Shown: positions 1-64,000, numbered from the stretch's first letter. The stretch is DNA of 64,000 nt from Deinococcota bacterium (GCA_041695225.1 JBGFRI010000003.1:86325-150324); one strand, 5' to 3'. The notes: generated by a model from the letters alone, not told the origin. A program made the numbers and translations.

Positions 1-323
1 GGCAAGAGGCCTGTCTACTTAGCCTTCCCATTCCTGGTGTCCTCATGGGAGCCGCAGCTCCCTTAGCCCTACTAGGTATCCGGTCTTCGTAGGCCCAGAA
101 GGGGGCCCGCCGGACTTGCAACCCGCCTCGGGACGGCAAGGCTCATGGAAATGCAGATGGGAGATTACCCGAGAAGCCCCCTCCACCTGCTACCGACCAC
201 TCACCGTTTGCTAAGCTTTATTGTTTAGCCCAGCAGGCTTCTTTGCGTCTTTACCCCTTTCCCGGTAGCGAAAGGGGAACTCAGGCACAGGACTAACCCG
301 TTAAACTACCTGAGCGACCATAA
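1..323 (-). ncRNA. Candidate large structured non-coding RNA, truncated by the window edge
   Basis: No ORF of 60 aa or more. Nested stems 280-287/307-314, 254-261/270-277, 186-191/232-237, 98-107/175-184, 127-132/168-173, 68-72/89-93 and 47-52/57-62. Several mismatches read as G-U only on the minus strand. Upstream sigma70-like promoter. Confidence 0.55.
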
Positions 324-329
324 GTCTGT

Positions 330-357
330 AATATACCCAACCCACACTGGATGTCAA
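330..357 (-). promoter_or_regulatory. Sigma70-type promoter TTGACA-N16-TATATT firing leftwards
   Basis: Perfect -35 (reverse complement of 352-357) and TATATT (reverse complement of 330-335). Confidence 0.65.
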
Positions 358-463
358 GTGGAGCTACAGGGTGTCTGTCATGATGTCGGACTGGACCCAT
401 AACAGCTTCAGTCTAGGCAGTGGTCGTATTAGCGATATAATGCACTGTGATAGGAGGTAATAT

Positions 464-1696
464 ATGCTGGAAATCAGAAAAGGCATAATGTACTGGAAAG
501 AAGACTCGCTCGGTCCAATATGGGCTGAAAAACCGACCCAGGCAGTTCAGGCAACTGAAGAGGAGCTGGCCACCCTGGCCACAAGCCACGGTGAGGAAGG
601 CCCCATCCCCCGCCATCTCCTGCACCAGTGCTTCTTCTGGGTCAGGGGGGAGAGCGTGCCAGAGGACTATATCCCCTTCAGCAGCACCCTGGGGGTGGGA
701 GTCCCGGGCGTCTACTTCCTGGGCCGCAAGATACAGCCCAGGGATCTGGAAAGTGCTGATGTGCTGAGACTGGCTCAGTACAAGCTGCACCCCAATCAGC
801 ACCAGGGTCTAGCCGCCTGGCGGAGGTTTCCTTGGCTGGGACTACACGACAGAGTCGACTTTCGGGCGGTGGAGGGAGGCATCTATAAGTGCGATGGCCT
901 CCTGTTGGACTCGAGTGGCGATGTAATCTACCAGTCTGGTGTAGCCCAGCCTAGCGCAGCCTTGCTAGACTGGTTGGCCCAACAACCGCTATGGGCAGTT
1001 AAGGAGTTAAAGACCCGGGCAATCACTGGGTGGAAGATTCACCCGGAGGTACATCCAGGGTGGAAAGAACTTGCCACCTGGGAACGAAACCAGGGTAGAG
1101 AAGCCTGGGGCCTGTACCAGCATGAGTCCTCGCTTTACCTGGCAGGACCGGGAGTGCTGGTAGAACACAAAACCAGCAAGCGCAGCCTCCAGCGTATGCT
1201 GGAGGCTGGCTACCTGCGCCCTAACGATCCTACCCGCCTGCTCTGGTTGGAGGCCGTTACGGGTAAGCGGCTGGCAGACGCCCAGCACGGACACACGCAA
1301 CCAACGGAGGTTTTGTTGCTGGGGGAAAATCTCCTCCTGACGCATTACCATTTTTGGCGTGCGTGTCGTCCCAAGCAAAAACGCTGGGTCGTAAATTACT
1401 CCGGCAACGAGCAGCTGACCCCAGAAGAAATAGACCTGATTGGTCAGCATAATCTGGAGGCGCTTAAAGACTGGGCGGGGGGTTCCTACGCTTTCCAGGC
1501 CTACCTCGGTCTGGTGCGGGGCCAGCCACTGGCTATCTGGAAGCACCGGAACGGGGATCCAGGCTGCAGTACGGTACTGACAGCGCTCGACAAAAAGCCA
1601 GGCCATGGGCGAGTGTTGCTGCAAGGCTCGCTGAAGGAGGTTGTCGCAGCCGACCACGAAAGCCTCCTGGCCATGGAGATGCTGACCAGGATCTAG
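464..1696 (+). CDS. Unknown ~400-aa paralog family member 1
   Basis: Shares motifs LHQxFFW..G..P.DY.P....LG, WKIxP, L.PxDPT..W..A..G and a C-terminal GSL.E......LLA...L with five other ORFs. Preceded by TATAAT-N7-GATAGGAGG. Confidence 0.85.
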   Translation: MLEIRKGIMYWKEDSLGPIWAEKPTQAVQATEEELATLATSHGEEGPIPRHLLHQCFFWVRGESVPEDYIPFSSTLGVGVPGVYFLGRKIQPRDLESADVLRLAQYKLHPNQHQGLAAWRRFPWLGLHDRVDFRAVEGGIYKCDGLLLDSSGDVIYQSGVAQPSAALLDWLAQQPLWAVKELKTRAITGWKIHPEVHPGWKELATWERNQGREAWGLYQHESSLYLAGPGVLVEHKTSKRSLQRMLEAGYLRPNDPTRLLWLEAVTGKRLADAQHGHTQPTEVLLLGENLLLTHYHFWRACRPKQKRWVVNYSGNEQLTPEEIDLIGQHNLEALKDWAGGSYAFQAYLGLVRGQPLAIWKHRNGDPGCSTVLTALDKKPGHGRVLLQGSLKEVVAADHESLLAMEMLTRI

Positions 1697-1715
1697 GCAA
1701 GGCACAGGTAGAGCA

Positions 1716-1744
1716 CCCGGCTAAGGCTTGTCCCTAGCCGGGTT
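1716..1744. terminator. Hairpin between convergent genes
   Basis: ACCCGGCTA...TAGCCGGGT inverted repeat after the 464-1696 stop. Confidence 0.6.
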
Positions 1745-1868
1745 CTTGTCTAGTTTGCTCCCGCTCATCCCTGGAAATAAAGTTACCCCAATTCCTTCTT
1801 CTGTAGTATCGCCTTGTCCATCCACGCCGCCCCGGTCTGCAGCCGGCGCAGTTGCGCCACTAGCTGCT

Positions 1869-2786
1869 TCACGCCAAGAGTTCATCGATTTCTTTAAGTA
1901 AGCGGTCAAGTTTGCGGTGCTGTGAAGGTGTCAACTTGCCAACCTTTGCCGGTGCTAGCTTCCGCTTTACCCTGGTTAGGAAGGAACTAAGCTCGGCTGC
2001 AGGCTGCCGATTCAAGCCTTGTTTCAAGACCGCTATCTCGTTCTGTAGTTGCTGTCGGCTAAGGCCCTCGTCGATTGCCCGCCGGAGTAACAGTGATCGT
2101 GGCTCATCTTCCAGTCCTACCAGGAGCTTCGCCTTTGAGTATTCGATCTGACCCTCGCGCACTGCCTTAAGCACCTCACCGGGGAACTTAAGGATCGGAA
2201 GCCGGTGACTGTAGAACGAACTGACGGTAAAGCGCCCAATGGCCTCAAAGAAGCGCTCAACCTCGGCAATAGCCGCATTGTAAACACCGGTGTTTACATC
2301 TCTTCCTTGAGCCCTATAATAGCCAACACGAACAATCTCGATTATCTCTTCCACGGGCTTCTTGAGCTTCAGACTAAGCAGTTTGAGGGTGCTGTCGGTC
2401 TCGTCGATTGGGTTCAGATCTTCTCTGTTGAGATTCTCCATCAAAGCGATTTCGAGCGCCTCTTCATCGGTAAGGTCCAGGACAATTGCAGGTACGGTGT
2501 CCAGGCCAATAAGCTTGGCTGCATGGTAGCGTCTCTCCCCCGCCACAAGCTCAAACCCCTCGGCGGCCTCACGAACAAGTAGTGGCTGCAACACGCCTTT
2601 CGCCTTGATACTGGCTGCAAGCTTGTCAAGCATTTCCTGGTCCAGGTACCGGCGGGGTTGGCTAGGACCTGGCCGAAGCTCGGCCACGGGGATCTGGCGC
2701 ACGACACTACGCTCGGTCGGCACGCGCGTTTTGCTAAGGATCGCGGTGAATAAATCGCCGCGGTTGATCTTAGGCTTGGTGGCCAT
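1869..2786 (-). CDS. parB: ParB/Spo0J partition protein
   Basis: QPRRY, GVLQPLLVR, LVAGERRY(H)AA and ENLNREDLNPID motifs; directly downstream of parA. Confidence 0.95.
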   Translation of the reverse strand: MATKPKINRGDLFTAILSKTRVPTERSVVRQIPVAELRPGPSQPRRYLDQEMLDKLAASIKAKGVLQPLLVREAAEGFELVAGERRYHAAKLIGLDTVPAIVLDLTDEEALEIALMENLNREDLNPIDETDSTLKLLSLKLKKPVEEIIEIVRVGYYRAQGRDVNTGVYNAAIAEVERFFEAIGRFTVSSFYSHRLPILKFPGEVLKAVREGQIEYSKAKLLVGLEDEPRSLLLRRAIDEGLSRQQLQNEIAVLKQGLNRQPAAELSSFLTRVKRKLAPAKVGKLTPSQHRKLDRLLKEIDELLA

Positions 2787-2787
2787 G

Positions 2788-3576
2788 TCAGCGGGCAACC
2801 TCTATACCCAAGACTTCAAGGAGATCGTTTGTGGCAGAGCGAATCTCTTGATCGGCAGCTTCACCGGGCTTAAACACAGGGATGGGCAGACCGGCAAGCT
2901 GGGCATCTTTATAGGTAGCCGGGCGGTTATGTAAGGGTGATGAAACGCAGGCTATCGATCTGAGCTGCGTGCGGATAGCCTCCAGCGACTCTTGGTCATG
3001 CCGGGTACGCTGGTCAAACTGCGTTAAAAGGAACAGACTGATCCGAAGTCTCGGGGAGAGTTCACTGAAACGATCAACCATTGTTACGACGGTGTTGATC
3101 CCCCGCAAGCCCTTGCTATTGGTCGGAAGCGGAACAATCACGTGGTCAGCCGCAATGACGCTCAAGGTTGAAAGTTGGCCCAGGCTCGGTGGGGGATCGA
3201 TCAGCACAAAGTCGTAACCCTCTAACTTCCCCACCGCGTTGCGTAACCGGACGAGGCCGTTAAGCTCGCCCACAAGCAGCACGTCCAATCGGGCAACATC
3301 GAGCTGGCTCGGAATCAGATCAAGGCCGTGAACCCGTAGCGGTCTGGGCAGCTTGAGGTCGGATCGGTTACCGCCGCTGCTGATGACCGCTGGGAAGATG
3401 GTCTGCTCCAGTGCAACATCATCCATGACCCCCAACCATTCGGTGAGGTTGGCTTGCGGGTCGGCATCGATAAGCAAGACCCGGAAGCCTTGGGCCGCGA
3501 GGGTGTACCCTACATCGCGCACGCCGCTGGTTTTACCTACCCCACCCGCATGGTTAAAGAATACTAGAGACCGCAT
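2788..3576 (-). CDS. parA: ParA/Soj partition ATPase
   Basis: Deviant Walker A GGVGKT, LIDADPQANLT and DPPPSLG. ATG at 3576 has a GAAGGAG RBS. Confidence 0.95.
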   Translation of the reverse strand: MRSLVFFNHAGGVGKTSGVRDVGYTLAAQGFRVLLIDADPQANLTEWLGVMDDVALEQTIFPAVISSGGNRSDLKLPRPLRVHGLDLIPSQLDVARLDVLLVGELNGLVRLRNAVGKLEGYDFVLIDPPPSLGQLSTLSVIAADHVIVPLPTNSKGLRGINTVVTMVDRFSELSPRLRISLFLLTQFDQRTRHDQESLEAIRTQLRSIACVSSPLHNRPATYKDAQLAGLPIPVFKPGEAADQEIRSATNDLLEVLGIEVAR

Positions 3577-4208
3577 CACCGCTATCTCCTTCCTCGGCCT
3601 TGGCCAACCAGCACTCGCGCCGAAGCGATCCACGCGCCTCACAACTTTTAACCGTGCCCCTGGCGTGCTTTAACCGCACGGTAGCACCCGCCACCTTCAT
3701 TACGACCAAGCGGTTAGCAAAGACACTGCGCCCCTTTGTGTCGTCTCTAGGCGTGCAGCATAACGCACTCCAGAATCTAGCCCCGCTCGGAGCAAAACAG
3801 TAGGTGCGATACATTACGGAAATTATCATAACATCATCTGACTAAACGTTGCGACTCTTGTTTCATCGCAGTGTCCTCCCCGCGTGCGAGTCTAAAATCT
3901 GCGGCCCAAACGTTTAGGGAGCCGGCAATCCCCCGCTCGACCAGCGTTAAATCGACTAGTGTGTGGCTAGCGGCGTACAAATGCGTTGATTCCACGGCTA
4001 CTAACGCAATTGAAACAAAAACCGGGGGGTGCCGACAACGCGCCTTTTTGCCTTAGGAGTTAGACATCTTCGGCTTCGCGGCTAGCTTTAGAGTCCAGCC
4101 ACCGGTGTTGATGAAAATTAAAATTTAGTACAACACCATCAGTATTGTTTGTACCTTTAGGTCGGTGCGCCACGCCGACTCGCGTCTGCTACGCGAAACC
4201 CCACGTTA

Positions 4209-4381
4209 TATTGCAACAAAAACCGGCGGCTACGGCTTCAAAAACCGTGGGTTCCTGCTACAAAAACCGGTGGCTATTGCAACAAGAACCGGAAAGGCTA
4301 CTGCAACAAGAACCGGAGCCAAAACAAAAAACGGAGGCGAAGGCTACAAAAACCGGAGGATACTGCAACAAAAACCGGAGG
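4209..4381 (+). repeat. Iteron array (origin of replication), ~22-bp period
   Basis: Core CAAAAACCGG or near-match at 4217, 4239, 4261, 4283, 4307, 4325, 4347 and 4369. Extra copies near 4017 and 4492, and inverted just after the rep stop (~5893-5911). Confidence 0.9.
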
Positions 4382-4466
4382 CATGGACAAGCAACATTTC
4401 TTCGTAGAGCACGCAAAATAATCACTCGACTTTTGCAGAAAGGTGTGGTATGGTTCGACGAATATC

Positions 4467-5885
4467 ATGGAGAATGTGGTATTACAGGAAGCAAAAACCG
4501 TAGCAATCCAGCCGCGGCTAATCCCAGGTGATACGGATATTCTCAAAGTTGTTCAGGCTAATGCCTTAGCAACTAGCGTCCAGGACATGACATTATTAGA
4601 GCGCCGCATCATCCTGCTTGCTCTAGCTGTCATTAATCGCTCGGACCAGGAACTTCCTTACGTGCGAATCTACACCTCGGATATAAAGCGGACTTTTGGC
4701 GTAGCATACAACTCGCTTGGTGCGGAACTCAATGAGGCAACTGGAAAATTAATGACGCGCTACGCGGTGTTCTTGCGAACCAGGCACGGGAGCTACAGTA
4801 AAATCAGCTGGGTTAATGAGGTGCATTTTACCTCCGGTCTCGATAGTGAGGACGGCATGTCCTATATCGACATTCAGCTTCACCCAGCGATAAGTCGTTA
4901 TGTATTGCAACTTACTGGCCGCTTCTTCTCAGTCCCCGTAGGAGTGCTTGCCAGGTTCCGCAGTATGTACAGCCTGCGGCTCTGTGAGATCCTCATGGCC
5001 GAGTCGCGGGGGGGAAAAGTGCGCCAGGTCAACTTCGACCTGCCTGAGCTTAAGGAAATACTGGGCTGTAATACAAAGGCATATCACAACTTTAGCAACT
5101 TTAGGCAACGCGTGCTGGAGCCAAGCCAAACTGAGAACAAAGAGGCCGGGTTTCTCACCTTTGACTGGGAAACGATTAACCGTGGACGCCAGGTGATCGG
5201 ACTCAAGTTTAGTGTACAGGTGAATCATGGCGCTATGAGTATTGACGACTTCAGGGAGTTTGAGTCGCAGGATCAGGATATTCGGCGACTGGCGCTAGAA
5301 AACTCCATGCGTGAAAGCGGTTTTACGGAGAATCCACGGGCCTATACCGACCGCCTTGGCGTGGATCTGGTGGAAAGGATCTACACAGAGTGCCGCCAGG
5401 TACAGATGCAAAATAAAGGAACGAAGAGCGAAATCCGGAACTTTGGCGGTTTCCTGCACTCACAGTTGAAGCAAGCGCTTGAGAACCCACCCCCAGCAAA
5501 AGGAGCTATTGCTGATGATGGTTTCGAGCACCTCACCCCACAACAGTTGCAGGCTGTGGCTGACAGGCTTGTTCAGGCATTAGCCGCCGCACGACTCGAA
5601 TACGTTATGCAGAGGTGGGCAGAACTTGGCGAAGGTGAACAGAATGCCCTCCGCGAGAGAATGATGCGCGAACTCGATGAATGGACACTAGCAGCTTTGC
5701 GTAAAGCGGGTGGTGAGGAGGGAGTAGCTTTCCACAGCGCTATACGCCGCATCCTAGAAGCAGAGGGCCTTACGTACCCAGCACCCTTAGCATCCATCCG
5801 AGCCTTTGTCTCAGATGATGGTCTCGCCAAATACCGGCCTGATCTGCGCCAGAAAATTCTGCGGTACGCCGAGGAAGCGGAGTAG
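4467..5885 (+). CDS. Plasmid replication initiator (Rep_3/RepB-like winged helix) with a long C-terminal extension
   Basis: QANAL...MTLLERRIIL, FRSMYSLRLCEIL, FSNFRQRVLEP and RGRQVIGLKF match the Rep_3 pattern; adjacent to iterons and parAB. Confidence 0.9.
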   Translation: MENVVLQEAKTVAIQPRLIPGDTDILKVVQANALATSVQDMTLLERRIILLALAVINRSDQELPYVRIYTSDIKRTFGVAYNSLGAELNEATGKLMTRYAVFLRTRHGSYSKISWVNEVHFTSGLDSEDGMSYIDIQLHPAISRYVLQLTGRFFSVPVGVLARFRSMYSLRLCEILMAESRGGKVRQVNFDLPELKEILGCNTKAYHNFSNFRQRVLEPSQTENKEAGFLTFDWETINRGRQVIGLKFSVQVNHGAMSIDDFREFESQDQDIRRLALENSMRESGFTENPRAYTDRLGVDLVERIYTECRQVQMQNKGTKSEIRNFGGFLHSQLKQALENPPPAKGAIADDGFEHLTPQQLQAVADRLVQALAAARLEYVMQRWAELGEGEQNALRERMMRELDEWTLAALRKAGGEEGVAFHSAIRRILEAEGLTYPAPLASIRAFVSDDGLAKYRPDLRQKILRYAEEAE

Positions 5886-5984
5886 CAGGAGTCTCCGGTT
5901 TTTGTTGCAATGCAGATCGCCGCACCCAGGCCGGATGCAAAGTCTCTCATGAAGGCTGAATATACCTGACCAATTTTATCGCGC

Positions 5985-6042
5985 AAGCCACTCCCTTCAG
6001 GAATGTGGGCTCCCCGCGCTAAAGCGCAAGGCTTTCTGGCGC
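5985..6042. mobile_element. Possible IS200/IS605-family end remnant
   Basis: AAGCCACTCCCTTCAGG and CTCCCCGCGCTAAAGCGCAAGGCTTT resemble subterminal hairpins of IS605-type elements. No transposase present. Confidence 0.35.
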
Positions 6043-6192
6043 AGATCCTGTAAGCGCCGGGCGTCCAGGCAGCACACCTGGTCTATCGCCGCGTAATCCT
6101 TTTTGTCGCAAAAACACTAACTGGATGCGGTTAGGAACAACCTCTCATAGAAGCTGACTATACCTAACACCGATAGGAGATAATAAGCAAAT

Positions 6193-8217
6193 ATGAAACG
6201 ATACCTGCTTGCTTTGATGGTTTCTGGCGGCTTGGCTCAGGCTCAGTTCAGTGATGTACCCGCTGGCCACTGGGCCCGTGAGGCCATAACCCGGCTGGTG
6301 GCCCAGGGAGTTATCAGCGGTTTTCCAGACAATCGTTTTAAGGGCGACAACCCTCTAAGCCGGTATGAGGCTGCGCTGATGATTTATCGGGTCATCCGGG
6401 GGCTAGAAGCTGACCGCCTGAGCCCAGCCGATCTCGAAGTCCTTTCTAAGGCAATGCTGGAACTGCGCAGTGAGCTAATGCGCCTGGGTATGCAAATGGA
6501 GGGGCTAGTTACTCGTGAAGAGCTAGAAGAGGTGCAACGGAAGTTAGCTTTACTCGAGGCCAACCAACAGGGGGTAGACCTGGCTGCTCTACAAGAGCTG
6601 CGAAGCCTGCTGGAACAAACCGGCCTCACCGCTACCCAGGCCCTGGTACAAACCAACCTGGCACTAGAACGCATCCAGGCCCTTGGGGGTAAGATTGAAC
6701 ACCTTGAACGGGACCTGACCTTACTACGCGACCAGCAGACCGGCAGCATACAGACCTTGCAGGCCAGTTTAAGTAGCCTGCGCTCCGAACTAAGTGCCTT
6801 GCAGCAAGAGCTACAGACTCTGGCTGGCCGCCCAACCACCCCAGTTAGCGATCCAGCTTTCCAGCTGGCTCTGAACCAGCAGGCCGAACGTCTGGCTGCA
6901 TTTGAGCAGGCCCTGACCCGACTGGAGCGTGAGCAGACCGCCCGGCAGGCTGCCCTGGCTGCTCGCTTGCTGGCCCTGGAAGAAGCCCAGCGGCCCCGCT
7001 TTAGCCTGGAAGGGAGCCTGGCCTGGCGACAGGGTTTTGGCTATGCTCTGGGACGAGAAGGTCCAGACTCCAGCGCTGAGCGGGTACTGGGGCGCCTGCT
7101 GCTTTCTACCGAGCGGGGGAATAACCGCTTCGGCCTGGCGCTGTACTCGGGCGGGGGAGTGGGTTATACCGCCGTTGGTCTGGAGGCCCGGCTTGATAAC
7201 CTCACGGTGAGGACAGTCTGGGGTGCAGGAGGGGAGTACGCTTACACCCTGGGTTATCGCCTGGGAGTAGGGGAGAGCTACCTGGCTCTGCGGGGCCAGC
7301 TGGCTAGCAAGAACATTCCGCCCCAGCTAGCGGTACCCCGGGTGGAAGCTGAAGTGCAGGGACAGTGGCAGGTTAATTTTGCCACCTTCAGTAGGCTGGC
7401 GGCAGCAGTGCGAGTAGGTCGGGAGGCCGGGGGAGAGGTGAATAGCGACTACTTGCTGGCAAAAGCCAGCACCTGCGCACTGGAATCCTCACTGCTGGGG
7501 GCTGGCCTGGGAATGGATCTACCGTTTGGCTACCAGGGTTGGCTGCGCTTTAGCCAGCTCGAGGAGCGCACACCGCCAGGCTGCCCTACCCCCCTGGTGC
7601 TGGTGCGCCCGGTAATGGAGGCCCGGCTGCGTAGCGACGGTTTTCTGGTCAGCGACGTGTCTTATCGCACTGAGGGCCACCGGGGAGATGGCCTGGGTCA
7701 GACCTTTACCCGCAATGTGCTGGAAGCCGAGGTTGGTTTCCGCTTCGCCTTTGGCCGTGCCCAGATAGTGCCGGTTGTTGGCTACAGCCGGATCTGGTTC
7801 AGTGAGATACAGGGAGCGGCAGGAGTCTGGCCGCAGACCGAGCTGGACCATCCGGGTAGGGGAGACCGGACTACCTACCGCCTGCGTCTGGGCTTCAGTG
7901 GCCGCTTTGACCCGGTGCAGCTGGAGGCGGAAGCCCTGTGGCGCAATACCACCTACCCTACTTATATCGCAAGCCAGTATGGGGGCAAGGGTGCTCTGAT
8001 CTGGCGGTTAGATCCCTTACGGCTAACACTTGAAGGAGGTTTCTACGCAGGCAGTAACTTTAACCTGCTTACCTTTACTCCCATCGACACCCCAGGTCTA
8101 AATACCAGCCTGGGCTGGCTGGGTCTGCGCCTGGGCTGGCCGCAGGGGGAGGTCAGCTACAGCACTGATACAGCAGGAGGAATCCGCTTTGGCCTGAGGT
8201 ATAACTGGCAGTTCTAA
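6193..8217 (+). CDS. S-layer (SlpA-like) protein: signal peptide, SLH domain, coiled coil, C-terminal beta-barrel
   Basis: FSDVPAGHWA...GVISGFPDNRFKG...SRYEAA SLH motif, long heptad region, alternating beta-strand C-terminus ending in F. Confidence 0.85.
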   Translation: MKRYLLALMVSGGLAQAQFSDVPAGHWAREAITRLVAQGVISGFPDNRFKGDNPLSRYEAALMIYRVIRGLEADRLSPADLEVLSKAMLELRSELMRLGMQMEGLVTREELEEVQRKLALLEANQQGVDLAALQELRSLLEQTGLTATQALVQTNLALERIQALGGKIEHLERDLTLLRDQQTGSIQTLQASLSSLRSELSALQQELQTLAGRPTTPVSDPAFQLALNQQAERLAAFEQALTRLEREQTARQAALAARLLALEEAQRPRFSLEGSLAWRQGFGYALGREGPDSSAERVLGRLLLSTERGNNRFGLALYSGGGVGYTAVGLEARLDNLTVRTVWGAGGEYAYTLGYRLGVGESYLALRGQLASKNIPPQLAVPRVEAEVQGQWQVNFATFSRLAAAVRVGREAGGEVNSDYLLAKASTCALESSLLGAGLGMDLPFGYQGWLRFSQLEERTPPGCPTPLVLVRPVMEARLRSDGFLVSDVSYRTEGHRGDGLGQTFTRNVLEAEVGFRFAFGRAQIVPVVGYSRIWFSEIQGAAGVWPQTELDHPGRGDRTTYRLRLGFSGRFDPVQLEAEALWRNTTYPTYIASQYGGKGALIWRLDPLRLTLEGGFYAGSNFNLLTFTPIDTPGLNTSLGWLGLRLGWPQGEVSYSTDTAGGIRFGLRYNWQF

Positions 8218-8227
8218 GCCTACACAG

Positions 8228-8306
8228 TGCTATACTGGCTTTGCCGGGCCTTTCAGGCCGGGTGTCTCCTTCGGGGGACACCCGGGAGACTGTGAAGGAG
8301 GGCGCG
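8228..8306 (+). promoter_or_regulatory. Extended -10 promoter plus conserved two-hairpin 5' leader
   Basis: TGCTATACT, then GGCCTTTCAGGCC and GGGTGTCTCC-TTCG-GGGGACACCC hairpins, then GGAGGGCGCGATG. Near-identical copy at 35771-35851 (minus). Confidence 0.75.
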
Positions 8307-8636
8307 ATGGAGAAGACCTTGGAGGAGCGGGTGGTAAAGCTGGAGCAGGCTTACGAGTTTGTAGGCAAAGAGCTGACCGGGCTAAATAGCCGGGTGGAGG
8401 GCCTGCGCCAGGAGATGGGTGGGCTGCGCCAGGAAATCGGTGGGCTAACCAACCGGATGGATAGCCTGAACAGCCGGGTAGATGTCTTGAACAACCGGAT
8501 GGATAGCCTGAACAGCCGGGTAGACAAGGTGCAGGCCAGCCTGAGCCAGCACACTCTGGCCATAGCGCTGGGGGCCATAGGTATTGTGGTGACCATGGTG
8601 GCAGGCTTTATCAGTGTGGTAACCACATTGTCCTAA
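8307..8636 (+). CDS. Coiled-coil tandem-repeat protein with C-terminal TM helix (Bdr/DUF1640-like architecture), copy 1
   Basis: 7-aa and 14-aa repeats (GLRQE, NRMDSLNSRVD), hydrophobic C-terminus, strong RBS. Confidence 0.8.
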   Translation: MEKTLEERVVKLEQAYEFVGKELTGLNSRVEGLRQEMGGLRQEIGGLTNRMDSLNSRVDVLNNRMDSLNSRVDKVQASLSQHTLAIALGAIGIVVTMVAGFISVVTTLS

Positions 8637-8658
8637 CCTGCCAGGTACAGGTTGCAAC

Positions 8659-8683
8659 GCCCCACTTCGGTGGGGCTTCTTGT
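8659..8683 (+). terminator. Intrinsic terminator GCCCCAC-TTCG-GTGGGGC (1 of 4 identical stems)
   Basis: Perfect 7-bp stem with UUCG loop followed by TTCTTGTT. Confidence 0.8.
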
Positions 8684-8924
8684 TGATTTGCTGGTTGAAG
8701 GCCGTAAACCAGCTTTCCCTGGTTCAGATAGCTAGGGCCTGTTGGGTGCCCGATGTACCGCGCCCCATTTTGAGACCGCCAATGGTTCAATGGCTCTCAT
8801 GAAGGCCCGGAGCCTGGGCCAATACGGTGCTACCATTCAAGTATGGTGTCTGGCAAACTGTTGCAAACAGCTCAGCTGGCAGTCTGGGTGTTTGTAGCTC
8901 CACCGGCAAGACTGAGCTAATTGT

Positions 8925-9785
8925 ATGCAAACGATTTCGGCAACTACCCCTACCCGGCCCCCACTCCGCTACTTCGGTGGGAAGTGGCAGATTGCACCGT
9001 TCATTCTGGCCCACTTCCCACCGCATCAGAGCTATCTCGAGCCTTTCAGTGGCGGAGCCTCAATTCTGCTGCAAAAGCCTCGTGTCAAGATCGAGACCTA
9101 CAACGATCTGGACTCCGGTGTGGTTAATTTCTTCCGGGTTTTGCGGGAAAGGCCGAATGAACTGGTCCGATTGCTCCAGCTAACTCCCTGGGCGCGGGAG
9201 GAGTACGAGCTTTCCAGCGAACCCACCGAGGATCCCTTAGAAGCTGCCCGGCGCTTCTTTGTCCTGTCCTGGATGGGGATCGGGATGAATGCCGTTGACG
9301 GCAAGCGCAGCTTCCGCTACATAGCCAAGGCCACTGGCATCTGGAAGGCACCGGCCATGCTTTGGGATCTGAGCCACCTCTACCAGGTAGCCGAGCGACT
9401 AATCGGTGTACAGATCATGCACGATAACGCCTTTGACCTGATTCCCCGCTTTGATCAGCCAGATACTCTCATTTACTGCGATCCGCCCTACCTGCGGTCT
9501 ACGCGGAAGAAGAAGTCTGCCAGTTACCGTGAGGAGATGGGCGAGGACGACCACCTGCGCCTGGCCGGGATACTGAACAGCCTCAGCGCCAGCGTGGTGC
9601 TCTCCGGCTATCCCAGCGAGCTGTACGCCGACTTGTACGAGATCCACGGCTGGCAGCGCCTCGAGACCCAGACCTTCGCCAACAACTCCCGCCAGAGCGC
9701 CCGCACCGAGGCCATCTGGCTCAGTCCGCTAACCTGGCAGCGTTTGCGGCAACAGCAGCCGTTGCTTCTGAAGGAAGCAGGCTAG
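8925..9785 (+). CDS. Orphan DNA adenine methyltransferase (D12/Dam class)
   Basis: LRYFGGK, YLEPFSGGAS, YNDLD and the catalytic YCDPPY motif. No adjacent endonuclease. Confidence 0.92.
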   Translation: MQTISATTPTRPPLRYFGGKWQIAPFILAHFPPHQSYLEPFSGGASILLQKPRVKIETYNDLDSGVVNFFRVLRERPNELVRLLQLTPWAREEYELSSEPTEDPLEAARRFFVLSWMGIGMNAVDGKRSFRYIAKATGIWKAPAMLWDLSHLYQVAERLIGVQIMHDNAFDLIPRFDQPDTLIYCDPPYLRSTRKKKSASYREEMGEDDHLRLAGILNSLSASVVLSGYPSELYADLYEIHGWQRLETQTFANNSRQSARTEAIWLSPLTWQRLRQQQPLLLKEAG

Positions 9786-9805
9786 CCGCAGAGGAGGAAA
9801 ACACC

Positions 9806-10147
9806 GTGTTGATACGTCCGCGTTCCCGGATCCTATCCCTCTCGATTCGGATGCCTACCGGAGGCTTAATCCTCAGTGTAGCTTCCAGCGAAGAGGTTGT
9901 TCTGTCCCAGGCTACTACCGCAGGTGGGGAGGTCTTCCGCGAGATCCGTATCCGCGAATCCACTGGTTTCCGCAGCCTGCTTGAGGTAGTGGCCGAGACC
10001 TCCTTTGAGCAGTGGTTGCTGCAAAGTCAGGCTCACTATGAGCGCTTGATCGACAATGGGCAGGTGCGCCACCAGTGGCGGATGGGCAAAATGGGCGGCA
10101 AGGGGAAGGAGGCGCGGAAAGAGGTGGCCAATTCACAGCCAACCTAG
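9806..10147 (+). CDS. Hypothetical protein
   Basis: GAGGAGG RBS before GTG; follows the methylase. Confidence 0.5.
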   Translation: MLIRPRSRILSLSIRMPTGGLILSVASSEEVVLSQATTAGGEVFREIRIRESTGFRSLLEVVAETSFEQWLLQSQAHYERLIDNGQVRHQWRMGKMGGKGKEARKEVANSQPT

Positions 10148-10178
10148 TCTGCCCGGACTCTTCTACAATCACCTTATC

Positions 10179-10913
10179 CTAGCCTGCCAGGCACAGGGGC
10201 TTCTGTGTTTGTTGCCCAACATCGGGCATCTCATCCCAGGTACGGCCATCCAGAATCCGGCCACCCGCTTTTGGGTTCTCACCGCCCCACTGCTTGAAAA
10301 AGAAAGCAGCGCCCGCAGCGTGGGTCTGTTTTTTAATTGATCTTACCCAGCCAGCTTCAATGGGCCTGTGTCCCTGCCCTGACTCGCCGCCAACGATTAC
10401 CCAGTGGATGCCCTCAAGGTTCATCTCGAGCGGCCCCAGCAGTGGCTCACAGGAAAGAAACCTTATCTTGGCGGGCACTTTTCGCAGATAGTCAACTCGA
10501 TGGGCATACTTCTGGTTTTCGACTGAAACACCCATCCAGACATTATCTGGCCACTCAAACAGGGGTGCGAGTTCAACTAATCGCTCGTGGCGCTTGGTTA
10601 GAATCTGGTAGATATGATGGGGGGTTTCCCGCATGACTTGAAAGATGTTCTGAAGGTACGAAAAGGGCATCTGCTCGTGAAAAAGGTCGCTCATCGAATT
10701 GACAAAAACCCGACTGGGTTTGCGCCAGCGGCGGGGCTCATCTAGCCGGCCAGGATGCAAAGTAAAACGAAAGCCACTTTGAAAGTGCTGATGAAAGCGC
10801 TTGGTTATGGTTTCCGCATAGCAGTGCTTGCACCCAGGGCTTACCTTGGTGCATCCGGTACTTGGATTCCAGGTTTTGTCTGTCCATTCAATTCCTGTGT
10901 GTGCGCTGGCCAT
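10179..10913 (-). CDS. DUF5131 / phage Gp37-Gp68 family (three-Cys, radical-SAM-like) protein
   Basis: TGIEWTDKTWNP.TGCTKVSPGCKHCYA, FVNSMSDLFH, WVIVGGESG and FFFKQWGG. Confidence 0.92.
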   Translation of the reverse strand: MASAHTGIEWTDKTWNPSTGCTKVSPGCKHCYAETITKRFHQHFQSGFRFTLHPGRLDEPRRWRKPSRVFVNSMSDLFHEQMPFSYLQNIFQVMRETPHHIYQILTKRHERLVELAPLFEWPDNVWMGVSVENQKYAHRVDYLRKVPAKIRFLSCEPLLGPLEMNLEGIHWVIVGGESGQGHRPIEAGWVRSIKKQTHAAGAAFFFKQWGGENPKAGGRILDGRTWDEMPDVGQQTQKPLCLAG

Positions 10914-10988
10914 ACGCTCTAAACATAACAGCTTTTGAGCAGTGTTAAACGACTGCATCTCATGATGGTCGGTTGAGCTGAACAGCTA

Positions 10989-11052
10989 GGCAGAAATGCC
11001 CCTCCCCATCAGTGCCGGAGCTAGACCCGTAACAAGTTTAGGGATTCAGCCC
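10989..11052 (+). repeat. Copy of ~65-nt conserved element also found at ~35058-35125 and ~63500-63565 (both minus)
   Basis: GGCAGAAATGCC.CTCC.CATCAG.TG..G.AGCT.AG is shared by the three copies. Confidence 0.7.
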
Positions 11053-11064
11053 CAAAATGTAACA

Positions 11065-11092
11065 AAAGAGGGGTTGCAAAACCCCTCTTTTT
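11065..11092. terminator. Bidirectional terminator
   Basis: AAAAGAGGGGTT-GCAA-AACCCCTCTTTT. Confidence 0.8.
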
Positions 11093-11103
11093 CCTACCTG
11101 TGC

Positions 11104-12405
11104 CTACAGGTTGACTAGCTGGTGCGTAACAACCAGCTGGGTCAAACCTTCCCGGGCAACCCGCTGCTGCAGTTCTTCACGACTACCTCGGGCGATGATT
11201 TGTTTCCTCTCTGGCAGATCGGCTGATCCTATGGCCCATCGACCACCCGCAGCACCACCCAGCATGTAGTGCGCCCCATCCACACAACCCAGATACTCCA
11301 TAGGAGTATAAATCCGGTTGGGTGCTGGCAACGCCGCAAGGCTTAAGACCCCAGCCTCAATGACGGGCATGACCTCTCTGGGCAATGGCTGACGTACTTG
11401 CCAGTGCTTGTTTGCCCGATCATGGAAAAGCCAGGTAACCCCACCTTGCCGAGTCTTCAACAGGAGCCAGCACCCATGCTGATGGACCTGGGCCCATTTA
11501 GTGCGCAAGACCCCTTTGGGAAGTCTGGCTCCAGAAGTTGCCACAACCCAGAATGCACAGCTTGGGTCGTCGGGGCGCAAATGGCCTGCCTTGAGCAAAA
11601 CCCCCAGCCGCTTCTTGTGGAAAGGCCAGATCTTTTCGATCAGGCCTGGCCCGACAAGCCAGAGCGCCTTGTCCGGATCCTCCGTTATGGCCCAGGTCTG
11701 GTCCTCGCGCTGCCAGGTTCGTTCGATCCGGTGGTTGTCGGGCAGCTGCGGATAGGCGTACAGCAGCCGTAGCCGGTTGACATTGACGAAGCGCTCCAGA
11801 TCCTGGCAGAGTTCCTCCAGCGTTTCCGCTGCTTGCTGGTGGAGCCAGGCTCTAAACCCCTCCAGAAGTTGTAGCGACCGGTCTTCCCCACCGTATATGG
11901 AGATATTCAACAAACCCTTCCCCTGGCGATCATGCAGATGGCCATTAATCAGGAGGTAGTTTTTCCTTACGACCAGATTGCAGATACCCAGGTAGCTTTC
12001 CCCGGAGGTCTGAACCAGCAGTTCCAGGCCTGGCCGGTGGTTCGGCGACAGGGCCGGCTGGGGCCGGGCCAGCTCAGCTGCTACCTGGGTCGGAGTGGCC
12101 AGCCGGCCCAGATAATAGACCAGCCGGGAGTCCTCCAGCCCCAGCCGTGCGCTGATCGGGACGTACCGGTCTGGCAGCGCAACTCCCCTGGCCCGGAAGT
12201 AAAGCAGGTGGGCTGCCCGAAAAAGGGGACATTCCTCGGCATTAAGACCATAAGTGCCGGTCTTCGGCTCCAGCCAGGCGGCCAGCTCCTCCACTTCAGG
12301 GTTGCTTAGCAAGGGGTACTCCTCGGGTTCCAGCCAGAGAGAAAAAGATGGCAGGTCCTTGTAGGACATCTGCGGGCCGTTGTCGGTGTAACACACTTTT
12401 AGCAT
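11104..12405 (-). CDS. Unknown ~400-aa paralog family member 2
   Basis: YTDNGP N-terminus, HLLYFRARG..P..Y.P, WLVGPG, GHLRPDDP and the C-terminal family motif; GATAGGAGG module upstream. Confidence 0.85.
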   Translation of the reverse strand: MLKVCYTDNGPQMSYKDLPSFSLWLEPEEYPLLSNPEVEELAAWLEPKTGTYGLNAEECPLFRAAHLLYFRARGVALPDRYVPISARLGLEDSRLVYYLGRLATPTQVAAELARPQPALSPNHRPGLELLVQTSGESYLGICNLVVRKNYLLINGHLHDRQGKGLLNISIYGGEDRSLQLLEGFRAWLHQQAAETLEELCQDLERFVNVNRLRLLYAYPQLPDNHRIERTWQREDQTWAITEDPDKALWLVGPGLIEKIWPFHKKRLGVLLKAGHLRPDDPSCAFWVVATSGARLPKGVLRTKWAQVHQHGCWLLLKTRQGGVTWLFHDRANKHWQVRQPLPREVMPVIEAGVLSLAALPAPNRIYTPMEYLGCVDGAHYMLGGAAGGRWAIGSADLPERKQIIARGSREELQQRVAREGLTQLVVTHQLVNL

Positions 12406-12701
12406 GATTCTCCTCCTATCAAGACGTAATATATACTACTCAGAGCAACCTTGGAAAGCGCCACTCCTGTTACCAGCATTCTTACACCCAAACTTGCAAC
12501 AGCCACCACGCTACCCTGACCTCCTCCCTTCCTGGTCTGGTTGAATGTGCAGGCGCAAGCACAGGCGCTTGTGCTGAAGTGAGATTGTCATATAGGGGAT
12601 AGAGGAGAGAAAGTTCTCTCAATGTAAGGTAGGGAGTAAAATAAAGCGTAAAGAGTAAAAGATCACTATGGTGATATACTGGGTGGCGATAGGAGGCTAC
12701 C

Positions 12702-14090
12702 ATGAAATATACGCAAGAAGAGCTAAGTAGCCCTGCTGTCTACCAGCAGGACCCGGCACTGGCTACCCTGGCCCGCCGGCTGGCCGATGCCAGCTACGAG
12801 CGCGAAGGCCGGGGGCAGATGGGTATGGGCGAGTACAAGCGCCTCTTCCTCTCCGGTCAACGGGCTGAGCAGGTCTACGCTGCGCTGTTAGAGCAGGAAG
12901 CAGCCCAGCAGCGTAGCGAGGCGGCCCGCGAGGCGGCCCGGACCCGGCGGGAAAAGCCCGTCAACCAGGTGGCGGAAGCCCCCACCAGCTTGCCCAGGGG
13001 TGAGCCGGGCCAGTTCACCCTCGAGGTAGTGAAGCGAGGGCGGCTGTACTGGGCGGTCCGGTTACCCGGAAAGGAGTACCAGATGCGGGCCGCGATCAAC
13101 ACCGAAAGCCAGCACTGGGCAGAGGGTCAGACCGTTACCTTCAGCGGGGTAAAACAGCAAGACCACTCCCGCTACGGCACCCAGACGACCTATATCCCGG
13201 TCACTTCCGCGCTGGTGGAGGCCGCTGCGGCCCAGTGGGCCCGTGCTAAAGCCGAGCCGGTTGTACAGGAGATCGAGCGGGCTGCTACCGAGGGCTGGTA
13301 TCCCGATCTCAAGGCCGACAAGGTGCAACAACTGGCCGGCAACTTCTTCAATGACCGGCTAGCGGCAGCCCAGCAGTTGGCCGGCAAGGTCAGGGCCGAG
13401 CAGGAGGCCAGGCGCTCTGCCGAGAAGGCTGCCCAACGGCAGCGCTGGGCGGAGGAGAAGGCCGCCCGCAAGCCTGAGCCGGCCCAGATCCGCCACCTGA
13501 CCGCTGTCGAGACCGCCTATCCCCTGAATGAGCCAGTGCGGCTCTGGAACAAGGTGGTGGTTTTTACCGGCAACGGCAAATGGGTACGGATCAGCGAGGA
13601 CGACCCCTCGCTCTGGGGCCACCACCTGCTGGGCTTCGAGGGAAGCCGGGGCTTCATCCAGTATGGTCGCCCCGCTACTCCGGAGGAGACTGCTGACCTC
13701 GAGGCCCGCGAGGCCCGGGCAAAAGCCCTCAACCAGATAAGGCGGGAAGGGCTGAAGAGGCTGGAGGAGCTGTACCGTGAGGTCAGGGTAGGGGAGAACA
13801 TGCTGCCCCATGAGCCGACCCACGATCCCCGAAGCCTCGGGGCAGAAGCGATCAGCTGGAACAACCGTTCGGCCATCTACGGCACCGAGTTCTACCTGAT
13901 CCTGGATGTCGTGGACGGCCAGCACTGGATCTACGCGGTGGACCGCAACCACGCGGACGGGGATGACTGGAGCCGGAACAATACCTTTCTGGGTATTACC
14001 TGGCGGCGGGCCTCGAGCCCGGCGGAGCACCAGCAGGTCCGGCGCTGGCTGGCCCAGCACCAGAAGCCCGAGGACTTCCTTGGAGAGTAA
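12702..14090 (+). CDS. Hypothetical protein (462 aa)
   Basis: Long ORF with TATACT-N7-GATAGGAGG upstream and a terminator hairpin at ~14101-14123. Confidence 0.8.
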   Translation: MKYTQEELSSPAVYQQDPALATLARRLADASYEREGRGQMGMGEYKRLFLSGQRAEQVYAALLEQEAAQQRSEAAREAARTRREKPVNQVAEAPTSLPRGEPGQFTLEVVKRGRLYWAVRLPGKEYQMRAAINTESQHWAEGQTVTFSGVKQQDHSRYGTQTTYIPVTSALVEAAAAQWARAKAEPVVQEIERAATEGWYPDLKADKVQQLAGNFFNDRLAAAQQLAGKVRAEQEARRSAEKAAQRQRWAEEKAARKPEPAQIRHLTAVETAYPLNEPVRLWNKVVVFTGNGKWVRISEDDPSLWGHHLLGFEGSRGFIQYGRPATPEETADLEAREARAKALNQIRREGLKRLEELYREVRVGENMLPHEPTHDPRSLGAEAISWNNRSAIYGTEFYLILDVVDGQHWIYAVDRNHADGDDWSRNNTFLGITWRRASSPAEHQQVRRWLAQHQKPEDFLGE

Positions 14091-14201
14091 CAGACCAAAG
14101 GACCCCCTGGCTACCAGGGGGTCAATGTTAAGAAGACCGGGATGCTACTCGAAGCCATTCATCCACACCACCAGCACAAGCGCCTCTTGTTCCTGGAGAA
14201 T

Positions 14202-14238
14202 GTCAACCACCCCTTCCTGAAGGGAGAGGTTTCTCGCG
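14202..14238 (+). mobile_element. Possible solo IS200/IS605 (IscB/HEARO-type) end hairpin
   Basis: GTCAACCACCCCTTCCTGAAGGGAGAGGTTTC resembles the GTCAACYACCCC...TRAAG... start of IscB-type elements; no ORF follows. Confidence 0.35.
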
Positions 14239-14313
14239 TAACATTATGAGCCTCCACAAAACGATTCTGGCTTCGTAGGTGGCTGGTATACTATTCCCCG
14301 ATAGGAGGACAAA

Positions 14314-15468
14314 ATGATCGAGATTCAATACACCGCCATCGGCCCCCGGATCTCCTTCCGGGGTCAGGATCTGGGCTACCTGTGGGATGAAAAGCCCGCA
14401 GTATGGCCTAAGCTCTCAAGGCAGGATCTGATTGACCTGGCCCAGGGCCAGGACTGGCTTCCAGCAAGGAAGCTCCACCAGGTGTTCTTCTGGGCCAACC
14501 AGAAGGAGATGCCAGAAGATTACCGGCCTTTAGGAGCAGTCCTGGGCTCACTAAGTAATCTTGAATCGGCCCAGCTCTGCTTCCTGGGCTATCCCACCAC
14601 CCCAGAGGAAATCAAGGCTAACTGGAAGGCGGCAAGCCGGGGAATGTTGCGAGGATTCTATCTGCGCCTCAAGGCATGGCTGGCAAATCCAGTCTCGGAC
14701 TTTGACATCCGGGGGGCCCTGGCGGAATCTGATCGACCCCATCCTCAAGTACGGGGCAAGGATCTGTCCCAGGGCCGGGCAGTATGGCTAGATCCTGGTT
14801 CCAGCGACCAGGACCAGGACTGGTTGACCGTTGAGCCTGCCTGGCTGCGAGGCGACAAGCTCTGGGGGTTTGCACATTCCCCCAGAACGCGGCGGATCTG
14901 GCTAGTAGGGCCGGAACTGGCCGCACTGGTCTCACCTGCTAATAAAGAGGTTCTTCAAGACCTTTTCCGGCAGGGGCATCTTCGCCTGGACGATCCCACG
15001 GTCTATCTCTGGCTCCAGGCCACCTCCGGCGAGGCAGTACCGGGGGTTGGGCCAACTCACTATGTTCGGGGGTGTCAGATTGGCAAGCGGTATGTCCTGA
15101 GAACCAGTTACGGGCACTGGGATGCTTGGCAGCCCGGTGGGGAGATCACCAAACTTTCCCAACTGGATGTTGAGGAGACCACCCGGCTCTTCGAGCAGGT
15201 GGGACCGCAGGCGGTGGCTCAACTGGTGTTTGAGCTAACTCGCAATAGCCACTCTGAGACTAGTTCTGCTTACTTCCTGGGCCTGGGCCGGCATAAAAAG
15301 CAGGCCTGGTTTGCCGGAAATCTCGCTGGGATTGGGTGGAGGTTGACCAGCCCTCAGCTGGGTGGGCAGACCGTCCTGGAGACCTGCTCGCTGGAAGAGC
15401 TACTCAGGGAGGTAGAACGGGTCGGGCTAGACGGGCTGCTGGCCATACACCGGCTGGCCAGGCTCTAG
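14314..15468 (+). CDS. Unknown ~400-aa paralog family member 3
   Basis: Family motifs; 14298-14513 is identical to 19922-20137. Confidence 0.85.
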   Translation: MIEIQYTAIGPRISFRGQDLGYLWDEKPAVWPKLSRQDLIDLAQGQDWLPARKLHQVFFWANQKEMPEDYRPLGAVLGSLSNLESAQLCFLGYPTTPEEIKANWKAASRGMLRGFYLRLKAWLANPVSDFDIRGALAESDRPHPQVRGKDLSQGRAVWLDPGSSDQDQDWLTVEPAWLRGDKLWGFAHSPRTRRIWLVGPELAALVSPANKEVLQDLFRQGHLRLDDPTVYLWLQATSGEAVPGVGPTHYVRGCQIGKRYVLRTSYGHWDAWQPGGEITKLSQLDVEETTRLFEQVGPQAVAQLVFELTRNSHSETSSAYFLGLGRHKKQAWFAGNLAGIGWRLTSPQLGGQTVLETCSLEELLREVERVGLDGLLAIHRLARL

Positions 15469-15608
15469 GAACAGAGACCATAGATGGACCGCACCCCAGG
15501 GTGCGGTCTTCTGTTGCTGTACTTTTCGGTGGAGTCTGGTAGTGCTACGGGACTTGTTAAGCATTAGGGAGTGTGGTAAGTTTGTGGTTAGTGAGAGGGA
15601 CCAAATCT

Positions 15609-15842
15609 ATGACACAGCCGCTGGAGCATTACCTGAAGCTACACTACCCTGCTACTCTGGTTGCGGAGCCGGAAGGGGGCTACACTGCGCTGATTCCCGA
15701 TCTGCCTGGCTGTGTTACGGTGGGACAGACGGGGGACCAGGCTATGGAGATGCTTGAGGATGCCCGGCATCTGTGGCTCGAGACCGCCTATCAGTATGGA
15801 GATGCCATCCCCCTCCCCAACATCGCTGGTCAGGACCAATAA
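15609..15842 (+). CDS. hicB: HicB-like antitoxin (RNase H-like domain only), no adjacent hicA
   Basis: EGGYTALIPDLPGCVTVGQT...AMEMLEDA...W......IPLP. Confidence 0.85.
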   Translation: MTQPLEHYLKLHYPATLVAEPEGGYTALIPDLPGCVTVGQTGDQAMEMLEDARHLWLETAYQYGDAIPLPNIAGQDQ

Positions 15843-15929
15843 AGGAGAGAGCATAGAACTACGCAAAAACCTCCGCATGGTAAAAGAAAGCCCGGTCAGT
15901 GAGGAGCTGGAGGAGCCAGTGGAGGACTA

Positions 15930-16880
15930 GTGCTGCTCGAGGCCACCCCTTTTGACAACCCCAGCAGCCGCCGCCAGATCATAGAGGAGGCCCTGCACGG
16001 CTGGGACCGCCAGCGCATGGCCGGGGCGGTGGTCTATGCCAGCCAGCTTTTTGGCTGGCACGAGCGGCAGACCTTGAACGTGCTGCACAATCTATTCTAC
16101 TGGCTAGGGGAGCAAGGCTATCGCTGGGAGGCCCTGCCCCCCAATGCGCTGCTGCTCTTCTGGCAGGAGATCACCACCCAGCGGCCACCCCTTTCCCAGC
16201 GGCCGCTCAAACGGGACTTCACCCTCTATGCCTGGTGGCGGGGGCTGCGGCGGGTACTGGAGGTAATCCAGTGGGGAGGGGTCAAACTGCCCCCACTGGA
16301 ACTGCCTCCCAAGCCGAGCTATGCCATGGTGCGACCCCATTTACAGGAGCGAGAGTTTGAAGCGCTTTTAGCCGGGGCCCAGCAGCACCCCGACGGGCGG
16401 CTGCGGCGGCTGGGGGTAGCGGTGCTCTACCTGCTGGGGGAAACAGGGCTCTGGCCTCAGGAGCTTTTTACCCTCCGGCTGGGGGACTTTGACCCAGCGG
16501 GGCCAAGTCTGCAGGTGCGAGGCCAGAAGGCCCGCATGGTGCCGTTAAGCAAGGAGGCGGCCCGGGCACTGAGCGTCTACCTGGAAGACCGGGAAGCGGT
16601 GGTCTCGCTAACCCCGCTCCCCAGTCCCTATCTGCTGGTGCGTATGACCAATAAGAAAGGCGGTCTCGGCAAGCCCTTCAACCTGAACAGTCTGCGGCCA
16701 TTGCTGGGGCGGGCTGCCGAGATAGCTGGGGTCTTCCCGGAGCGGATGGTGGGCAGTCTGCGCTGGCGGGCAGTACGGCGCTATCTGCGCCAGGGACACC
16801 CCCCGGCTGAGGTGGCCACCCGGATGGGACTCTCAAGTGTAGCCCAATTGGCGCGGGAACAGACTGCAGAAAGATATTAA
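15930..16880 (+). CDS. Tyrosine-recombinase-fold protein with degenerate active site
   Basis: Box I ETGLWPQELFTL (R to W), VRGQKARMVPL, box II GSLRWR (no first H), no C-terminal H or Y. Confidence 0.75.
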   Translation: MLLEATPFDNPSSRRQIIEEALHGWDRQRMAGAVVYASQLFGWHERQTLNVLHNLFYWLGEQGYRWEALPPNALLLFWQEITTQRPPLSQRPLKRDFTLYAWWRGLRRVLEVIQWGGVKLPPLELPPKPSYAMVRPHLQEREFEALLAGAQQHPDGRLRRLGVAVLYLLGETGLWPQELFTLRLGDFDPAGPSLQVRGQKARMVPLSKEAARALSVYLEDREAVVSLTPLPSPYLLVRMTNKKGGLGKPFNLNSLRPLLGRAAEIAGVFPERMVGSLRWRAVRRYLRQGHPPAEVATRMGLSSVAQLAREQTAERY

Positions 16881-17473
16881 AGCTGCTTGCTCACCCGTCT
16901 ACGGACAACCGGGGCTGGCGGCGGGGGAGCAGGCTTTTCTAAAACCGGCTGTTTTGGAGCTGGCGCCGGCTTCTTCACGGGCTTAGCTGGTTCTGGGCGC
17001 GGCTTCCTGACAATCTCAGGCCAGTCCAGCGGATAGGCTCGTTCGGCAACCAGCTGCATCCCCTCCAGGCGTCCATCCACCCGGTAAGGCTTGTTGAGTT
17101 CCAGGTGCTCGGTAAGTTCCGGCGCCCGTCTGAGATGGATGCGAAAAGGTTTTCCCTTCTTTGCCCTGGGCTCGATCCGAAGAGTAAGGGTTGCGTCCGT
17201 AACCCGCAGCAAAATCCCCTGCACACGGACTACCGAGTCTGGCGCCTGTTTTACACGGCCCGCCAGGGTCAGGGAGGTAATCTCGCCAGCGGTATTCGTG
17301 CGGGGCCAGTGGCTATAGATACCTTCTCCCACCAGATGCTCCGGCTCAACATAGGCCTGGCCTCCCAGCCGGACCTCCAAGCCCGCAGGAAGACAGGGGG
17401 AGCTGAACCGTCCTTCCTCAAAGCGGCCTGGCAAAAGGAGTGTCGCCTGAAACATAACTGGTGAGGCAGACAT
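16877..17473 (-). CDS. Hypothetical protein with Pro/Lys-rich tail
   Basis: ORF with TAGACT -10 box 6 nt before ATG (leaderless). Confidence 0.7.
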   Translation of the reverse strand: MSASPVMFQATLLLPGRFEEGRFSSPCLPAGLEVRLGGQAYVEPEHLVGEGIYSHWPRTNTAGEITSLTLAGRVKQAPDSVVRVQGILLRVTDATLTLRIEPRAKKGKPFRIHLRRAPELTEHLELNKPYRVDGRLEGMQLVAERAYPLDWPEIVRKPRPEPAKPVKKPAPAPKQPVLEKPAPPPPAPVVRRRVSKQL

Positions 17474-17504
17474 ATTTTCAGTCTAGCAAAATCCAGCAGC
17501 TTCT

Positions 17505-18149
17505 CTACAACTCATGCAACCGATAAATCGTCAGCAGCTCCGGATAAGACGGCTGGGCCCAGTCCTCAAGTACCTGCCGCAGAGAGAGTCGCGCTGGCAG
17601 GGGATAGCGGTTCAGTACGATGGGGCCCAGATGGGTAGCAACCAGGTGGGCCCGGTCAACCGTGAGCAGAACTGCCCCACCCCGGCTTACGTCGTAGTCA
17701 CGAACCGGCGGCTGATTCAGCATCAACGGAGTCTGGAAGGCAGGCGGGAGCTTTTCCTGCCAGCTTGAGTAGTAACTGGCAGGATCTTTCGCAAAAACCC
17801 GGTGCCAGCGGCGCAGAGCCAGCCGGTTGCAAGCCTGGGTGTAGGTTCGGGCCCGCTCGGGAATAACCTCCAGAATCTCCGAACCCGCCGGACTAAAAAA
17901 GGGATCTTTAAGTGGGTACTCCATTGTATGTGCGCTTAGAACAAAACAGCGCTGGTTGCGCAGCTGTTTCCAGGCCAGTCTGCCCACCAGCGCCGGGCCT
18001 TTAGCTGGATGATACAAGACCCAGCGCAAGCAACCTCGCGGCCAGGCCAGGTAAGCCTGCAAGCCAATCTGGCCTTCAGAAAAAGGCTCCAGTAGGGAAG
18101 CCAGCTCTTGATAGCTTCGACCGTAATGTTTTTCCTGGCTCAATCCCAT
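17505..18149 (-). CDS. Hypothetical protein
   Basis: Overlaps the upstream ORF; C-terminus ELLTIYRLHEL weakly resembles the paralog-family tail. Confidence 0.6.
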   Translation of the reverse strand: MGLSQEKHYGRSYQELASLLEPFSEGQIGLQAYLAWPRGCLRWVLYHPAKGPALVGRLAWKQLRNQRCFVLSAHTMEYPLKDPFFSPAGSEILEVIPERARTYTQACNRLALRRWHRVFAKDPASYYSSWQEKLPPAFQTPLMLNQPPVRDYDVSRGGAVLLTVDRAHLVATHLGPIVLNRYPLPARLSLRQVLEDWAQPSYPELLTIYRLHEL

Positions 18150-18412
18150 AGTTGACCCAGGCGGGCCTTTACCAGACGCATTGGCAGCATATCATCCGGC
18201 TGGGAATCATCCTGCATGACTTCGCGCAGATCCGCCAGCGAGACTGCAAGACCCTGCTTGAACAAAGCCCGGCGTACTGCCTCCGGGGTCCAGTCCGGGT
18301 GACGCATCTGGAGCTGCTCGACCCGTCGGCGCAATACTGAATCATGCCTGGACAGCAAAAAAGCGGGACCCTTTTCGGGCAAGGGAAGTTGGGTTAGCAC
18401 ACTGTGACTCAT
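18140..18412 (-). CDS. Small hypothetical protein, possibly HTH-like
   Basis: GAAGGAG RBS; helical pattern HPDWTPEAVRRAL...GLAVS. Confidence 0.6.
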   Translation of the reverse strand: MSHSVLTQLPLPEKGPAFLLSRHDSVLRRRVEQLQMRHPDWTPEAVRRALFKQGLAVSLADLREVMQDDSQPDDMLPMRLVKARLGQLWD

Positions 18413-18540
18413 TCTGTGACTCCTTCCAGGATAATCTCCTGTCAGGTTCTAATATAGCAATACATTACCTGGAACGCAACTAAAGACACAGTAGAAGAAG
18501 GCCGCACTTCACAAGTGCGGCCCGTCCATTGTTCCTGTTC

Positions 18541-19776
18541 CTAGAAGTGAACCAGCAGATGCTGTGCCGTCAGCACAGCCAGACCATTCCGCTCCAGTTG
18601 GCCAAGTACCTCCTCAAGAGATCCGCTGGTACAAACCCGCCGATCCTTTGGCAGATTGGGAGCGCTGATTCTGTAGCACACTCGATCTGCACGGGAGAAG
18701 TCTGCTTCCAGGAACCAGAACCGACCTGCCACTACTCCCAGATACTTGGAGGAGACCTGGGCGCTACGGGAGTTACTGGTTGGAGCCAGACCCTCTTCCA
18801 GCAGCACTCGAACATCGGGGTGTTTGAGCACATCCAGGCCGACGGTTGTCCAGTTGCCTCCGGCGCGGGCATAGAGGTCGATGATCCGGTAGTTCTCCTG
18901 GTAGCAGGCCAGAAGGTTCCCCTCGAGCCGGGCCCGTGCATACACCCCTCGGTATGTGTGGCGCAGCCTGGTTCCGATGGTGGCCTCCACCCAGTGGACG
19001 CAGGTGGGATCATCCGGTGACAGGTAGCCAGCTTCCAGATGCTGCTTCAGGGCCCTGCGACTCATTGGAAGTCGCTGTTTGATCCCAGGTCCCAGCAACC
19101 AGGTGTTCTTGGAGTCCTTGAAGTACCCCCAGAACTGACCGGTACGCTCCCACAACGAGACCACCTTGCTCATAGCAGGGGCCTCTGGGTTTATTTTCCA
19201 GCCAATCATGGCTGGACACGTGCTCTGGCGAATGTCGGCCATAGAGACCGAGGGTAGCCAGTCCCTCAGAGCCCACCGGGGCGCACTATCGCCCTTCTGG
19301 TACAGGAGCGTCCCATTGCTCGCCCAGGCAGTGTCTCCCAGCTCTTCCCACCAAGCAGTGTTTGCCTGCTCCTGCCAGCGGTGGGGTCTCTGGGATCGGA
19401 CTGGCTCGTGTCTGGCTCGCCACTTCTCGACAAAGTGATTGCCGAACTCGTCCAGGCCCACACAGGCCAGCTCCCAAGAGAGCTGTTCCGGCACGATTAC
19501 TGGCCTCCCCAGATAGTAGAGAACATCTCCCACCTTCCCGAGTGCAAGCCCAAGCCACTCGTAAATGGCTGGTGCGACCTTACCGTCCGCCCAGAAATAA
19601 AACCGGTGCAGGGTGGGCCAGTGGCTGGGCTGTAGCCTAAAGTCTGCGGCAATCCCAGCCAGCTGGCTGGGATCAAGCCGTGGCCAGACCCTGGGCTCGG
19701 AAGCCAAGGTGCTGCCGATGGTCTGGCCGTTGAGAACCCAGTTGGGCCCTTGGTCTGTGTACTCTATGATCAACAT
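18541..19776 (-). CDS. Unknown ~400-aa paralog family member 4
   Basis: YTDQGP, LHRFYFWADG, GWKINP, WLLGPG, GYLSPDDPT and GSLEEVL; GATAGGAGG module upstream. Confidence 0.85.
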   Translation of the reverse strand: MLIIEYTDQGPNWVLNGQTIGSTLASEPRVWPRLDPSQLAGIAADFRLQPSHWPTLHRFYFWADGKVAPAIYEWLGLALGKVGDVLYYLGRPVIVPEQLSWELACVGLDEFGNHFVEKWRARHEPVRSQRPHRWQEQANTAWWEELGDTAWASNGTLLYQKGDSAPRWALRDWLPSVSMADIRQSTCPAMIGWKINPEAPAMSKVVSLWERTGQFWGYFKDSKNTWLLGPGIKQRLPMSRRALKQHLEAGYLSPDDPTCVHWVEATIGTRLRHTYRGVYARARLEGNLLACYQENYRIIDLYARAGGNWTTVGLDVLKHPDVRVLLEEGLAPTSNSRSAQVSSKYLGVVAGRFWFLEADFSRADRVCYRISAPNLPKDRRVCTSGSLEEVLGQLERNGLAVLTAQHLLVHF

Positions 19777-19937
19777 ATGTCCTCCTATCAATATCTAGTA
19801 TATAGCACTTGTTTGCTTGCACCTGGGCAAAAAGTTCTAGTTGAGATTAGCTAGCTACCTTAAAGCGCATATTCCGGTTGAGGTGCTATAAAAAGAAAGA
19901 AGAAATCTGCTATATTGTTTTCCGATAGGAGGACAAA

Positions 19938-21119
19938 ATGATCGAGATTCAATACACCGCCATCGGCCCCCGGATCTCCTTCCGGGGTCAGGATCTGGGC
20001 TACCTGTGGGATGAAAAGCCCGCAGTATGGCCTAAGCTCTCAAGGCAGGATCTGATTGACCTGGCCCAGGGCCAGGACTGGCTTCCAGCAAGGAAGCTCC
20101 ACCAGGTGTTCTTCTGGGCCAACCAGAAGGAGATGCCTAAAAATTACGACCTTCTGGGAACAGCCCTGGGAGCAGTGGGTAGGAAACCTTATCTACTTGG
20201 CCGTCCCACCAGCCCAGAAGAGGTCAAGGCCAACTGGGATCTGGCCACGGATAAGGTAGACCTGGGGCGCCGCTGGGGCTTGGAGGTGTGGAACATCTGT
20301 CCTGAGCCAGGACTGAGATGGCTGGAAAGTCCTCTATTCCGGCCTTACCGTCATATACACGGTCTGGTGATTGATGCTGCTGGCAAGATTCTCTACGCCC
20401 CTGGCGACAGTAGCCCCCGTGACCCAGACTGGCTGGCGGCCACTCCTTATCAGGATCTGGAGGCTCTGAAAGCGGACGCCCTCCTAGCCTGGAAGATTAA
20501 TCCTGCGGCCCCAACTGGCAAAGTAAAAAGGAGCTGGTTGCGCGGAAAAGAGCGGTGGGGATTTGTCCAGTCAGACAAAAAGACCTGGCTGGTAGGACCT
20601 GACCTGGTAGAACAGGTCAACCCAGCCCGAGAAACCGTTCTCAGGAGGCTTCTCCAAAAGGAAATTCTCCGCCTGGAGGATCCTACTGCCTACCTCTGGT
20701 TTCAGGCTATGACCGGGAGCAAGATTCACAAAGCTTCTGTCTGGGACTATGGCCGTGGTTACCAGGTAGGAGAAATCACTGTGCTGGGAAAACCCTTCTG
20801 GCACAACTGGGGGTGTTTTAGCTCCTGTGGGAGATCTGCTGAGGTAGAAAAGCTTCACCCTGAGCAGATCAAGGCCCTGTTCGAGCAAGTCGGACCAGAG
20901 AGCATTAATCGCAGGAACATCTCTACTGGCTACTTCCTGAGCTCGGAAGCAGGGGTATCCTGGTTTGTCCGCCGGGACTCGCCCCATGGCTGGCAGCTAA
21001 ACACGCCCACAGCCACAACGCCCGTCCTGAAAGGCGACACCCTGGAAGACCTCCTGGCCCTGGTGGAGCGTCATGGACTAAGCCAGTTGCTAGCCATGTA
21101 CCAGCTGACCAGAGTCTAG
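19938..21119 (+). CDS. Unknown ~400-aa paralog family member 5
   Basis: Family motifs; 5' block identical to member 3; terminator at ~21134-21162. Confidence 0.85.
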   Translation: MIEIQYTAIGPRISFRGQDLGYLWDEKPAVWPKLSRQDLIDLAQGQDWLPARKLHQVFFWANQKEMPKNYDLLGTALGAVGRKPYLLGRPTSPEEVKANWDLATDKVDLGRRWGLEVWNICPEPGLRWLESPLFRPYRHIHGLVIDAAGKILYAPGDSSPRDPDWLAATPYQDLEALKADALLAWKINPAAPTGKVKRSWLRGKERWGFVQSDKKTWLVGPDLVEQVNPARETVLRRLLQKEILRLEDPTAYLWFQAMTGSKIHKASVWDYGRGYQVGEITVLGKPFWHNWGCFSSCGRSAEVEKLHPEQIKALFEQVGPESINRRNISTGYFLSSEAGVSWFVRRDSPHGWQLNTPTATTPVLKGDTLEDLLALVERHGLSQLLAMYQLTRV

Positions 21120-21383
21120 GCACAGTTTTTACTAACCCCCATTGCTGTTAGCAATGGGGGTTATCTTTTTTCCGTTTTCCAAGAACCACCTGGTGCCCCT
21201 GTGGTCCGAGACGAGGCTGCTACCGTAACCCGGCTGCACATGCTGTAGACGAACAATAAAAGGGCCAGCCGCTTAGCGGCTCGCAGGCACAGTAAGCGGC
21301 AGGGATTTCTCCCTGCCGCACCTTGTTTAATATGCACTAGTAATACCGGACTATATGCCATAAGGTGTAATATAGTATTATCT

Positions 21384-22085
21384 ATGGCTAAAGTTAGCTT
21401 TGGCAACGATGAGTCTGGACGGGCCTGGGCAAAATTGTTTCGGGTAAAACGCGCAGCGCTCAAATTATCGCGTCAAAAACTTGCTAATACGGTAAATATC
21501 TCACCATCTTTAATTAGTAAAATCGAGAATGGGCTACACGATCCCCGGGATATGAGCATGGGCCGCCTTATGGCTTTCATGCGTGCCTTGCGCATTACGC
21601 CTGAAGAACTTGGCCTCAGCAGCTTTACCGTATTGGTTGGCAGTGGAACTATTACAGTACAAACCTACCCGTCGTTAAATGCCGCATGTGTTAACGAAGG
21701 GGCTGTGCCAGGCTACCTGGATCCCCGTACTCTGCCCCCATCAGGAAACGTTGAGAATTTCTCGCTTGTCCCTTATCTTGCAGCAGTCAACTCTCCTCCC
21801 ATCCTTGTGGCGGAGAACTTACCTCTTAAGGCCGGCTCCTGGCTAATCATTGAGCGTGGCCAGCTAACTGATGACAAATTAACGCTTGGTTACCTGGCCG
21901 AGACCAGACAGCCGATAATTTTCCACTGGCGCTACAACCTCGAACCTACTTTATTGCGCCCGGTAAACGACGTAGGCCAGGTCTACTGGTTGAGACCGGA
22001 CGGTTCCCTCGAAGTGGCTGGCAGCTTTTCCAAGCTACGCCCGCTGATTATTGGGCCAATACACTCCGAAATCCGACACTTTTAA
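21384..22085 (+). CDS. XRE-family HTH transcriptional regulator with S24-like C-terminal domain
   Basis: KRAALKLSRQKLA...ISPSLISKIENG HTH; C-terminal beta domain without clear S24 catalytic residues. Confidence 0.8.
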   Translation: MAKVSFGNDESGRAWAKLFRVKRAALKLSRQKLANTVNISPSLISKIENGLHDPRDMSMGRLMAFMRALRITPEELGLSSFTVLVGSGTITVQTYPSLNAACVNEGAVPGYLDPRTLPPSGNVENFSLVPYLAAVNSPPILVAENLPLKAGSWLIIERGQLTDDKLTLGYLAETRQPIIFHWRYNLEPTLLRPVNDVGQVYWLRPDGSLEVAGSFSKLRPLIIGPIHSEIRHF

Positions 22086-22102
22086 CTTTCAATTCCAAGA
22101 TT

Positions 22103-22759
22103 ATGTCCCGCAAACCCAAGCCTCCCAAACCACCCATGATCAGCCCCTCGGGCTTGAAGTACCGGGGCAGCTGGACACCAGCGCTGATCAAGCAGTTTCT
22201 GGGCGAGCCAGACGCCACAGCAGTCAACCCGCACTACCGCAGCGGGCCGCGTATGCAGCTGTATCTCCTCGAGCGGGTGGAGAAAGCGGAAGCCAGCCCA
22301 GAGTTCCAGGAGGCGCTGGTAAAAGCCCGGGCCCGACAGAAATCGGCAGAAAAGGCAGTTCAGACCAGGACAAAGCACACCGTTGCCCTGGCCCGGCAGC
22401 TAGAGCTAACAGTTGAGAAAATACCGCTGGGCATGTTAAAGAAACTGGCAGTAGAGCACTGGCTGGCGTTCAAGAGAGAGCGGGACTGGTACGAGGACCG
22501 CCCACAGCTAGAGCCGTGGGACAAGCCCGATCCTTTCAGAGACCGAATCTGCGTTAACTTCCTGCGCCACCAGGCCAGCGAGTATCACGTCAATCTCGAG
22601 ATTGTCTCGGGTAAAACCGGGATCGGGGAGGCGTACTACATTTTCTGGCAACAGATAGGCGTAGCGATCAAAGAGGCTTATCCGGTTCTTGCAGAGGAGA
22701 TGGATCGCCAGTTTGCCGAGCGTTTTGGAGCAGAGGTTCAGGACAAATCAGGCGCCTGA
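22103..22759 (+). CDS. Hypothetical protein
   Basis: 218-aa ORF (WTPALIKQFLGEPD...NPHY...MQLY...RV pattern, possibly DNA-binding). Confidence 0.75.
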   Translation: MSRKPKPPKPPMISPSGLKYRGSWTPALIKQFLGEPDATAVNPHYRSGPRMQLYLLERVEKAEASPEFQEALVKARARQKSAEKAVQTRTKHTVALARQLELTVEKIPLGMLKKLAVEHWLAFKRERDWYEDRPQLEPWDKPDPFRDRICVNFLRHQASEYHVNLEIVSGKTGIGEAYYIFWQQIGVAIKEAYPVLAEEMDRQFAERFGAEVQDKSGA

Positions 22760-22847
22760 GTCTTCCTGAGTGGTAAAGCCATGAGAAGCTCAGTGTATGC
22801 AAAGAAGAGCCAGGGGGGTAAACCCTCCCTGGCAACTGCGCCTGTGC

Positions 22848-23432
22848 CTAGAAGAGGTAGCCGTGGTCGGCCACCTTCCGCACCTGGTATTGCTGGTCGA
22901 AGCACATCCGCTCCGCCAACTCCTGGGCGGAGAGCTTCTTGCCCCGGTCCTCGGGGCGCTGGTTGAGGACCGGGGCAAGGACACCCCGGGCGTAGATGGC
23001 CAGCTCGAGGGGGATCGAGCCGGCCACCACTTTCCCCTCGATGTCCTCGGGCTTCAGGGCCCCGGACTTGACCGGCACAGCCGGAAAGTGCTTCCCGACC
23101 GCCTCGGCCATCTCCGGGGCGAACCCGAAGGCCAGATCCGGGGCCTCCACGGGCCCGGCCTCGACCTGGTAGGTGGCACAACCGGTCACCCGGGTACGCA
23201 GCACCTCCACGGGGAGGTCGGCCTTCACCTCATCCTGGGTCAGCTTCAGCCCCAGGACGGTGACAGCGCCTGCCAGAGCAGCCAGGTCAAGGGGCAGCAC
23301 GCCGAAAACGTGCTTGCCCCGGACCTGATCGGCCGTGGCGTGCTCGAGGACGGGGGTCTTGGTTCTCACCAGCCCGGACTCAATCAGAAGAGCCCGGGTG
23401 CCTTTGTGGCGCGTAACGACAAGTCTTTCCAT
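22848..23432 (-). CDS. Tandem Csx16 (VVA1548)-like protein, stand-alone
   Basis: VVTRHKG...GKHVFGVLPLDLAA, then a second repeat GKVVAGSIPLELA...RGKKLSAQEL; both match the Csx16 pattern as recalled. No cas genes nearby. Confidence 0.7.
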   Translation of the reverse strand: MERLVVTRHKGTRALLIESGLVRTKTPVLEHATADQVRGKHVFGVLPLDLAALAGAVTVLGLKLTQDEVKADLPVEVLRTRVTGCATYQVEAGPVEAPDLAFGFAPEMAEAVGKHFPAVPVKSGALKPEDIEGKVVAGSIPLELAIYARGVLAPVLNQRPEDRGKKLSAQELAERMCFDQQYQVRKVADHGYLF

Positions 23433-23671
23433 ATATTCTCCTCCTATCACTATTCAGCATACAATACCGTCCGTGCAGGAAAACAAAAATAATGCGAATC
23501 CATCGTCACTGCGTCACCAGACCACTTGTTTCCGCTTTGGAGCGCTACTTATCAATGTGACGCATGGTGACGCAACGCATGGACTGCCGGACTTTCACAG
23601 CGCACTCACCCAGGCTAAGCAAGAAAAGTGAGGTAGGATAGCCTATCTGTGAAATATGACCTTTCACAGAT

Positions 23672-24211
23672 ATGCTAATCGGGAGGCCTCCAGTGGAACT
23701 TAGAGTTGGTTATCCCTACGGTAGTCCCGGGCCCCGGCTGCCAGGTGTGGAGCTGCGTCTAAGCGATACCAGCCCTACTCTTCTGATGGTGCTGCCGGAG
23801 TTGCGACAGCAGGAAGTTGCGGCAGTTGCAAAAGGTGAGTGCAGGTTTGGCGTCTATGAGGAGGGCCCGATGCTCTTTTTTCTCTATTGTTTTGATCCGG
23901 TCTTTTCCTGGTCCGATACGCCTTACCACCGGGCACTGGAAGAAGCCCGGCGACCCGTCCAGCTAAGCCTCCTTTCCGAGCGGTCTCGAGCACTGCTGAT
24001 GGTTGTCCTGGTCAGCGCTGAGGATGGACTGATACAGGTCTTGCGAGCAGTGACCCTGGACCCCCAGGTTACCCGGGCTTTGTGGCAGGCCGTCCTGTTG
24101 CAGGAGACCCTGCCACCCAATTACGACCAGCGGCTCGAGCAGATCTACGCCCGCCTTACCAGCGCACAGATGGCCCGAAATGGAATTACCTGCCGGGGAG
24201 GAGCTGATTGA
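23672..24211 (+). CDS. Hypothetical protein
   Basis: 179-aa ORF whose stop overlaps the recombinase start. Confidence 0.7.
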   Translation: MLIGRPPVELRVGYPYGSPGPRLPGVELRLSDTSPTLLMVLPELRQQEVAAVAKGECRFGVYEEGPMLFFLYCFDPVFSWSDTPYHRALEEARRPVQLSLLSERSRALLMVVLVSAEDGLIQVLRAVTLDPQVTRALWQAVLLQETLPPNYDQRLEQIYARLTSAQMARNGITCRGGAD

Positions 24212-25110
24212 AAAACAAACCAGGAATACAGAACCAGATCTTTTCACCCGAACTAACCCCCTTTGTCCGCTACCTTGAAAGCGAGCGCGGCCATACTCCC
24301 CAGGGCATCCGGCGCTACCGCTATGACGTACAGTTATGGCTCTCCTGGCTGGCGGCGCAGGGTCAGGAAGCCAACCAGGAGGCTTTACGAACCTTTCTAG
24401 GCGAACGCAGCCTGAGCCCCCGCCGTACCCAGGGCTTTATGGCAGCCCTGCGGGCCTACTATCGCTGGCGACAGGAAGTGTGCGGCGAGGTGGTGGAAGA
24501 CCCCACCAAAGGGGTGGGCCGCCCCCGGGCCGGGCGCCGCATTCCCAAGCGCCCCAGCCGAGAGGATCTGCAAAAACTGCTAAGCGTTCTAAAAGGAGAA
24601 CCGGAAGTCCGGCTGCTTTCCACTTTCCTACCGTTTCTCTACGGCACTGGCCTGCGGGTCTCGGAGGCCCTGGGGCTCCGGCTGGAACACCTGATTCTCG
24701 AGCAGAGACGGCCAGTAGCCCTGCGGGTGATCGGCAAGGGCGACAAGGAGCGCCTGGTTCCCCTCTCTCCCCTGGCCCAGCAAGCCCTGGAGGCCTGGCT
24801 GACAGCCCGGAGTAGCCGCCGGGGACCGCTCTGGGTCTATCAGCAGAAAAAATACCAGGGCCGCCCGGTCGGCATTTCCTGGCTGCAAAAGAAACTAGCC
24901 AGCCTGGCCCTGCGGGCGGGCCTGGAGGTCTCCCGTTGCAGCCCGCATAAGTTCCGCCATGCCTACGCCACCGAGTTGGCCGATGGCGGAGTGGGGTTGG
25001 ATGCGATCAAGGAGCTGCTGGGCCACAGCTACATCAGCACTACCCAGATTTACCTGCATACCGGCTACCAGCGGCTGCGGCAGGCGGTAGCGCAGCTAAA
25101 GACTATCTGA
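24208..25110 (+). CDS. XerC/D-like tyrosine recombinase
   Basis: N-terminal SAM-like domain; GTGLRVSE, GKGDKER, HKFRH, LLGH and TTQIY all intact. Confidence 0.93.
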   Translation: MKNKPGIQNQIFSPELTPFVRYLESERGHTPQGIRRYRYDVQLWLSWLAAQGQEANQEALRTFLGERSLSPRRTQGFMAALRAYYRWRQEVCGEVVEDPTKGVGRPRAGRRIPKRPSREDLQKLLSVLKGEPEVRLLSTFLPFLYGTGLRVSEALGLRLEHLILEQRRPVALRVIGKGDKERLVPLSPLAQQALEAWLTARSSRRGPLWVYQQKKYQGRPVGISWLQKKLASLALRAGLEVSRCSPHKFRHAYATELADGGVGLDAIKELLGHSYISTTQIYLHTGYQRLRQAVAQLKTI

Positions 25111-25163
25111 GACACATCTCATCGGCCGGTACTCTGATATACTCTACTCCGATAGGAGGAGAT

Positions 25164-26420
25164 ATGATACAGATTCGGTACGGCCCCAGCGGGCCAGTTC
25201 TTCGGCTCAAAGACCAGGATCTCGGCCCGGTCTGGAAACCAGAGCGGAAAAAGGTTCCCCGCCTCAGCGAGAATGAGCTTTTCGAGCTAGCTAGTTGGGG
25301 TGAGCGGGCCTGGCCCTGGCGCAAGCTAGAGCTGCACCAGCTCTATTTTTTGGCCCGTGGTAGGGAATGCCCGGCCGAGTACGTGGATATTGGAGCTGCG
25401 TTGGGCCGTGATGGGAGCCAGCTCTACCTGCTGGGCCGGCCGATCAACGCTGCTGAGGCCCTGGACTGCTGGCCGGCAACCCAGCTGGGCATGGAGGAGC
25501 CGGGGGAAGTCTACAACCGCCTTCTCTACCAGAAGATGTACGGCTCTGACTGGGGAAAAAACTGGCGCATAGAGAATCTGGGAGATCTGGTGATCTCCAC
25601 CGGCCCGCACAATGCCCGGCTGAACACCCCTCGGGGTGATCTGCTGTTCAGCGGGTATGAGGACACACTGCCCAGGCCAGCATTGCAAAAGTGGTTGAAG
25701 ACCACCGATTGGGGGCGGCTACAGATGCTTTCTAAGTACCTGTTTAGCCGCTTGCTGGCCTGGAAGCTCCAGCCGAGCTTCCGAGTTACGGATACCACCG
25801 AAAGCATTAACTTCTGGTGGGAAGGCCAGGAGCCCCGGGTCCTGGTAACCAGGTCGGAAGGAGACTGCTGGTTACTCACTCCTGCCCGGGCAGACCGGCT
25901 CAGCTGGAAGAACCTGCCCCGCCTTCTGGCCGACGGACTGCTGGCGCCCCACAATCCCACTGCCCCTTTCTGGGTGCAGGCGGTAAGTGGGCTGGAGCTC
26001 GAGCCTCTCTTCCTTGCCCGGGCCAGGCAGGCCTGGCTACTTCCAGAGGCCCTCTGCCTGCAACAGGACTCCAACTTCCATTTTATGGAACCTGGAATAG
26101 CGGGAACCTGGGTAGCCATGGAGGCTGGCCTCGAGCGGGGCTTCCTGCCCCGGTTTGTAGAGGAAGCGGGGATGACTCCTACCAGCATGAGCCGCTGCTT
26201 CGACTTCAGCGAGGGGTACTACCTGGGGCAGGTACATGACGCGGAAATACATCTAAACTATGACCGCACCACCGGGGAAGAAGAGACGGAGCTTTGGATC
26301 TACCAGCAGGGTGCGTGGAAAAGGCCCCCGCTAAGAGGCAAGGCACAGGAGATCCTGGCCAGGCTGGAGCAGGAGGGCCTGGAAAAGATGCTGGCTATAT
26401 ATCAGCTGGTCAGCATTTAG
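25164..26420 (+). CDS. Unknown ~400-aa paralog family member 6
   Basis: YGPSGP..QDLGPVW, LHQLYFLARG, LLAWKLQP, GLLAPHNPT and LEKMLAIYQL; GATAGGAGG module upstream. Confidence 0.85.
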   Translation: MIQIRYGPSGPVLRLKDQDLGPVWKPERKKVPRLSENELFELASWGERAWPWRKLELHQLYFLARGRECPAEYVDIGAALGRDGSQLYLLGRPINAAEALDCWPATQLGMEEPGEVYNRLLYQKMYGSDWGKNWRIENLGDLVISTGPHNARLNTPRGDLLFSGYEDTLPRPALQKWLKTTDWGRLQMLSKYLFSRLLAWKLQPSFRVTDTTESINFWWEGQEPRVLVTRSEGDCWLLTPARADRLSWKNLPRLLADGLLAPHNPTAPFWVQAVSGLELEPLFLARARQAWLLPEALCLQQDSNFHFMEPGIAGTWVAMEAGLERGFLPRFVEEAGMTPTSMSRCFDFSEGYYLGQVHDAEIHLNYDRTTGEEETELWIYQQGAWKRPPLRGKAQEILARLEQEGLEKMLAIYQLVSI

Positions 26421-26551
26421 CCACAAGCCACAGGCGATATACAGGGGAGGCCATCTCCCCTGTGTTTTTCTTGTGCTTTTCCTACAAAAAACAGATCCTT
26501 GCTAGCCTGCTGCTCGCGCATCATATATAATCAATCGTGATAGGAGGAGTT

Positions 26552-27076
26552 ATGAAGAAAAAGGAAGTAATCATTGGATTGGACCCGAACCAGTTTGGGG
26601 CCTACGGGGTCGCCTTCACGGAAGGGGACCACCGGGTCTACCCCTTCCGGCTGTCCCAGCAGCCCCAACAGCCGGGGGACTACCACATCGACTACCTGGT
26701 GCGGCTGCTGGCCCGCACCTCGGTGGTCGGGATAGAGGTCATTGAGGGCCTCGAGGAGCATCTGGCCAAGCGGGACTACCAGATGCTGCTCCAGGCGCAG
26801 GTAATGGCCGAGTCCCTCGCCGACATCTGCGAGGAAGCCGGGGTAGAGGTACGCCGCTACTCCGGCCGCTGGCCAGCCCGGGTGGGGCTGGAGGAGATCC
26901 GTCAGGGCCAGGGGGCCTGGATGCAGCTTCTGCTGCATCGGCCCTGGGTATCCAAGGGCTATCTCCAAAAAAGCCTGGGTAAACAGTTCCGGCCGATGCT
27001 CCCGATGACGGAGCATCACTGGGACGCCTTGGGGCTGGCCGCCCTGGCCCAGCGCGAGACCGAGAGGTACAGGTAG
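26552..27076 (+). CDS. RuvC/RNase H-fold nuclease-like protein
   Basis: IIGLDP...YGV start, central GIE and C-terminal HWDALGLA match RuvC-type acidic motifs. Confidence 0.55.
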   Translation: MKKKEVIIGLDPNQFGAYGVAFTEGDHRVYPFRLSQQPQQPGDYHIDYLVRLLARTSVVGIEVIEGLEEHLAKRDYQMLLQAQVMAESLADICEEAGVEVRRYSGRWPARVGLEEIRQGQGAWMQLLLHRPWVSKGYLQKSLGKQFRPMLPMTEHHWDALGLAALAQRETERYR

Positions 27077-27155
27077 ATCGGGAGGCCGGGTAATCCCCGG
27101 CCTCTCACACTTGTGCAACCAGATGTCCTGCAAGCCGCTATAATCATTCCTGCTA

Positions 27156-27433
27156 TGACCAGCACGCACCAGTATTCTGGAAGCCTCTGGACGCGCCTGC
27201 CCGAGAGTCTGGCCTGTGTACTGCCCCTTGATACCAGGAAGTGGGAGGCGGTTGCCGAACTGTCGCCGGCTGAACAGCTATACTGGCTGGGTATTGAAGA
27301 TGTAATCCTGGAGGTGGTTAGCCGTCAGGGCAAGGTACTGGGAATAGGCCCGTTGATACTCTCTTTGACTCTGTTACCTCAGCTCAACCAGGACGAGGCT
27401 TATTTCCGCCAGCACGGTGGAGTACAGGCCTGA
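27156..27433 (+). CDS. Small hypothetical protein
   Basis: TATAAT shortly upstream of ATG. Confidence 0.5.
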
Positions 27434-27475
27434 GCAGGGACAGGCTTCTCGCTCCCATTCGTAATACTTGGGGAA

Positions 27476-28354
27476 TCAGGCCAGCTGTTCCAGTAGGCCC
27501 CGCCGTACCAGCCGGGCATCGCCCAGATAACGGCCCAGCAGCTGCTCGAGCCCCGCTACCGGGTGCAGGCTCTGGGGGGCCCGGGGGTCTCTGCCAGGAG
27601 TGGTGGCCGTGAGACAGAACAGGCTGACCGAGAGGTCTGCCAGGGTTGTGGGCAGTTCCGGACCAGCAGGAGTTTCTACTCGCAGCAATCCCGTACCAGG
27701 GGCAAAGATCGAAGGCAGGGGAAGCCGCACATACCAGGAGTGGGAGGCCTCAAGCAGGAAGATAGGTGTACGTTCCCCAGCTTGCAGCTTATTTAGCAAA
27801 GGCAGGGCCTCCGGGGGCAGATACCGGACGGCCTGGGCTTTGGTATATCCCAGCACTCCCGGCCGGTGGGCCCGGGTCAGCTGTCCATCGGCCACTACCA
27901 GGCCCTCCGGCAGGCGCTCGATCAGCGCGGCCTCCTGTCTGCGTAAAAGGGCGGTCAGAGCAGCAGGCATCTGCTCTGGAGACATCTCCGGCAGAGGTAC
28001 CGGGGTGTAGCCCGGCGCTGCTGGGGCGGTCAGGCTGTTGTGCAACAGCAACCGGTGAATCACAGGAGTCTCCCAGAGGCGCAAACCTTCTGCGTCACGC
28101 ACCAGGGCCCCCACCACCAGACTGGCCAGGAGGCCGGCCTCCCCGCCGGTTCCCCACACCCGGGCCTCTATCCGCAGCCGCCCATCCACGAAGTACAGCA
28201 GGGGCCAGTCCTCAGGGGCTACAGGCGGGGGCCGCCGGGCCTCCCAGGAACCTTCCAGGCCCAACACGGCAGGACAGGCCGCCTCGACAGACTCATCCAG
28301 TGCGGCCCGGCTGGGTAGCCGGTAGTCAGGATTCCAGGAATCAAGCTGCCACAT
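27476..28354 (-). CDS. NurA-like nuclease
   Basis: YFVDG, VVADGQL, GYTK and DPRAPQ.L.P...LE..L...LG as in Deinococcota NurA homologues. Confidence 0.75.
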   Translation of the reverse strand: MWQLDSWNPDYRLPSRAALDESVEAACPAVLGLEGSWEARRPPPVAPEDWPLLYFVDGRLRIEARVWGTGGEAGLLASLVVGALVRDAEGLRLWETPVIHRLLLHNSLTAPAAPGYTPVPLPEMSPEQMPAALTALLRRQEAALIERLPEGLVVADGQLTRAHRPGVLGYTKAQAVRYLPPEALPLLNKLQAGERTPIFLLEASHSWYVRLPLPSIFAPGTGLLRVETPAGPELPTTLADLSVSLFCLTATTPGRDPRAPQSLHPVAGLEQLLGRYLGDARLVRRGLLEQLA

Positions 28355-28585
28355 ATCTTACCTGTGCTTTTTGCCGTGCTTCTTGCGTCCCAGGTACCGG
28401 GCCGTCTGGCCTTCCTCTACCAGCAGCTCCTGAATCAAGTAATGCCCTTTGGTACCGATCGGAATACGCCGGGTTAACTGCATCCACTGACCCTTTTTCC
28501 CTGCACACTGCCAGCTCATAGCTAACTGTATTATATATCAGACAGTGATAGGAGTACAGAGGCAAGCATAACTCCATGCTCAACT

Positions 28586-31500
28586 TCAGGATAAAGGCGG
28601 CAGTCCCTTTACAATCGCCTCAGTTCGCAAACTTACGGTCACTAAGCGCCGGATAAGATCCACAATGTAGCGAGGGTTGCCTGCCTCACGGCACCACTCG
28701 TTGGGGTCACTCACAATTCCGCTGTCTTTGTCTTCTGAGATCGAGTACCGCTCCATTGCCCATTCGATGGCGCTCTTACCATTCACAACGTACTGGTATG
28801 CCGCAAGCGGAATGTCGCGTAGCGTGAGATTCTGGTTGTAGACGATAACGGTCTTGTCCACTTTACCGTCTGCACCTTTCCCAAAGGCGATCTTTCTGAC
28901 ACGGTAGAACTGCCAGGGCTCAAGCTCAAGGATCCTTGCCTCCTCAGTAAGTGGATAAGGCTCTACCGTTTCGTAATTGAGGTGCAGGTGTCCTAAATCC
29001 TTTCCAGCCCGACTGAAAGCCCAGAAGTCCGTAGCGAAAGGTACACGGGGCAGCATCTTCTTGAGGTTTGCTGCAAAGCGACTGCGGTAGTCCGGCGAGT
29101 GCAGGATGCCATATACATACCAGAAGATGTCCTCTTTGGTAATGGTGCCATCGGCATAATGCTTGCGGAACTCCTCGAGCGCCCAGTCAGTTATAGCCTC
29201 ACGCCGAATATAGCCGTTAGTATCCGGCGGGGCGCTGTCAGCAAGTATTTCTTGTTGGGGAGATGAGGTGTTGTCAATTTTGTCATACCAGTAAAGGGGA
29301 AAGCACTGGCCAGTATCGTGAAGGTGGAGATTAGGTACACAATCGCTCACCAGCGCTGAAAACGGCCTCGCTGCTCCGACGCCGGTGACAGAAATTACGA
29401 TGTTGTGATGCCTGGGCGTTGGGAAGAGCTTGGGTTGTTTTAGAATCCTCTCAATGAAACTTCTGTTGAAGTACAACCATTGCTTGACAAAAGGCCGGTA
29501 CATCCCAGTTACAATGGAAGTCTCTTCAAACTTATACTTTTTACTGCGCTTAAGGTCTTCCTTAAGGTTAACCGTCCAGCTAATGCGTTTTGGGTCTGAA
29601 TCTATTACTTCCTCAACACTTGGCCACTGCTCCCTGGGTTTAGACTCGCAGGCCCTGGCGTAGCGCTCCTGTTCTTCGTTGTAGACGCCGATCATGCGAC
29701 GCATATTAGCTTCCAGCGCCTGACGACCCATGTTGTAAGCCCAGGCGTCTCGACCCGTTGATACACCAAGCGAGTAAACCCCGAAGATCGTCTTTGCTTC
29801 CTCATCTTCCTTATTGCCCAGGGGAATAAAGGTTTCAAACTCAGGATCGCGCTGGTTGATCCAGTCTGCTTCTGCATTTGGTTGCAGGCGCTGCCAGGGG
29901 ATAGCATCAATACTGGCAAACCGTCCGATCAGGGTAAGCTTCTCTTCCTGCGTCAGGTAGTCACCGATGTCATGGTAGTAAAGCTCCCCAGGGCCCTGGT
30001 GCCTGGGATCCTTGACCATGATTGTGATGACTACGGGTGTGCGGGAGCCTGAGCCAAATATTTTACTGCCCTCTCGCTTTGATTCCTCGCCAGATGTGCG
30101 TTGATTACCCCTCAGATTGAACACATAAAGCTGGCTGTGCTCTTCCACCAGACACTTACGCAGCCCGTCCATGTTTCTGGCGTCCAGAAAGGATCCATTG
30201 GTGACAAATGCCACGACGCCGCGTTCGCCTATGCGATCCGATGCCCAGCGGATGGCGCGGATGTAGGAATCGTATAGATTCTTGAGCAGTTTTGCGTTTG
30301 ATTGCGCTGCATAGGTCTCGCGGATGCGAGTGTCCAGCTCGGGATAGGAGAGATTCCGGTTATTGTCGTTCTGACTTTCCTGTTGCGCCGAATAAGGCGG
30401 ATTCCCCACGATCACCCGGATGGGCTGCGCCAGCTGTCGCTCAACTCGAGCGTTGTTCTCTGGAAGAATGATACGGTCAATGAGATCGCCTTTCTCGGTC
30501 ATCTGGAAGGTATCGGTGAGCACCATCCCTTCAAACGGGAGGTACTCACCGGTTGCTCCGTGGTAGGCCGTCTCGATGTTGACTGTGGCGATATAGTAGG
30601 CCAGGAGCACAATCTCGTTGGCATGTATCTCCGTCAGGTATTTCTCAGGGAGCTTATCCCTGGGAATGAGCCCCAGCTGTAGGAGCCGCACAAAGAATGT
30701 GCCGGTGCCTGCAAATGGATCAAGGATCTGTACGCCGGGCGAACCGAGACTTTCGCCAAAGTGCTTTCTGAGGGCTGCGTCAGCGCTTTTCAGGATATAG
30801 TCAACTACCTCGATGGGAGTGTAAACGATTCCCAACCGCTCTGACATCTTTGGGAATGCGGTATTGAAAAAGGTGTCGTAGAGATTGCGGATGATCTCCT
30901 GCTTTGACTTATCGCTCCTGGCCAGGCTGATCCGCTCGCGCACGTTCTGATAGAACTTCTCCAGGCCCTCAGTCTCAGACGCCACGGCAGCGGCATCGAG
31001 CTTTTCCACCATACGCTGCAACGCCTTGCCGACGGCGTTGTTTTCCGGGAAGTTGGTCTCAGCAAACAGGGCCTGGAAGACTGGCAGCGTCAGGATATGC
31101 TGCACCAGCATCTCAATGGCCTCTTCCCGCGTAACAGCCGGGTTGAGGGTCTCCTGAAGGCCCTTGAGGAACCTGGCAAGCTCTTCTGCCACCACTGGAC
31201 TGGCCTGGATGAGCGTCGTGATCCGTGCAGTGAGAGTGTTAGCCACCCTGGCGATGTCTTTAGCCCAGTCTGCCCAGTATTCGCGGTCTCCCAGCTTCTT
31301 GGGAATTGCGGCATAGACCGCTTCGTTAATGGCTTCAATCGGCAAAAACGGAATTTCAAGCGGCAGCTCGCCTTGTTCTGACGTTTCCCAGCCTTCTTTT
31401 TTTCTACCGGGATCAGAGATAACCGTTATCCTCCGTCGAAACTCCGCCTCGTCCACCAGGCGTTCGTCGTGTGCCCGAAGCGCTTTGATAACCTGCCAGA

Positions 31501-33394
31501 TGCCTTTGAACTGCGGGTCATTCTCAATATAGTCGTTATAGTTCGTGACCTTTTCTGACGGGATACATACCGGTAGCACGATATACCCGTACTGCTTCCC
31601 AGGTGCCATACGCATTACACGCCCCACCGACTGAACAATGTCAACAATGGAGTCGCGGGTATCGAAAAACACCACCGCATCAAGCGCGGGAACATCAATG
31701 CCCTCAGAAAGGCAGCGGGCATTGGAAAGAATCCGGCACTCTCCATCCTCCGGTCCCCCTTTGAGCCAGCCGAGCGCTTCCTGGCGCTGGAGGGCATTCA
31801 TGGTTCCGTCAACGTGCTGTAGACGCACACTGACCATATCCGATTGATCTGCACTGTCCAGATGTCCTTCCTGGTAGCGTTCCACCAGGCTGGTGAAGAT
31901 CTCTGTAACCAGCTGAGAATCCTTGATGGAGCGTGAGAATGCTATCGCACGGCGCATGGGCTGGAGGTCGTCTTTCGCCTCCTCCTCCCCATCCTCACCA
32001 ATCAGCACCAGGCCACGTTTGGAGAGTCCTTTCCAACTACCGATGATTTTGGTGGCGAACGCAACATTAATTGCCTTCTTGTTGTTTACTTTGAATGCCT
32101 TGTTGAAATTATTTGCCAGGGCCGCCATCTCTGCCTCTCGCACTGCGACGATGAGTACCTTGTACTCAGCAAGAAGACCGAGCGATGCGGCCTTGTCAAA
32201 ACCAAGCCGGTAGAATTCGCTGCCGTAAGTCTCCTCATCGTCCATTGAGTACAGCACTGCTTCGTGGCGGCTGGCCTTGGTCTTGGAGGCTTCCCCGAAG
32301 ATCCGGGGGGTGGCAGTCATATAAACTCGTTTTCTGCCCCGCACAATGATGTTATCGTGTACCTTAACGAATTCCGAGGGATCCTCTCCAGGTAGGGTAA
32401 GTCCAGTAGTGCGGTGTCCTTCGTCGCAGATGATGAGATCAAACTCTGGTAGACCCATGTTCTGGGCATCGGCTATGACTTGAATGGACTGATAGGTGGA
32501 AAACACCACCGTGCGGCGGTCTGGGGATACCATCGCCATGTGGCTAGCAAGTCTGTCTGGATCAGTCGTTGCCGGGTAAGCAAGGTCTCGAGTACTGATG
32601 TCTTCCTCATCGCGCCCAACTTTGCTATCCGAACAGACGGCAAAAGCATGAACCGGCTCTTCGGCTTCACCAGTCCACTCCCGTAAGGTTTGCGCTACCA
32701 GGGAGATCGAGGGAGCGAGGAAGAGAATCCGTCCACCCTGGGGAACTATACGCTCGGCAAGACGCAAAGAGGTAAGCGTTTTGCCGGTTCCACAGGCCAT
32801 GATAAGCTTTCCGCGCTCCGCGTTGCCAAGTCCAGTGAGAACTGCTTTAACCGCTTCTTCCTGGTGGGGGCGTAAAACTTTCCTTTTCCTCAGTTGGAGG
32901 GTCTCGAGGTTTTCGAGACTGAACACACCCCAGTCAATTGGGCTCTCGGCAAGATCCTTAACCCAAAGCCGCATAACTGGAATCGTCTGGTCTACAAGTG
33001 CTTCCTCTGCGTGCTTACTCCACCTATCGGTCGTGGAGACGATAAGGCGATAACTGAACCCGCGCTCGCCTTCCTCGGTTTGGAAGTGTTTGCCCGATGT
33101 AGTAAAAAACGAGTCAATATCTGCCTTTTGAACGGTATGGGTAGAGTCGAAAAACTTGCACTGTACTGCCCAGTAATCGCCGGTAGCACGTTCGCGGGCA
33201 ATAAGGTCAATACCTGTATCGTGTGGCGTCCAGCGCCCCGGCCACTCGGGCCACAGCCAAACGTTCGAGAGACGAGTAGCGTACTGGGGATCTGTGAGTA
33301 GAAACTTCTGGATCAATCGCTCAAAGAGCGTACCCTTGTCGCGGTTAGTACGAGCGTAGGAGGAGAACTGAGTCAGGAGATCTTCAAAAGTCAC
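28586..33394 (-). CDS. Type ISP restriction-modification enzyme (Mrr-like nuclease, SF2 helicase, N6-adenine MTase, TRD)
   Basis: GIDL...AVQCK nuclease; MACGTGKT, DEGH, TAT and QSVGRVMR helicase motifs; LDPFAGTG and GNPPY MTase motifs; LlaBIII/LlaGI-like C-terminus. Confidence 0.93.
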   Translation of the reverse strand: MTFEDLLTQFSSYARTNRDKGTLFERLIQKFLLTDPQYATRLSNVWLWPEWPGRWTPHDTGIDLIARERATGDYWAVQCKFFDSTHTVQKADIDSFFTTSGKHFQTEEGERGFSYRLIVSTTDRWSKHAEEALVDQTIPVMRLWVKDLAESPIDWGVFSLENLETLQLRKRKVLRPHQEEAVKAVLTGLGNAERGKLIMACGTGKTLTSLRLAERIVPQGGRILFLAPSISLVAQTLREWTGEAEEPVHAFAVCSDSKVGRDEEDISTRDLAYPATTDPDRLASHMAMVSPDRRTVVFSTYQSIQVIADAQNMGLPEFDLIICDEGHRTTGLTLPGEDPSEFVKVHDNIIVRGRKRVYMTATPRIFGEASKTKASRHEAVLYSMDDEETYGSEFYRLGFDKAASLGLLAEYKVLIVAVREAEMAALANNFNKAFKVNNKKAINVAFATKIIGSWKGLSKRGLVLIGEDGEEEAKDDLQPMRRAIAFSRSIKDSQLVTEIFTSLVERYQEGHLDSADQSDMVSVRLQHVDGTMNALQRQEALGWLKGGPEDGECRILSNARCLSEGIDVPALDAVVFFDTRDSIVDIVQSVGRVMRMAPGKQYGYIVLPVCIPSEKVTNYNDYIENDPQFKGIWQVIKALRAHDERLVDEAEFRRRITVISDPGRKKEGWETSEQGELPLEIPFLPIEAINEAVYAAIPKKLGDREYWADWAKDIARVANTLTARITTLIQASPVVAEELARFLKGLQETLNPAVTREEAIEMLVQHILTLPVFQALFAETNFPENNAVGKALQRMVEKLDAAAVASETEGLEKFYQNVRERISLARSDKSKQEIIRNLYDTFFNTAFPKMSERLGIVYTPIEVVDYILKSADAALRKHFGESLGSPGVQILDPFAGTGTFFVRLLQLGLIPRDKLPEKYLTEIHANEIVLLAYYIATVNIETAYHGATGEYLPFEGMVLTDTFQMTEKGDLIDRIILPENNARVERQLAQPIRVIVGNPPYSAQQESQNDNNRNLSYPELDTRIRETYAAQSNAKLLKNLYDSYIRAIRWASDRIGERGVVAFVTNGSFLDARNMDGLRKCLVEEHSQLYVFNLRGNQRTSGEESKREGSKIFGSGSRTPVVITIMVKDPRHQGPGELYYHDIGDYLTQEEKLTLIGRFASIDAIPWQRLQPNAEADWINQRDPEFETFIPLGNKEDEEAKTIFGVYSLGVSTGRDAWAYNMGRQALEANMRRMIGVYNEEQERYARACESKPREQWPSVEEVIDSDPKRISWTVNLKEDLKRSKKYKFEETSIVTGMYRPFVKQWLYFNRSFIERILKQPKLFPTPRHHNIVISVTGVGAARPFSALVSDCVPNLHLHDTGQCFPLYWYDKIDNTSSPQQEILADSAPPDTNGYIRREAITDWALEEFRKHYADGTITKEDIFWYVYGILHSPDYRSRFAANLKKMLPRVPFATDFWAFSRAGKDLGHLHLNYETVEPYPLTEEARILELEPWQFYRVRKIAFGKGADGKVDKTVIVYNQNLTLRDIPLAAYQYVVNGKSAIEWAMERYSISEDKDSGIVSDPNEWCREAGNPRYIVDLIRRLVTVSLRTEAIVKGLPPLS

Positions 33395-33501
33395 GGTTAC
33401 GCCTCCTTACCAGACCGGGTTAAGACTCCTCAGCTTGGTGAGTATTGCAGCAGGCAATGGTTTAATTAATGTCCTGTTTACCATAGTTTTCCTTAATCGT
33501 G

Positions 33502-34668
33502 CTAAACCTCCACCGGACTATTTTCTCGCAAGCGGTGAGCCCGCTCAAGCGCTTCCAGAGCCCCCCGATCCCCCAGAGCATAGCGGGCGGCTTGCTGGAG
33601 TACATAGTAGTCCAGGAGCATCCCTTCAATGAACAAGCTTGGCAGGCTGCCATCGCGGGCCTCCTGAATTAGCCTGCGGTACTTCTCAAAGTCATACTGA
33701 GCAACGCTCTTACCCTCAAAGCCCAGCAGGATAGGCTCCGGTTGCTGTCCCTGCAACAAAGTATCAACTGCGCTGGAAAGATCGTTGTAAACCGCAAACT
33801 TACCCTTGCCCCGCACCTCCAGCGCCATACTGAAAACCGGCCGGCCCAGACGGCGCCTGTTGGGTACATCGGGCCGACCAATCAGAGGCCATAAGACCGG
33901 GTTCTCCAGTACATCCCGCAGGGTGCGTCCATGTACGGTCACAATGCCTTTGATGCCACGCTTACCAATAGTCTCTACAATAGCCACATCCTCGGGGTAG
34001 CCCACCTCATCACCAATAATGACCTGGGGACCGTGGTTAGCCAAAGCCTCCAGGTAGGTGCGGGCCAGCATGGCCTGGAAGGTTTCCCCGATAGCATAGT
34101 CCGGTGTGGGTACTTGCAGGCGGCGGGCATTGCCCAGGGTAGGGTGGGGAATCAGACCCTCGCCCCCAATCTCATTGGAGGTATCCACCACCACCACCTT
34201 AGGACCAATCTGCAGGGCATACTGACGTACCACATCTCGCAGCAAGGTAGTTTTCCCTACTCCCGGCGGACCGATAATCAGCACCCCATCCCCCTGCAAC
34301 AGGTAGGGCATCACCGGATCAGCCACCCCCTCCACCACCCGGGCCAGCCGGATGGTCAGTCCAGCCAGGCTCTTGTAACGGTCTTTGATCGCGCTGATGC
34401 GGTGCAGGGTACCACCTATACCCACCCGGCCATCCTCGCGGAAACTAACCTGGTAGCGGCTAGATAGCTTGGCCTGGATATTGGCCAGATCAGCCTCACT
34501 GAAAAGCTGGCTGCCCACCTGCGCCGGCGGTACACCACACCAGTAGCCGGGGATGCGCCCGATGTCCAGGGCGATCTCCTCCAGATTACTCTTGAGCGCC
34601 CGGCTTTCTGCCGCTATCCAGTCTGGCAAAACCTCCAGGATGCGCTCCAGCTGGTCAATGGGCACCAT
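33502..34668 (-). CDS. AAA+ ATPase, SpoIIIAA/Ycf45-like
   Basis: TLHRISAI, GPPGVGKTTLLRD, VDTSNEIGG and IGDEVG. Confidence 0.85.
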   Translation of the reverse strand: MVPIDQLERILEVLPDWIAAESRALKSNLEEIALDIGRIPGYWCGVPPAQVGSQLFSEADLANIQAKLSSRYQVSFREDGRVGIGGTLHRISAIKDRYKSLAGLTIRLARVVEGVADPVMPYLLQGDGVLIIGPPGVGKTTLLRDVVRQYALQIGPKVVVVDTSNEIGGEGLIPHPTLGNARRLQVPTPDYAIGETFQAMLARTYLEALANHGPQVIIGDEVGYPEDVAIVETIGKRGIKGIVTVHGRTLRDVLENPVLWPLIGRPDVPNRRRLGRPVFSMALEVRGKGKFAVYNDLSSAVDTLLQGQQPEPILLGFEGKSVAQYDFEKYRRLIQEARDGSLPSLFIEGMLLDYYVLQQAARYALGDRGALEALERAHRLRENSPVEV

Positions 34669-34681
34669 GCTGGTACCTGTT

Positions 34682-34861
34682 CTAGTCCTCCAGCGCGGTA
34701 GCCTTGCGCAGCTTGATCAGCTCACTGGCAATGATAGCCAGCAGAATCGTAGAGATACCCTGTACCGGGCGCTCGGTCACGATCCAGATCAGACCCAGGC
34801 CCATACTCAGGTAGTAGGTAACCAGGAACAGCTTGCTTTGAATCTTACGCAGAATCTCCAT
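34682..34861 (-). CDS. Small membrane protein
   Basis: GGAGG RBS; ATG overlaps the TGA of the upstream MYAW peptide; two hydrophobic segments. Confidence 0.6.
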   Translation of the reverse strand: MEILRKIQSKLFLVTYYLSMGLGLIWIVTERPVQGISTILLAIIASELIKLRKATALED

Positions 34862-34938
34862 CAGTTGCCTCCGCAGAAAGATAGAGATTCTCTTGTGCAT
34901 TGCAAGGATTTAAGCAGTAGATAGTGCCAGGCGTACAT
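34861..34938 (-). pseudogene. 5' remnant (MYAWHYLL...) of the 62934-63380 membrane-protein gene
   Basis: Same TACAAT-N6-ATGTACGCCTGG start; stops after 25 codons. Confidence 0.6.
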
Positions 34939-35015
34939 GTCTGCATTGTAAGCGAGGCTGAGAAGGCTCGCGGACAAACATGAGAGGATGGGGGCAGAAG
35001 ACCAGGAAGGCGAAA

Positions 35016-35048
35016 TCTTACACCCATAAATTTGCTATGGGTGTAAGA
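35016..35048. promoter_or_regulatory. Palindromic site TCTTACACCCAT-N9-ATGGGTGTAAGA (copy 1)
   Basis: Perfect 12-bp arms, spacer AAATTTGCT. Confidence 0.85.
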
Positions 35049-35142
35049 AGCTCCGGCGGACTGAGCCCTACACCACTTTGTTGGCGAGCTAAGCTCGACA
35101 TCTGATGAGGAGCGGCATTTCTGCCAATGTCCAAATGAGGAA

Positions 35143-35160
35143 GCCCCACCGAAGTGGGGC
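35143..35160 (-). terminator. GCCCCAC-TTCG-GTGGGGC terminator stem
   Basis: Identical to 8659-8676. Confidence 0.75.
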
Positions 35161-35176
35161 TGGGTGCTGCCTGTGC

Positions 35177-35770
35177 CTAGCGGGTAAAGATAGCGGTAAT
35201 CACTACCGTGACCACAATACCCAGAAATCCGACAATCAGGCCGATAGTCTGTAGCCGCAGAGCAGCCTGGACATCATACAACCTGGTATCTACCCCCTTG
35301 ATCTCGGTTCGGAGGTTGTTCTCCACCGTCTTGATCTCGGTTCGCAGGTTGGTTTCCACCTGGCCGATCCTGGTATCCACCGCCTTGATCTCATTCCGCA
35401 GGTTGGTTTCCACCGTCTTGATCTCGGTTCGCAGGTTGGTCTCCACCTGGCCGATCCTGGTATCCAGTTTGCCATCCAGCTTGGTATCCAGTCTCCCGAT
35501 CTCGGTCCGGAGGTCGCTGAAGCCCTGCCGCATATCATCCCGCAGGTTGGTCTCCACCTGGCCGATCCTGGTATCCAGTTTGCTATCCAGCTTGGTATCC
35601 AGTCTCCCGATCTCGGTCCGGAGGTCGCTGAAGCCCTGCCGCATATCATCCCGCAGGTTGGTCTCCACCTTCCCCAGATCAGCCCGCAATCCTACCAGCT
35701 GCTGACCTACAAACTCGTCGGCCTGCTCCAGTCGGTCTGCTTGCTTCTCTAGTTCCACAATCCTCTCCAT
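35177..35770 (-). CDS. Coiled-coil tandem-repeat protein with C-terminal TM helix, copy 2
   Basis: Two near-identical 37-aa (111-bp) repeats plus VETNLRTEIK units; hydrophobic C-terminus; same leader as copy 1. Confidence 0.85.
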   Translation of the reverse strand: MERIVELEKQADRLEQADEFVGQQLVGLRADLGKVETNLRDDMRQGFSDLRTEIGRLDTKLDSKLDTRIGQVETNLRDDMRQGFSDLRTEIGRLDTKLDGKLDTRIGQVETNLRTEIKTVETNLRNEIKAVDTRIGQVETNLRTEIKTVENNLRTEIKGVDTRLYDVQAALRLQTIGLIVGFLGIVVTVVITAIFTR

Positions 35771-35851
35771 CGCGCCCTCCTTTCAGTCTCCTCCGGGTGT
35801 CCCCCGAAGGAGACACCCGGCCCTGAAAGGCCCGGCCAGGTCAGTATAGCA
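35771..35851 (-). promoter_or_regulatory. Extended -10 promoter plus two-hairpin leader (copy 2)
   Basis: Near-identical to 8228-8306. Confidence 0.75.
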
Positions 35852-35894
35852 CCCGATAGACACCCATCAGCTGCCCTTGTGAGAATGTGCGACT

Positions 35895-36422
35895 TCAGAA
35901 ACGGCAACGCAGTATGAGCTGCTCCCCCGCCATTAGGGCTGATGGGCGGCAGGGGGGCGCCTGCCGCCAGACCCGGTTGAAACGCTCTATCTCTACCTCA
36001 AGATCGGCCCGCTTAGTAGAAACCCAGGTAGGCCTGGGGCTGAAGGACTCCCCGGCTACCAGGGGACCGCTGAGTAACACCCGCGAGTCCAGCAACAACC
36101 GGGGCTCCAGTCGCACCACCTCTATCACCCGAACATGCAGCGGCCGCTCCGGGGCCAGGAAACTGAAAACAGCCCCATAACTGGCTGGCTCATTGATGTG
36201 CTCCGCCTCCAGTAGTAGCAGAACCTGGACGCCCCGCTGTACTGCCGCCTGGTGCAACGCAGTAGCAATGGGCGGGCTGAACAATCCCGGGGCTACCAGA
36301 ACGATCTGCCGCTGGGCCTGGCCAATAAGCCGCACCACTTCCTCAACGGTATTGACCGGCCGCACTTCCTGGGCCAGCACTGGCCCCAGCAGCCATAGCA
36401 GCAGCCAGCCCCAGCGTCTCAT
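35895..36422 (-). CDS. Secreted protein, degenerate PLD-like fold
   Basis: Signal peptide; LIGQAQRQI.L..P...IA.AL..AA..RGVQV.LL pattern; HKD motif absent. Confidence 0.6.
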   Translation of the reverse strand: MRRWGWLLLWLLGPVLAQEVRPVNTVEEVVRLIGQAQRQIVLVAPGLFSPPIATALHQAAVQRGVQVLLLLEAEHINEPASYGAVFSFLAPERPLHVRVIEVVRLEPRLLLDSRVLLSGPLVAGESFSPRPTWVSTKRADLEVEIERFNRVWRQAPPCRPSALMAGEQLILRCRF

Positions 36423-38668
36423 GCCGACTGGGCCTCCCCTTCGTCAGCCCCGGTACGGTAGCTTACATAAGCCTCAGCCTCCCACAGGCTCAGCTCGGGC
36501 TTTCCCCAAGGGCATTTGCCGGGAACGATATAGTATAAACCACGCTTGGAGCGGATGTAGCCATACTGCAAAAACAGCTTCTTGGTTTCTTCCTCTGGCG
36601 GCGCGAGTTGAAGGGCCTGGTTAACAATAAAGCGGGTTACCCGGCCAGGCCGTCCTTCAGCCTGCACCATCACTCGCTCGGCTACCAGGCGTTGCATCCA
36701 GCTGGCAAACTGCTCACGTACTGCATCCTGGTCGACCAGCTGGCCTGCTGCAATTACCGGTTTCACGGGTGCAGCTTCCAGCTCTGGTACAACGGGCGTT
36801 TCCTTAGCGTCAGACAGTACCTTCTGCGCCGCAGCCAACCAGTCATTATGTATGGCCTGCTGGAGATGCTGATTTTTCCAGGCCAGCATACTTTCCCGGA
36901 TCCAGGCGATGGGGTTACCCTCCTTTGCGGAAAACTCAATAGGGTAGCTCCGCAGTCGGATGGGGGGAAACCCGCGCAACACTGCGATCAGCTCCCCCAG
37001 CTCCATCCGCTGAAGCTCATCGATATTGATCAGGGCGGTGGTCTTCTCGCTTACGTTCAGGCTGCGGTTAACTTTCTTCATGAGGTCGTCGGGAACCTGA
37101 ATCTCCCCCACGCTGTACTGTTCAATAGAGACCTCACCCAGGGTCTCTGACCAGAATTTGGCGTCATTCTGGGTAAAGGAGCCGGGCAGAATAATGGTGG
37201 TGCCGATGTTGTTATCCACCGTGGCCGCCCAGCCCATCTCCCCATAGATATTCATAGCCTGGCTACGGTTTTGCAGTGCCATGTGCAGGCTGATATTCCT
37301 CGAGCGCAGAGTAGCCAGGTCATCATTGAGGTTAGGCAGGAATCCAAACAGGGCAAACTCGTCGTAGTAGTAGTTGATATGCACCGGCAGCCGGTCGCCG
37401 AGCCGCTCTGCCAGTGAGAGCATCCGTCCGTCCAGGTAGCGCTTGAAGAAACGCAGGATGGCCCGGCCCGACGAACCACGGACATAAGACTCGGGCAGAA
37501 CCAGATGAATCAGACCAGGGGTGATCAGAACCCGGTCCAGGTCTACCTCCCGGTCCCCGGGAGAAAAGGTCTCCACCGCCGAGTCCATGCGGAAGATGGT
37601 CAGGTCTTCTACCAGACGGTTGATGGCGCCTGAGAAGATCTTCTTGTCGGTCTCCAGGGTGCTCCGGATCTCGTCGGCAGCCTGGCGACGGCCGGTAAAC
37701 CAGTGGCGCACAGAGTCCATGCCCAGGTTGGCCACATTATAGACCTCACGAAAGTTGCGCATATCGCGGGGTCCCAGCGAAAGACCGTGAATGATTCCGG
37801 CCAGTAACAGACGGGCATTGGAGATGTACACCTTGGCCCCTGAATCCTCCGCAGCCTCAAGGTCGGGAGGATAGATCAGGCGGGCGATGTCCAGAGCCTG
37901 GTCATACCCCCGCACCTCGGCCAGCACCGGAATCTGAATGCCGATCCCAGCCTCAAAAGGGCTGATGATAAGCATCTGGCGGCCAAAGGCGCGAAAGTAA
38001 TCGCGCATGTCCAGATAGGAGTCATTGGGATTGGGGTACTTGGTGTCCAGCACCACCGCGATATTTCCTTCGGCGGCATCCAGCGCAATACGGGGCCGGA
38101 AGGAACCTACCGTCTTACCCCCACCAGTACCGGCATAGGTCAGGGAGTGAATGTCGTTGATGCGCTTAGTAGGGCGCAGGAAGTAGCGTCTTTTGGGGTT
38201 GGCGGGGTCAGTCCAGACCCCCAGGTAGCCGCTCAGGGTATGGCCGTCGGGGTTTCTGATGGCCGCGTTGATAATCTCTTTAGGGCTGCGTTTTTCTACT
38301 AAGGGACGAATATCGGCCTCACCAGCCCAGCGCTGGGACAGAGTGCGCCTGGGAGTATAGCGCTGAGGGCGTATGACTACCCCCAGACCCAGGGCCAGCA
38401 CCAGCACAAATACCGTGATGGTAGTGTTATCCAGGGTGTCCTGACCCAGAATCTGCGAACACTGGGTATGATTCAGACAGCGCCAGTAAAACTGTCCTTT
38501 ATCGGTAGCCTCCAGATACCGGCCCCAGCCGGCTTGCTCGAGCCTGATCCGCTGCCCCTCCATCTGGCGGTAGGTATGGTAGGCCAGGCCGGCCATGGTC
38601 AGAATGACCCAGGCAATACCCAGGGCCAGCCGGGTCGGGTGAAGGCGCCGGAAAACTACTGTGCTCAC
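36419..38668 (-). CDS. virD4: Type IV coupling protein (VirD4/TraG-like)
   Basis: Two N-terminal TM helices, AGTGGGKT Walker A, YYDEF Walker B and LRSRNI...ALQ..SQ...YG. Confidence 0.88.
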   Translation of the reverse strand: MSTVVFRRLHPTRLALGIAWVILTMAGLAYHTYRQMEGQRIRLEQAGWGRYLEATDKGQFYWRCLNHTQCSQILGQDTLDNTTITVFVLVLALGLGVVIRPQRYTPRRTLSQRWAGEADIRPLVEKRSPKEIINAAIRNPDGHTLSGYLGVWTDPANPKRRYFLRPTKRINDIHSLTYAGTGGGKTVGSFRPRIALDAAEGNIAVVLDTKYPNPNDSYLDMRDYFRAFGRQMLIISPFEAGIGIQIPVLAEVRGYDQALDIARLIYPPDLEAAEDSGAKVYISNARLLLAGIIHGLSLGPRDMRNFREVYNVANLGMDSVRHWFTGRRQAADEIRSTLETDKKIFSGAINRLVEDLTIFRMDSAVETFSPGDREVDLDRVLITPGLIHLVLPESYVRGSSGRAILRFFKRYLDGRMLSLAERLGDRLPVHINYYYDEFALFGFLPNLNDDLATLRSRNISLHMALQNRSQAMNIYGEMGWAATVDNNIGTTIILPGSFTQNDAKFWSETLGEVSIEQYSVGEIQVPDDLMKKVNRSLNVSEKTTALINIDELQRMELGELIAVLRGFPPIRLRSYPIEFSAKEGNPIAWIRESMLAWKNQHLQQAIHNDWLAAAQKVLSDAKETPVVPELEAAPVKPVIAAGQLVDQDAVREQFASWMQRLVAERVMVQAEGRPGRVTRFIVNQALQLAPPEEETKKLFLQYGYIRSKRGLYYIVPGKCPWGKPELSLWEAEAYVSYRTGADEGEAQSA

Positions 38669-38883
38669 TAAGCCTCCTTAACTGGCCTGGCCTTGACTGC
38701 TTGAAGCAGCAGGTTCTGTATCTCCCGCAGCTGCTCAGGGCCCTCAAATACCGCTTGCGGCAGAGCAATGACCAGCCCGGTCTCCCGGATCTCAATCACC
38801 AAAGGCTCCCCGTAATGGGCAGCCAGATCCAGCAACTCGGTGGCAAACTCCTGTAACATCTCAAGCGCCTGGGCCTCATCCAT
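38668..38883 (-). CDS. Small hypothetical protein
   Basis: Stop overlaps the virD4 start. Confidence 0.55.
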   Translation of the reverse strand: MDEAQALEMLQEFATELLDLAAHYGEPLVIEIRETGLVIALPQAVFEGPEQLREIQNLLLQAVKARPVKEA

Positions 38884-38967
38884 AGATCGAATATAGAGGA
38901 AAAAGCGAAACTGCAACCGGGAAAGATGAGAAGAGACCTGGTCAAAGCAATGCCAGCCTGCCTCCAG

Positions 38968-39054
38968 CTACCGACCCAGGGTCCAGGCCAGGCCGACCGG
39001 GGCCAGCAGACCCGCTGTTGGCAGGCTGGTTAGCAAGTAGCACCAGGCATACAT
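38968..39054 (-). pseudogene. 5' remnant (MYAWCYLLTSLPTAGLLAPVGLAWTLGR) of the 62934-63380 gene
   Basis: Clear similarity to MYAWRYILLSLPSAGLLGPVALAWTLGR, then a stop. Confidence 0.75.
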
Positions 39055-39118
39055 GCTCTAATTGTAGGCAAGAGTGGGACGGCTGGCAGGCAAAAATGAG
39101 AAGACCGGGAAGAGCGAG

Positions 39119-39151
39119 TCTTACACCCATGGAATGGACATGGGTGTAAGA
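39119..39151. promoter_or_regulatory. Palindromic site TCTTACACCCAT-N9-ATGGGTGTAAGA (copy 2)
   Basis: Perfect arms, spacer GGAATGGAC. Confidence 0.85.
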
Positions 39152-39179
39152 AACCCCGGCAACTCCCCAGACAAAAACA

Positions 39180-39197
39180 GCCCCACCGAAGTGGGGC
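39180..39197 (-). terminator. GCCCCAC-TTCG-GTGGGGC terminator
   Basis: Identical stem followed by TGTTTTT on the minus strand. Confidence 0.8.
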
Positions 39198-39214
39198 CTT
39201 GTTACTTGTACCTG

Positions 39215-39325
39215 CTAGGCAAAGTTAATCGCAGCCACAATACCCACGGCGCCCAGCACTATAGCCAGGACGTGGTGGTTCAGGCTGGTCTGCGTCTGCA
39301 ACCGGGTCTCCGATACTTTTTTCAT
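39215..39325 (-). CDS. 36-aa repeat-less version of the coiled-coil/TM family (copy 3), possibly a remnant
   Basis: MKKVSETRLQTQTSLNHHVLAIVLGAVGIVAAINFA versus copy 1 ...QASLSQHTLAIALGAIGIV; same GGGCGCGATG start context. Confidence 0.6.
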   Translation of the reverse strand: MKKVSETRLQTQTSLNHHVLAIVLGAVGIVAAINFA

Positions 39326-39332
39326 CGCGCCC

Positions 39333-40190
39333 CTAGAACCGCAGCTCGTTGAGCCTCCAAAAGGCCGGGGTGTCCCTCAGTTCTGGGTTTTGCTGGATAA
39401 GAGTCCAGGGCGTCTCACCCATAGCGGTACGAGCTCTGGGGTCGGCCCCCAACTCCAGCAGCTTCAGAACCACATCAGAGCTTCTTCCGAAGCGTGTTGC
39501 CAGGTGAAACGGCGTCCGACCATCCCGATCCCGTGTATTCACCTCTATACCCAGCCTGACCAGGGTCTCGATGACGGCAGGATTGGTGTTCCTGCTTGCA
39601 GCAAAGTGAAGCGGCGTCCAACCAAACGGATCCCGCGCACTCACCTCTGCACCCAGCCTGACCAGGGTCTCGATGGCGGCAGGATTGGTATTGCTGCTTG
39701 CAGCACGGTGAAGTGGTGTCTGACCAAACAGACGATCCCGCACATTCACCTCTGCACCCAGCCTGACCAGGGTCTCGATGATGGCGGGGTTGGCGTTGCG
39801 ATGTGCAGCAAAGTAAAGCGGCGTCCAATCAGTCTGATCCCGCACATTCACCTCTGCACCCAGCCTGACCAGGGTCTCGATGATGGCGGGGTTGGTATTA
39901 GTGAGAGCGGCATAGTGAAGCGGTGTCCCACCACCCTGATCCCGGGCATTCACCTGGGCACCCAGTCGCACCAGGGTCTCGATGACGGCAGGGTTGGTAT
40001 TAATGAGAGCAGCATAGTGAAGCGGTGTCCCACCACGCTGACTCCGCGCATTCACCTGGGCTCCGGTCTGAACGGCCTGCTCCAGACTGGCTGGAGTTGC
40101 GGTTCGCCAGAACTCGGGGGTCAGCAAAGGGTTAGCCAGGGCAGTGCCAGAGAAGAGAATGGTCAGTACGATAGGTAAAAGTGTCCTCAT
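39333..40190 (-). CDS. Secreted ankyrin-repeat protein A
   Basis: Signal peptide ending ALA-NP; about six 34-aa repeats with TPLH.AA. Confidence 0.92.
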   Translation of the reverse strand: MRTLLPIVLTILFSGTALANPLLTPEFWRTATPASLEQAVQTGAQVNARSQRGGTPLHYAALINTNPAVIETLVRLGAQVNARDQGGGTPLHYAALTNTNPAIIETLVRLGAEVNVRDQTDWTPLYFAAHRNANPAIIETLVRLGAEVNVRDRLFGQTPLHRAASSNTNPAAIETLVRLGAEVSARDPFGWTPLHFAASRNTNPAVIETLVRLGIEVNTRDRDGRTPFHLATRFGRSSDVVLKLLELGADPRARTAMGETPWTLIQQNPELRDTPAFWRLNELRF

Positions 40191-40346
40191 CGGAGCCTCC
40201 TTGTAAACAAGCGAAATTGTAGCAGCATTGGCGGACTGTGGGATGGACTTTCAGGATGGTTCTCATGATTGATCTGTCAGGAAGGCCTACCCCACAAGTG
40301 CGCACAAGATACAAACAGCGAACTATTTGTGCTATCCTGATGGCAT

Positions 40347-41099
40347 ATGAACCTCCAAACCTCTCTAAAACTGACTGAAGTGCGTGGTCAGAAATCGAAA
40401 GCGAACTCTGAACTCGAGTGGGTGATCGGAGAGACCACCCGCCTCTGGCGCAAGGCTCACCTGGACTACGACCAGACCAAGTATGTAGTCGAGCGGGTAC
40501 GCCGGGCCCTGGAACTCACCCAGCCCTCCAACCGCCGGCGGACGGTGGAGCGCCTGAGCGCCCAGGAGATCGAGCAGCTGCTCGAGGCGGCCTACCGCCT
40601 GAACCAGAAGAAGCCGGTCTACGGTCTGATGCTCAAGACTCTGTTTTATACCGGGGCCCGGGTCAGCGAGTTTGTGAACCTCCGGGTGGAGGATGTATCC
40701 CTCGACGGCCAGGCTCCCCAGGCATACATCTCCAAGGCCAAGAAAGACTCGGTGCGCTACGTGCCTATCCTGACCGGCCTGGCCCAGGAGTTGCGGATGC
40801 ACCTCGGAGGAAGGACCCGGGGCTACCTCTTTGAGAGCAACCGGCATAACCGCTACTCCCAGCGGGCTATCCAGAAGCTGATCCACCAGGCCGCACTGGC
40901 AGCAGGCATTAACAAAAGAGTCTACCCCCACCTGCTGCGCCACTCCATCGCCCAGATTCTGTTAGACCGGGGGATGCCGCAGGAGCAGTTGCAGAAATTC
41001 CTGGGCCACCTCAATCCCAAGACCACCCAGATCTACGCCGAAAGCTCTCTTGTCCAGGTGGCGGAGAGTTACTCGAGGGCGCTGGGGCGGAATGGTTGA
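40347..41099 (+). CDS. Tyrosine recombinase/resolvase (short N-terminus)
   Basis: YTGARVSE, KAKKD, HLLRHS, LGH and TTQIY intact. Confidence 0.92.
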   Translation: MNLQTSLKLTEVRGQKSKANSELEWVIGETTRLWRKAHLDYDQTKYVVERVRRALELTQPSNRRRTVERLSAQEIEQLLEAAYRLNQKKPVYGLMLKTLFYTGARVSEFVNLRVEDVSLDGQAPQAYISKAKKDSVRYVPILTGLAQELRMHLGGRTRGYLFESNRHNRYSQRAIQKLIHQAALAAGINKRVYPHLLRHSIAQILLDRGMPQEQLQKFLGHLNPKTTQIYAESSLVQVAESYSRALGRNG

Positions 41100-41124
41100 T
41101 CCAACTAACGAGAAGGAGACCGCA

Positions 41125-41316
41125 ATGAAAACCTGCTACTGCCATACCTGCAAGCGCCATTTTCACTACCTGGGCATTAATCGCCACAGAGCGATGCACC
41201 GGGATCGCCGGGAGTTATGTACAATCACCTACACAACCGGCAACACACTCACGTTCGACTGGCGGCCTGAAAGGCCCGGCCAGGCCGGTGCTTCTGCTAA
41301 AACCGTATCTCGCTGA
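41125..41316 (+). CDS. Small Cys/His protein (C2H2-like)
   Basis: GAAGGAG RBS; CHTC...H...H spacing. Confidence 0.5.
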   Translation: MKTCYCHTCKRHFHYLGINRHRAMHRDRRELCTITYTTGNTLTFDWRPERPGQAGASAKTVSR

Positions 41317-41845
41317 GCCGCCGAAAGGCCGGGGTGTTTTGCAGTGTCTGATTCCGTTGAATCAGATCCCAGGCGGTGCTGCCCGCCGAGGTACGCACTC
41401 TGGGGTCGGCCCCCAGCTCCAGCAGTGTCACGGGAATGGCCGAAGTAGTGCTTTTGGCTGCCGCATAGTGCAGGGGGGTCATTCCTCGCTGATTCCGCGC
41501 ATTTATCTCGGCCCCCCGCCGAACCAGAGCCTCAATGATGGCGGGGGTAGCGCTTAAGCCCGCAGCAAAATGAAGGGGTGTCGAACCCACTGGAGTCCGT
41601 GCATTCACCTGAGCACCCAGCCGAACCAGGGCCTCGATAATTGCTGGGTTGGTACTGATGGCCGCAGCAAAGTGCAGCGGCGTTAGACCATCCTGGTTGC
41701 GTGTATTTACTTGAGCGCCGGCTCGAACCACCTGTTCCAGGCTGGCCGGGGTCGCGGTTTGCCAGAACTCGGGGGTCAGCAGTGGATTGGCCAGGGTTGT
41801 GCCTGAGAAAAAAGCAACTAGCACTATGGGCAAAAGTATTCTCAT
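41297..41845 (-). CDS. Secreted ankyrin-repeat protein B (paralog of A with three repeats)
   Basis: Same N-terminus (ANPLLTPEFW) and C-terminus as protein A; similar upstream region. Confidence 0.9.
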   Translation of the reverse strand: MRILLPIVLVAFFSGTTLANPLLTPEFWQTATPASLEQVVRAGAQVNTRNQDGLTPLHFAAAISTNPAIIEALVRLGAQVNARTPVGSTPLHFAAGLSATPAIIEALVRRGAEINARNQRGMTPLHYAAAKSTTSAIPVTLLELGADPRVRTSAGSTAWDLIQRNQTLQNTPAFRRLSEIRF

Positions 41846-41891
41846 CAAAACCTCCGTGCAAACAGGCAAAAGTATAAGAAAAGACCCGTGG

Positions 41892-42074
41892 CTAAATCCC
41901 CATATCCAGGTCCGGTCCTCCGCCATCCCCACCGTCATCCCTTTCCTCGGGCCACTCACTTTCCCGACTCTCTCTGCTGCGCTGGTAATCATTATATGAA
42001 TCACCATAGCCAGCAATAGCCTGCCAGGCCCAAAAGGCCATCAGGACAAGTCCTCCCAGAGTCAGCACATCCAT
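41892..42074 (-). CDS. Small protein with N-terminal TM helix and acidic tail
   Basis: ORF directly downstream of the virB6-like gene. Confidence 0.5.
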   Translation of the reverse strand: MDVLTLGGLVLMAFWAWQAIAGYGDSYNDYQRSRESRESEWPEERDDGGDGGGPDLDMGI

Positions 42075-42122
42075 GCCCCCATCGTAGCACTGTGCGGTGT
42101 TTCAAAAGTCGCTGGATGAGAA

Positions 42123-44270
42123 TCAGGGTGTCCGGCCGGTTGGAGTATTCTGCCTCGGGTTACTACCGCTACCACCACTACCAGCGCTACCACTACCGCC
42201 ACCACTATTGTTATTACCACTACCACGGCCATCTCGATCAGATGACCAGCGTCCCGCATCAGAGAAGCCTCCCCCCGCCCGTTGCACAGCGGCTAGACCG
42301 CTAGCCCCCACACTAACTAGTGCGCCGAAGAAGGCACCCAGCATCTGGGTTACCACTCCCAGGATGGCAACGGTAATGCCTACCGCCACTATGGTAAGCA
42401 GTATCAGGTTGAGCATCTTGTTGCGCAAGGCGCCGGTAAGCAAGCCCTGAAAATCCCTGACGGAAGCATTTGCGGCCACCATGTTGTTCATCAAGCTCAG
42501 GGACTTGTTGCCGTTGGCCCAGGTATCCTGGGCTGTTAGCAGCGAGTTTTGTGGCAGGCTACCAGCATTAAACGCTATAGTACGCATTCCATGTAGCAGT
42601 TCACGGGTGCGACGGCGGTCCATTCCTTGCAAACCGAAAGCAAATACTCCTATATCACCACGAGGCAAGAAATCGGGGTAGGCCTGGTGTTGCTGAAAAA
42701 ATCGCAGCATACCTTCGGTATTGCCCATCGTAGAAGAGGTAGTATCACTCCCCAGCAGCCGGGTAAGGTCCTGGTATATTGCAGCTTTCTGTGCTGGTTG
42801 CAAATGTTCCCAGTTACCGCCAGGAGCATTAGCGAACCGAGGAACTGTCTGCTCGATAGCCGCACGCAAAACAGCAGCATGTCTATAATCACGATCTGCA
42901 GGTATTCTAATTGGATTACCAAAATAAGGGGGTAGCTCTCTTCTAAGAAAATCATCAGTGTTCCCATTACAGATCAAACCTTCTGCCACCACATTGTTGG
43001 CGCTTGCCTGCATACACTGACGCAGGTTGTGGAGTTGACGGGCCGCTACGGTATTGTTAATTGGCGCAAAGACCGCGGCCTGTGGAGGTATCCGGAGCTG
43101 CCTCAAGCGTTCAGCCTGGGCATTAAGTTCATTAACCCGCTGGGACGAGTACGAGTATGACAGGCTGAGGCCGGTGGAGAGCAGAACACCGCTGATTAAA
43201 GGTGTGATCATGGCTACCAGACCAAACTTGGCAGCGGTGGCCATCACTCCTGTTCCAGCAATCAGCACCAGCGGGATCAACAAAGGCATTAAAAACAGCA
43301 AGGAGTACAGGTAGATCCCGGCAATGGTATTGATAGTGTGAAAGGTGGCAATAACCAGCATCGGCCCCAGAATCAGGGCCGAGCGTACTGTATTCAGCAC
43401 AGCGCCAACATTGCGGGCGATCTCCGATGCCCCCCCAGCGGCCATCAAGCAGCCCTGGACTGCTTGACCAGAAAGACCAGCAAGGGTGTCTGCCGTCACA
43501 GCACCACCAGCCCCCCCAGCCAAACAGCGCACTTTAGCAGGCACTGAGTCTACTACAGAAGTCGCTCCGGCTGCGGTCCAGGAGACCATACTGAGAGTCA
43601 TGACAGTATCCCGAGTGCGCTGGATACCTACCGCCTCACGCTGCAACGAAGCCATGATCGCCGCATTACCATTAGCCAGCATCACATCCCGAAAGAGCCG
43701 CTTAACTAGATAGTGGCTGGGCAGCTCATGGGCTACGGGGTGCCTGACATAAATCTGCCTGTTCACCACATGAAAACCACGCTCGCCGTTAATCTGAGTC
43801 TCTTCAAGCACCGGTAGGTTCTGGAGTTGCGGATCACTGAGCTGGATCTGGCAGGGAAACTGATTCCGGGTCGTCTCACTACAGTCATCCTGAACCTGAC
43901 TGGGCGTGAGCACCATCATCTGCCAGAGCACCACCACCACCAGCGCCCTCACCAGAACATCAACAGCGGGGCGCAGGCCCAGCATCAGCTGGTAGACCAG
44001 GAAGGCCACCCCAGCCAGGAGCAAAAACAGCCCCATATAATACAGAGTTTGCGGAACCCGGAACTCCCGCACCCGCTGGCCAAACCAGGGCAGCCAGCGG
44101 TCGGTATCGGGGAAATACTGGACATACTGGGCCGGATCGGCCAGGGTCTGGATTATATCTATAGCCTCGTGCGGAGTTACGGCAGTGGTGGGCGCACCGC
44201 CAGCCGGCTGGTTGGCCAGTGCTCCAACCGGCAGCAGTAACAGCAGTAACAGCAGTAAGACCCGGACCAC
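42123..44270 (-). CDS. VirB6/TrbL-like polytopic membrane protein
   Basis: Multiple TM segments, Gly/Ser-rich C-tail, in an operon with virB4. Confidence 0.65.
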   Translation of the reverse strand: MVRVLLLLLLLLLPVGALANQPAGGAPTTAVTPHEAIDIIQTLADPAQYVQYFPDTDRWLPWFGQRVREFRVPQTLYYMGLFLLLAGVAFLVYQLMLGLRPAVDVLVRALVVVVLWQMMVLTPSQVQDDCSETTRNQFPCQIQLSDPQLQNLPVLEETQINGERGFHVVNRQIYVRHPVAHELPSHYLVKRLFRDVMLANGNAAIMASLQREAVGIQRTRDTVMTLSMVSWTAAGATSVVDSVPAKVRCLAGGAGGAVTADTLAGLSGQAVQGCLMAAGGASEIARNVGAVLNTVRSALILGPMLVIATFHTINTIAGIYLYSLLFLMPLLIPLVLIAGTGVMATAAKFGLVAMITPLISGVLLSTGLSLSYSYSSQRVNELNAQAERLRQLRIPPQAAVFAPINNTVAARQLHNLRQCMQASANNVVAEGLICNGNTDDFLRRELPPYFGNPIRIPADRDYRHAAVLRAAIEQTVPRFANAPGGNWEHLQPAQKAAIYQDLTRLLGSDTTSSTMGNTEGMLRFFQQHQAYPDFLPRGDIGVFAFGLQGMDRRRTRELLHGMRTIAFNAGSLPQNSLLTAQDTWANGNKSLSLMNNMVAANASVRDFQGLLTGALRNKMLNLILLTIVAVGITVAILGVVTQMLGAFFGALVSVGASGLAAVQRAGGGFSDAGRWSSDRDGRGSGNNNSGGGSGSAGSGGSGSNPRQNTPTGRTP

Positions 44271-44280
44271 AGCACCCTCA

Positions 44281-45591
44281 TCAGTAGAAGTTGCTCATCT
44301 CAGCCTGTCGCCGTGAAAGCTCAATGGGAAGCTGGAACATGCCGTTTAGCATGGCGTCAGTACGGTACATCTCCTCTACAAGAGCCTCAGCGGCCATCCG
44401 GCCCTCCCCTCGCAGCACCTCCAGGTCTTCCATCTGCCGACGCAGAATCATCTGGGTCTGTTTGGCCAGGATCTGGTTGGTCGAGGCCTGGGCCATTACC
44501 TGCGCCCGCACCAGTTCTACCAGCCGGTCCTCCGAAGTCAGTTTCATGCGCAGGGTGTTGACCTGCATCTCCCCCAGTTCTACCAGCACCCCCCGCACTG
44601 AAGGCTGGGCCCGCACCGCATTCATGCCAGCCGTTGCCACCTCTTCAGCCCGGGCCGACATGCTGAGCGGGATCGTACTCAAGGTCTCGGCAACCTCTCC
44701 GGTGCTCGGAGCCAGCCGGTTTACCTCAGCCCCCAGGGTGCGCAGGCCCTGCCGGGTCTGCTCGGCCTGCTGGGCGGAAAGATTGGCATGGATATTAGCC
44801 GCCTGCATGGTTTTCAGCAGGTCACCCACCTGCTCCTCGGCCTGGGCCCGTTGCGCAGGGCTGACTGCCTGAGGAACCGGAACCGGACTGGCAGGTAGCG
44901 TGTCGGGGGCATTGCGGGGATTGGGTGGAGGTACTACCAGGCCGTCTACAGGACCATACGTGCGCGTTGGCGGAGGATCAAGGTTAATCATCTGCTCGGG
45001 AAAAATCGAGGCAATCCAGCTATTGGTGGTCTGGCTGGCCATCCGGCGCAGCTCCCACTCAACGGTATTGATCGTATTGGCCAGCCAGGCCTCGGTCTCC
45101 CACAGAGCAGTAGCAACGCTATTGATTACATTAGCCCCTACTGTGCCAGCCAGCAGGTGATTCACATGAGCATTCAGAGCTGCTCCCAGACGGCCCAGAA
45201 ACTCGTTGAGCACATCATTAGCCAGATTCCCTGCCCGATCTCCCAGGCTGTTAATCAGATTGATGGTACGCCGGTACAGACTGTTCAAAGGGCAGACCAG
45301 GTGACCCAGTGCCCGACCCTCGTGGGCAACACAGACTCGGCCCAGCAGCTGGCTGAGGGTCATCTGCTGCCCCTGGGAGCCAGGAGTAACTGGCAGGCCC
45401 AGCGCATCCCGCGCCAGAAAAACCAGGGCCGCATCCAGGATGGGTACCCCGGTATTGATAGCCACTGTATTAATAGTGGGCTCAGCTACCCGCAGATTGG
45501 GGGCAGTAAAAAAGGTAAACTCCGGCTGATTGGCCAGACCGCTACCCCAGAAACCTACCATTGCCAGAATGCTCACCGCTACCTTCCGCAT
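44281..45591 (-). CDS. Secreted conjugation protein (VirB5/TrbJ-like, helical)
   Basis: Signal peptide, Gln/Ala-rich helices, position between virB4 and virB6. Confidence 0.5.
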   Translation of the reverse strand: MRKVAVSILAMVGFWGSGLANQPEFTFFTAPNLRVAEPTINTVAINTGVPILDAALVFLARDALGLPVTPGSQGQQMTLSQLLGRVCVAHEGRALGHLVCPLNSLYRRTINLINSLGDRAGNLANDVLNEFLGRLGAALNAHVNHLLAGTVGANVINSVATALWETEAWLANTINTVEWELRRMASQTTNSWIASIFPEQMINLDPPPTRTYGPVDGLVVPPPNPRNAPDTLPASPVPVPQAVSPAQRAQAEEQVGDLLKTMQAANIHANLSAQQAEQTRQGLRTLGAEVNRLAPSTGEVAETLSTIPLSMSARAEEVATAGMNAVRAQPSVRGVLVELGEMQVNTLRMKLTSEDRLVELVRAQVMAQASTNQILAKQTQMILRRQMEDLEVLRGEGRMAAEALVEEMYRTDAMLNGMFQLPIELSRRQAEMSNFY

Positions 45592-48185
45592 ACCGCCTCC
45601 TCAAACCAGTCCCGGTACCGGCTGGTATCCACCCCGGATAGCTCACCCAGTGCAGGCAAAAGACCCTTCTGGGCCTCCAGCCGGCGCCTTTTAGCCACGT
45701 CAGAAGCACTCGAGGTAAAGGCCCAGTAGTCAAGCGGGGTAGGGGCCACCCGCAGAATGTCACCTCGCAAGCGGCTATCCTCCCCTCGCAACACGTAGAG
45801 CAGCTCGCTCCACTCGCCACTACGGCGCTCCAGGGTCATCAGATACTCCGCCACGCTAGACGGCAGGCCCAGAGTCTCCACCGCTAAAGACTCCTGCTCA
45901 GGTATCCGCAGGACCATAAAAATGCTGGTGGAGTCCAGCACCCCACGGACATAGGGACCCTGGTAGTCGGCAATGCTCTGGGTAATGGTCCAGATTCCGG
46001 CCCCATAAGAGCGAGCCCGCCGGTAAAGATCCACCACTAAAGCAGCTGAAGCTTCAATCTTGAAGACCGCGTGGGCCTCATCAAAAATGATGATTTTCTT
46101 CCGGTCCCGTGGGCTGTTATTCAGCCGGGCATAAATTAGCTGGGCAATCAGGGTAATGCCCAGTGCGGTTACCCGGGGATCGTCAAAAGCGTCAAACCCG
46201 GCAATGTCAAAGTAGATGACTGGATTGTCCCCCATCTTTACAGTGGTCTGACCGTCCAGGAAGCGTCCCATCGCCCCCTGAGTCCAGACCCCTAGTTCCA
46301 CTGCCAGCTTGCGGGCTAGAATTTTCTCCTCTGCCCCAATAGCCCGGCTCGAGAGTTTACTCAGGTTGGGCAGGGTGTTGAGCACATCGGATAGGGTGAC
46401 AGGACGGCCCAGGTGAAAAGTATCCTCCCCCGGAGTCCGCTCCAGGGCGGCTTGGTAAGCGGTCCGCACCGCTTCCATCCAGAGCTGCTCCTTGAGAAAA
46501 AGTTCGTCGTCCGGGGCGCCGCTTTTCAGAATATGAAAGACCCGCTGTAAAAAGGAGAGCTTCTCCTCCGACGGCTCGGTCTCACCGGCTGGCAGATCGA
46601 ACATGTTAAGCCGGACCCCTGCTCCGGGCGCAATGGGAATGACGGCACCCTGGGCCAGGGTGACCAGGGGGGTATAATCGCCCTTCTTATCGATAATAAT
46701 GAGATCCAGGCCGCCATCTGCCATCGCATCAGAGAGCAGCATCTGCACGGTAAAGGTCTTACCGGAGCCGGAAGCGCCCACCACAGCAGTATTCCAGTTG
46801 GTAGCCTTGGGATCAAAGAGATCAATGTTAGTAAAACTAGCGTAGCGGTTGGTGGTCAAGCAGGTAGCGCTCTTGAGCTTTGGCCGCACCCAGGGGCCAA
46901 AAAACACCGCTGCCTGGCTAACATTATCGCTCAGAGCAGTAAACCGCGTGTCCTGACTCCGGCCCGAGAACGGCAGCAGCAGGCTCAGCGGATAGGCCAG
47001 GTACTCCCGGCTGCGCCGCCACCGGGCCCCCAGGGTATCCCCTAAGCGGGGCAGTAGTATCCGCTCGATAGCGTCCAGGTCTTCTACGCTGTCACCCCGT
47101 ATCAGCAGGCTAGCTCCCCAGCGCAGAAAGTGCTCGCCAGTGCGCTCCTGCCGCCGCAGGGCCTCCAGCAGATCCCCCACCGCATTGGCCACACTGGACT
47201 CCGGGGCCGTGCTGGTATCGTTGTTAAGCTGCCAGGCCTGCCTCTTGCGGTTCTCCAGCCCCTGCATCACCTGGCTCTGCACCGAATGCTCCACATCCAG
47301 CACCAGATAGGCCCGCTCTCGCAGCAACGCCCGGTTGAGCAGACCGTACTCGGTACTGCTGGGTGGCCCGTACATGTAATACAGGCGTAGATAATCCAGG
47401 CCTAAGTGCAGGTAGTCCCGGGCCACATTATAAATCTCGGTATTACTCAGACTGCGCTTCAGGGTTTGCGGGTCCAGCTCGGGGTTGCGCTTCAGGGTCT
47501 GCTCGGTGGCATATGCAAAATCGGGCAGGTATGGGTTGGGGGGTTCGTGATCATTGAGAAAGCGGTAGCACAGAGCAAAGATTGCCTGGTCGTCCATGGC
47601 TTCAGCTGCAAACCCCGCCCGCTGCAAATACCCCACCAGGCTCTCCCGAATGGCCCGGGCCTGTTCTAAAGTCTGCTCGAGTTCCAGCGGGGCAAAAGGC
47701 GTGTAGTGAGCCGCCTTTCCACCAGATCCAAGCGCCGCCGCCGCCCGGCCCAGCAGGTAGGTTAGCGGGTTGCCGCCTCCCACCCGCTTCTCCCCGCCGC
47801 TTACTATGAAATAAACCCGCCAGCTCAGGCGCTGGCCTTTACCGGCCAGGTCTTCCTGCATCCGGGCCCGCTCCTCCGCCAGTATCCGGAAGACTGGCTG
47901 GCCCCGATTCTTACCAGCACGGTAAGCAGCAATCTCCTCAACACTGCCGTAGCGGGACTCCACGATGATGCGCAGCCGCTCCCCAGCAGGCACCACGCTT
48001 TCCAGCACTCCCCGCAGCTGGTTCAGCAAGCCCAGCCGGTCGCCATGGGTGCGAAACAGATCAGGCCCTACGTCTGCTGCCACCCCCACCTCAAACCGGC
48101 CGTCCTCTAAGAACATCACCCCCTGGTGAATCTCCCAGTAGGGTAGCAGTGTGTGTAACGGCTTGCTGTACACTGTGCCTCTCAA
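45579..48185 (-). CDS. virB4: VirB4-family T4SS ATPase (true start may be GTG at 48173)
   Basis: GASGSGKT, IIDKKGDY, IFDEAH and RRARSYG....ITQS..D. Confidence 0.92.
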   Translation of the reverse strand: MRGTVYSKPLHTLLPYWEIHQGVMFLEDGRFEVGVAADVGPDLFRTHGDRLGLLNQLRGVLESVVPAGERLRIIVESRYGSVEEIAAYRAGKNRGQPVFRILAEERARMQEDLAGKGQRLSWRVYFIVSGGEKRVGGGNPLTYLLGRAAAALGSGGKAAHYTPFAPLELEQTLEQARAIRESLVGYLQRAGFAAEAMDDQAIFALCYRFLNDHEPPNPYLPDFAYATEQTLKRNPELDPQTLKRSLSNTEIYNVARDYLHLGLDYLRLYYMYGPPSSTEYGLLNRALLRERAYLVLDVEHSVQSQVMQGLENRKRQAWQLNNDTSTAPESSVANAVGDLLEALRRQERTGEHFLRWGASLLIRGDSVEDLDAIERILLPRLGDTLGARWRRSREYLAYPLSLLLPFSGRSQDTRFTALSDNVSQAAVFFGPWVRPKLKSATCLTTNRYASFTNIDLFDPKATNWNTAVVGASGSGKTFTVQMLLSDAMADGGLDLIIIDKKGDYTPLVTLAQGAVIPIAPGAGVRLNMFDLPAGETEPSEEKLSFLQRVFHILKSGAPDDELFLKEQLWMEAVRTAYQAALERTPGEDTFHLGRPVTLSDVLNTLPNLSKLSSRAIGAEEKILARKLAVELGVWTQGAMGRFLDGQTTVKMGDNPVIYFDIAGFDAFDDPRVTALGITLIAQLIYARLNNSPRDRKKIIIFDEAHAVFKIEASAALVVDLYRRARSYGAGIWTITQSIADYQGPYVRGVLDSTSIFMVLRIPEQESLAVETLGLPSSVAEYLMTLERRSGEWSELLYVLRGEDSRLRGDILRVAPTPLDYWAFTSSASDVAKRRRLEAQKGLLPALGELSGVDTSRYRDWFEEAVCGR

Positions 48186-48502
48186 TCGTCGATCAGGTGC
48201 GGATCCAGCACCAGGGGTACGTGCTGGCGGTCACGGTCAGGCCGGTAATGCTGGCCCATAGCAATGTTCTTTTGCAGATGTATCAGGGCCCGGCCAGGGA
48301 AGTTGTCACGCAACAACCCGGAGAAGCGCAAAACTACAAAAGCGGCCAGGAACGAGCCGCCAATCCCCCACCAGCCCCAGCCCAGGCCATTGCCGAGCTG
48401 CATCCCGCCAAACAGGACCAGGCCAGCCAGCCCGATCTGCACCGGCTGGTAGCCCATGACGGTATATACCCGGTCCAGGTTTGGGCAGCGAAGGGGTTCC
48501 AT
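48182..48502 (-). CDS. VirB3-like membrane protein
   Basis: About 100 aa with two TM helices, between the pilin and virB4. Confidence 0.6.
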   Translation of the reverse strand: MEPLRCPNLDRVYTVMGYQPVQIGLAGLVLFGGMQLGNGLGWGWWGIGGSFLAAFVVLRFSGLLRDNFPGRALIHLQKNIAMGQHYRPDRDRQHVPLVLDPHLIDD

Positions 48503-48523
48503 GGCTCACTATTGAGGCTGCTC

Positions 48524-48895
48524 TTACTGCCGGGGTCTGGTACAAAAAATAGTATTACCTTCTACACGCGGTCCAGTTCCAGGGTTAGCCGCGGTATTCA
48601 GCGTCAGCCCGGTAAAAACCTGCTGAATGGAGCCAAAGTTAAATAGCAGGATGGCCCCGATACCGGCAGCAACGGCCAGGCCCTTAGCAGCGCGTGAATC
48701 GATAGCAAAATACATCACTACCGCGACTGCCAGCAACGCGATGATGATCAGACGCCCAACCGTCCCGGTCAGGATATTGACAAACGGGCAGAGTATATCC
48801 CCCACCCGGTTGGCAGCATCCTGCTCTATCGTCTGCCCGAAGGCCACGCCCAGCAACATCAAGCCGATGAAAAACAGCGGTTTGTACAAGTTCAT
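48524..48895 (-). CDS. VirB2/TrbC-like pilin
   Basis: Signal peptide plus two hydrophobic helices (LTGTVGRLIIIALLAV); first gene of the operon; GAGGAGAG RBS. Confidence 0.75.
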   Translation of the reverse strand: MNLYKPLFFIGLMLLGVAFGQTIEQDAANRVGDILCPFVNILTGTVGRLIIIALLAVAVVMYFAIDSRAAKGLAVAAGIGAILLFNFGSIQQVFTGLTLNTAANPGTGPRVEGNTIFCTRPRQ

Positions 48896-48997
48896 AAGCT
48901 TCTCCTCTCCTCTTTAGGTATATCATTGCTCCGTGTCACTTGCAGGGGTTCTCACCCGCTACACTAACCACCGGTGTTCCCCTGCTAAGATAATAAC

Positions 48998-50869
48998 ATG
49001 CAAACTCCTGTAAGCCAACAATATATGAGGGAGACCCTCGAGGCCCTCCGCCTGGCCCTGGGGGGAGAGCTGCCCGAGCCCAATACCCCGGCCTTTGAAC
49101 AGGCCCTGCGCCGGATCCAGCGGGAGCGGCCAGAGCTGCTGGATGCGCTCAAGAGCCTGCAGGACCCGGAGGCCATCCCGCCGCCCAACCAGGTTCATAA
49201 GACCACCCTGAAAGAATTTGCCGGCGCGGCTCGGCGGGCTAGATCAGTGGAGAAGACTCAGGGTCTGCTCAACCGCTGGCTGGGCATAAAGGATCCCCGC
49301 CGGGACAGAACCCATTTCAACTACCGGCTGATGGCGGTAATACTGGGCCTGCTGGTTCTGCTGGGGGGCACGCTCTGGGCTTTCTGGCCGGCCCTGAGTC
49401 AGGCGCTGGCTGGAAGGCAGGCGCCTCCTGCCGTCGAAACCACTACACCAGCTACAGCCCCCGCCACAAACAATCTGGCAGGCGGTCTCCCGGTAGCCAG
49501 TCCCCACCCAGTGGAGATGGGAGCAGCGCCCCCTTCTCCAGAAATGGCCGTGCCGCCCGGTATGGACCCGGCCGGCGGAGCCGTTCCCACCCAGCCTGGT
49601 GCCACTCCTCCTGTTCCCATGCCTCCGGCTCCCGGAGCCTGGGGTGCAGGTCCTAATGCCCAGCCGGTACCACCGCCCCCTCTACCTGAGTATGCCGCTA
49701 CCCCGGCGCCCCCGGCTGTCCCTCCGACGGCGGCCGCAGCTGGTGGTGGTACCGGTGTAGTGGCGACTACTGCCCCAGCCCCAGCCTTCAATCCAGTCAC
49801 GCTTGCCCGCGCCCAGCAGCCGCCCGCCGCAGCCAGTGTGGTTGCTCTCCAAGACCCAGCTGCCAACGCCGGTGAGGCAGGCCAGCCAGGAGCAGCACCG
49901 GGGGCTGCAAATAACTATGTAGCCAGTCTGGTCGCTGCCAGCAACAGACACACTGTACTGGAAGGCAGCCGGCGGGAAGGACGCAGCCCAGTAGTTTTCC
50001 AGAGCGAAGCCCGGGCTCAGACCGAGCATACTGCCATGCGTCAGCCCACTCCTGAAGGCCGGCATCTGGCCCTGTCCCCGGTCGATCAGAATGCTGACCG
50101 TGCAGATAATAACCTGGGACAGGCTCCCGCAAACCCACCCCCTACCGTCTCTGCACCAGCAGGTGAGATCAGGCCCGCTATCCCGGCGCCGGCTCCTGCA
50201 GCTGCTCCTATACCCGCCCCCGTACCCGCTCCAGGTACAGCCAATGACCTCCTGGCGCCCATGCCTGGCACCGGGCCACTGTCCAGGCCAGCCCCTCCTA
50301 CCCCGGCCCCCAACCTGGTTCTGACCGAGTACCCCTTTGAGATCGGGGAAAAGCAGAAGGGGGAGCTGATCTCAGGGGTAGTAATCCCCGAGGGCTCAAC
50401 CCAGGCTGCGCTGATGGTACGCACTACCGAGGGCTACCATTTCTTTGGCGCCGCCACCCTGGACCGGGCCGGGCGCCTGCAGATACAGTTTGACCGGGCT
50501 TACAAAGGTCGTCGGGCTTATGTGGTGCGGGCGGTTGGTTTGGATGAGCGCGGCATCGCTGGGATACCTGCCAGTGTCAGCGAGCAGACCCCCAACCTGC
50601 TAAACAATCTCCTGCGGGGAGCAGCCACCGGCCTGGTATCTTACATTGACTTTTACACCAGGGCCAGCACCACCACCATTCTGCCTGGCGGAGGGATTGC
50701 CACTGCTACCGTCCCACCTCCACTTGGACTAACCCTTCTGGCTGGCTCGGCCAGACAGATTGCTGCCCCGCCTGATATGACCAGTGTGGTACGGGTATGG
50801 AGCCTGGAGCCAGGTACCAGAATGCAGATTCTGATCGTGCCGGGGGATGCGGGTGGCAACACTCGTTGA
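48998..50869 (+). CDS. VirB10/TrbI-like bitopic protein with Pro/Ala-rich linker
   Basis: Single TM helix, long Pro-rich stalk, C-terminal beta domain (GRLQIQFDR...GIPA...LEPGT); leaderless TAAGAT-N6-ATG. Confidence 0.6.
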   Translation: MQTPVSQQYMRETLEALRLALGGELPEPNTPAFEQALRRIQRERPELLDALKSLQDPEAIPPPNQVHKTTLKEFAGAARRARSVEKTQGLLNRWLGIKDPRRDRTHFNYRLMAVILGLLVLLGGTLWAFWPALSQALAGRQAPPAVETTTPATAPATNNLAGGLPVASPHPVEMGAAPPSPEMAVPPGMDPAGGAVPTQPGATPPVPMPPAPGAWGAGPNAQPVPPPPLPEYAATPAPPAVPPTAAAAGGGTGVVATTAPAPAFNPVTLARAQQPPAAASVVALQDPAANAGEAGQPGAAPGAANNYVASLVAASNRHTVLEGSRREGRSPVVFQSEARAQTEHTAMRQPTPEGRHLALSPVDQNADRADNNLGQAPANPPPTVSAPAGEIRPAIPAPAPAAAPIPAPVPAPGTANDLLAPMPGTGPLSRPAPPTPAPNLVLTEYPFEIGEKQKGELISGVVIPEGSTQAALMVRTTEGYHFFGAATLDRAGRLQIQFDRAYKGRRAYVVRAVGLDERGIAGIPASVSEQTPNLLNNLLRGAATGLVSYIDFYTRASTTTILPGGGIATATVPPPLGLTLLAGSARQIAAPPDMTSVVRVWSLEPGTRMQILIVPGDAGGNTR

Positions 50870-51383
50870 GACCCCATTACAGGCCCTGCACTGCGATAAA
50901 GCCTATAGCTGGCAACAGTTCGCCCGGCGCTGGCCAGCAGTTCAGCCAGCCAGTCTACCGGGGGTGGTGGTGGTAGAGCGCAGCATTGCAGAGATTCTCA
51001 AGGGCCAGCCTCTCCAGGTAAGATTTGTGACACTCGAGGCGCTGGCAGAAGAGGAAGGTTTTACCCTGCGGCACCTAGCTGGGGTAGCCGAAATGCGCTA
51101 CGCCCTCAGGGCCCGGGGTGAGGACTGGGTCAACGACGCCGGCACCATACACCTGGACTCCACCCCCGATGCCGTCTGGCACAACCCGGAAGGCCCCTGC
51201 GCCATTGAGTACGATCTGCGCTATAACCGCCAGGTGGTGCTACGCAAGCAGCAGGACTACCTCCGCATTTATAACCACCAATACTGGGGCGTAGCAGTCC
51301 CCTCCCGGGCGCTGTATCTGAAGCGTACCTTGAAGCCCGGCCCGCGCACCCATACCATGCTGGCCCCGTGGTACCGGGACTAG
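50847..51383 (+). CDS. Replication-relaxation (MOBC-like) PD-(D/E)xK protein, possible relaxase
   Basis: LRHLAGVAE and PDAVW...AIEYD..Y.....RK...Y. Confidence 0.5.
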   Translation: MRVATLVETPLQALHCDKAYSWQQFARRWPAVQPASLPGVVVVERSIAEILKGQPLQVRFVTLEALAEEEGFTLRHLAGVAEMRYALRARGEDWVNDAGTIHLDSTPDAVWHNPEGPCAIEYDLRYNRQVVLRKQQDYLRIYNHQYWGVAVPSRALYLKRTLKPGPRTHTMLAPWYRD

Positions 51384-51463
51384 CCAGTTTTGGAGGAATA
51401 TCGTGAATGATACCTGCCGCACGGGTCTGGTGTAGCTGGCCCGGTGTATCTCCTATCGGGTTT

Positions 51464-51496
51464 TATTATAGTAATAACTAAGATATGGGTGTAAGA
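51464..51496. promoter_or_regulatory. Imperfect copy of the 12-9-12 palindrome overlapping two divergent -10 boxes
   Basis: Right arm ATGGGTGTAAGA is perfect (51485-51496); left arm TATTATAGTAAT matches 7/12. Confidence 0.55.
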
Positions 51497-51521
51497 TTTG
51501 GGCTGATAGGAGGTTACACTC

Positions 51522-51848
51522 ATGACCACCCCTCATCAGCTCGCCTACCATGAAAACGAGCTAAAGCGCCTGCAAGCCGCTCTGGCTAGTCTGATCCCAC
51601 TGGGAATTAAATGGCGGCAGATCAAATGCGGGAAAAAGTGTCGTTGCCAGCAGGGGCTGCTTCACGGCCCCTACCCCTACCTGCGCATAAAGCGGGATGG
51701 GAAGTGGGTACACCATTACCTGGGCAGGGACTGGGAGCCCCCGGCAGGGATATGCAAGCCCAGCCAGTACCGTCGGCTGATGCGCCAGTACCGGGAGCGC
51801 CTGAAGGAGGTTGAACGGCTACGCGACCAGCTAGCCCGGGCCAGCTAA
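51522..51848 (+). CDS. DUF6788-like small basic protein
   Basis: KCGKKCRC....HGPYPYL...RDGK....YLG. Confidence 0.7.
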   Translation: MTTPHQLAYHENELKRLQAALASLIPLGIKWRQIKCGKKCRCQQGLLHGPYPYLRIKRDGKWVHHYLGRDWEPPAGICKPSQYRRLMRQYRERLKEVERLRDQLARAS

Positions 51849-51998
51849 AGCCTCACCAGGCTCCGGTAAGGGTAGTCGCTCCGGCGCTAATGATATATAA
51901 TCCCTCAATAGGAGGGCCTGCGTTTGTCAGGCTCTCCGGGGAGCTTGACAGTTAGACACAGGACCTCCTGCCCCCCCAAGGGGAAAGGAGGTGGATAT

Positions 51999-52130
51999 AT
52001 GAAGTACCTGCAGTGGGCAGCTGTTTTCGCTGCCCAGTTCATCGCCTGGTTTAGCGGCCCCCTCACAGGGGTTGCTGTAACCGGGCTAATGCTCGCCCTC
52101 TGGTGGTTCCGCCACCAGAGAACATCCTAA
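51999..52130 (+). CDS. 43-aa hydrophobic peptide, type I toxin-like
   Basis: AAAGGAGGT RBS sequestered by upstream ACCTCCT; hydrophobic, Trp-rich, basic C-terminus. Confidence 0.55.
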   Translation: MKYLQWAAVFAAQFIAWFSGPLTGVAVTGLMLALWWFRHQRTS

Positions 52131-52173
52131 AGCTCCCACCCCCCTGAGATTCCGGGTCTCAGGGGGGACTCTT

Positions 52174-52923
52174 TTAATCCACCAACCCCTGCATGGCCCT
52201 CAGAGCAGCCTCGAGGTGCCGCTCTTCCGGCTGGGCCACGGTATAGCGCTGGCCCCACAGACCAAATTGCAGCAGGCGGCTGGCCAGGGGATTCTGGTCG
52301 GCGTTCCTGGCCGTCCAGCCAAACAGCGGCAGCAGCGGTAACAGCAGTAGCATGTAGGCCCAGAAAGGCAGCAACACCGAGATGGGGATCAGCGGCAGGG
52401 TCAGGACAGCCAGGTTGGTGCCGCAGGAGCGGTGCAGCCGGGGCTGCTGCCTGGCCTGCTCCAGGGTGAGGGGCAGACCTTTCTCTACAGTATGGGCCAC
52501 CATATGCTCGGCCCCGTGGTAGCGACCCAGGTTCAGGACGCCCTGCCGGAAGGGCGGGTGGAAGCGGTAAAAGACCCAGAACATCCCGCCCAGGAAGACC
52601 AGGGCAAACAGCAGCCGCTGCCACTCCGGTGCGGTGATTATTTCCCGCAGCAGCAGGCCTATCGGAGCGCCAATCAGGGAAGCCACCACCATGCCCTTGA
52701 AATCCGGGCTCTCCCGGTAAATATGTCCTATCGCCCGCCCGCCCTCTAGCAGCAGAAGTCCCATTGAGCCTAGCGGCCCAGCGCGTAGCCAGCGGGGATG
52801 GACCTCGCGGCTGTAGTGTTGCAGGCCCTGGGCGTCGTGGTAGGCCACCGAGACCCGGTGCTTGCTCACGAACATTACGCCCTGGGGTAAGGCCATGCCG
52901 CCGATCAGGTCCTTCTCGTTCAT
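52174..52923 (-). CDS. DUF1385 (YqhQ-like) membrane protein
   Basis: IGGMALPQGVM, YHGAEH, R.HRSCGTN and Q..TVAQP. Confidence 0.85.
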   Translation of the reverse strand: MNEKDLIGGMALPQGVMFVSKHRVSVAYHDAQGLQHYSREVHPRWLRAGPLGSMGLLLLEGGRAIGHIYRESPDFKGMVVASLIGAPIGLLLREIITAPEWQRLLFALVFLGGMFWVFYRFHPPFRQGVLNLGRYHGAEHMVAHTVEKGLPLTLEQARQQPRLHRSCGTNLAVLTLPLIPISVLLPFWAYMLLLLPLLPLFGWTARNADQNPLASRLLQFGLWGQRYTVAQPEERHLEAALRAMQGLVD

Positions 52924-53009
52924 AAACTGATTGTAGCTGCTGGAACAACCGGATAGCAGGACAAATGAGAAGAGCCACTCCTATTTAGTTTGCATATATA
53001 ATACTCCTG

Positions 53010-54593
53010 ATGCCGGTGTCTCTTTCGCCTCCAACGGCTCCACTAACCCAGCTCCATCAAGTACAAACAATGGCGCTGAAGAACGTGCTGAGCCTGCTTG
53101 AGCAAGGTCATAACCGGCAGCTGGTGGTAATGGCTACCGGGGTAGGAAAGACACTCTGGAGTGTCCACCTCTCCACCCGGTTTACCAGGACCCTGTTCCT
53201 GGTGCATTTTGAAGAGCTGCTGAGTCAGTCAGTAGAAGCATTTGCCGAGAATCTACCCGGCCTCGAAGTGGGGCAGATCTGGAAGAAGCGCAACGACCTG
53301 CACACCCCAGTAACTGTTGGGATGATTCCCAGCCTGGCTCGCCGCCTTGAGCACATCCCCCCGCAGCACTTTGACCTGGTAGTAGTCGATGAAGCCCATC
53401 ACGCTCGTAGCCGTACCTGGGAACAGGTCATTCAGCACTTTCGACCACGGCTTCTGCTGGGCCTCTCGGCTACTCCCAACCGGGCCGATGGCCGTAGCCT
53501 GCTCTCGCTGTTTGATACCCTGGCTTTCAGCTATCGGCTGGCTCAGGCAGTACGCGAGGGTTTTCTGGTGCCACCAAAAATCCTGGAGGTCTCCACCAAC
53601 CAGCCGCTGCGTATCAAACGACACGGCGAAGACTATGATAATCATCAACTAAACCAGGCCGTAGATACTCCCGAACGTAACCGCCTGATTGTAGAAACTG
53701 TTGCTGAGCACGCTCTTGATCGCAAGGGTGTGGTCTATGCGAGTGGAGTAGCCCATGCCGAACACCTGGCGGCCATGTTTCGCTCAGTTGGGATTTCTGC
53801 CCAGAGTGTCCATGGTGAGGATCCTCAGCGCAAAGAAAAACTCCTGAGCCACCGGCGCGGTGACTTTCAGATTCTGACCAATGCCATGCTCCTGGTGGAA
53901 TCCTACGATGATCCCAGCATTAACCTGGGTGTGATGGCCCGGCCAACTGCTTCACCTACCCTGTATGAGCAGGCCCTGGGCCGCCCAGCCCGGCTGTTGC
54001 GCAAAGGCCAGACCTGGAGCGGTAAACCCAAGGATGACTACCTGTGGATTGACCTGATGGACGTGGGTCTGGATGATCGCTGCCGGGTCTGGGAGTTCTT
54101 TGGAGTGCATGAGATCTACCATGATGACCGGCGGGCGCCTCGACTGCGTACCCTCTCACAACCGCCCACACGGCGCGAGGCAATTGAGGCTGCACATGCC
54201 GAGCTTCCTGCTGCTTACCAGCACAATATCCCGCTCGAGCGCTACCTGACCTGGGCTGAACGCCTGGCCGATCCACCCCCTTTTCGCCTGGAGGAAGAAC
54301 TCGAGCGCCTTTGGCGCAAACAACCAGCCACTGAGGTTCAGCTACGCCTTTTAGAAGCTCACGGCTATGACACGGTTCAGACTGCCTGGAGCAAAGGGGA
54401 TGCTTCAGAGGTAATTGGCAACCTGGAGCCCTCGCCTAAGCAAAAGGCTCGTCTACTGGCTCTGGGATACAACACCCTAACTCGCAGATGGACTAGAAAT
54501 CAGGCTACAGTAGCTTTTCAGGAGTCAGAAGAACAGGAACGCAAGCCTGACTGGAACCGGGTCCGGGGGTTGGCCCCGCACTGGCTGGCGTAA
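53010..54593 (+). CDS. SF2 DEAD/DEAH helicase (ResIII/IRC3-like)
   Basis: MATGVGKT, DEAHH, SATP and QALGRPAR; leaderless TATAAT-N7-ATG. Confidence 0.9.
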   Translation: MPVSLSPPTAPLTQLHQVQTMALKNVLSLLEQGHNRQLVVMATGVGKTLWSVHLSTRFTRTLFLVHFEELLSQSVEAFAENLPGLEVGQIWKKRNDLHTPVTVGMIPSLARRLEHIPPQHFDLVVVDEAHHARSRTWEQVIQHFRPRLLLGLSATPNRADGRSLLSLFDTLAFSYRLAQAVREGFLVPPKILEVSTNQPLRIKRHGEDYDNHQLNQAVDTPERNRLIVETVAEHALDRKGVVYASGVAHAEHLAAMFRSVGISAQSVHGEDPQRKEKLLSHRRGDFQILTNAMLLVESYDDPSINLGVMARPTASPTLYEQALGRPARLLRKGQTWSGKPKDDYLWIDLMDVGLDDRCRVWEFFGVHEIYHDDRRAPRLRTLSQPPTRREAIEAAHAELPAAYQHNIPLERYLTWAERLADPPPFRLEEELERLWRKQPATEVQLRLLEAHGYDTVQTAWSKGDASEVIGNLEPSPKQKARLLALGYNTLTRRWTRNQATVAFQESEEQERKPDWNRVRGLAPHWLA

Positions 54594-54611
54594 AAACTCC
54601 ACAACCGGGCT

Positions 54612-55307
54612 TTAGTCGCGCCACTCCCCTGGCTCAGGACGGCTCCCCAGGGCTTCCAGCAGACTCCACTCCACTACACTGTAGTTCAGAATAGCCTGTG
54701 CAGGATGCAGATAGCCTTCAAAGCACAGCCCGGCAATACTACCATCCAGCATCACTCCCAGCGGGGCGGTACTGCTGCTGCCCAGAGCCTGTAACAGTGC
54801 CCGGAAAGCCCCTTTGATCAGCAAACGCTCCTCATCTATGTTCCAGTGCAACACCGGGCCCAGCTCGTAGACCGGGAAGCCCGGCCCTAAAGCCGGGTGG
54901 GACAGCTGCAAAACCGGCCGCACGGGGGTAAATTGCACCGGGGTCATACGATGGTGGACAGAAAGCAGGTAGATCCCCAGCAGCTCATTCTCCTGCTTGA
55001 GTTTCAAAGCCTGTTGTACAAAGATACCGGGGTTAAAGATCAGGTGGCTGGGAGCAACCTGGCTTCCCTGCCCCAGCAGCAGCCAGTCCACTGAGGTGGT
55101 ATGAGTACGGGCAAACTGGTACAGCCGGTGGTTGTTCAGATGCTCTAGCACCCGATCCGGATGCACCAGATCGGCCAGATTGTTGACCGGCCAGCCATAG
55201 TGATGCAGTACAGCGGGGGCCTGCAGGTAGCTGATGCCATGCCAGGCCAGCGCCATCAGCATCCGGCCGGGGATGGATCGAATCTGTTCAAGAGGATCGT
55301 TGATCAT
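54612..55307 (-). CDS. Hypothetical protein (possible HTH in the N-half)
   Basis: ORF with TSVDWLLLG, a motif typical of the end of Cro/CI HTH domains. Confidence 0.6.
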   Translation of the reverse strand: MINDPLEQIRSIPGRMLMALAWHGISYLQAPAVLHHYGWPVNNLADLVHPDRVLEHLNNHRLYQFARTHTTSVDWLLLGQGSQVAPSHLIFNPGIFVQQALKLKQENELLGIYLLSVHHRMTPVQFTPVRPVLQLSHPALGPGFPVYELGPVLHWNIDEERLLIKGAFRALLQALGSSSTAPLGVMLDGSIAGLCFEGYLHPAQAILNYSVVEWSLLEALGSRPEPGEWRD

Positions 55308-55360
55308 ATCTACTCTAAGCTGGTGTGCTGGGGGAGATTCCCCCAGCACTATTCCTCTGA

Positions 55361-56440
55361 CTAAATCCTCAGCGGCACCACCACCGCCAAATAGCCGGAG
55401 CCATCGGTTGGTACGACCATGGCTGGGGTCGTGGTACCACTCAAACGGAGCCGTACCTCCTCGGCTTTTGGCGGTAGAGCCTCAAGCAGATACCGGGCGT
55501 TGAAGACAACTTCCGGAATGAAGTCATCTTTCACTTCCATCCGAGCAGGAATCGTCTCCTTGGCGGCGCCGTAGTCCCCTTCGGTCCGCAGATGGAGCTG
55601 GTCTTTCTCGAAGAGCAGATCCACCCGCCGATTGTGCTGTTCTGCAACCAGCTGCAACCGGCGGAGGGCAGCTTCCAGTTGCGCCGAGTTAAGAGTCGTC
55701 TCACAGAGAAAGTTCTGCGGGATGACCTTCCAGTAGTCGGGGAACTCCCCGGCCATGGGCGCAAAGGCCAGGCAGGCCTCCGGGCTCAGAAGCGCGACCC
55801 GGCCCTGCTCGTAGGCCAGCTGGAGATCTGCTCCAGTCTCCTCAAACAGAGAGAGAATATCGGCGACAGCAGCCAGGGGCAGCACCACCTTGAAGGCCTG
55901 GCCTCCTGTTTCCAGGGAAGCCGTATAGGTAGCCAGACGATAGCCATCGCTGGCTACCGCCTTGAGATCGGGGCCGACCTCGAGCTGAATCCCCTCAAAG
56001 ATGCCCCGGTATACCTGGCGGCTGACCGCATACCGGACTGCCTTCAGTGCAGTACATAGCCTCTCAGCCGGTACTGTAACGGTTCCCGGGGTAAAGCTTG
56101 GCCTGGTCAGACCATCTGCCTGGACCAGGGTAAGCCGGGCCGAGAACGACCCTGCCTGTACCTGAAGAGCAGAACCCTCCAGAGCCAGGGTCAGCTCTCC
56201 CTGTGGCAGCCGACCCACCAGCTCGGCCAGCTTGGGACCATTAAGAGCTGCCGTCCAGGGCAGTCCCTCACTCTCCACCAGGGGCAGGACCATCTCCAGA
56301 TCCCGCTCATGGGAGACCGAGAGGCGCAAAGTCCCATTGGCCTCGATCTGAAGCGGGTGGTGGGAACCCTGCTTGGAAATACCCCGGCTCAGCACACTCA
56401 GAGCATGGGCAAACTTCTTGTTATCGACGATTGCTTTCAT
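55361..56440 (-). CDS. dnaN: DNA polymerase III beta sliding clamp
   Basis: VASDGYRLA, GEFPDYWKVIP, FNARYLLEAL and C-terminal VVVPLRI. Confidence 0.93.
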   Translation of the reverse strand: MKAIVDNKKFAHALSVLSRGISKQGSHHPLQIEANGTLRLSVSHERDLEMVLPLVESEGLPWTAALNGPKLAELVGRLPQGELTLALEGSALQVQAGSFSARLTLVQADGLTRPSFTPGTVTVPAERLCTALKAVRYAVSRQVYRGIFEGIQLEVGPDLKAVASDGYRLATYTASLETGGQAFKVVLPLAAVADILSLFEETGADLQLAYEQGRVALLSPEACLAFAPMAGEFPDYWKVIPQNFLCETTLNSAQLEAALRRLQLVAEQHNRRVDLLFEKDQLHLRTEGDYGAAKETIPARMEVKDDFIPEVVFNARYLLEALPPKAEEVRLRLSGTTTPAMVVPTDGSGYLAVVVPLRI

Positions 56441-56520
56441 CTTCTCCTCCTATCAGACTCTATTATACACTAAGGCTTAGAATATCTTTGGTATATAGTG
56501 GTTCATGATAGGAGGATAAT

Positions 56521-56742
56521 GTGAAAATAAGAAAGAAAAACCTCTTCAAGCGCGTCCTCGAGGAGGGCGCACCGCTGGACCTGCTGAAGCAGGTCGCCCC
56601 GGACCTGCCGGAGCAGGTTTTGCAGGAGGGCCAGGCCCTGCTGCGCAAAGCAGTCTGGCCGGAAGATGTCTTTGATGGGGAGCGCTTCCTCCTCCCGGTC
56701 GAGACGCCCGGCCAACAAGCGCTGCTGGCCCGCTTCCGGTAA
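56521..56742 (+). CDS. Small hypothetical protein
   Basis: TATAGT-N7-GATAGGAGG upstream; AGGCACA and a terminator (~56759-56780) downstream. Confidence 0.7.
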   Translation: MKIRKKNLFKRVLEEGAPLDLLKQVAPDLPEQVLQEGQALLRKAVWPEDVFDGERFLLPVETPGQQALLARFR

Positions 56743-56798
56743 CAGGCACAAAAAGAAGGCCCCCTCTCACAAGAGGGGGCGCCGCTTTGCCAAAAATG

Positions 56799-57227
56799 CT
56801 AACGCCCAACACTCTGCAAGGCCAGCGTCAGCTGGTGTCTCAGGGTCAACACCGTGGGGGCATGATCCAGCAGCAGCCATTCATTGCCCTGGCGGGCAAT
56901 AAGGAAACGGTCATCCGCCAGCAAAAAGTCAGCATTGACCCGGCCTGGCAGCAGCCGCAAGGTAAACCGCTGCCCGGACAGCCAGGCCAGACGGGCCCGG
57001 TCCTGTTCCCCAGTTACCACTACCAGGGTCTTACCGGTCAGAATGCGCTCCAGGCCCCGCACCGGCGGGGTGCTGCCCACCAGGATCAGGTGCTGGGTAC
57101 GAAAGGTGATAAAGCGCACCACCTCTTCCTCCAGACGCAGCCGCTGTACCTGGGGCTGGGGGTTAAAAGCAACCTGGGCCCAGGCCAGGGTAGCCAGGAT
57201 AAAAGCCAGTAAGACTGCCCAGCGCAT
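56799..57227 (-). CDS. Secreted hypothetical protein (possibly degenerate PLD-like)
   Basis: Signal peptide; translationally coupled operon. Confidence 0.65.
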   Translation of the reverse strand: MRWAVLLAFILATLAWAQVAFNPQPQVQRLRLEEEVVRFITFRTQHLILVGSTPPVRGLERILTGKTLVVVTGEQDRARLAWLSGQRFTLRLLPGRVNADFLLADDRFLIARQGNEWLLLDHAPTVLTLRHQLTLALQSVGR

Positions 57228-57823
57228 TACTGCACCTCCTGTTCGCGCTGGGCGATCTGTTCAATATGCTGGATGGCCAGCAGCACCAGCGGTCTGAGCT
57301 GGGCCGCCACAGGACCGTGCGGCTCCAACCAGAGGTCATTGCCTACCACCAGATAGAGCCGGTCCAGGTTGGCGCCCCGGATATGCGCTAGCCAGAGGCC
57401 GCTCCCGGTTAGGGCCGAAAGGGCGTCACCGCCCTGAGCACTGCCACTGACTATTCGCACATGGCTCCGCAGCGCCGGCGTCTCCCAGCCCGCCAGGGCC
57501 TCACGGTCTTTCTGGTCTACCAGGATCCGTAGCCGCGGCCAGAGGCTGCGGTCTCCCTGAAAGCGCCGGGCCAGGAGATCGTAGGTCCAGGTGATACGCC
57601 CGGGAGGCACCATCAGCAGGATCTCCTGCCCCTGCTCAAGGTGGGGGCGGTAGTCGGCAAAACGGGTGGGTACCAGCACATCAGCGGGCAGAGCACAGGT
57701 GATGCGGGCGATGCAGAGACCGTGCCGCACCCAGTCATAGACCCGGACCAGATCATCCACCCCGCCGGCCTGGGCAGCACCCAGCCCCAGTACAGCCCAA
57801 CAAAGTAGCACAAAACGGCGCAT
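57227..57823 (-). CDS. Secreted hypothetical protein
   Basis: Signal peptide; GGAGAGG RBS. Confidence 0.65.
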   Translation of the reverse strand: MRRFVLLCWAVLGLGAAQAGGVDDLVRVYDWVRHGLCIARITCALPADVLVPTRFADYRPHLEQGQEILLMVPPGRITWTYDLLARRFQGDRSLWPRLRILVDQKDREALAGWETPALRSHVRIVSGSAQGGDALSALTGSGLWLAHIRGANLDRLYLVVGNDLWLEPHGPVAAQLRPLVLLAIQHIEQIAQREQEVQ

Positions 57824-57831
57824 AGCCTCTC

Positions 57832-59370
57832 CTAACGCAGCAGATACCGGTACAGCTGGTCGGTGTCCCAGCCTGCAAAGCCGGTTATATTTCCTCCCGG
57901 CAGCCCTCTTACGCGGGGGATCAGGTAGCCCTCCGGGACGCTAATCCAGGAGTAATGGGTGCGCTCCAGCACGTAAGGTAGAAAGTAGGGTGGCACCGGG
58001 CGCAGCCGGGGAAGATCAGGGACCGGCACTATCCAGGGGGGCTGTGGAATTATCTCGAATATGACCGGCACAAACCAGTACCCCAGCGTCCGCATCAGCT
58101 GGGCTGCTACATACTCCCCCGGTGCCCAGCGGGCAGTAATGTCAGGCACGATGCCCAGAGTCAGCTGATTGAAGGCCTGGAAAAAGCTGGCGTAGCCAAA
58201 AACCTCCTGAATCACTGGATGGCTGGGGGGGAAGTAGCGCTTAAGCTGCTCCAACCGCCAGAATCCCGGCGCATAAGGGGCCCGCAGCCCGGTAAGGTTA
58301 GCGGTGGCCCCAGCAGTGCGGAGAGCCTGCTCGAGCAGGTCTTCGGCGCAATTGCCCAGTACCTGGCAGAGCCGGCTCGCTGCTGGCCCAAACGGGTGTA
58401 TCTGACTCAGGGCCCGGAAGCTCTGGCCGTAGTACGGCAGCAGCAGGCTGCGCTCCAGGTATCCCAGCCGGGCCTGGAGCAGGGTATCCGCAATAGACTG
58501 CAGGGCAGCTCCGGCCCGGACCGGATCAGGATTGATCTCCCCAACTGCCGCCAGGATAGCCCCGGTCCCGCTCAGATGGGCCTGCCAGGGTAGGGGGGCG
58601 AAGACCGCCCCTGCGGCCGGGTCAATGCGGGGCGCCAGCGCCTGCAGCACATCAGCCTGGTACTGCGGAAAATAGACCTGCATTCCGTGCTGAATAGCAT
58701 TCCGAACGTTGTCAGCGGCGCGTTGCTCATTGAACCACAGAGGCTGATCCGGGAAGCCCGGCGTACACCACTGGAAGCCGGTTACCCGTTCCCGCACACA
58801 AAAAGGAGGAATTACCATTATAGGCAGAAGCTCTACTTGCAGCCCATCGCAAAAGTCGGCGGTAGGTACCTGCGGCAGAGGCCAGTAGGTATCCAGCCGG
58901 TGCATCCCGGCGCTGGCAGGCAGGGTACCCGGCAGGGGCAAAGGAAAGTTTGCCGGGAAGTGCTCTGGATTGGCCTCTATGGCAATGGCAGGACGGGGCG
59001 GGTTAAGAGGACCCAGGCTCAGGCCTGCTGTGCAGAACATTAGCGGAAAGCCCGGCTGATTCAAAGCAGTCTGCACCCGCCACCAGTACCGTTCCTCAAA
59101 GCGTTGCCAGGCCCGGCGCATATCCCGGGCTACATCCCGGGTAGCCTCGGTAGTGCTAAAAGGCAGCCACCACTCGTAACGGCAGGTGCGGGGATCCTGG
59201 TTCCTGCACTGCTCGAGGCGGGTTCTGCGAGTAAGGCCCAGATAGGGCCACTTACCGCCAGGAAACAGCTCCAGGCGCTGATCAGGAAAGGAGTGCAGGT
59301 AGTCGTCGCGGGAAAAATCCTGCGCCCAGGCCAGCGAGATAAACACCAGTATGGCCAGCAGGCGCCGCAT
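57832..59370 (-). CDS. Secreted Cys/Pro-rich protein, probably transfer-associated
   Basis: Signal peptide MRRLLAILVFISLAWAQ; paired cysteines; operon context. Confidence 0.65.
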   Translation of the reverse strand: MRRLLAILVFISLAWAQDFSRDDYLHSFPDQRLELFPGGKWPYLGLTRRTRLEQCRNQDPRTCRYEWWLPFSTTEATRDVARDMRRAWQRFEERYWWRVQTALNQPGFPLMFCTAGLSLGPLNPPRPAIAIEANPEHFPANFPLPLPGTLPASAGMHRLDTYWPLPQVPTADFCDGLQVELLPIMVIPPFCVRERVTGFQWCTPGFPDQPLWFNEQRAADNVRNAIQHGMQVYFPQYQADVLQALAPRIDPAAGAVFAPLPWQAHLSGTGAILAAVGEINPDPVRAGAALQSIADTLLQARLGYLERSLLLPYYGQSFRALSQIHPFGPAASRLCQVLGNCAEDLLEQALRTAGATANLTGLRAPYAPGFWRLEQLKRYFPPSHPVIQEVFGYASFFQAFNQLTLGIVPDITARWAPGEYVAAQLMRTLGYWFVPVIFEIIPQPPWIVPVPDLPRLRPVPPYFLPYVLERTHYSWISVPEGYLIPRVRGLPGGNITGFAGWDTDQLYRYLLR

Positions 59371-59383
59371 ACAGACAGGCTCC

Positions 59384-60229
59384 TTACTTGTTACTCTGGG
59401 CAGCCGCAACGTTCAGGGTACGCCTGAGCACCACGGTGCGGGGGTTCTCCCCCATCTCGGTAAGAGTCCACTCCAACTCGATCTGCCCAGTGGCCACATC
59501 CTGCACCAGGATGCTGCCGGCCTGTACCGCTCCAGGCTCAATCAGCGCACTGGTTGGCAGGCGGCTGAGAGTATAATTCCTTTCCTGGCTGCCCTGCCGG
59601 ATCACCAGTCGGGCTACATCAGCGTTCACACGCCGTTCGGAAGTATTCTCAAGCGAGAAGCTGATCACAAAGACGCCCCCTCCCGAAACGGTTGGAGCCC
59701 CGCTTACCCGTGCAACGAGCCAGTCGCCAACAGGAGTAGGGGCGGGTGCTGCTGTCGGAGGTGGTGTAGCCGGTGCCGGGGCAGTTGCCGCAGGCGGCGC
59801 CGCCGGGGCCGGTGCAGGTACAGCTGTACGGGGGGCCGGGGCCGGTGCGACTGGCCCAAGGGTAACCGGGATAACCCCGGCAGCCCGGGCGGCCTGAATG
59901 GCATAGGTGCGGTTATGCAGGCTGCCGCCAATGCGCACGGTAAACTGCTGCACCCGGCCACCCGCCACCAGGGTCATACCGAATACCCCGTCGGAAGCCT
60001 GGGTATTTAGCTGGATGATACTATTTGAGATCCGGGTCACCGTCAGGAGTTCCGGACGGCCCAGGGTAACCACCTCCACATGGTCATGCGCGGTAATCAG
60101 GGTGTTAAAGCCCTGTACCACCGTTATGGTTGCGGGAACCCGCTCAAGCTCGTCGCTATATAAAACCCTGTAGCTTTGGGCGAAAGTCAGACCCCAGACC
60201 AGTACCAGTACCGCAACGATTATTTTCAC
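59384..60229 (-). CDS. Secreted two-domain protein with Pro/Ala linker (VirB9/TraK-like position)
   Basis: Signal peptide, two beta-rich domains, GGAGG RBS. Confidence 0.6.
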   Translation of the reverse strand: MKIIVAVLVLVWGLTFAQSYRVLYSDELERVPATITVVQGFNTLITAHDHVEVVTLGRPELLTVTRISNSIIQLNTQASDGVFGMTLVAGGRVQQFTVRIGGSLHNRTYAIQAARAAGVIPVTLGPVAPAPAPRTAVPAPAPAAPPAATAPAPATPPPTAAPAPTPVGDWLVARVSGAPTVSGGGVFVISFSLENTSERRVNADVARLVIRQGSQERNYTLSRLPTSALIEPGAVQAGSILVQDVATGQIELEWTLTEMGENPRTVVLRRTLNVAAAQSNK

Positions 60230-60324
60230 CTGTTCCTCCTGTGTATAAAGTCTATATCACCAGTTCGATTATAACTGGAAACCCAGCCAACCCCCACTGT
60301 GTATGAGAATCAGCGCAACCTGCA

Positions 60325-62031
60325 CTACCGCGGCTTCTGCTCTCCGTCAATACGGAGATACACTCCCAGTACCCCATCCAGCAGGATGGGCTCTTCCGGG
60401 ATAGCAGGCCGGGTAACCAGCCGAGGATCATAGGTGAGCGAGAGATTCCAGCCCTGGTAAGCACTACCCCAGTTAGCCCAGCGGGCCATGCCCACCGCAC
60501 CCACGACAAAAGCGGTCCCGCGCCGGGTGCCACCCCCACCCAGGTTTTCGGTACCGATACTGCCCTGCGGAGCCAGGAAATGGCCGTGCAGACGAGGGCT
60601 ATCGTCGGTCAGATTCAAGGTTGGATCAGTGTGGCCGTGACCCAACCAGATGTCCCCCCGCCGGCTGACTAGAGCCAGACGGCCCGTAGCACCCAGATTC
60701 TCGCAGCGGGACGGTACCAGCTGGTCACCGCTGCGCCCACCCACAAAGGTACAGGGGGGGTTTTCGTGAACCAGGCTAGAGGTGATCCGTATATCGTTAC
60801 GGGCCACGATCTCCACACTGACCCCCTCAGCAACAGCTAGGCCGAAGCTCCCGCCGGAAAGACGCTCTATGTTGCCATCAACCTCCAAGCGCAGCCGGAT
60901 CACCCCCCGATCTGAAGGAAGTTCCATGACATCAACCCAGCCTCCGGCGCTATACCGTTCCAGACGACTACCACTAATCCGGTAGCGGGAGCAGTTAGTA
61001 GAATCGCACACGTCAAGGTGCTGCCTACCACCTTCCGGCCAGATACGTACTAGCTGGGCTGGCCTGGGTAAACGTATGTTAGACACCCAGCCGGTCCGAT
61101 CCAGATCCAGGCTACCGATCCGCAGACCAGTCAGGTTCAGATCAACACCCTCTCCCCAGACCGGGCAGTCCAGGCCCAGACAGGGCCGGTCTGGATAGGG
61201 CAGCATCGCCGCCTGATTCACAAAGCCCTGCCCATAAAAAGCTATACCGGGAGTGGGAGTCCCCACACAGGTACCGTCTACTCCCAGGGAGGGACAGCTG
61301 CCGGTAGTTACCGCCCCGGCGAGCCAGGGATTCTGTCTTACACCCAGCAGGCCGGCCACATGCAGACGGCCTTCCAGCACCACCTGGCTATCGAAGAAGT
61401 GTAGTTGTCCAGCCCAGTCATAGGCATTGTCCAGTAACAAAGCATACCGGCTGGGCAGGGCTGCTCCCAGATCGAACTCGAAGGCCCCGAGCAAGAAGCG
61501 CTCCCGCACGGCCTCGCCCTGCTCCCCTCGCACATACGCCACAAAGGGCAGCTGGTAGCGCTGGATGGTCGCCGGGCCACCAGTACGGGGGGCACCGCCA
61601 AGGAAGGCCGGGGCCGTCAGACGTATATCCGGCGGCAACGGCACACCGCAGGCAGTCCGGCTGAAGTACAGCCGGAAGCCCCGGTCGCAGAGCAGGGCAT
61701 CAGCCCGGTTCTGCAGATCCTGCCGCAACGGCTCCAGATCAGCGACCACACTGCTCTGGCTGGGCGCGTTATAACCATCACCAAAAGCAAAGCGGCCCCC
61801 ACCACTCCGGCCGGCGAGAGCAGTGCGCAACTCCTCCCGTAAAGAGCCTGCCAGTAGCAGAAGCATCTCGTTCTGCCGTCCATCCAGCACAACCTGGGCC
61901 AGTGCCTGCTCTGCCTTCAGCCGACTCTGCTCACCTTCCTGGGCTGTTCTAACTGCCATCAGGGCTACTGCCAGGCTTACCGTCAGCACCAGGCCCAGCA
62001 CTAGCAAGATGGCATACCCGTCACGGCGCAT
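60325..62031 (-). CDS. PilX/DUF4900-like minor pilin or adhesin
   Basis: Type IV prepilin-like N-terminus RRDG-YAILLVLGLV and C-terminal LTYDPRL. Confidence 0.7.
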   Translation of the reverse strand: MRRDGYAILLVLGLVLTVSLAVALMAVRTAQEGEQSRLKAEQALAQVVLDGRQNEMLLLLAGSLREELRTALAGRSGGGRFAFGDGYNAPSQSSVVADLEPLRQDLQNRADALLCDRGFRLYFSRTACGVPLPPDIRLTAPAFLGGAPRTGGPATIQRYQLPFVAYVRGEQGEAVRERFLLGAFEFDLGAALPSRYALLLDNAYDWAGQLHFFDSQVVLEGRLHVAGLLGVRQNPWLAGAVTTGSCPSLGVDGTCVGTPTPGIAFYGQGFVNQAAMLPYPDRPCLGLDCPVWGEGVDLNLTGLRIGSLDLDRTGWVSNIRLPRPAQLVRIWPEGGRQHLDVCDSTNCSRYRISGSRLERYSAGGWVDVMELPSDRGVIRLRLEVDGNIERLSGGSFGLAVAEGVSVEIVARNDIRITSSLVHENPPCTFVGGRSGDQLVPSRCENLGATGRLALVSRRGDIWLGHGHTDPTLNLTDDSPRLHGHFLAPQGSIGTENLGGGGTRRGTAFVVGAVGMARWANWGSAYQGWNLSLTYDPRLVTRPAIPEEPILLDGVLGVYLRIDGEQKPR

Positions 62032-62947
62032 AAAAGAACCACCTCCAGACCAAAAGGCCCAGCAGACCCAGGGCTGCCAGCTGCCAGAGCCACAAAACCC
62101 GCGCAACCTTCGCAGGAGTACGGTCCACATAAACTACATCACCCCTGCCCTCAGCCAGGTCACGTAGGGCAGTACCCAGCAGGCTGGGGGTCTCCAGTCG
62201 CCAGTCGGCGGCCCGGGCTAGCAGAGTATCGTCTTTTGCATGGCCGATGGCTGCGATCAGGGGAGTCTGCATCCTGAGGGCCTGCTCTACTAGCCGGGGA
62301 TGGTCAAAGACCTCCAGGCCGCTGCCCCCGCCCCGCACCAGGGCGATTGCTGTGTAGCCACAGGTATCAGCCTGCTCCAGGTACTCCGCCAGAGCCTCCG
62401 GATTGAAGACCAGGCGGACTTCCTCAATCTGGTAGGCCGCCCGCTGTGCGCCCAGGGCACGCTCGAGGTCGTGGTCCACAATGCTCTCACGGGCGTAGAC
62501 CAGCAGTAGCCGCAGCTTTTCCCCGGCCAGCAGTCTCCGGCGCAGCAGGGTTCGGACATCCTGGCGCTCCTTGCGTACAATCCGTTCTAACAGCTCCAGC
62601 CGGGGATCGGCCGGAGGCGGCAGCTCACTAGCCAACACCTCGCTCAGATTGAGGATGGGCTGGATGCGGGAGTCTGCAAGGCTGTAATCCAGGTAGCCCC
62701 GTACTGTAACCAGGTAGCCGTCCTGCTGCGGTAGCCGGGCCTCCAGGGCCGGAGGAGCCAGCAGGGTCAGGCTCTCACCCTGCTCTCCCAGCAGTCTGTG
62801 GTACTGCCCATTCTTGTAGATCTTCTGCGCCCGCTGCAGACGACCCCTGACCACCAGAACCCGGCGGGTGAAACCATCCCGCATGGTACGTAGGACCTCT
62901 CCCGGATGCAGGATCAGTTCAGTAGCGGGCATATCAGCCTTGGCCAC
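62021..62947 (-). CDS. Exonuclease VII large-subunit-like protein with C-terminal TM anchor
   Basis: N-terminal OB-fold-like region; LVRGGGSG, AIGHAKDDTL..AD...ETPS; terminal hydrophobic helix. Confidence 0.8.
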   Translation of the reverse strand: MAKADMPATELILHPGEVLRTMRDGFTRRVLVVRGRLQRAQKIYKNGQYHRLLGEQGESLTLLAPPALEARLPQQDGYLVTVRGYLDYSLADSRIQPILNLSEVLASELPPPADPRLELLERIVRKERQDVRTLLRRRLLAGEKLRLLLVYARESIVDHDLERALGAQRAAYQIEEVRLVFNPEALAEYLEQADTCGYTAIALVRGGGSGLEVFDHPRLVEQALRMQTPLIAAIGHAKDDTLLARAADWRLETPSLLGTALRDLAEGRGDVVYVDRTPAKVARVLWLWQLAALGLLGLLVWRWFFYAP

Positions 62948-63380
62948 GGCGCCTCCAGCGGCGGATTATCAACTCCAGGCCGACTAGACCCAACAAGGCG
63001 AAACTGCCTCCCCACCACCAGAGCTGTTCCCGGGGAAGGGTTAGCTGAACCTGATCAGTTACCATCAGGGTCAGACCCAGCAGGGTCAGACCCAGCACCA
63101 GCAGCACCTGGCTGAATACCAGGCCAGCCGAGCGCAGCCAGATACCCGGCTGCTTCAAGCCTCCGGCAATCCAGGCATTCAGCGCCACCAGGCCCGCAAA
63201 CCAGAGCAGGGCTGTCCAGAAGTAGGGATACCAGGCTGCCAGCAGCCAGAGTAGCAGCGCCAGACCCAGCGAGAGGCCGGCAGGCTTCCAGGCAAACCGG
63301 CCCAGAGTCCAGGCCAGGGCCACCGGCCCGAGCAGGCCGGCGGAAGGCAGGCTGAGCAGGATGTAGCGCCAGGCGTACAT
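62934..63380 (-). CDS. Polytopic membrane protein (MYAW...), leaderless, first gene of the operon
   Basis: TACAAT-N6-ATG; about five TM helices. Confidence 0.75.
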   Translation of the reverse strand: MYAWRYILLSLPSAGLLGPVALAWTLGRFAWKPAGLSLGLALLLWLLAAWYPYFWTALLWFAGLVALNAWIAGGLKQPGIWLRSAGLVFSQVLLVLGLTLLGLTLMVTDQVQLTLPREQLWWWGGSFALLGLVGLELIIRRWRRRGQG

Positions 63381-63458
63381 GTCTGCATTGTAGGCGGGAT
63401 TGGGGCGGCTGGCAGGTAAAAATGAGAGGGTGGGTATGGGGGCCCGCCAAAGGCGGAA

Positions 63459-63491
63459 TCTTACACCCATAGATGCAGCATGGGTGTAAGA
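63459..63491. promoter_or_regulatory. Palindromic site TCTTACACCCAT-N9-ATGGGTGTAAGA (copy 3)
   Basis: Perfect arms, spacer AGATGCAGC. Confidence 0.85.
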
Positions 63492-63583
63492 AGCCCCGGC
63501 AGGCCAAGCCCCATACCAAGCTGTCGGGCTAAGCTCAACATCTGATGAGGAAGGGCATTTCTGCCGATTTGGCAAATGAGGAA

Positions 63584-63601
63584 GCCCCACCGAAGTGGGG
63601 C
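63584..63601 (-). terminator. GCCCCAC-TTCG-GTGGGGC terminator stem
   Basis: Identical to the other three. Confidence 0.75.
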
Positions 63602-63617
63602 CGTATATGGCCTGTGC

Positions 63618-64000
63618 CTAGCGGGTTAGCAGAGACGCGACTACAGACGCGGCTATGGCAAGAAAGAAGCCCCCCACTACCGTGAAGAGTATCCTGTCTG
63701 TCTTGGCATCGAGCTTCTCGACCTGGGTTCGCAAGTTGTTGAATCCTTGCTGTAACTCACGAACCTCAGTTGGCAGGTTAGCGAACTTCCCGACCTCGGT
63801 CCGTAAGCCGTTGAAGCCTTGCTGCAACTCACCAACCTGATTTGGCAGGTTAGCGAACTTTCCGACCTCGGTCCGTAAGCCGTTGAAGCCTTGCTGCAAC
63901 TCACCAACCTGATTTGGCAGGTTAGCGAACTTTCCGACCTCGGTCCGTAAGCCGTTGAAGCCTTGCTGCAACTCACCAACCTGATTTGGCAGGTTAGCGA
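63618..64000 (-). CDS. Coiled-coil tandem-repeat protein with C-terminal TM helix, copy 4 (5' end outside window)
   Basis: Perfect 72-bp (24-aa) tandem repeats QQGFNGLRTEVGKFANLPNQVGEL; hydrophobic C-terminus. Confidence 0.85.
   Translation of the reverse strand, partial: ANLPNQVGELQQGFNGLRTEVGKFANLPNQVGELQQGFNGLRTEVGKFANLPNQVGELQQGFNGLRTEVGKFANLPTEVRELQQGFNNLRTQVEKLDAKTDRILFTVVGGFFLAIAASVVASLLTR

What the first reader, a model, noticed from the sequence alone, without database searches (positions are those of the whole stretch)
436..56515. Fifteen copies of a rigid -10 box-N7-GATAGGAG expression module
Seen: a TANNNT-like hexamer followed exactly 7 nt later by GATAGGAG. The first G is at 449, 6172, 12688, 14300, 19924, 25151, 26539, 28547, 51505 and 56507 (+), and at 12420, 19789, 23448, 51457 and 56454 (-). 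The 7-nt spacer varies in sequence but never in length, and a consensus -35 is mostly absent. The module heads all six unknown paralogs, the Csx16-like gene, the RuvC-like gene, dnaN, the S-layer gene and the DUF6788-like gene, but no T4SS, rep or par gene. Inference: transcripts start at GAUAGGAG, fusing the TSS and Shine-Dalgarno. This would define an early or establishment regulon comparable to plasmid leading regions and phage host-takeover clusters, possibly with a plasmid-encoded regulator.
Basis: partly seen in the sequence, partly recalled or inferred. Interest (0 to 1): 0.8.

Follow-up and report, generated by a model that had tools for sequence, protein, structure and literature searches.

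The report
Plasmid-private fused promoter and ribosome site
A family of large conjugative plasmids of hot-spring Thermaceae bacteria starts dozens of its genes with one rigid 25-base cassette, a -10 promoter box followed exactly seven bases later by GATAGGAGG, whose core is the same eight bases as the still unexplained "start-associated sequence" of Cluster K mycobacteriophages.

Summary
All 15 listed sites exist. Strict TANNNT-N7-GATAGGAG occurs 13 times in the window, against 0.02 expected.

The contig is a circular 150-kb plasmid. It holds 32 strict copies; the other 2.68 Mb of the genome hold none.

The same cassette marks homologous plasmids in three Thermaceae genera and is confined to them: 12 of 12, 15 of 15 and 13 of 13 matches. 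In those three and the window's own genome it occurs 11-28 times each. The other 360 of 364 genomes of the phylum have 0-1.

Across orthologous promoters only the -10 box and GATAGGAGG are conserved.

The promoter half is the host's ordinary -35-less type, as at its leaderless genes. No sigma factor or polymerase was found on the plasmid.

Most likely the host polymerase starts at or next to the G, so the mRNA begins with a Shine-Dalgarno that matches 8 of 9 bases of the 16S tail.

What selects GATA and the exact spacing is unresolved. It could be the ribosome, 5'-end stability, or a plasmid repressor. No RNA data exist.

The closest known element is the Cluster K phage SAS, GGGATAGGAGCCC.

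The scan had not noted this motif before.

The parts
436..457 (+). Module TATAAT-N7-GATAGGAGG. ATG at 464. Heads a 410-aa paralog of unknown function.
6159..6180 (+). Module with TATACC in place of TANNNT, then GATAGGAGA. ATG 21 nt after the G. Heads the 674-aa SLH-domain protein. The ortholog on G210:C3 has the same layout.
12412..12433 (-). Module. ATG at 12405. Heads a 433-aa paralog. Divergent with the 12688+ module.
12675..12696 (+). Module. ATG at 12702. Heads a 462-aa protein with no family hit.
14287..14308 (+). Module. ATG at 14314. Heads a 384-aa paralog.
18435..18456 (-). Degenerate module (TATATT-N7-GACAGGAGA). The predicted 5' hairpin runs from +3 and a second SD follows. Heads a 90-aa protein conserved in all four elements; it is a weak helix-turn-helix candidate.
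19781..19802 (-). Module. Start at 19776. Heads a 411-aa paralog. Divergent with the 19924+ module.
19911..19932 (+). Module. ATG at 19938. Heads a 393-aa paralog. A terminator-like hairpin follows at 21133-21163.
23440..23461 (-). Module (TATGCT). ATG at 23432. Heads the Csx16-like protein (Cas_VVA1548, E = 3e-14).
25138..25159 (+). Module. ATG at 25164. Heads a 418-aa paralog. A terminator-like hairpin follows at 26439-26465.
26526..26547 (+). Module. ATG at 26552. Heads a 174-aa unknown protein. Orthologs in G210 and G031 also have a module.
28534..28555 (+). Orphan module (TATATC-N7-GATAGGAGT) with no ORF. A transcript from it would run antisense into the 3' end of the Type ISP restriction gene (28586-33394, minus strand).
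48901..48922 (-). Degenerate module (TATACC-N7-GAGAGGAGA, 14.7 bits). ATG at 48895. Heads the first gene of the operon that contains the VirB4-like gene. The G035 counterpart has GAAAGGAGA.
51449..51470 (-). Module (TATAAT-N7-GATAGGAGA) with no convincing ORF. Back to back with the 51505+ module, 47 nt between the two 8-mers.
51492..51513 (+). Module (TAAGAT). ATG at 51522. Heads the DUF6788 protein, 108 aa.
51894..51915 (+). Degenerate module (AATAGGAGG, 19.6 bits). Heads a 68-aa ORF.
56446..56467 (-). Module. ATG at 56440. Heads the DnaN-like sliding clamp, 359 aa. Back to back with the 56507+ module, 52 nt between the two 8-mers.
56494..56515 (+). Module (TATAGT). GTG at 56521. Heads a 73-aa unknown protein. 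The ortholog on G210:C3 also has a module.

Best explanation
The module is a self-contained expression cassette that belongs to one lineage of 125-156-kb conjugative plasmids of Thermaceae.

Its upstream half is an ordinary -35-independent promoter of the host's main sigma factor: a -10 box, often with the extended-10 TG.

Transcription starts at the G of GATAGGAGG, or one base before it. The mRNA therefore has no leader other than the ribosome-binding site itself. [quoted passage not shown] The start codon follows 4-8 nt later.

Such 'Shine-Dalgarno-first' mRNAs need only host polymerase and ribosomes. They drive single-gene units for DNA metabolism, anti-restriction and unknown cargo.

Shown: the motif, its rigidity, its restriction to the plasmid lineage, and its conservation. 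Not explained: why GATA rather than the fully complementary GAAA is invariant, and why the spacing is exactly 7.
For: Element-specific.
- Strict TANNNT-N7-GATAGGAG: 32 on C8, 0 on the other 49 contigs.
- A weight matrix at 19 bits or more: 39 against 0.
- In the three related genomes, all 12, 15 and 13 matches lie on the homologous replicons. In those three and the window's own genome it occurs 11-28 times each (G000 28, G035 14, G031 13, G210 11). Eight of the 364 genomes of the phylum have 1 match and 352 have none.

Conserved under divergence.
- Plasmid GC content runs from 59.6 to about 70%.
- In 13 ortholog groups (29 pairs), identity is 0.26 upstream, 0.82 in the -10 box, 0.29 in the spacer, 0.96 in GATAGGAGG and 0.36 after it.

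Host-type promoter.
- The chromosome has TANNNT 6 nt before 222 of 4102 candidate starts, against a background of about 38. It has 118 at 7 nt. The box consensus is TAnaCT and there is no -35 information.
- The relatives' sites carry T at -16 in 32 of 48 and G at -15 in 38 of 48.
- The genome has one sigma-70 region-2 match and it is not on C8. There is no T7-type polymerase.
- PMC12340547 (passages read) reports that a TANNNT box alone works as a promoter in Deinococcus-Thermus.

Start at or near the G.
- A pyrimidine stands at -1 in 34 of 35 sites, and in 47 of 48 in the relatives, with G at +1.
- Where the ORF has its own later SD, predicted hairpins begin exactly at the G. Examples are C8 65904- and 47781-, with GAUAGG...CCUAUC.

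Tied to the 5' end.
- Among 89 GGAGG-led ORFs on C8, GATA occurs with the -10 box in 26 and without it in 0.

16S tail.
- The 16S gene ends ...CACCTCCTTTCT.

Independent gene calls.
- RefSeq starts on pMESIL02 fall 14 nt after the G at six modules.
Against: - No transcript data exist for any of these plasmids, so the start site and activity are inferred.
- If only host machinery reads the module, its absence from the chromosome is not explained: 2 of 784 GGAGG-led chromosomal genes have GATA. The invariance of the non-pairing T is not explained either.
- The spacing is far more rigid than the host's own tolerance. Module spacings of 7, 6 and 8 nt number 72, 3 and 1. Leaderless genes at 6, 7, 8 and 9 nt number 222, 118, 80 and 81. 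This hints at joint reading of both halves by one protein complex.
- By the host's modal distance, the start would be the pyrimidine before the G.
- GATAGG is kept where it cannot be the gene's SD, and at orphan sites. It therefore has a role beyond ribosome binding for the downstream ORF.
- Many plasmid proteins have no family hit, so a new kind of factor is not excluded.
- The weight matrix was trained on C8, and the ortholog sets were picked with it. Both inflate the conservation figures. The exact-pattern counts carry no such bias.
Confidence: 0.5

Rival explanations
1. The module defines a global plasmid regulon. A plasmid-encoded DNA-binding protein, probably a repressor that binds an asymmetric site as a monomer, recognises YGATAGG at +1 in fixed register with the -10 box. 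All module genes would then be held down in established cells and would burst on entry into a new host. The GGAGG part doubles as the SD.
For: - The motif is confined to one plasmid lineage and is absent from host chromosomes. It is also absent from a second replicon of the same host that carries a 56%-identical copy of a module gene.
- The spacing is rigid: 72 sites at 7 nt, against 3 at 6 nt and 1 at 8 nt.
- GATAGG is retained at orphan sites and at genes that use a later SD.
- The T4SS operon has the same layout but a different base at +3 in two elements.
- There is a precedent. In plasmid R388 the repressor ArdK controls PardC, Pssb and three more promoters, and they overshoot after transfer (PMC3937220, passages read). 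Here ssb and an ArdC-like gene carry the module.
- A 90-aa protein conserved in all four elements is a weak helix-turn-helix candidate (Pfam HTH_32, E = 0.032). Its own promoter carries a variant module in three of the four.
Against: - No regulator is identified.
- The 90-aa model has low confidence (pLDDT 63.7), and its fold matches have E above 0.4.
- Nothing outside the -10 box and the 9-mer is conserved.
- The same 8-mer recurs in unrelated mycobacteriophages. This is easier to explain by a shared host machine such as the ribosome than by a shared plasmid protein.
Confidence: 0.25
2. GAUAGGAG is an RNA-level signal, a 'start-associated sequence' in the sense used for Cluster K phages. It would be read by the ribosome in a special way, or by an RNA-binding or 5'-end-sensing factor. 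Examples are protection of the 5' end from RNase J by a bound 30S subunit, or a preferred loading site for 70S ribosomes in leaderless-rich hosts. The fixed spacing would exist only to place the motif at the very 5' end.
For: - The core is identical to the Cluster K SAS, GGGATAGGAGCCC. That sequence occurs 11-19 times per phage genome, 3-7 bp before starts, and is absent from the host. Its authors judged it more than a good RBS (PMC3203893, passages read). I confirmed 15 copies in phage Anaya.
- The non-pairing T sits at the same position in both systems.
- The host encodes RNase J (541 bits, cut-off 400).
- On C8, GATA before GGAGG is never found away from a transcript start.
Against: - In the phages the SAS also sits inside operons and is not tied to a -10 box at 7 nt, so the two systems differ in the very feature in question.
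- Given a shared AGGAG and extended pairing, the match amounts to little more than the one T. That is about a 1-in-3 coincidence.
- In at least four modules the motif is predicted to be sequestered in a hairpin.
- SAS function is itself unknown (PMC11373665 and PMC12699233, passages read).
Confidence: 0.17
3. The plasmid brings its own transcription machinery, either a single-subunit polymerase or a private sigma factor, and the module is that machinery's promoter. The resemblance to the T7-type TATA-GGGAGA start suggested this.
For: - The motif is plasmid-private and rigid.
- There is a superficial likeness of ATAGGAG to the start region of T7-type promoters. That likeness is recalled from memory, not taken from a call.
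- Many plasmid ORFs have no family hit.
Against: - No Pfam RNA_pol (PF00940) match exists anywhere in the genome. The control genomes also gave none, so this search is weak.
- No sigma-70 region-2 match lies on C8.
- The largest unknown ORF, 1626 aa, has a prepilin-type N-terminus and no match by sequence search (phmmer) to any solved PDB chain.
- The 7-nt stretch that would hold a T7-type specificity region is not conserved.
- The -10 box matches the host's own consensus.
Confidence: 0.03

Closest known systems
Start-associated sequences (SAS, with their extended form ESAS) of Cluster K mycobacteriophages (Pope et al. 2011, PMC3203893)
   Same: - The core 8-mer GATAGGAG is identical; the SAS is GGGATAGGAGCCC.
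- Both are asymmetric and sit at the ribosome-binding position, 3-7 bp before the start there and 4-8 nt here.
- Both occur in about a dozen or more copies per element and are absent from the host genome.
- Both are associated with non-structural, DNA-metabolism and unknown genes.
- Both are conserved across sub-lineages at genes of different families.
- Both carry a non-pairing T at the same place relative to the 16S tail.
- A subset of SAS (the ESAS) is preceded by a conserved putative SigA promoter (PMC11373665).
- I confirmed 15 copies in phage Anaya.
   Different: - The host phylum differs (Actinomycetota against Deinococcota), and so does the element type (temperate siphovirus against conjugative plasmid).
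- The flanks differ: GG...CCC there, Y...G here.
- In the phage there is no -10 box 7 nt upstream, and many SAS lie inside operons. On the plasmid the motif is found only fused to a -10 box.
- The ESAS carries a -35 and a 17-bp inverted repeat; the module has neither.
- SAS function is unknown, so the comparison names a parallel and not a mechanism.
-10-only (leaderless-type) promoters of Deinococcus-Thermus (de Groot et al. 2014, PMC4007540, listing and abstract only; PMC12340547, passages read)
   Same: - A TANNNT box suffices and no -35 is needed.
- The same box consensus (TAnaCT, TATACT) and the same short distance to the start are seen on this host's chromosome.
- C8 itself also has 17 leaderless-type starts.
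   Different: - There the transcript begins with the start codon; here it begins with a Shine-Dalgarno.
- Spacing there is flexible (6-9 nt); here it is fixed at 7.
- The module is not used by the chromosome.
Global repressor regulons of conjugative plasmids (R388 ArdK, StbA and KorA, PMC3937220; RK2 KorA and KorB, recalled from memory)
   Same: - Many plasmid promoters share one short sequence in fixed register with the promoter.
- Targets include ssb and ardC-type genes.
- Such a regulon would give a burst of expression after transfer.
   Different: - Those operators are repeats bound by known repressors. Here the site is a single asymmetric 8-9-mer that is also the SD.
- No regulator is known here, and no expression data exist.
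STAB-SD 5' mRNA stabiliser of Bacillus thuringiensis cry3A (Agaisse and Lereclus 1996, as described in review PMC4113751)
   Same: [quoted passage not shown] The host here has RNase J.
   Different: [quoted passage not shown] Here the same sequence is normally the working SD.
- No stability data exist for the module.
Symmetric bidirectional promoters of bacteria (PMC10268837 and PMC12825309, listing and abstracts only)
   Same: Several modules are back to back. C8 50612-/50635+ and G035 95916-/95939+ share one palindromic TATA core, with 22 nt between the two 8-mers.
   Different: This is a side feature of 7 pairs on C8. It does not explain the motif.

Membership tests
Cluster K phage start-associated sequence (SAS) | A match to GGGATAGGAGCCC with at most 2 mismatches, the criterion of Pope 2011 that was reused in 2025 | tested here: not met
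   The core GATAGGAG is identical, but the flanks are variable or different. The base before the G is C or T, not G, in 34 of 35 sites. After GGAG comes G in 28 of 35 and then mostly A or T, not CCC. Most sites would therefore have 4-5 mismatches to the 13-mer.
Cluster K phage start-associated sequence (SAS) | An asymmetric repeat a few bases upstream of start codons, present in many copies per element and absent from the host genome | tested here: met
   The start lies 13-17 nt after the G at most sites. There are 35 copies on C8 and 0 elsewhere in the genome.
Cluster K phage start-associated sequence (SAS) | Also found at operon-internal gene starts, independent of a promoter | tested here: not met
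   On C8, GATA before GGAGG never occurs without the -10 box at 7 nt: 26 with, 0 without. In phage Anaya no such box is present.
Sigma-A extended -10 / -10-only promoter of Deinococcus-Thermus | A TANNNT hexamer like the host's own, with no -35 requirement and an optional TG one base upstream | tested here: met
   The hexamer is TATAnT and -35 matches are at the random level. TG is present in 38 of 48 sites in the relatives (G at -15) and in 14 of 35 on C8.
Sigma-A extended -10 / -10-only promoter of Deinococcus-Thermus | Transcription starts 6-9 nt downstream of the hexamer | not testable with these tools
   No RNA run holds this DNA. Only indirect signs exist: the pyrimidine-purine step and the 5' hairpins.
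Plasmid global-repressor regulon (ArdK or KorA type) | A plasmid-encoded DNA-binding protein binds the shared site | not testable with these tools
   There are only weak candidates: the 90-aa protein (HTH_32, E = 0.032; low-confidence model) and a 212-aa protein with an HTH_36 hit (E = 3e-4).
Plasmid global-repressor regulon (ArdK or KorA type) | The operator is a direct or inverted repeat | tested here: not met
   Outside the -10 box, only one asymmetric 9-mer is conserved.
T7-type single-subunit RNA polymerase promoter | A cognate polymerase gene on the element and a conserved specificity region between -12 and -5 | tested here: not met
   There is no PF00940 match, though this is a weak test because the controls gave none either. 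The 7-nt spacer is not conserved: identity is 0.29.
STAB-SD type 5' stabiliser | An SD-like sequence at or near the 5' end that raises mRNA half-life through 30S binding | not testable with these tools
   Only the prerequisites were checked: 8 of 9 bases are complementary to the 16S tail, and the host has RNase J.

The most novel reading that the evidence does not exclude
GAUAGGAG is a signal private to mobile elements that has arisen or been kept in two phyla whose 16S rRNA ends in ...CCUCCUUUCU. The 16S end is shown for this host; for mycobacteria it is recalled from memory.

The signal would be read by the host ribosome or by its 5'-end surveillance in a way that an ordinary Shine-Dalgarno is not.

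Thermaceae plasmids have fused it to a -10 box to make a third class of bacterial mRNA, 'Shine-Dalgarno-first'. This class lies between leaderless and leadered mRNAs.

Such a design would give a plasmid or phage its own expression channel without any protein of its own. It would also explain the 15-year-old puzzle of the phage SAS.
Probability: 0.2. Interest if true: 0.85.

Novelty: new variant of a known kind. Interest (0 to 1): 0.62.

Why it matters
- It shows that a whole plasmid lineage can carry a private, rigid promoter-plus-RBS cassette that its hosts' chromosomes do not use.
- It links that cassette by an identical 8-base core to the unexplained start-associated sequences of Cluster K mycobacteriophages. 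A parallel in a second phylum, on a different kind of mobile element, favours explanations based on shared host machinery. It also gives a second system in which to test them.
- Three carriers appear to be cultured type strains: Allomeiothermus silvanus DSM 9946 with pMESIL02, Calidithermus chliarophilus DSM 9957 and C. roseus NBRC 110900. Start-site mapping, reporter assays and plasmid-free comparisons are therefore ordinary experiments.
- The 25-35-bp cassette is a ready-made compact expression part for Thermaceae.
- The rigid 7-nt spacing, set against the host's flexible 6-9 nt, is a clean handle on how start sites are chosen by a polymerase that does not need a -35.

Tried and rejected
- RNA evidence: the look-up of sequencing runs listed 24 DNA runs and no RNA holder.
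- PLSDB megablast of window 1-25000 found no match.
- A full-text search for GATAGGAGG found 265 papers. The 20 listed were primer or unrelated uses.
Every stretch it listed held a single match. This is chance-like and uninformative.
- Rfam at gathering thresholds found no match in the window.
- The paralog family has no hit in Pfam, PHROGs or NCBIfam. The ESM Atlas gave only leads below 0.9, and a PDB profile search gave E = 0.12 at best.
- The search for related loci with the paralog alignment was rejected because the alignment has no conserved stretch. The 90-aa family was used instead.
- The 90-aa protein gave a low-confidence three-helix model and fold matches with E above 0.4, mostly to helix-turn-helix domains. 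A PDB profile search found nothing below E = 0.046.

Ideas considered and dropped:
- A repeat or MITE origin. There is no similarity outside the 25 bp.
- A general host promoter-to-SD spacing rule. The chromosome shows no peak.
- An RNA hairpin between the spacer and GGAG. Only some positions fit, and it would need a start inside the spacer.
- A sigma-dependent pause site. GATAGG lacks the key last T of a -10 box. This is reasoning, not a call.
- A plasmid-borne ribosomal protein. No ribosomal-protein family appears among the Pfam hits.

Full report
**1. The observation**

GATAGGAG occurs 17 times in the window, against 2.09 expected.

Thirteen have a strict TANNNT hexamer exactly 7 nt upstream; 0.02 are expected. 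Two have TATACC or TATATC in the same register. The two remaining 8-mers, 30343+ and 38014+, lack the box and look like chance copies.

The window is G000:C8:86325-150324. Over the whole contig, 35 of 39 GATAGGAG copies have TA at -13/-12. The logo from these 35 sites is t-K-R-TATAnT-N6-Y-GATAGGAGG, with no information further upstream.

A -35 is absent, not merely rare. The best TTGACA match at 16-19 bp averages 2.57 of 6, against 2.51 at random positions. A canonical promoter scan is at chance.

**2. What the DNA is**

C8 has a 121-bp exact terminal overlap, so it is a circular replicon of about 150.2 kb.

It carries the following:
- Rep3 and ParAB;
- VirB4- and VirD4-type transfer genes;
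- a type IV pilus set with a 1626-aa prepilin-like protein;
- a Type ISP restriction enzyme;
- IS200/IS605 elements and Cascade-like genes;
- a two-OB-fold SSB and a DdrB-like protein. These two fit a Deinococcus-Thermus host; that association is my own knowledge, not a tool result.

I did not test the genus.

**3. Specific to the element**

Strict TANNNT-N7-GATAGGAG occurs 32 times on C8 and 0 times on the other 49 contigs, which total 2.68 Mb. A weight matrix built from the C8 sites gives 39 hits at 19 bits or more on C8 and none elsewhere.

The chromosome's 784 GGAGG-led ORFs show no peak of TANNNT at the module distance: 1.7%, against 30% on C8. Only 2 of them have GATA before GGAGG, against 26 of 89 on C8.

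Because G000 is a binned assembly, I repeated the test in three other genomes:
- G210, 3 contigs: 12 of 12 matches lie on C3.
- G035: 15 of 15 lie on C8 and C1.
- G031: 13 of 13 lie on five small contigs homologous to those.

G210:C3 is 100% identical over the 5 kb I tested to NC_014214.1, plasmid pMESIL02 of Allomeiothermus silvanus DSM 9946.

The record titles give a Calidithermus chliarophilus DSM 9957 contig of 155,960 bp and a C. roseus NBRC 110900 contig of 24,060 bp. These lengths and the positions of the matches equal those of G035:C8 and G031:C140.

A second replicon of G210 (C2) carries a 56%-identical copy of one module gene. It has no module-like site in the 100 kb I read.

**4. 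Distribution**

I searched 364 genomes of the phylum. Four have 11-28 matches: G000, G210, G035 and G031, from three genera of one family. Eight have one match and 352 have none; reversed-pattern controls give 0-1.

tblastn shows that the four elements are homologous plasmids. Backbone genes share 40-86% amino-acid identity. Their GC content runs from 59.6% to about 70%.

**5. Conservation**

Modules head the same gene families in different elements:
- UvrD-type helicase;
- MoxR-type ATPase;
- VWA-like DUF2201 protein;
- SSB;
- DnaN;
- a Gp3-like protein;
- the SLH protein;
- several small unknown proteins.

I anchored the alignments on the G for 13 ortholog groups, giving 29 cross-genome pairs. 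Identity by region:

| Region | Identity |
|---|---|
| -50 to -17 | 0.26 |
| -10 box | 0.82 |
| spacer | 0.29 |
| GATAGGAGG | 0.96 |
| next four bases | 0.36 |

These sites were picked with the C8 matrix, which inflates the two high values.

An unbiased check takes every exact GATAGGAG on the four elements. TANNNT lies 7 nt upstream in 72 of 99 sites, at 6 nt in 3 and at 8 nt in 1.

RefSeq gene starts on pMESIL02 fall 14 nt after the G at six modules. At a seventh, an IS982 has inserted between the module and ssb.

**6. Who reads it**

The host chromosome has the leaderless signature of its phylum. TANNNT lies 6 nt before 222 of 4102 candidate starts, against a background of about 38, with 118, 80 and 81 at 7, 8 and 9 nt. 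The box consensus is TAnaCT, G is frequent two bases upstream, and there is no -35 information.

This agrees with PMC12340547 (passages read). That paper reports TANNNT 6-7 bp before about a third of D. radiodurans ORFs. It also reports that the box alone works as a promoter in Deinococcus and Thermus.

The module's box is the same kind. In the relatives it carries the extended-10 TG: T at -16 in 32 of 48 sites and G at -15 in 38 of 48.

The genome has a single sigma-70 region-2 match and it is not on C8. No T7-type polymerase was found, but that search also found nothing in the controls.

I conclude, by inference, that the host's main holoenzyme reads the promoter half.

**7. Where the RNA starts**

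No RNA run holds this DNA. The indirect signs are these:
- A pyrimidine at -1 and G at +1 in 34 of 35 sites on C8 and in 46 of 48 sites in the relatives (pyrimidine at -1 in 47 of 48, G at +1 in 46 of 48).
- The G is the eighth base after the box, which is within the host's own range.
- Five modules have their start codon 19 nt or more away or have no ORF. In four of them the predicted fold is a hairpin that begins exactly at the G; in the fifth it begins at +3. Two of the four, C8 65904- and 47781-, have GAUAGG...CCUAUC followed by a separate GGAGGUGA.

The host's modal distance would put the start one base earlier, at the pyrimidine. I cannot decide between the two positions.

**8. What the downstream half is**

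The 16S gene ends ...GGATCACCTCCTTTCT. GAUAGGAGG therefore pairs at 8 of 9 positions with the 16S tail, reaching its second-last base. The perfect complement would be GAAAGGAGG. Start codons lie 13-17 nt after the G at most sites. The sequence is thus a working Shine-Dalgarno.

It is more than that, for five reasons:
- The non-pairing T is invariant.
- GATA before GGAGG is never found on C8 without the box at 7 nt: 26 with and 0 without, while 62 other GGAGG-led ORFs have neither.
- GATAGG is kept at sites where it cannot serve the ORF.
- The spacing is much more rigid than the host tolerates at its own leaderless genes.
- The T4SS operon has the same layout, but with G or A at +3, in two elements.

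**9. Closest known**

The start-associated sequence of Cluster K mycobacteriophages is GGGATAGGAGCCC, which contains the same 8-mer. Pope et al. (PMC3203893, passages read) describe 11-19 copies per genome, 3-7 bp before starts, in the non-structural arm. They found no copy in M. smegmatis and argued that it is more than a good RBS.

Its function was still called unknown in 2024 and 2025 (PMC11373665 and PMC12699233, passages read). The 2024 paper reads the extended form (ESAS) as a conserved putative SigA promoter with an inverted repeat just upstream of the SAS.

I confirmed 15 plus-strand copies before starts in phage Anaya. None has a box 7 nt upstream.

The module does not meet the 13-mer definition, and it differs in being tied to the transcript start. 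I therefore do not file it as an SAS. It is a parallel.

Beyond the shared AGGAG and two pairing bases, the coincidence rests mainly on the one T, so a common mechanism is suggested and not shown.

**10. Mechanism and odds**

- Best reading, 0.5: host holoenzyme plus host ribosome. The cassette is a minimal 'Shine-Dalgarno-first' unit that lets plasmid genes be expressed with no plasmid protein.
- Rival, 0.25: a plasmid repressor binds YGATAGG in register with the box and makes a regulon. R388 ArdK, which controls ardC and ssb, is the precedent (PMC3937220). The candidates are weak: a 90-aa protein conserved in all four elements, with a low-confidence model.
- Rival, 0.17: an RNA-level signal, for example protection of the 5' end from RNase J by a bound 30S subunit as with STAB-SD, or a special mode of ribosome loading.
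- Rival, 0.03: a private polymerase.

**11. The genes served**

In the window the modules head:
- six of eight plasmid paralogs of about 400 aa, with 26-37% identity to the first and no family or structure match;
- a 462-aa unknown protein;
- a Csx16-like protein;
- a 174-aa unknown protein;
- the SLH protein;
- DUF6788;
- DnaN;
- a 73-aa ORF.

Elsewhere on C8 they head a DnaQ-like exonuclease, a MoxR ATPase, UvrD, a dNMP phosphatase, DUF2201, SSB, an ArdC-like protein, a helicase and a methyltransferase.

Several units end in terminator-like hairpins, so they look like single-gene cassettes.

This content fits an 'establishment and DNA-metabolism' set. However, the sites are spread over about 110 kb on both strands, and nothing shows timing.

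**12. Verdict**

This is a real, strongly non-random motif that is private to one plasmid lineage and conserved across genera. Its promoter half is explained. Its invariant GATA and its fixed spacing are not. I rate it a new variant of known kinds, with moderate to high interest.

Noticed in passing
window 464-1696, 11104-12405(-), 14314-15468, 18541-19776(-), 19938-21119, 25164-26420; also C8 64141-65364 and 72716-73480(-): There are eight paralogs of an approximately 400-aa protein family, 26-37% identical to the first. Invariant residues include H54, Y69, W170 and W206. The family has no Pfam, PHROG, NCBIfam, PDB or Atlas match. Each copy has its own module and several have their own terminator. 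One copy each is found in G035 and G031.
   Followed up: partly
C8 50605-50642 (outside the window); L018 15909-15947 (G035): These are fully symmetric bidirectional promoters. Two modules face away from each other and share one palindromic TATA core, with 22 nt between the 8-mers. The same design occurs in two elements.
   Followed up: partly
window 28534-28555 (+) and 51449-51470 (-): Two modules have no ORF behind them. The first would send a transcript antisense into the 3' end of the Type ISP restriction-modification gene. Either could make a small RNA. Rfam finds nothing there.
   Followed up: partly
C8 34175-34209 (-), outside the window: A module is followed by a second TATAAT box inside its own leader, 6 nt before the ATG of the DnaQ-like exonuclease gene. 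This looks like a tandem leadered plus leaderless promoter pair.
   Followed up: no
G000 contigs C14, C15, C17, C25, C26, C28, C30, C44: A chromosomal repeat family is built of ACCTTAG-like heptamer runs that end mostly in TGCGAC-GATAGGAG-CAC. About a dozen copies account for roughly a quarter of the chromosome's GATAGGAG copies. None has the -10 box.
   Followed up: no
L200 (NC_014214.1) 18534-19355: On pMESIL02 an IS982 transposase gene sits between a module (G at 19402, minus strand) and the ssb gene that the module heads in the other elements.
   Followed up: partly
C8 1-31000 (L001, L002): The plasmid carries a type IV pilus or T2SS-like gene set (secretin, two T2SSE ATPases, T2SSF, PilO) with a 1626-aa protein that has a prepilin-type N-terminus. 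The set is conserved on G210:C3 and G035:C8. No module lies in this 31-kb block except a weak one at 12313.
   Followed up: partly
C8 60244-63666 and 1989-2729 (L004, L001): The plasmid has Cse1-, Cas7- (CT1975), Cas5- and Cse2-like genes, and no Cas3 was seen in my Pfam tables. I did not look for a CRISPR array.
   Followed up: no
NC_014214.1: PLSDB types pMESIL02 as non-mobilizable although it records an MPF_T mating-pair system. The relaxase of this plasmid family may be of an unrecognised kind.
   Followed up: no
window 21384, 53010, 48998, 17473(-): The same plasmid also uses the host's leaderless design, a -10 box 6-7 nt before the start codon. It does so at the XRE regulator, a helicase, a 623-aa protein and a 198-aa protein. 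There are 17 such starts on C8.
   Followed up: partly
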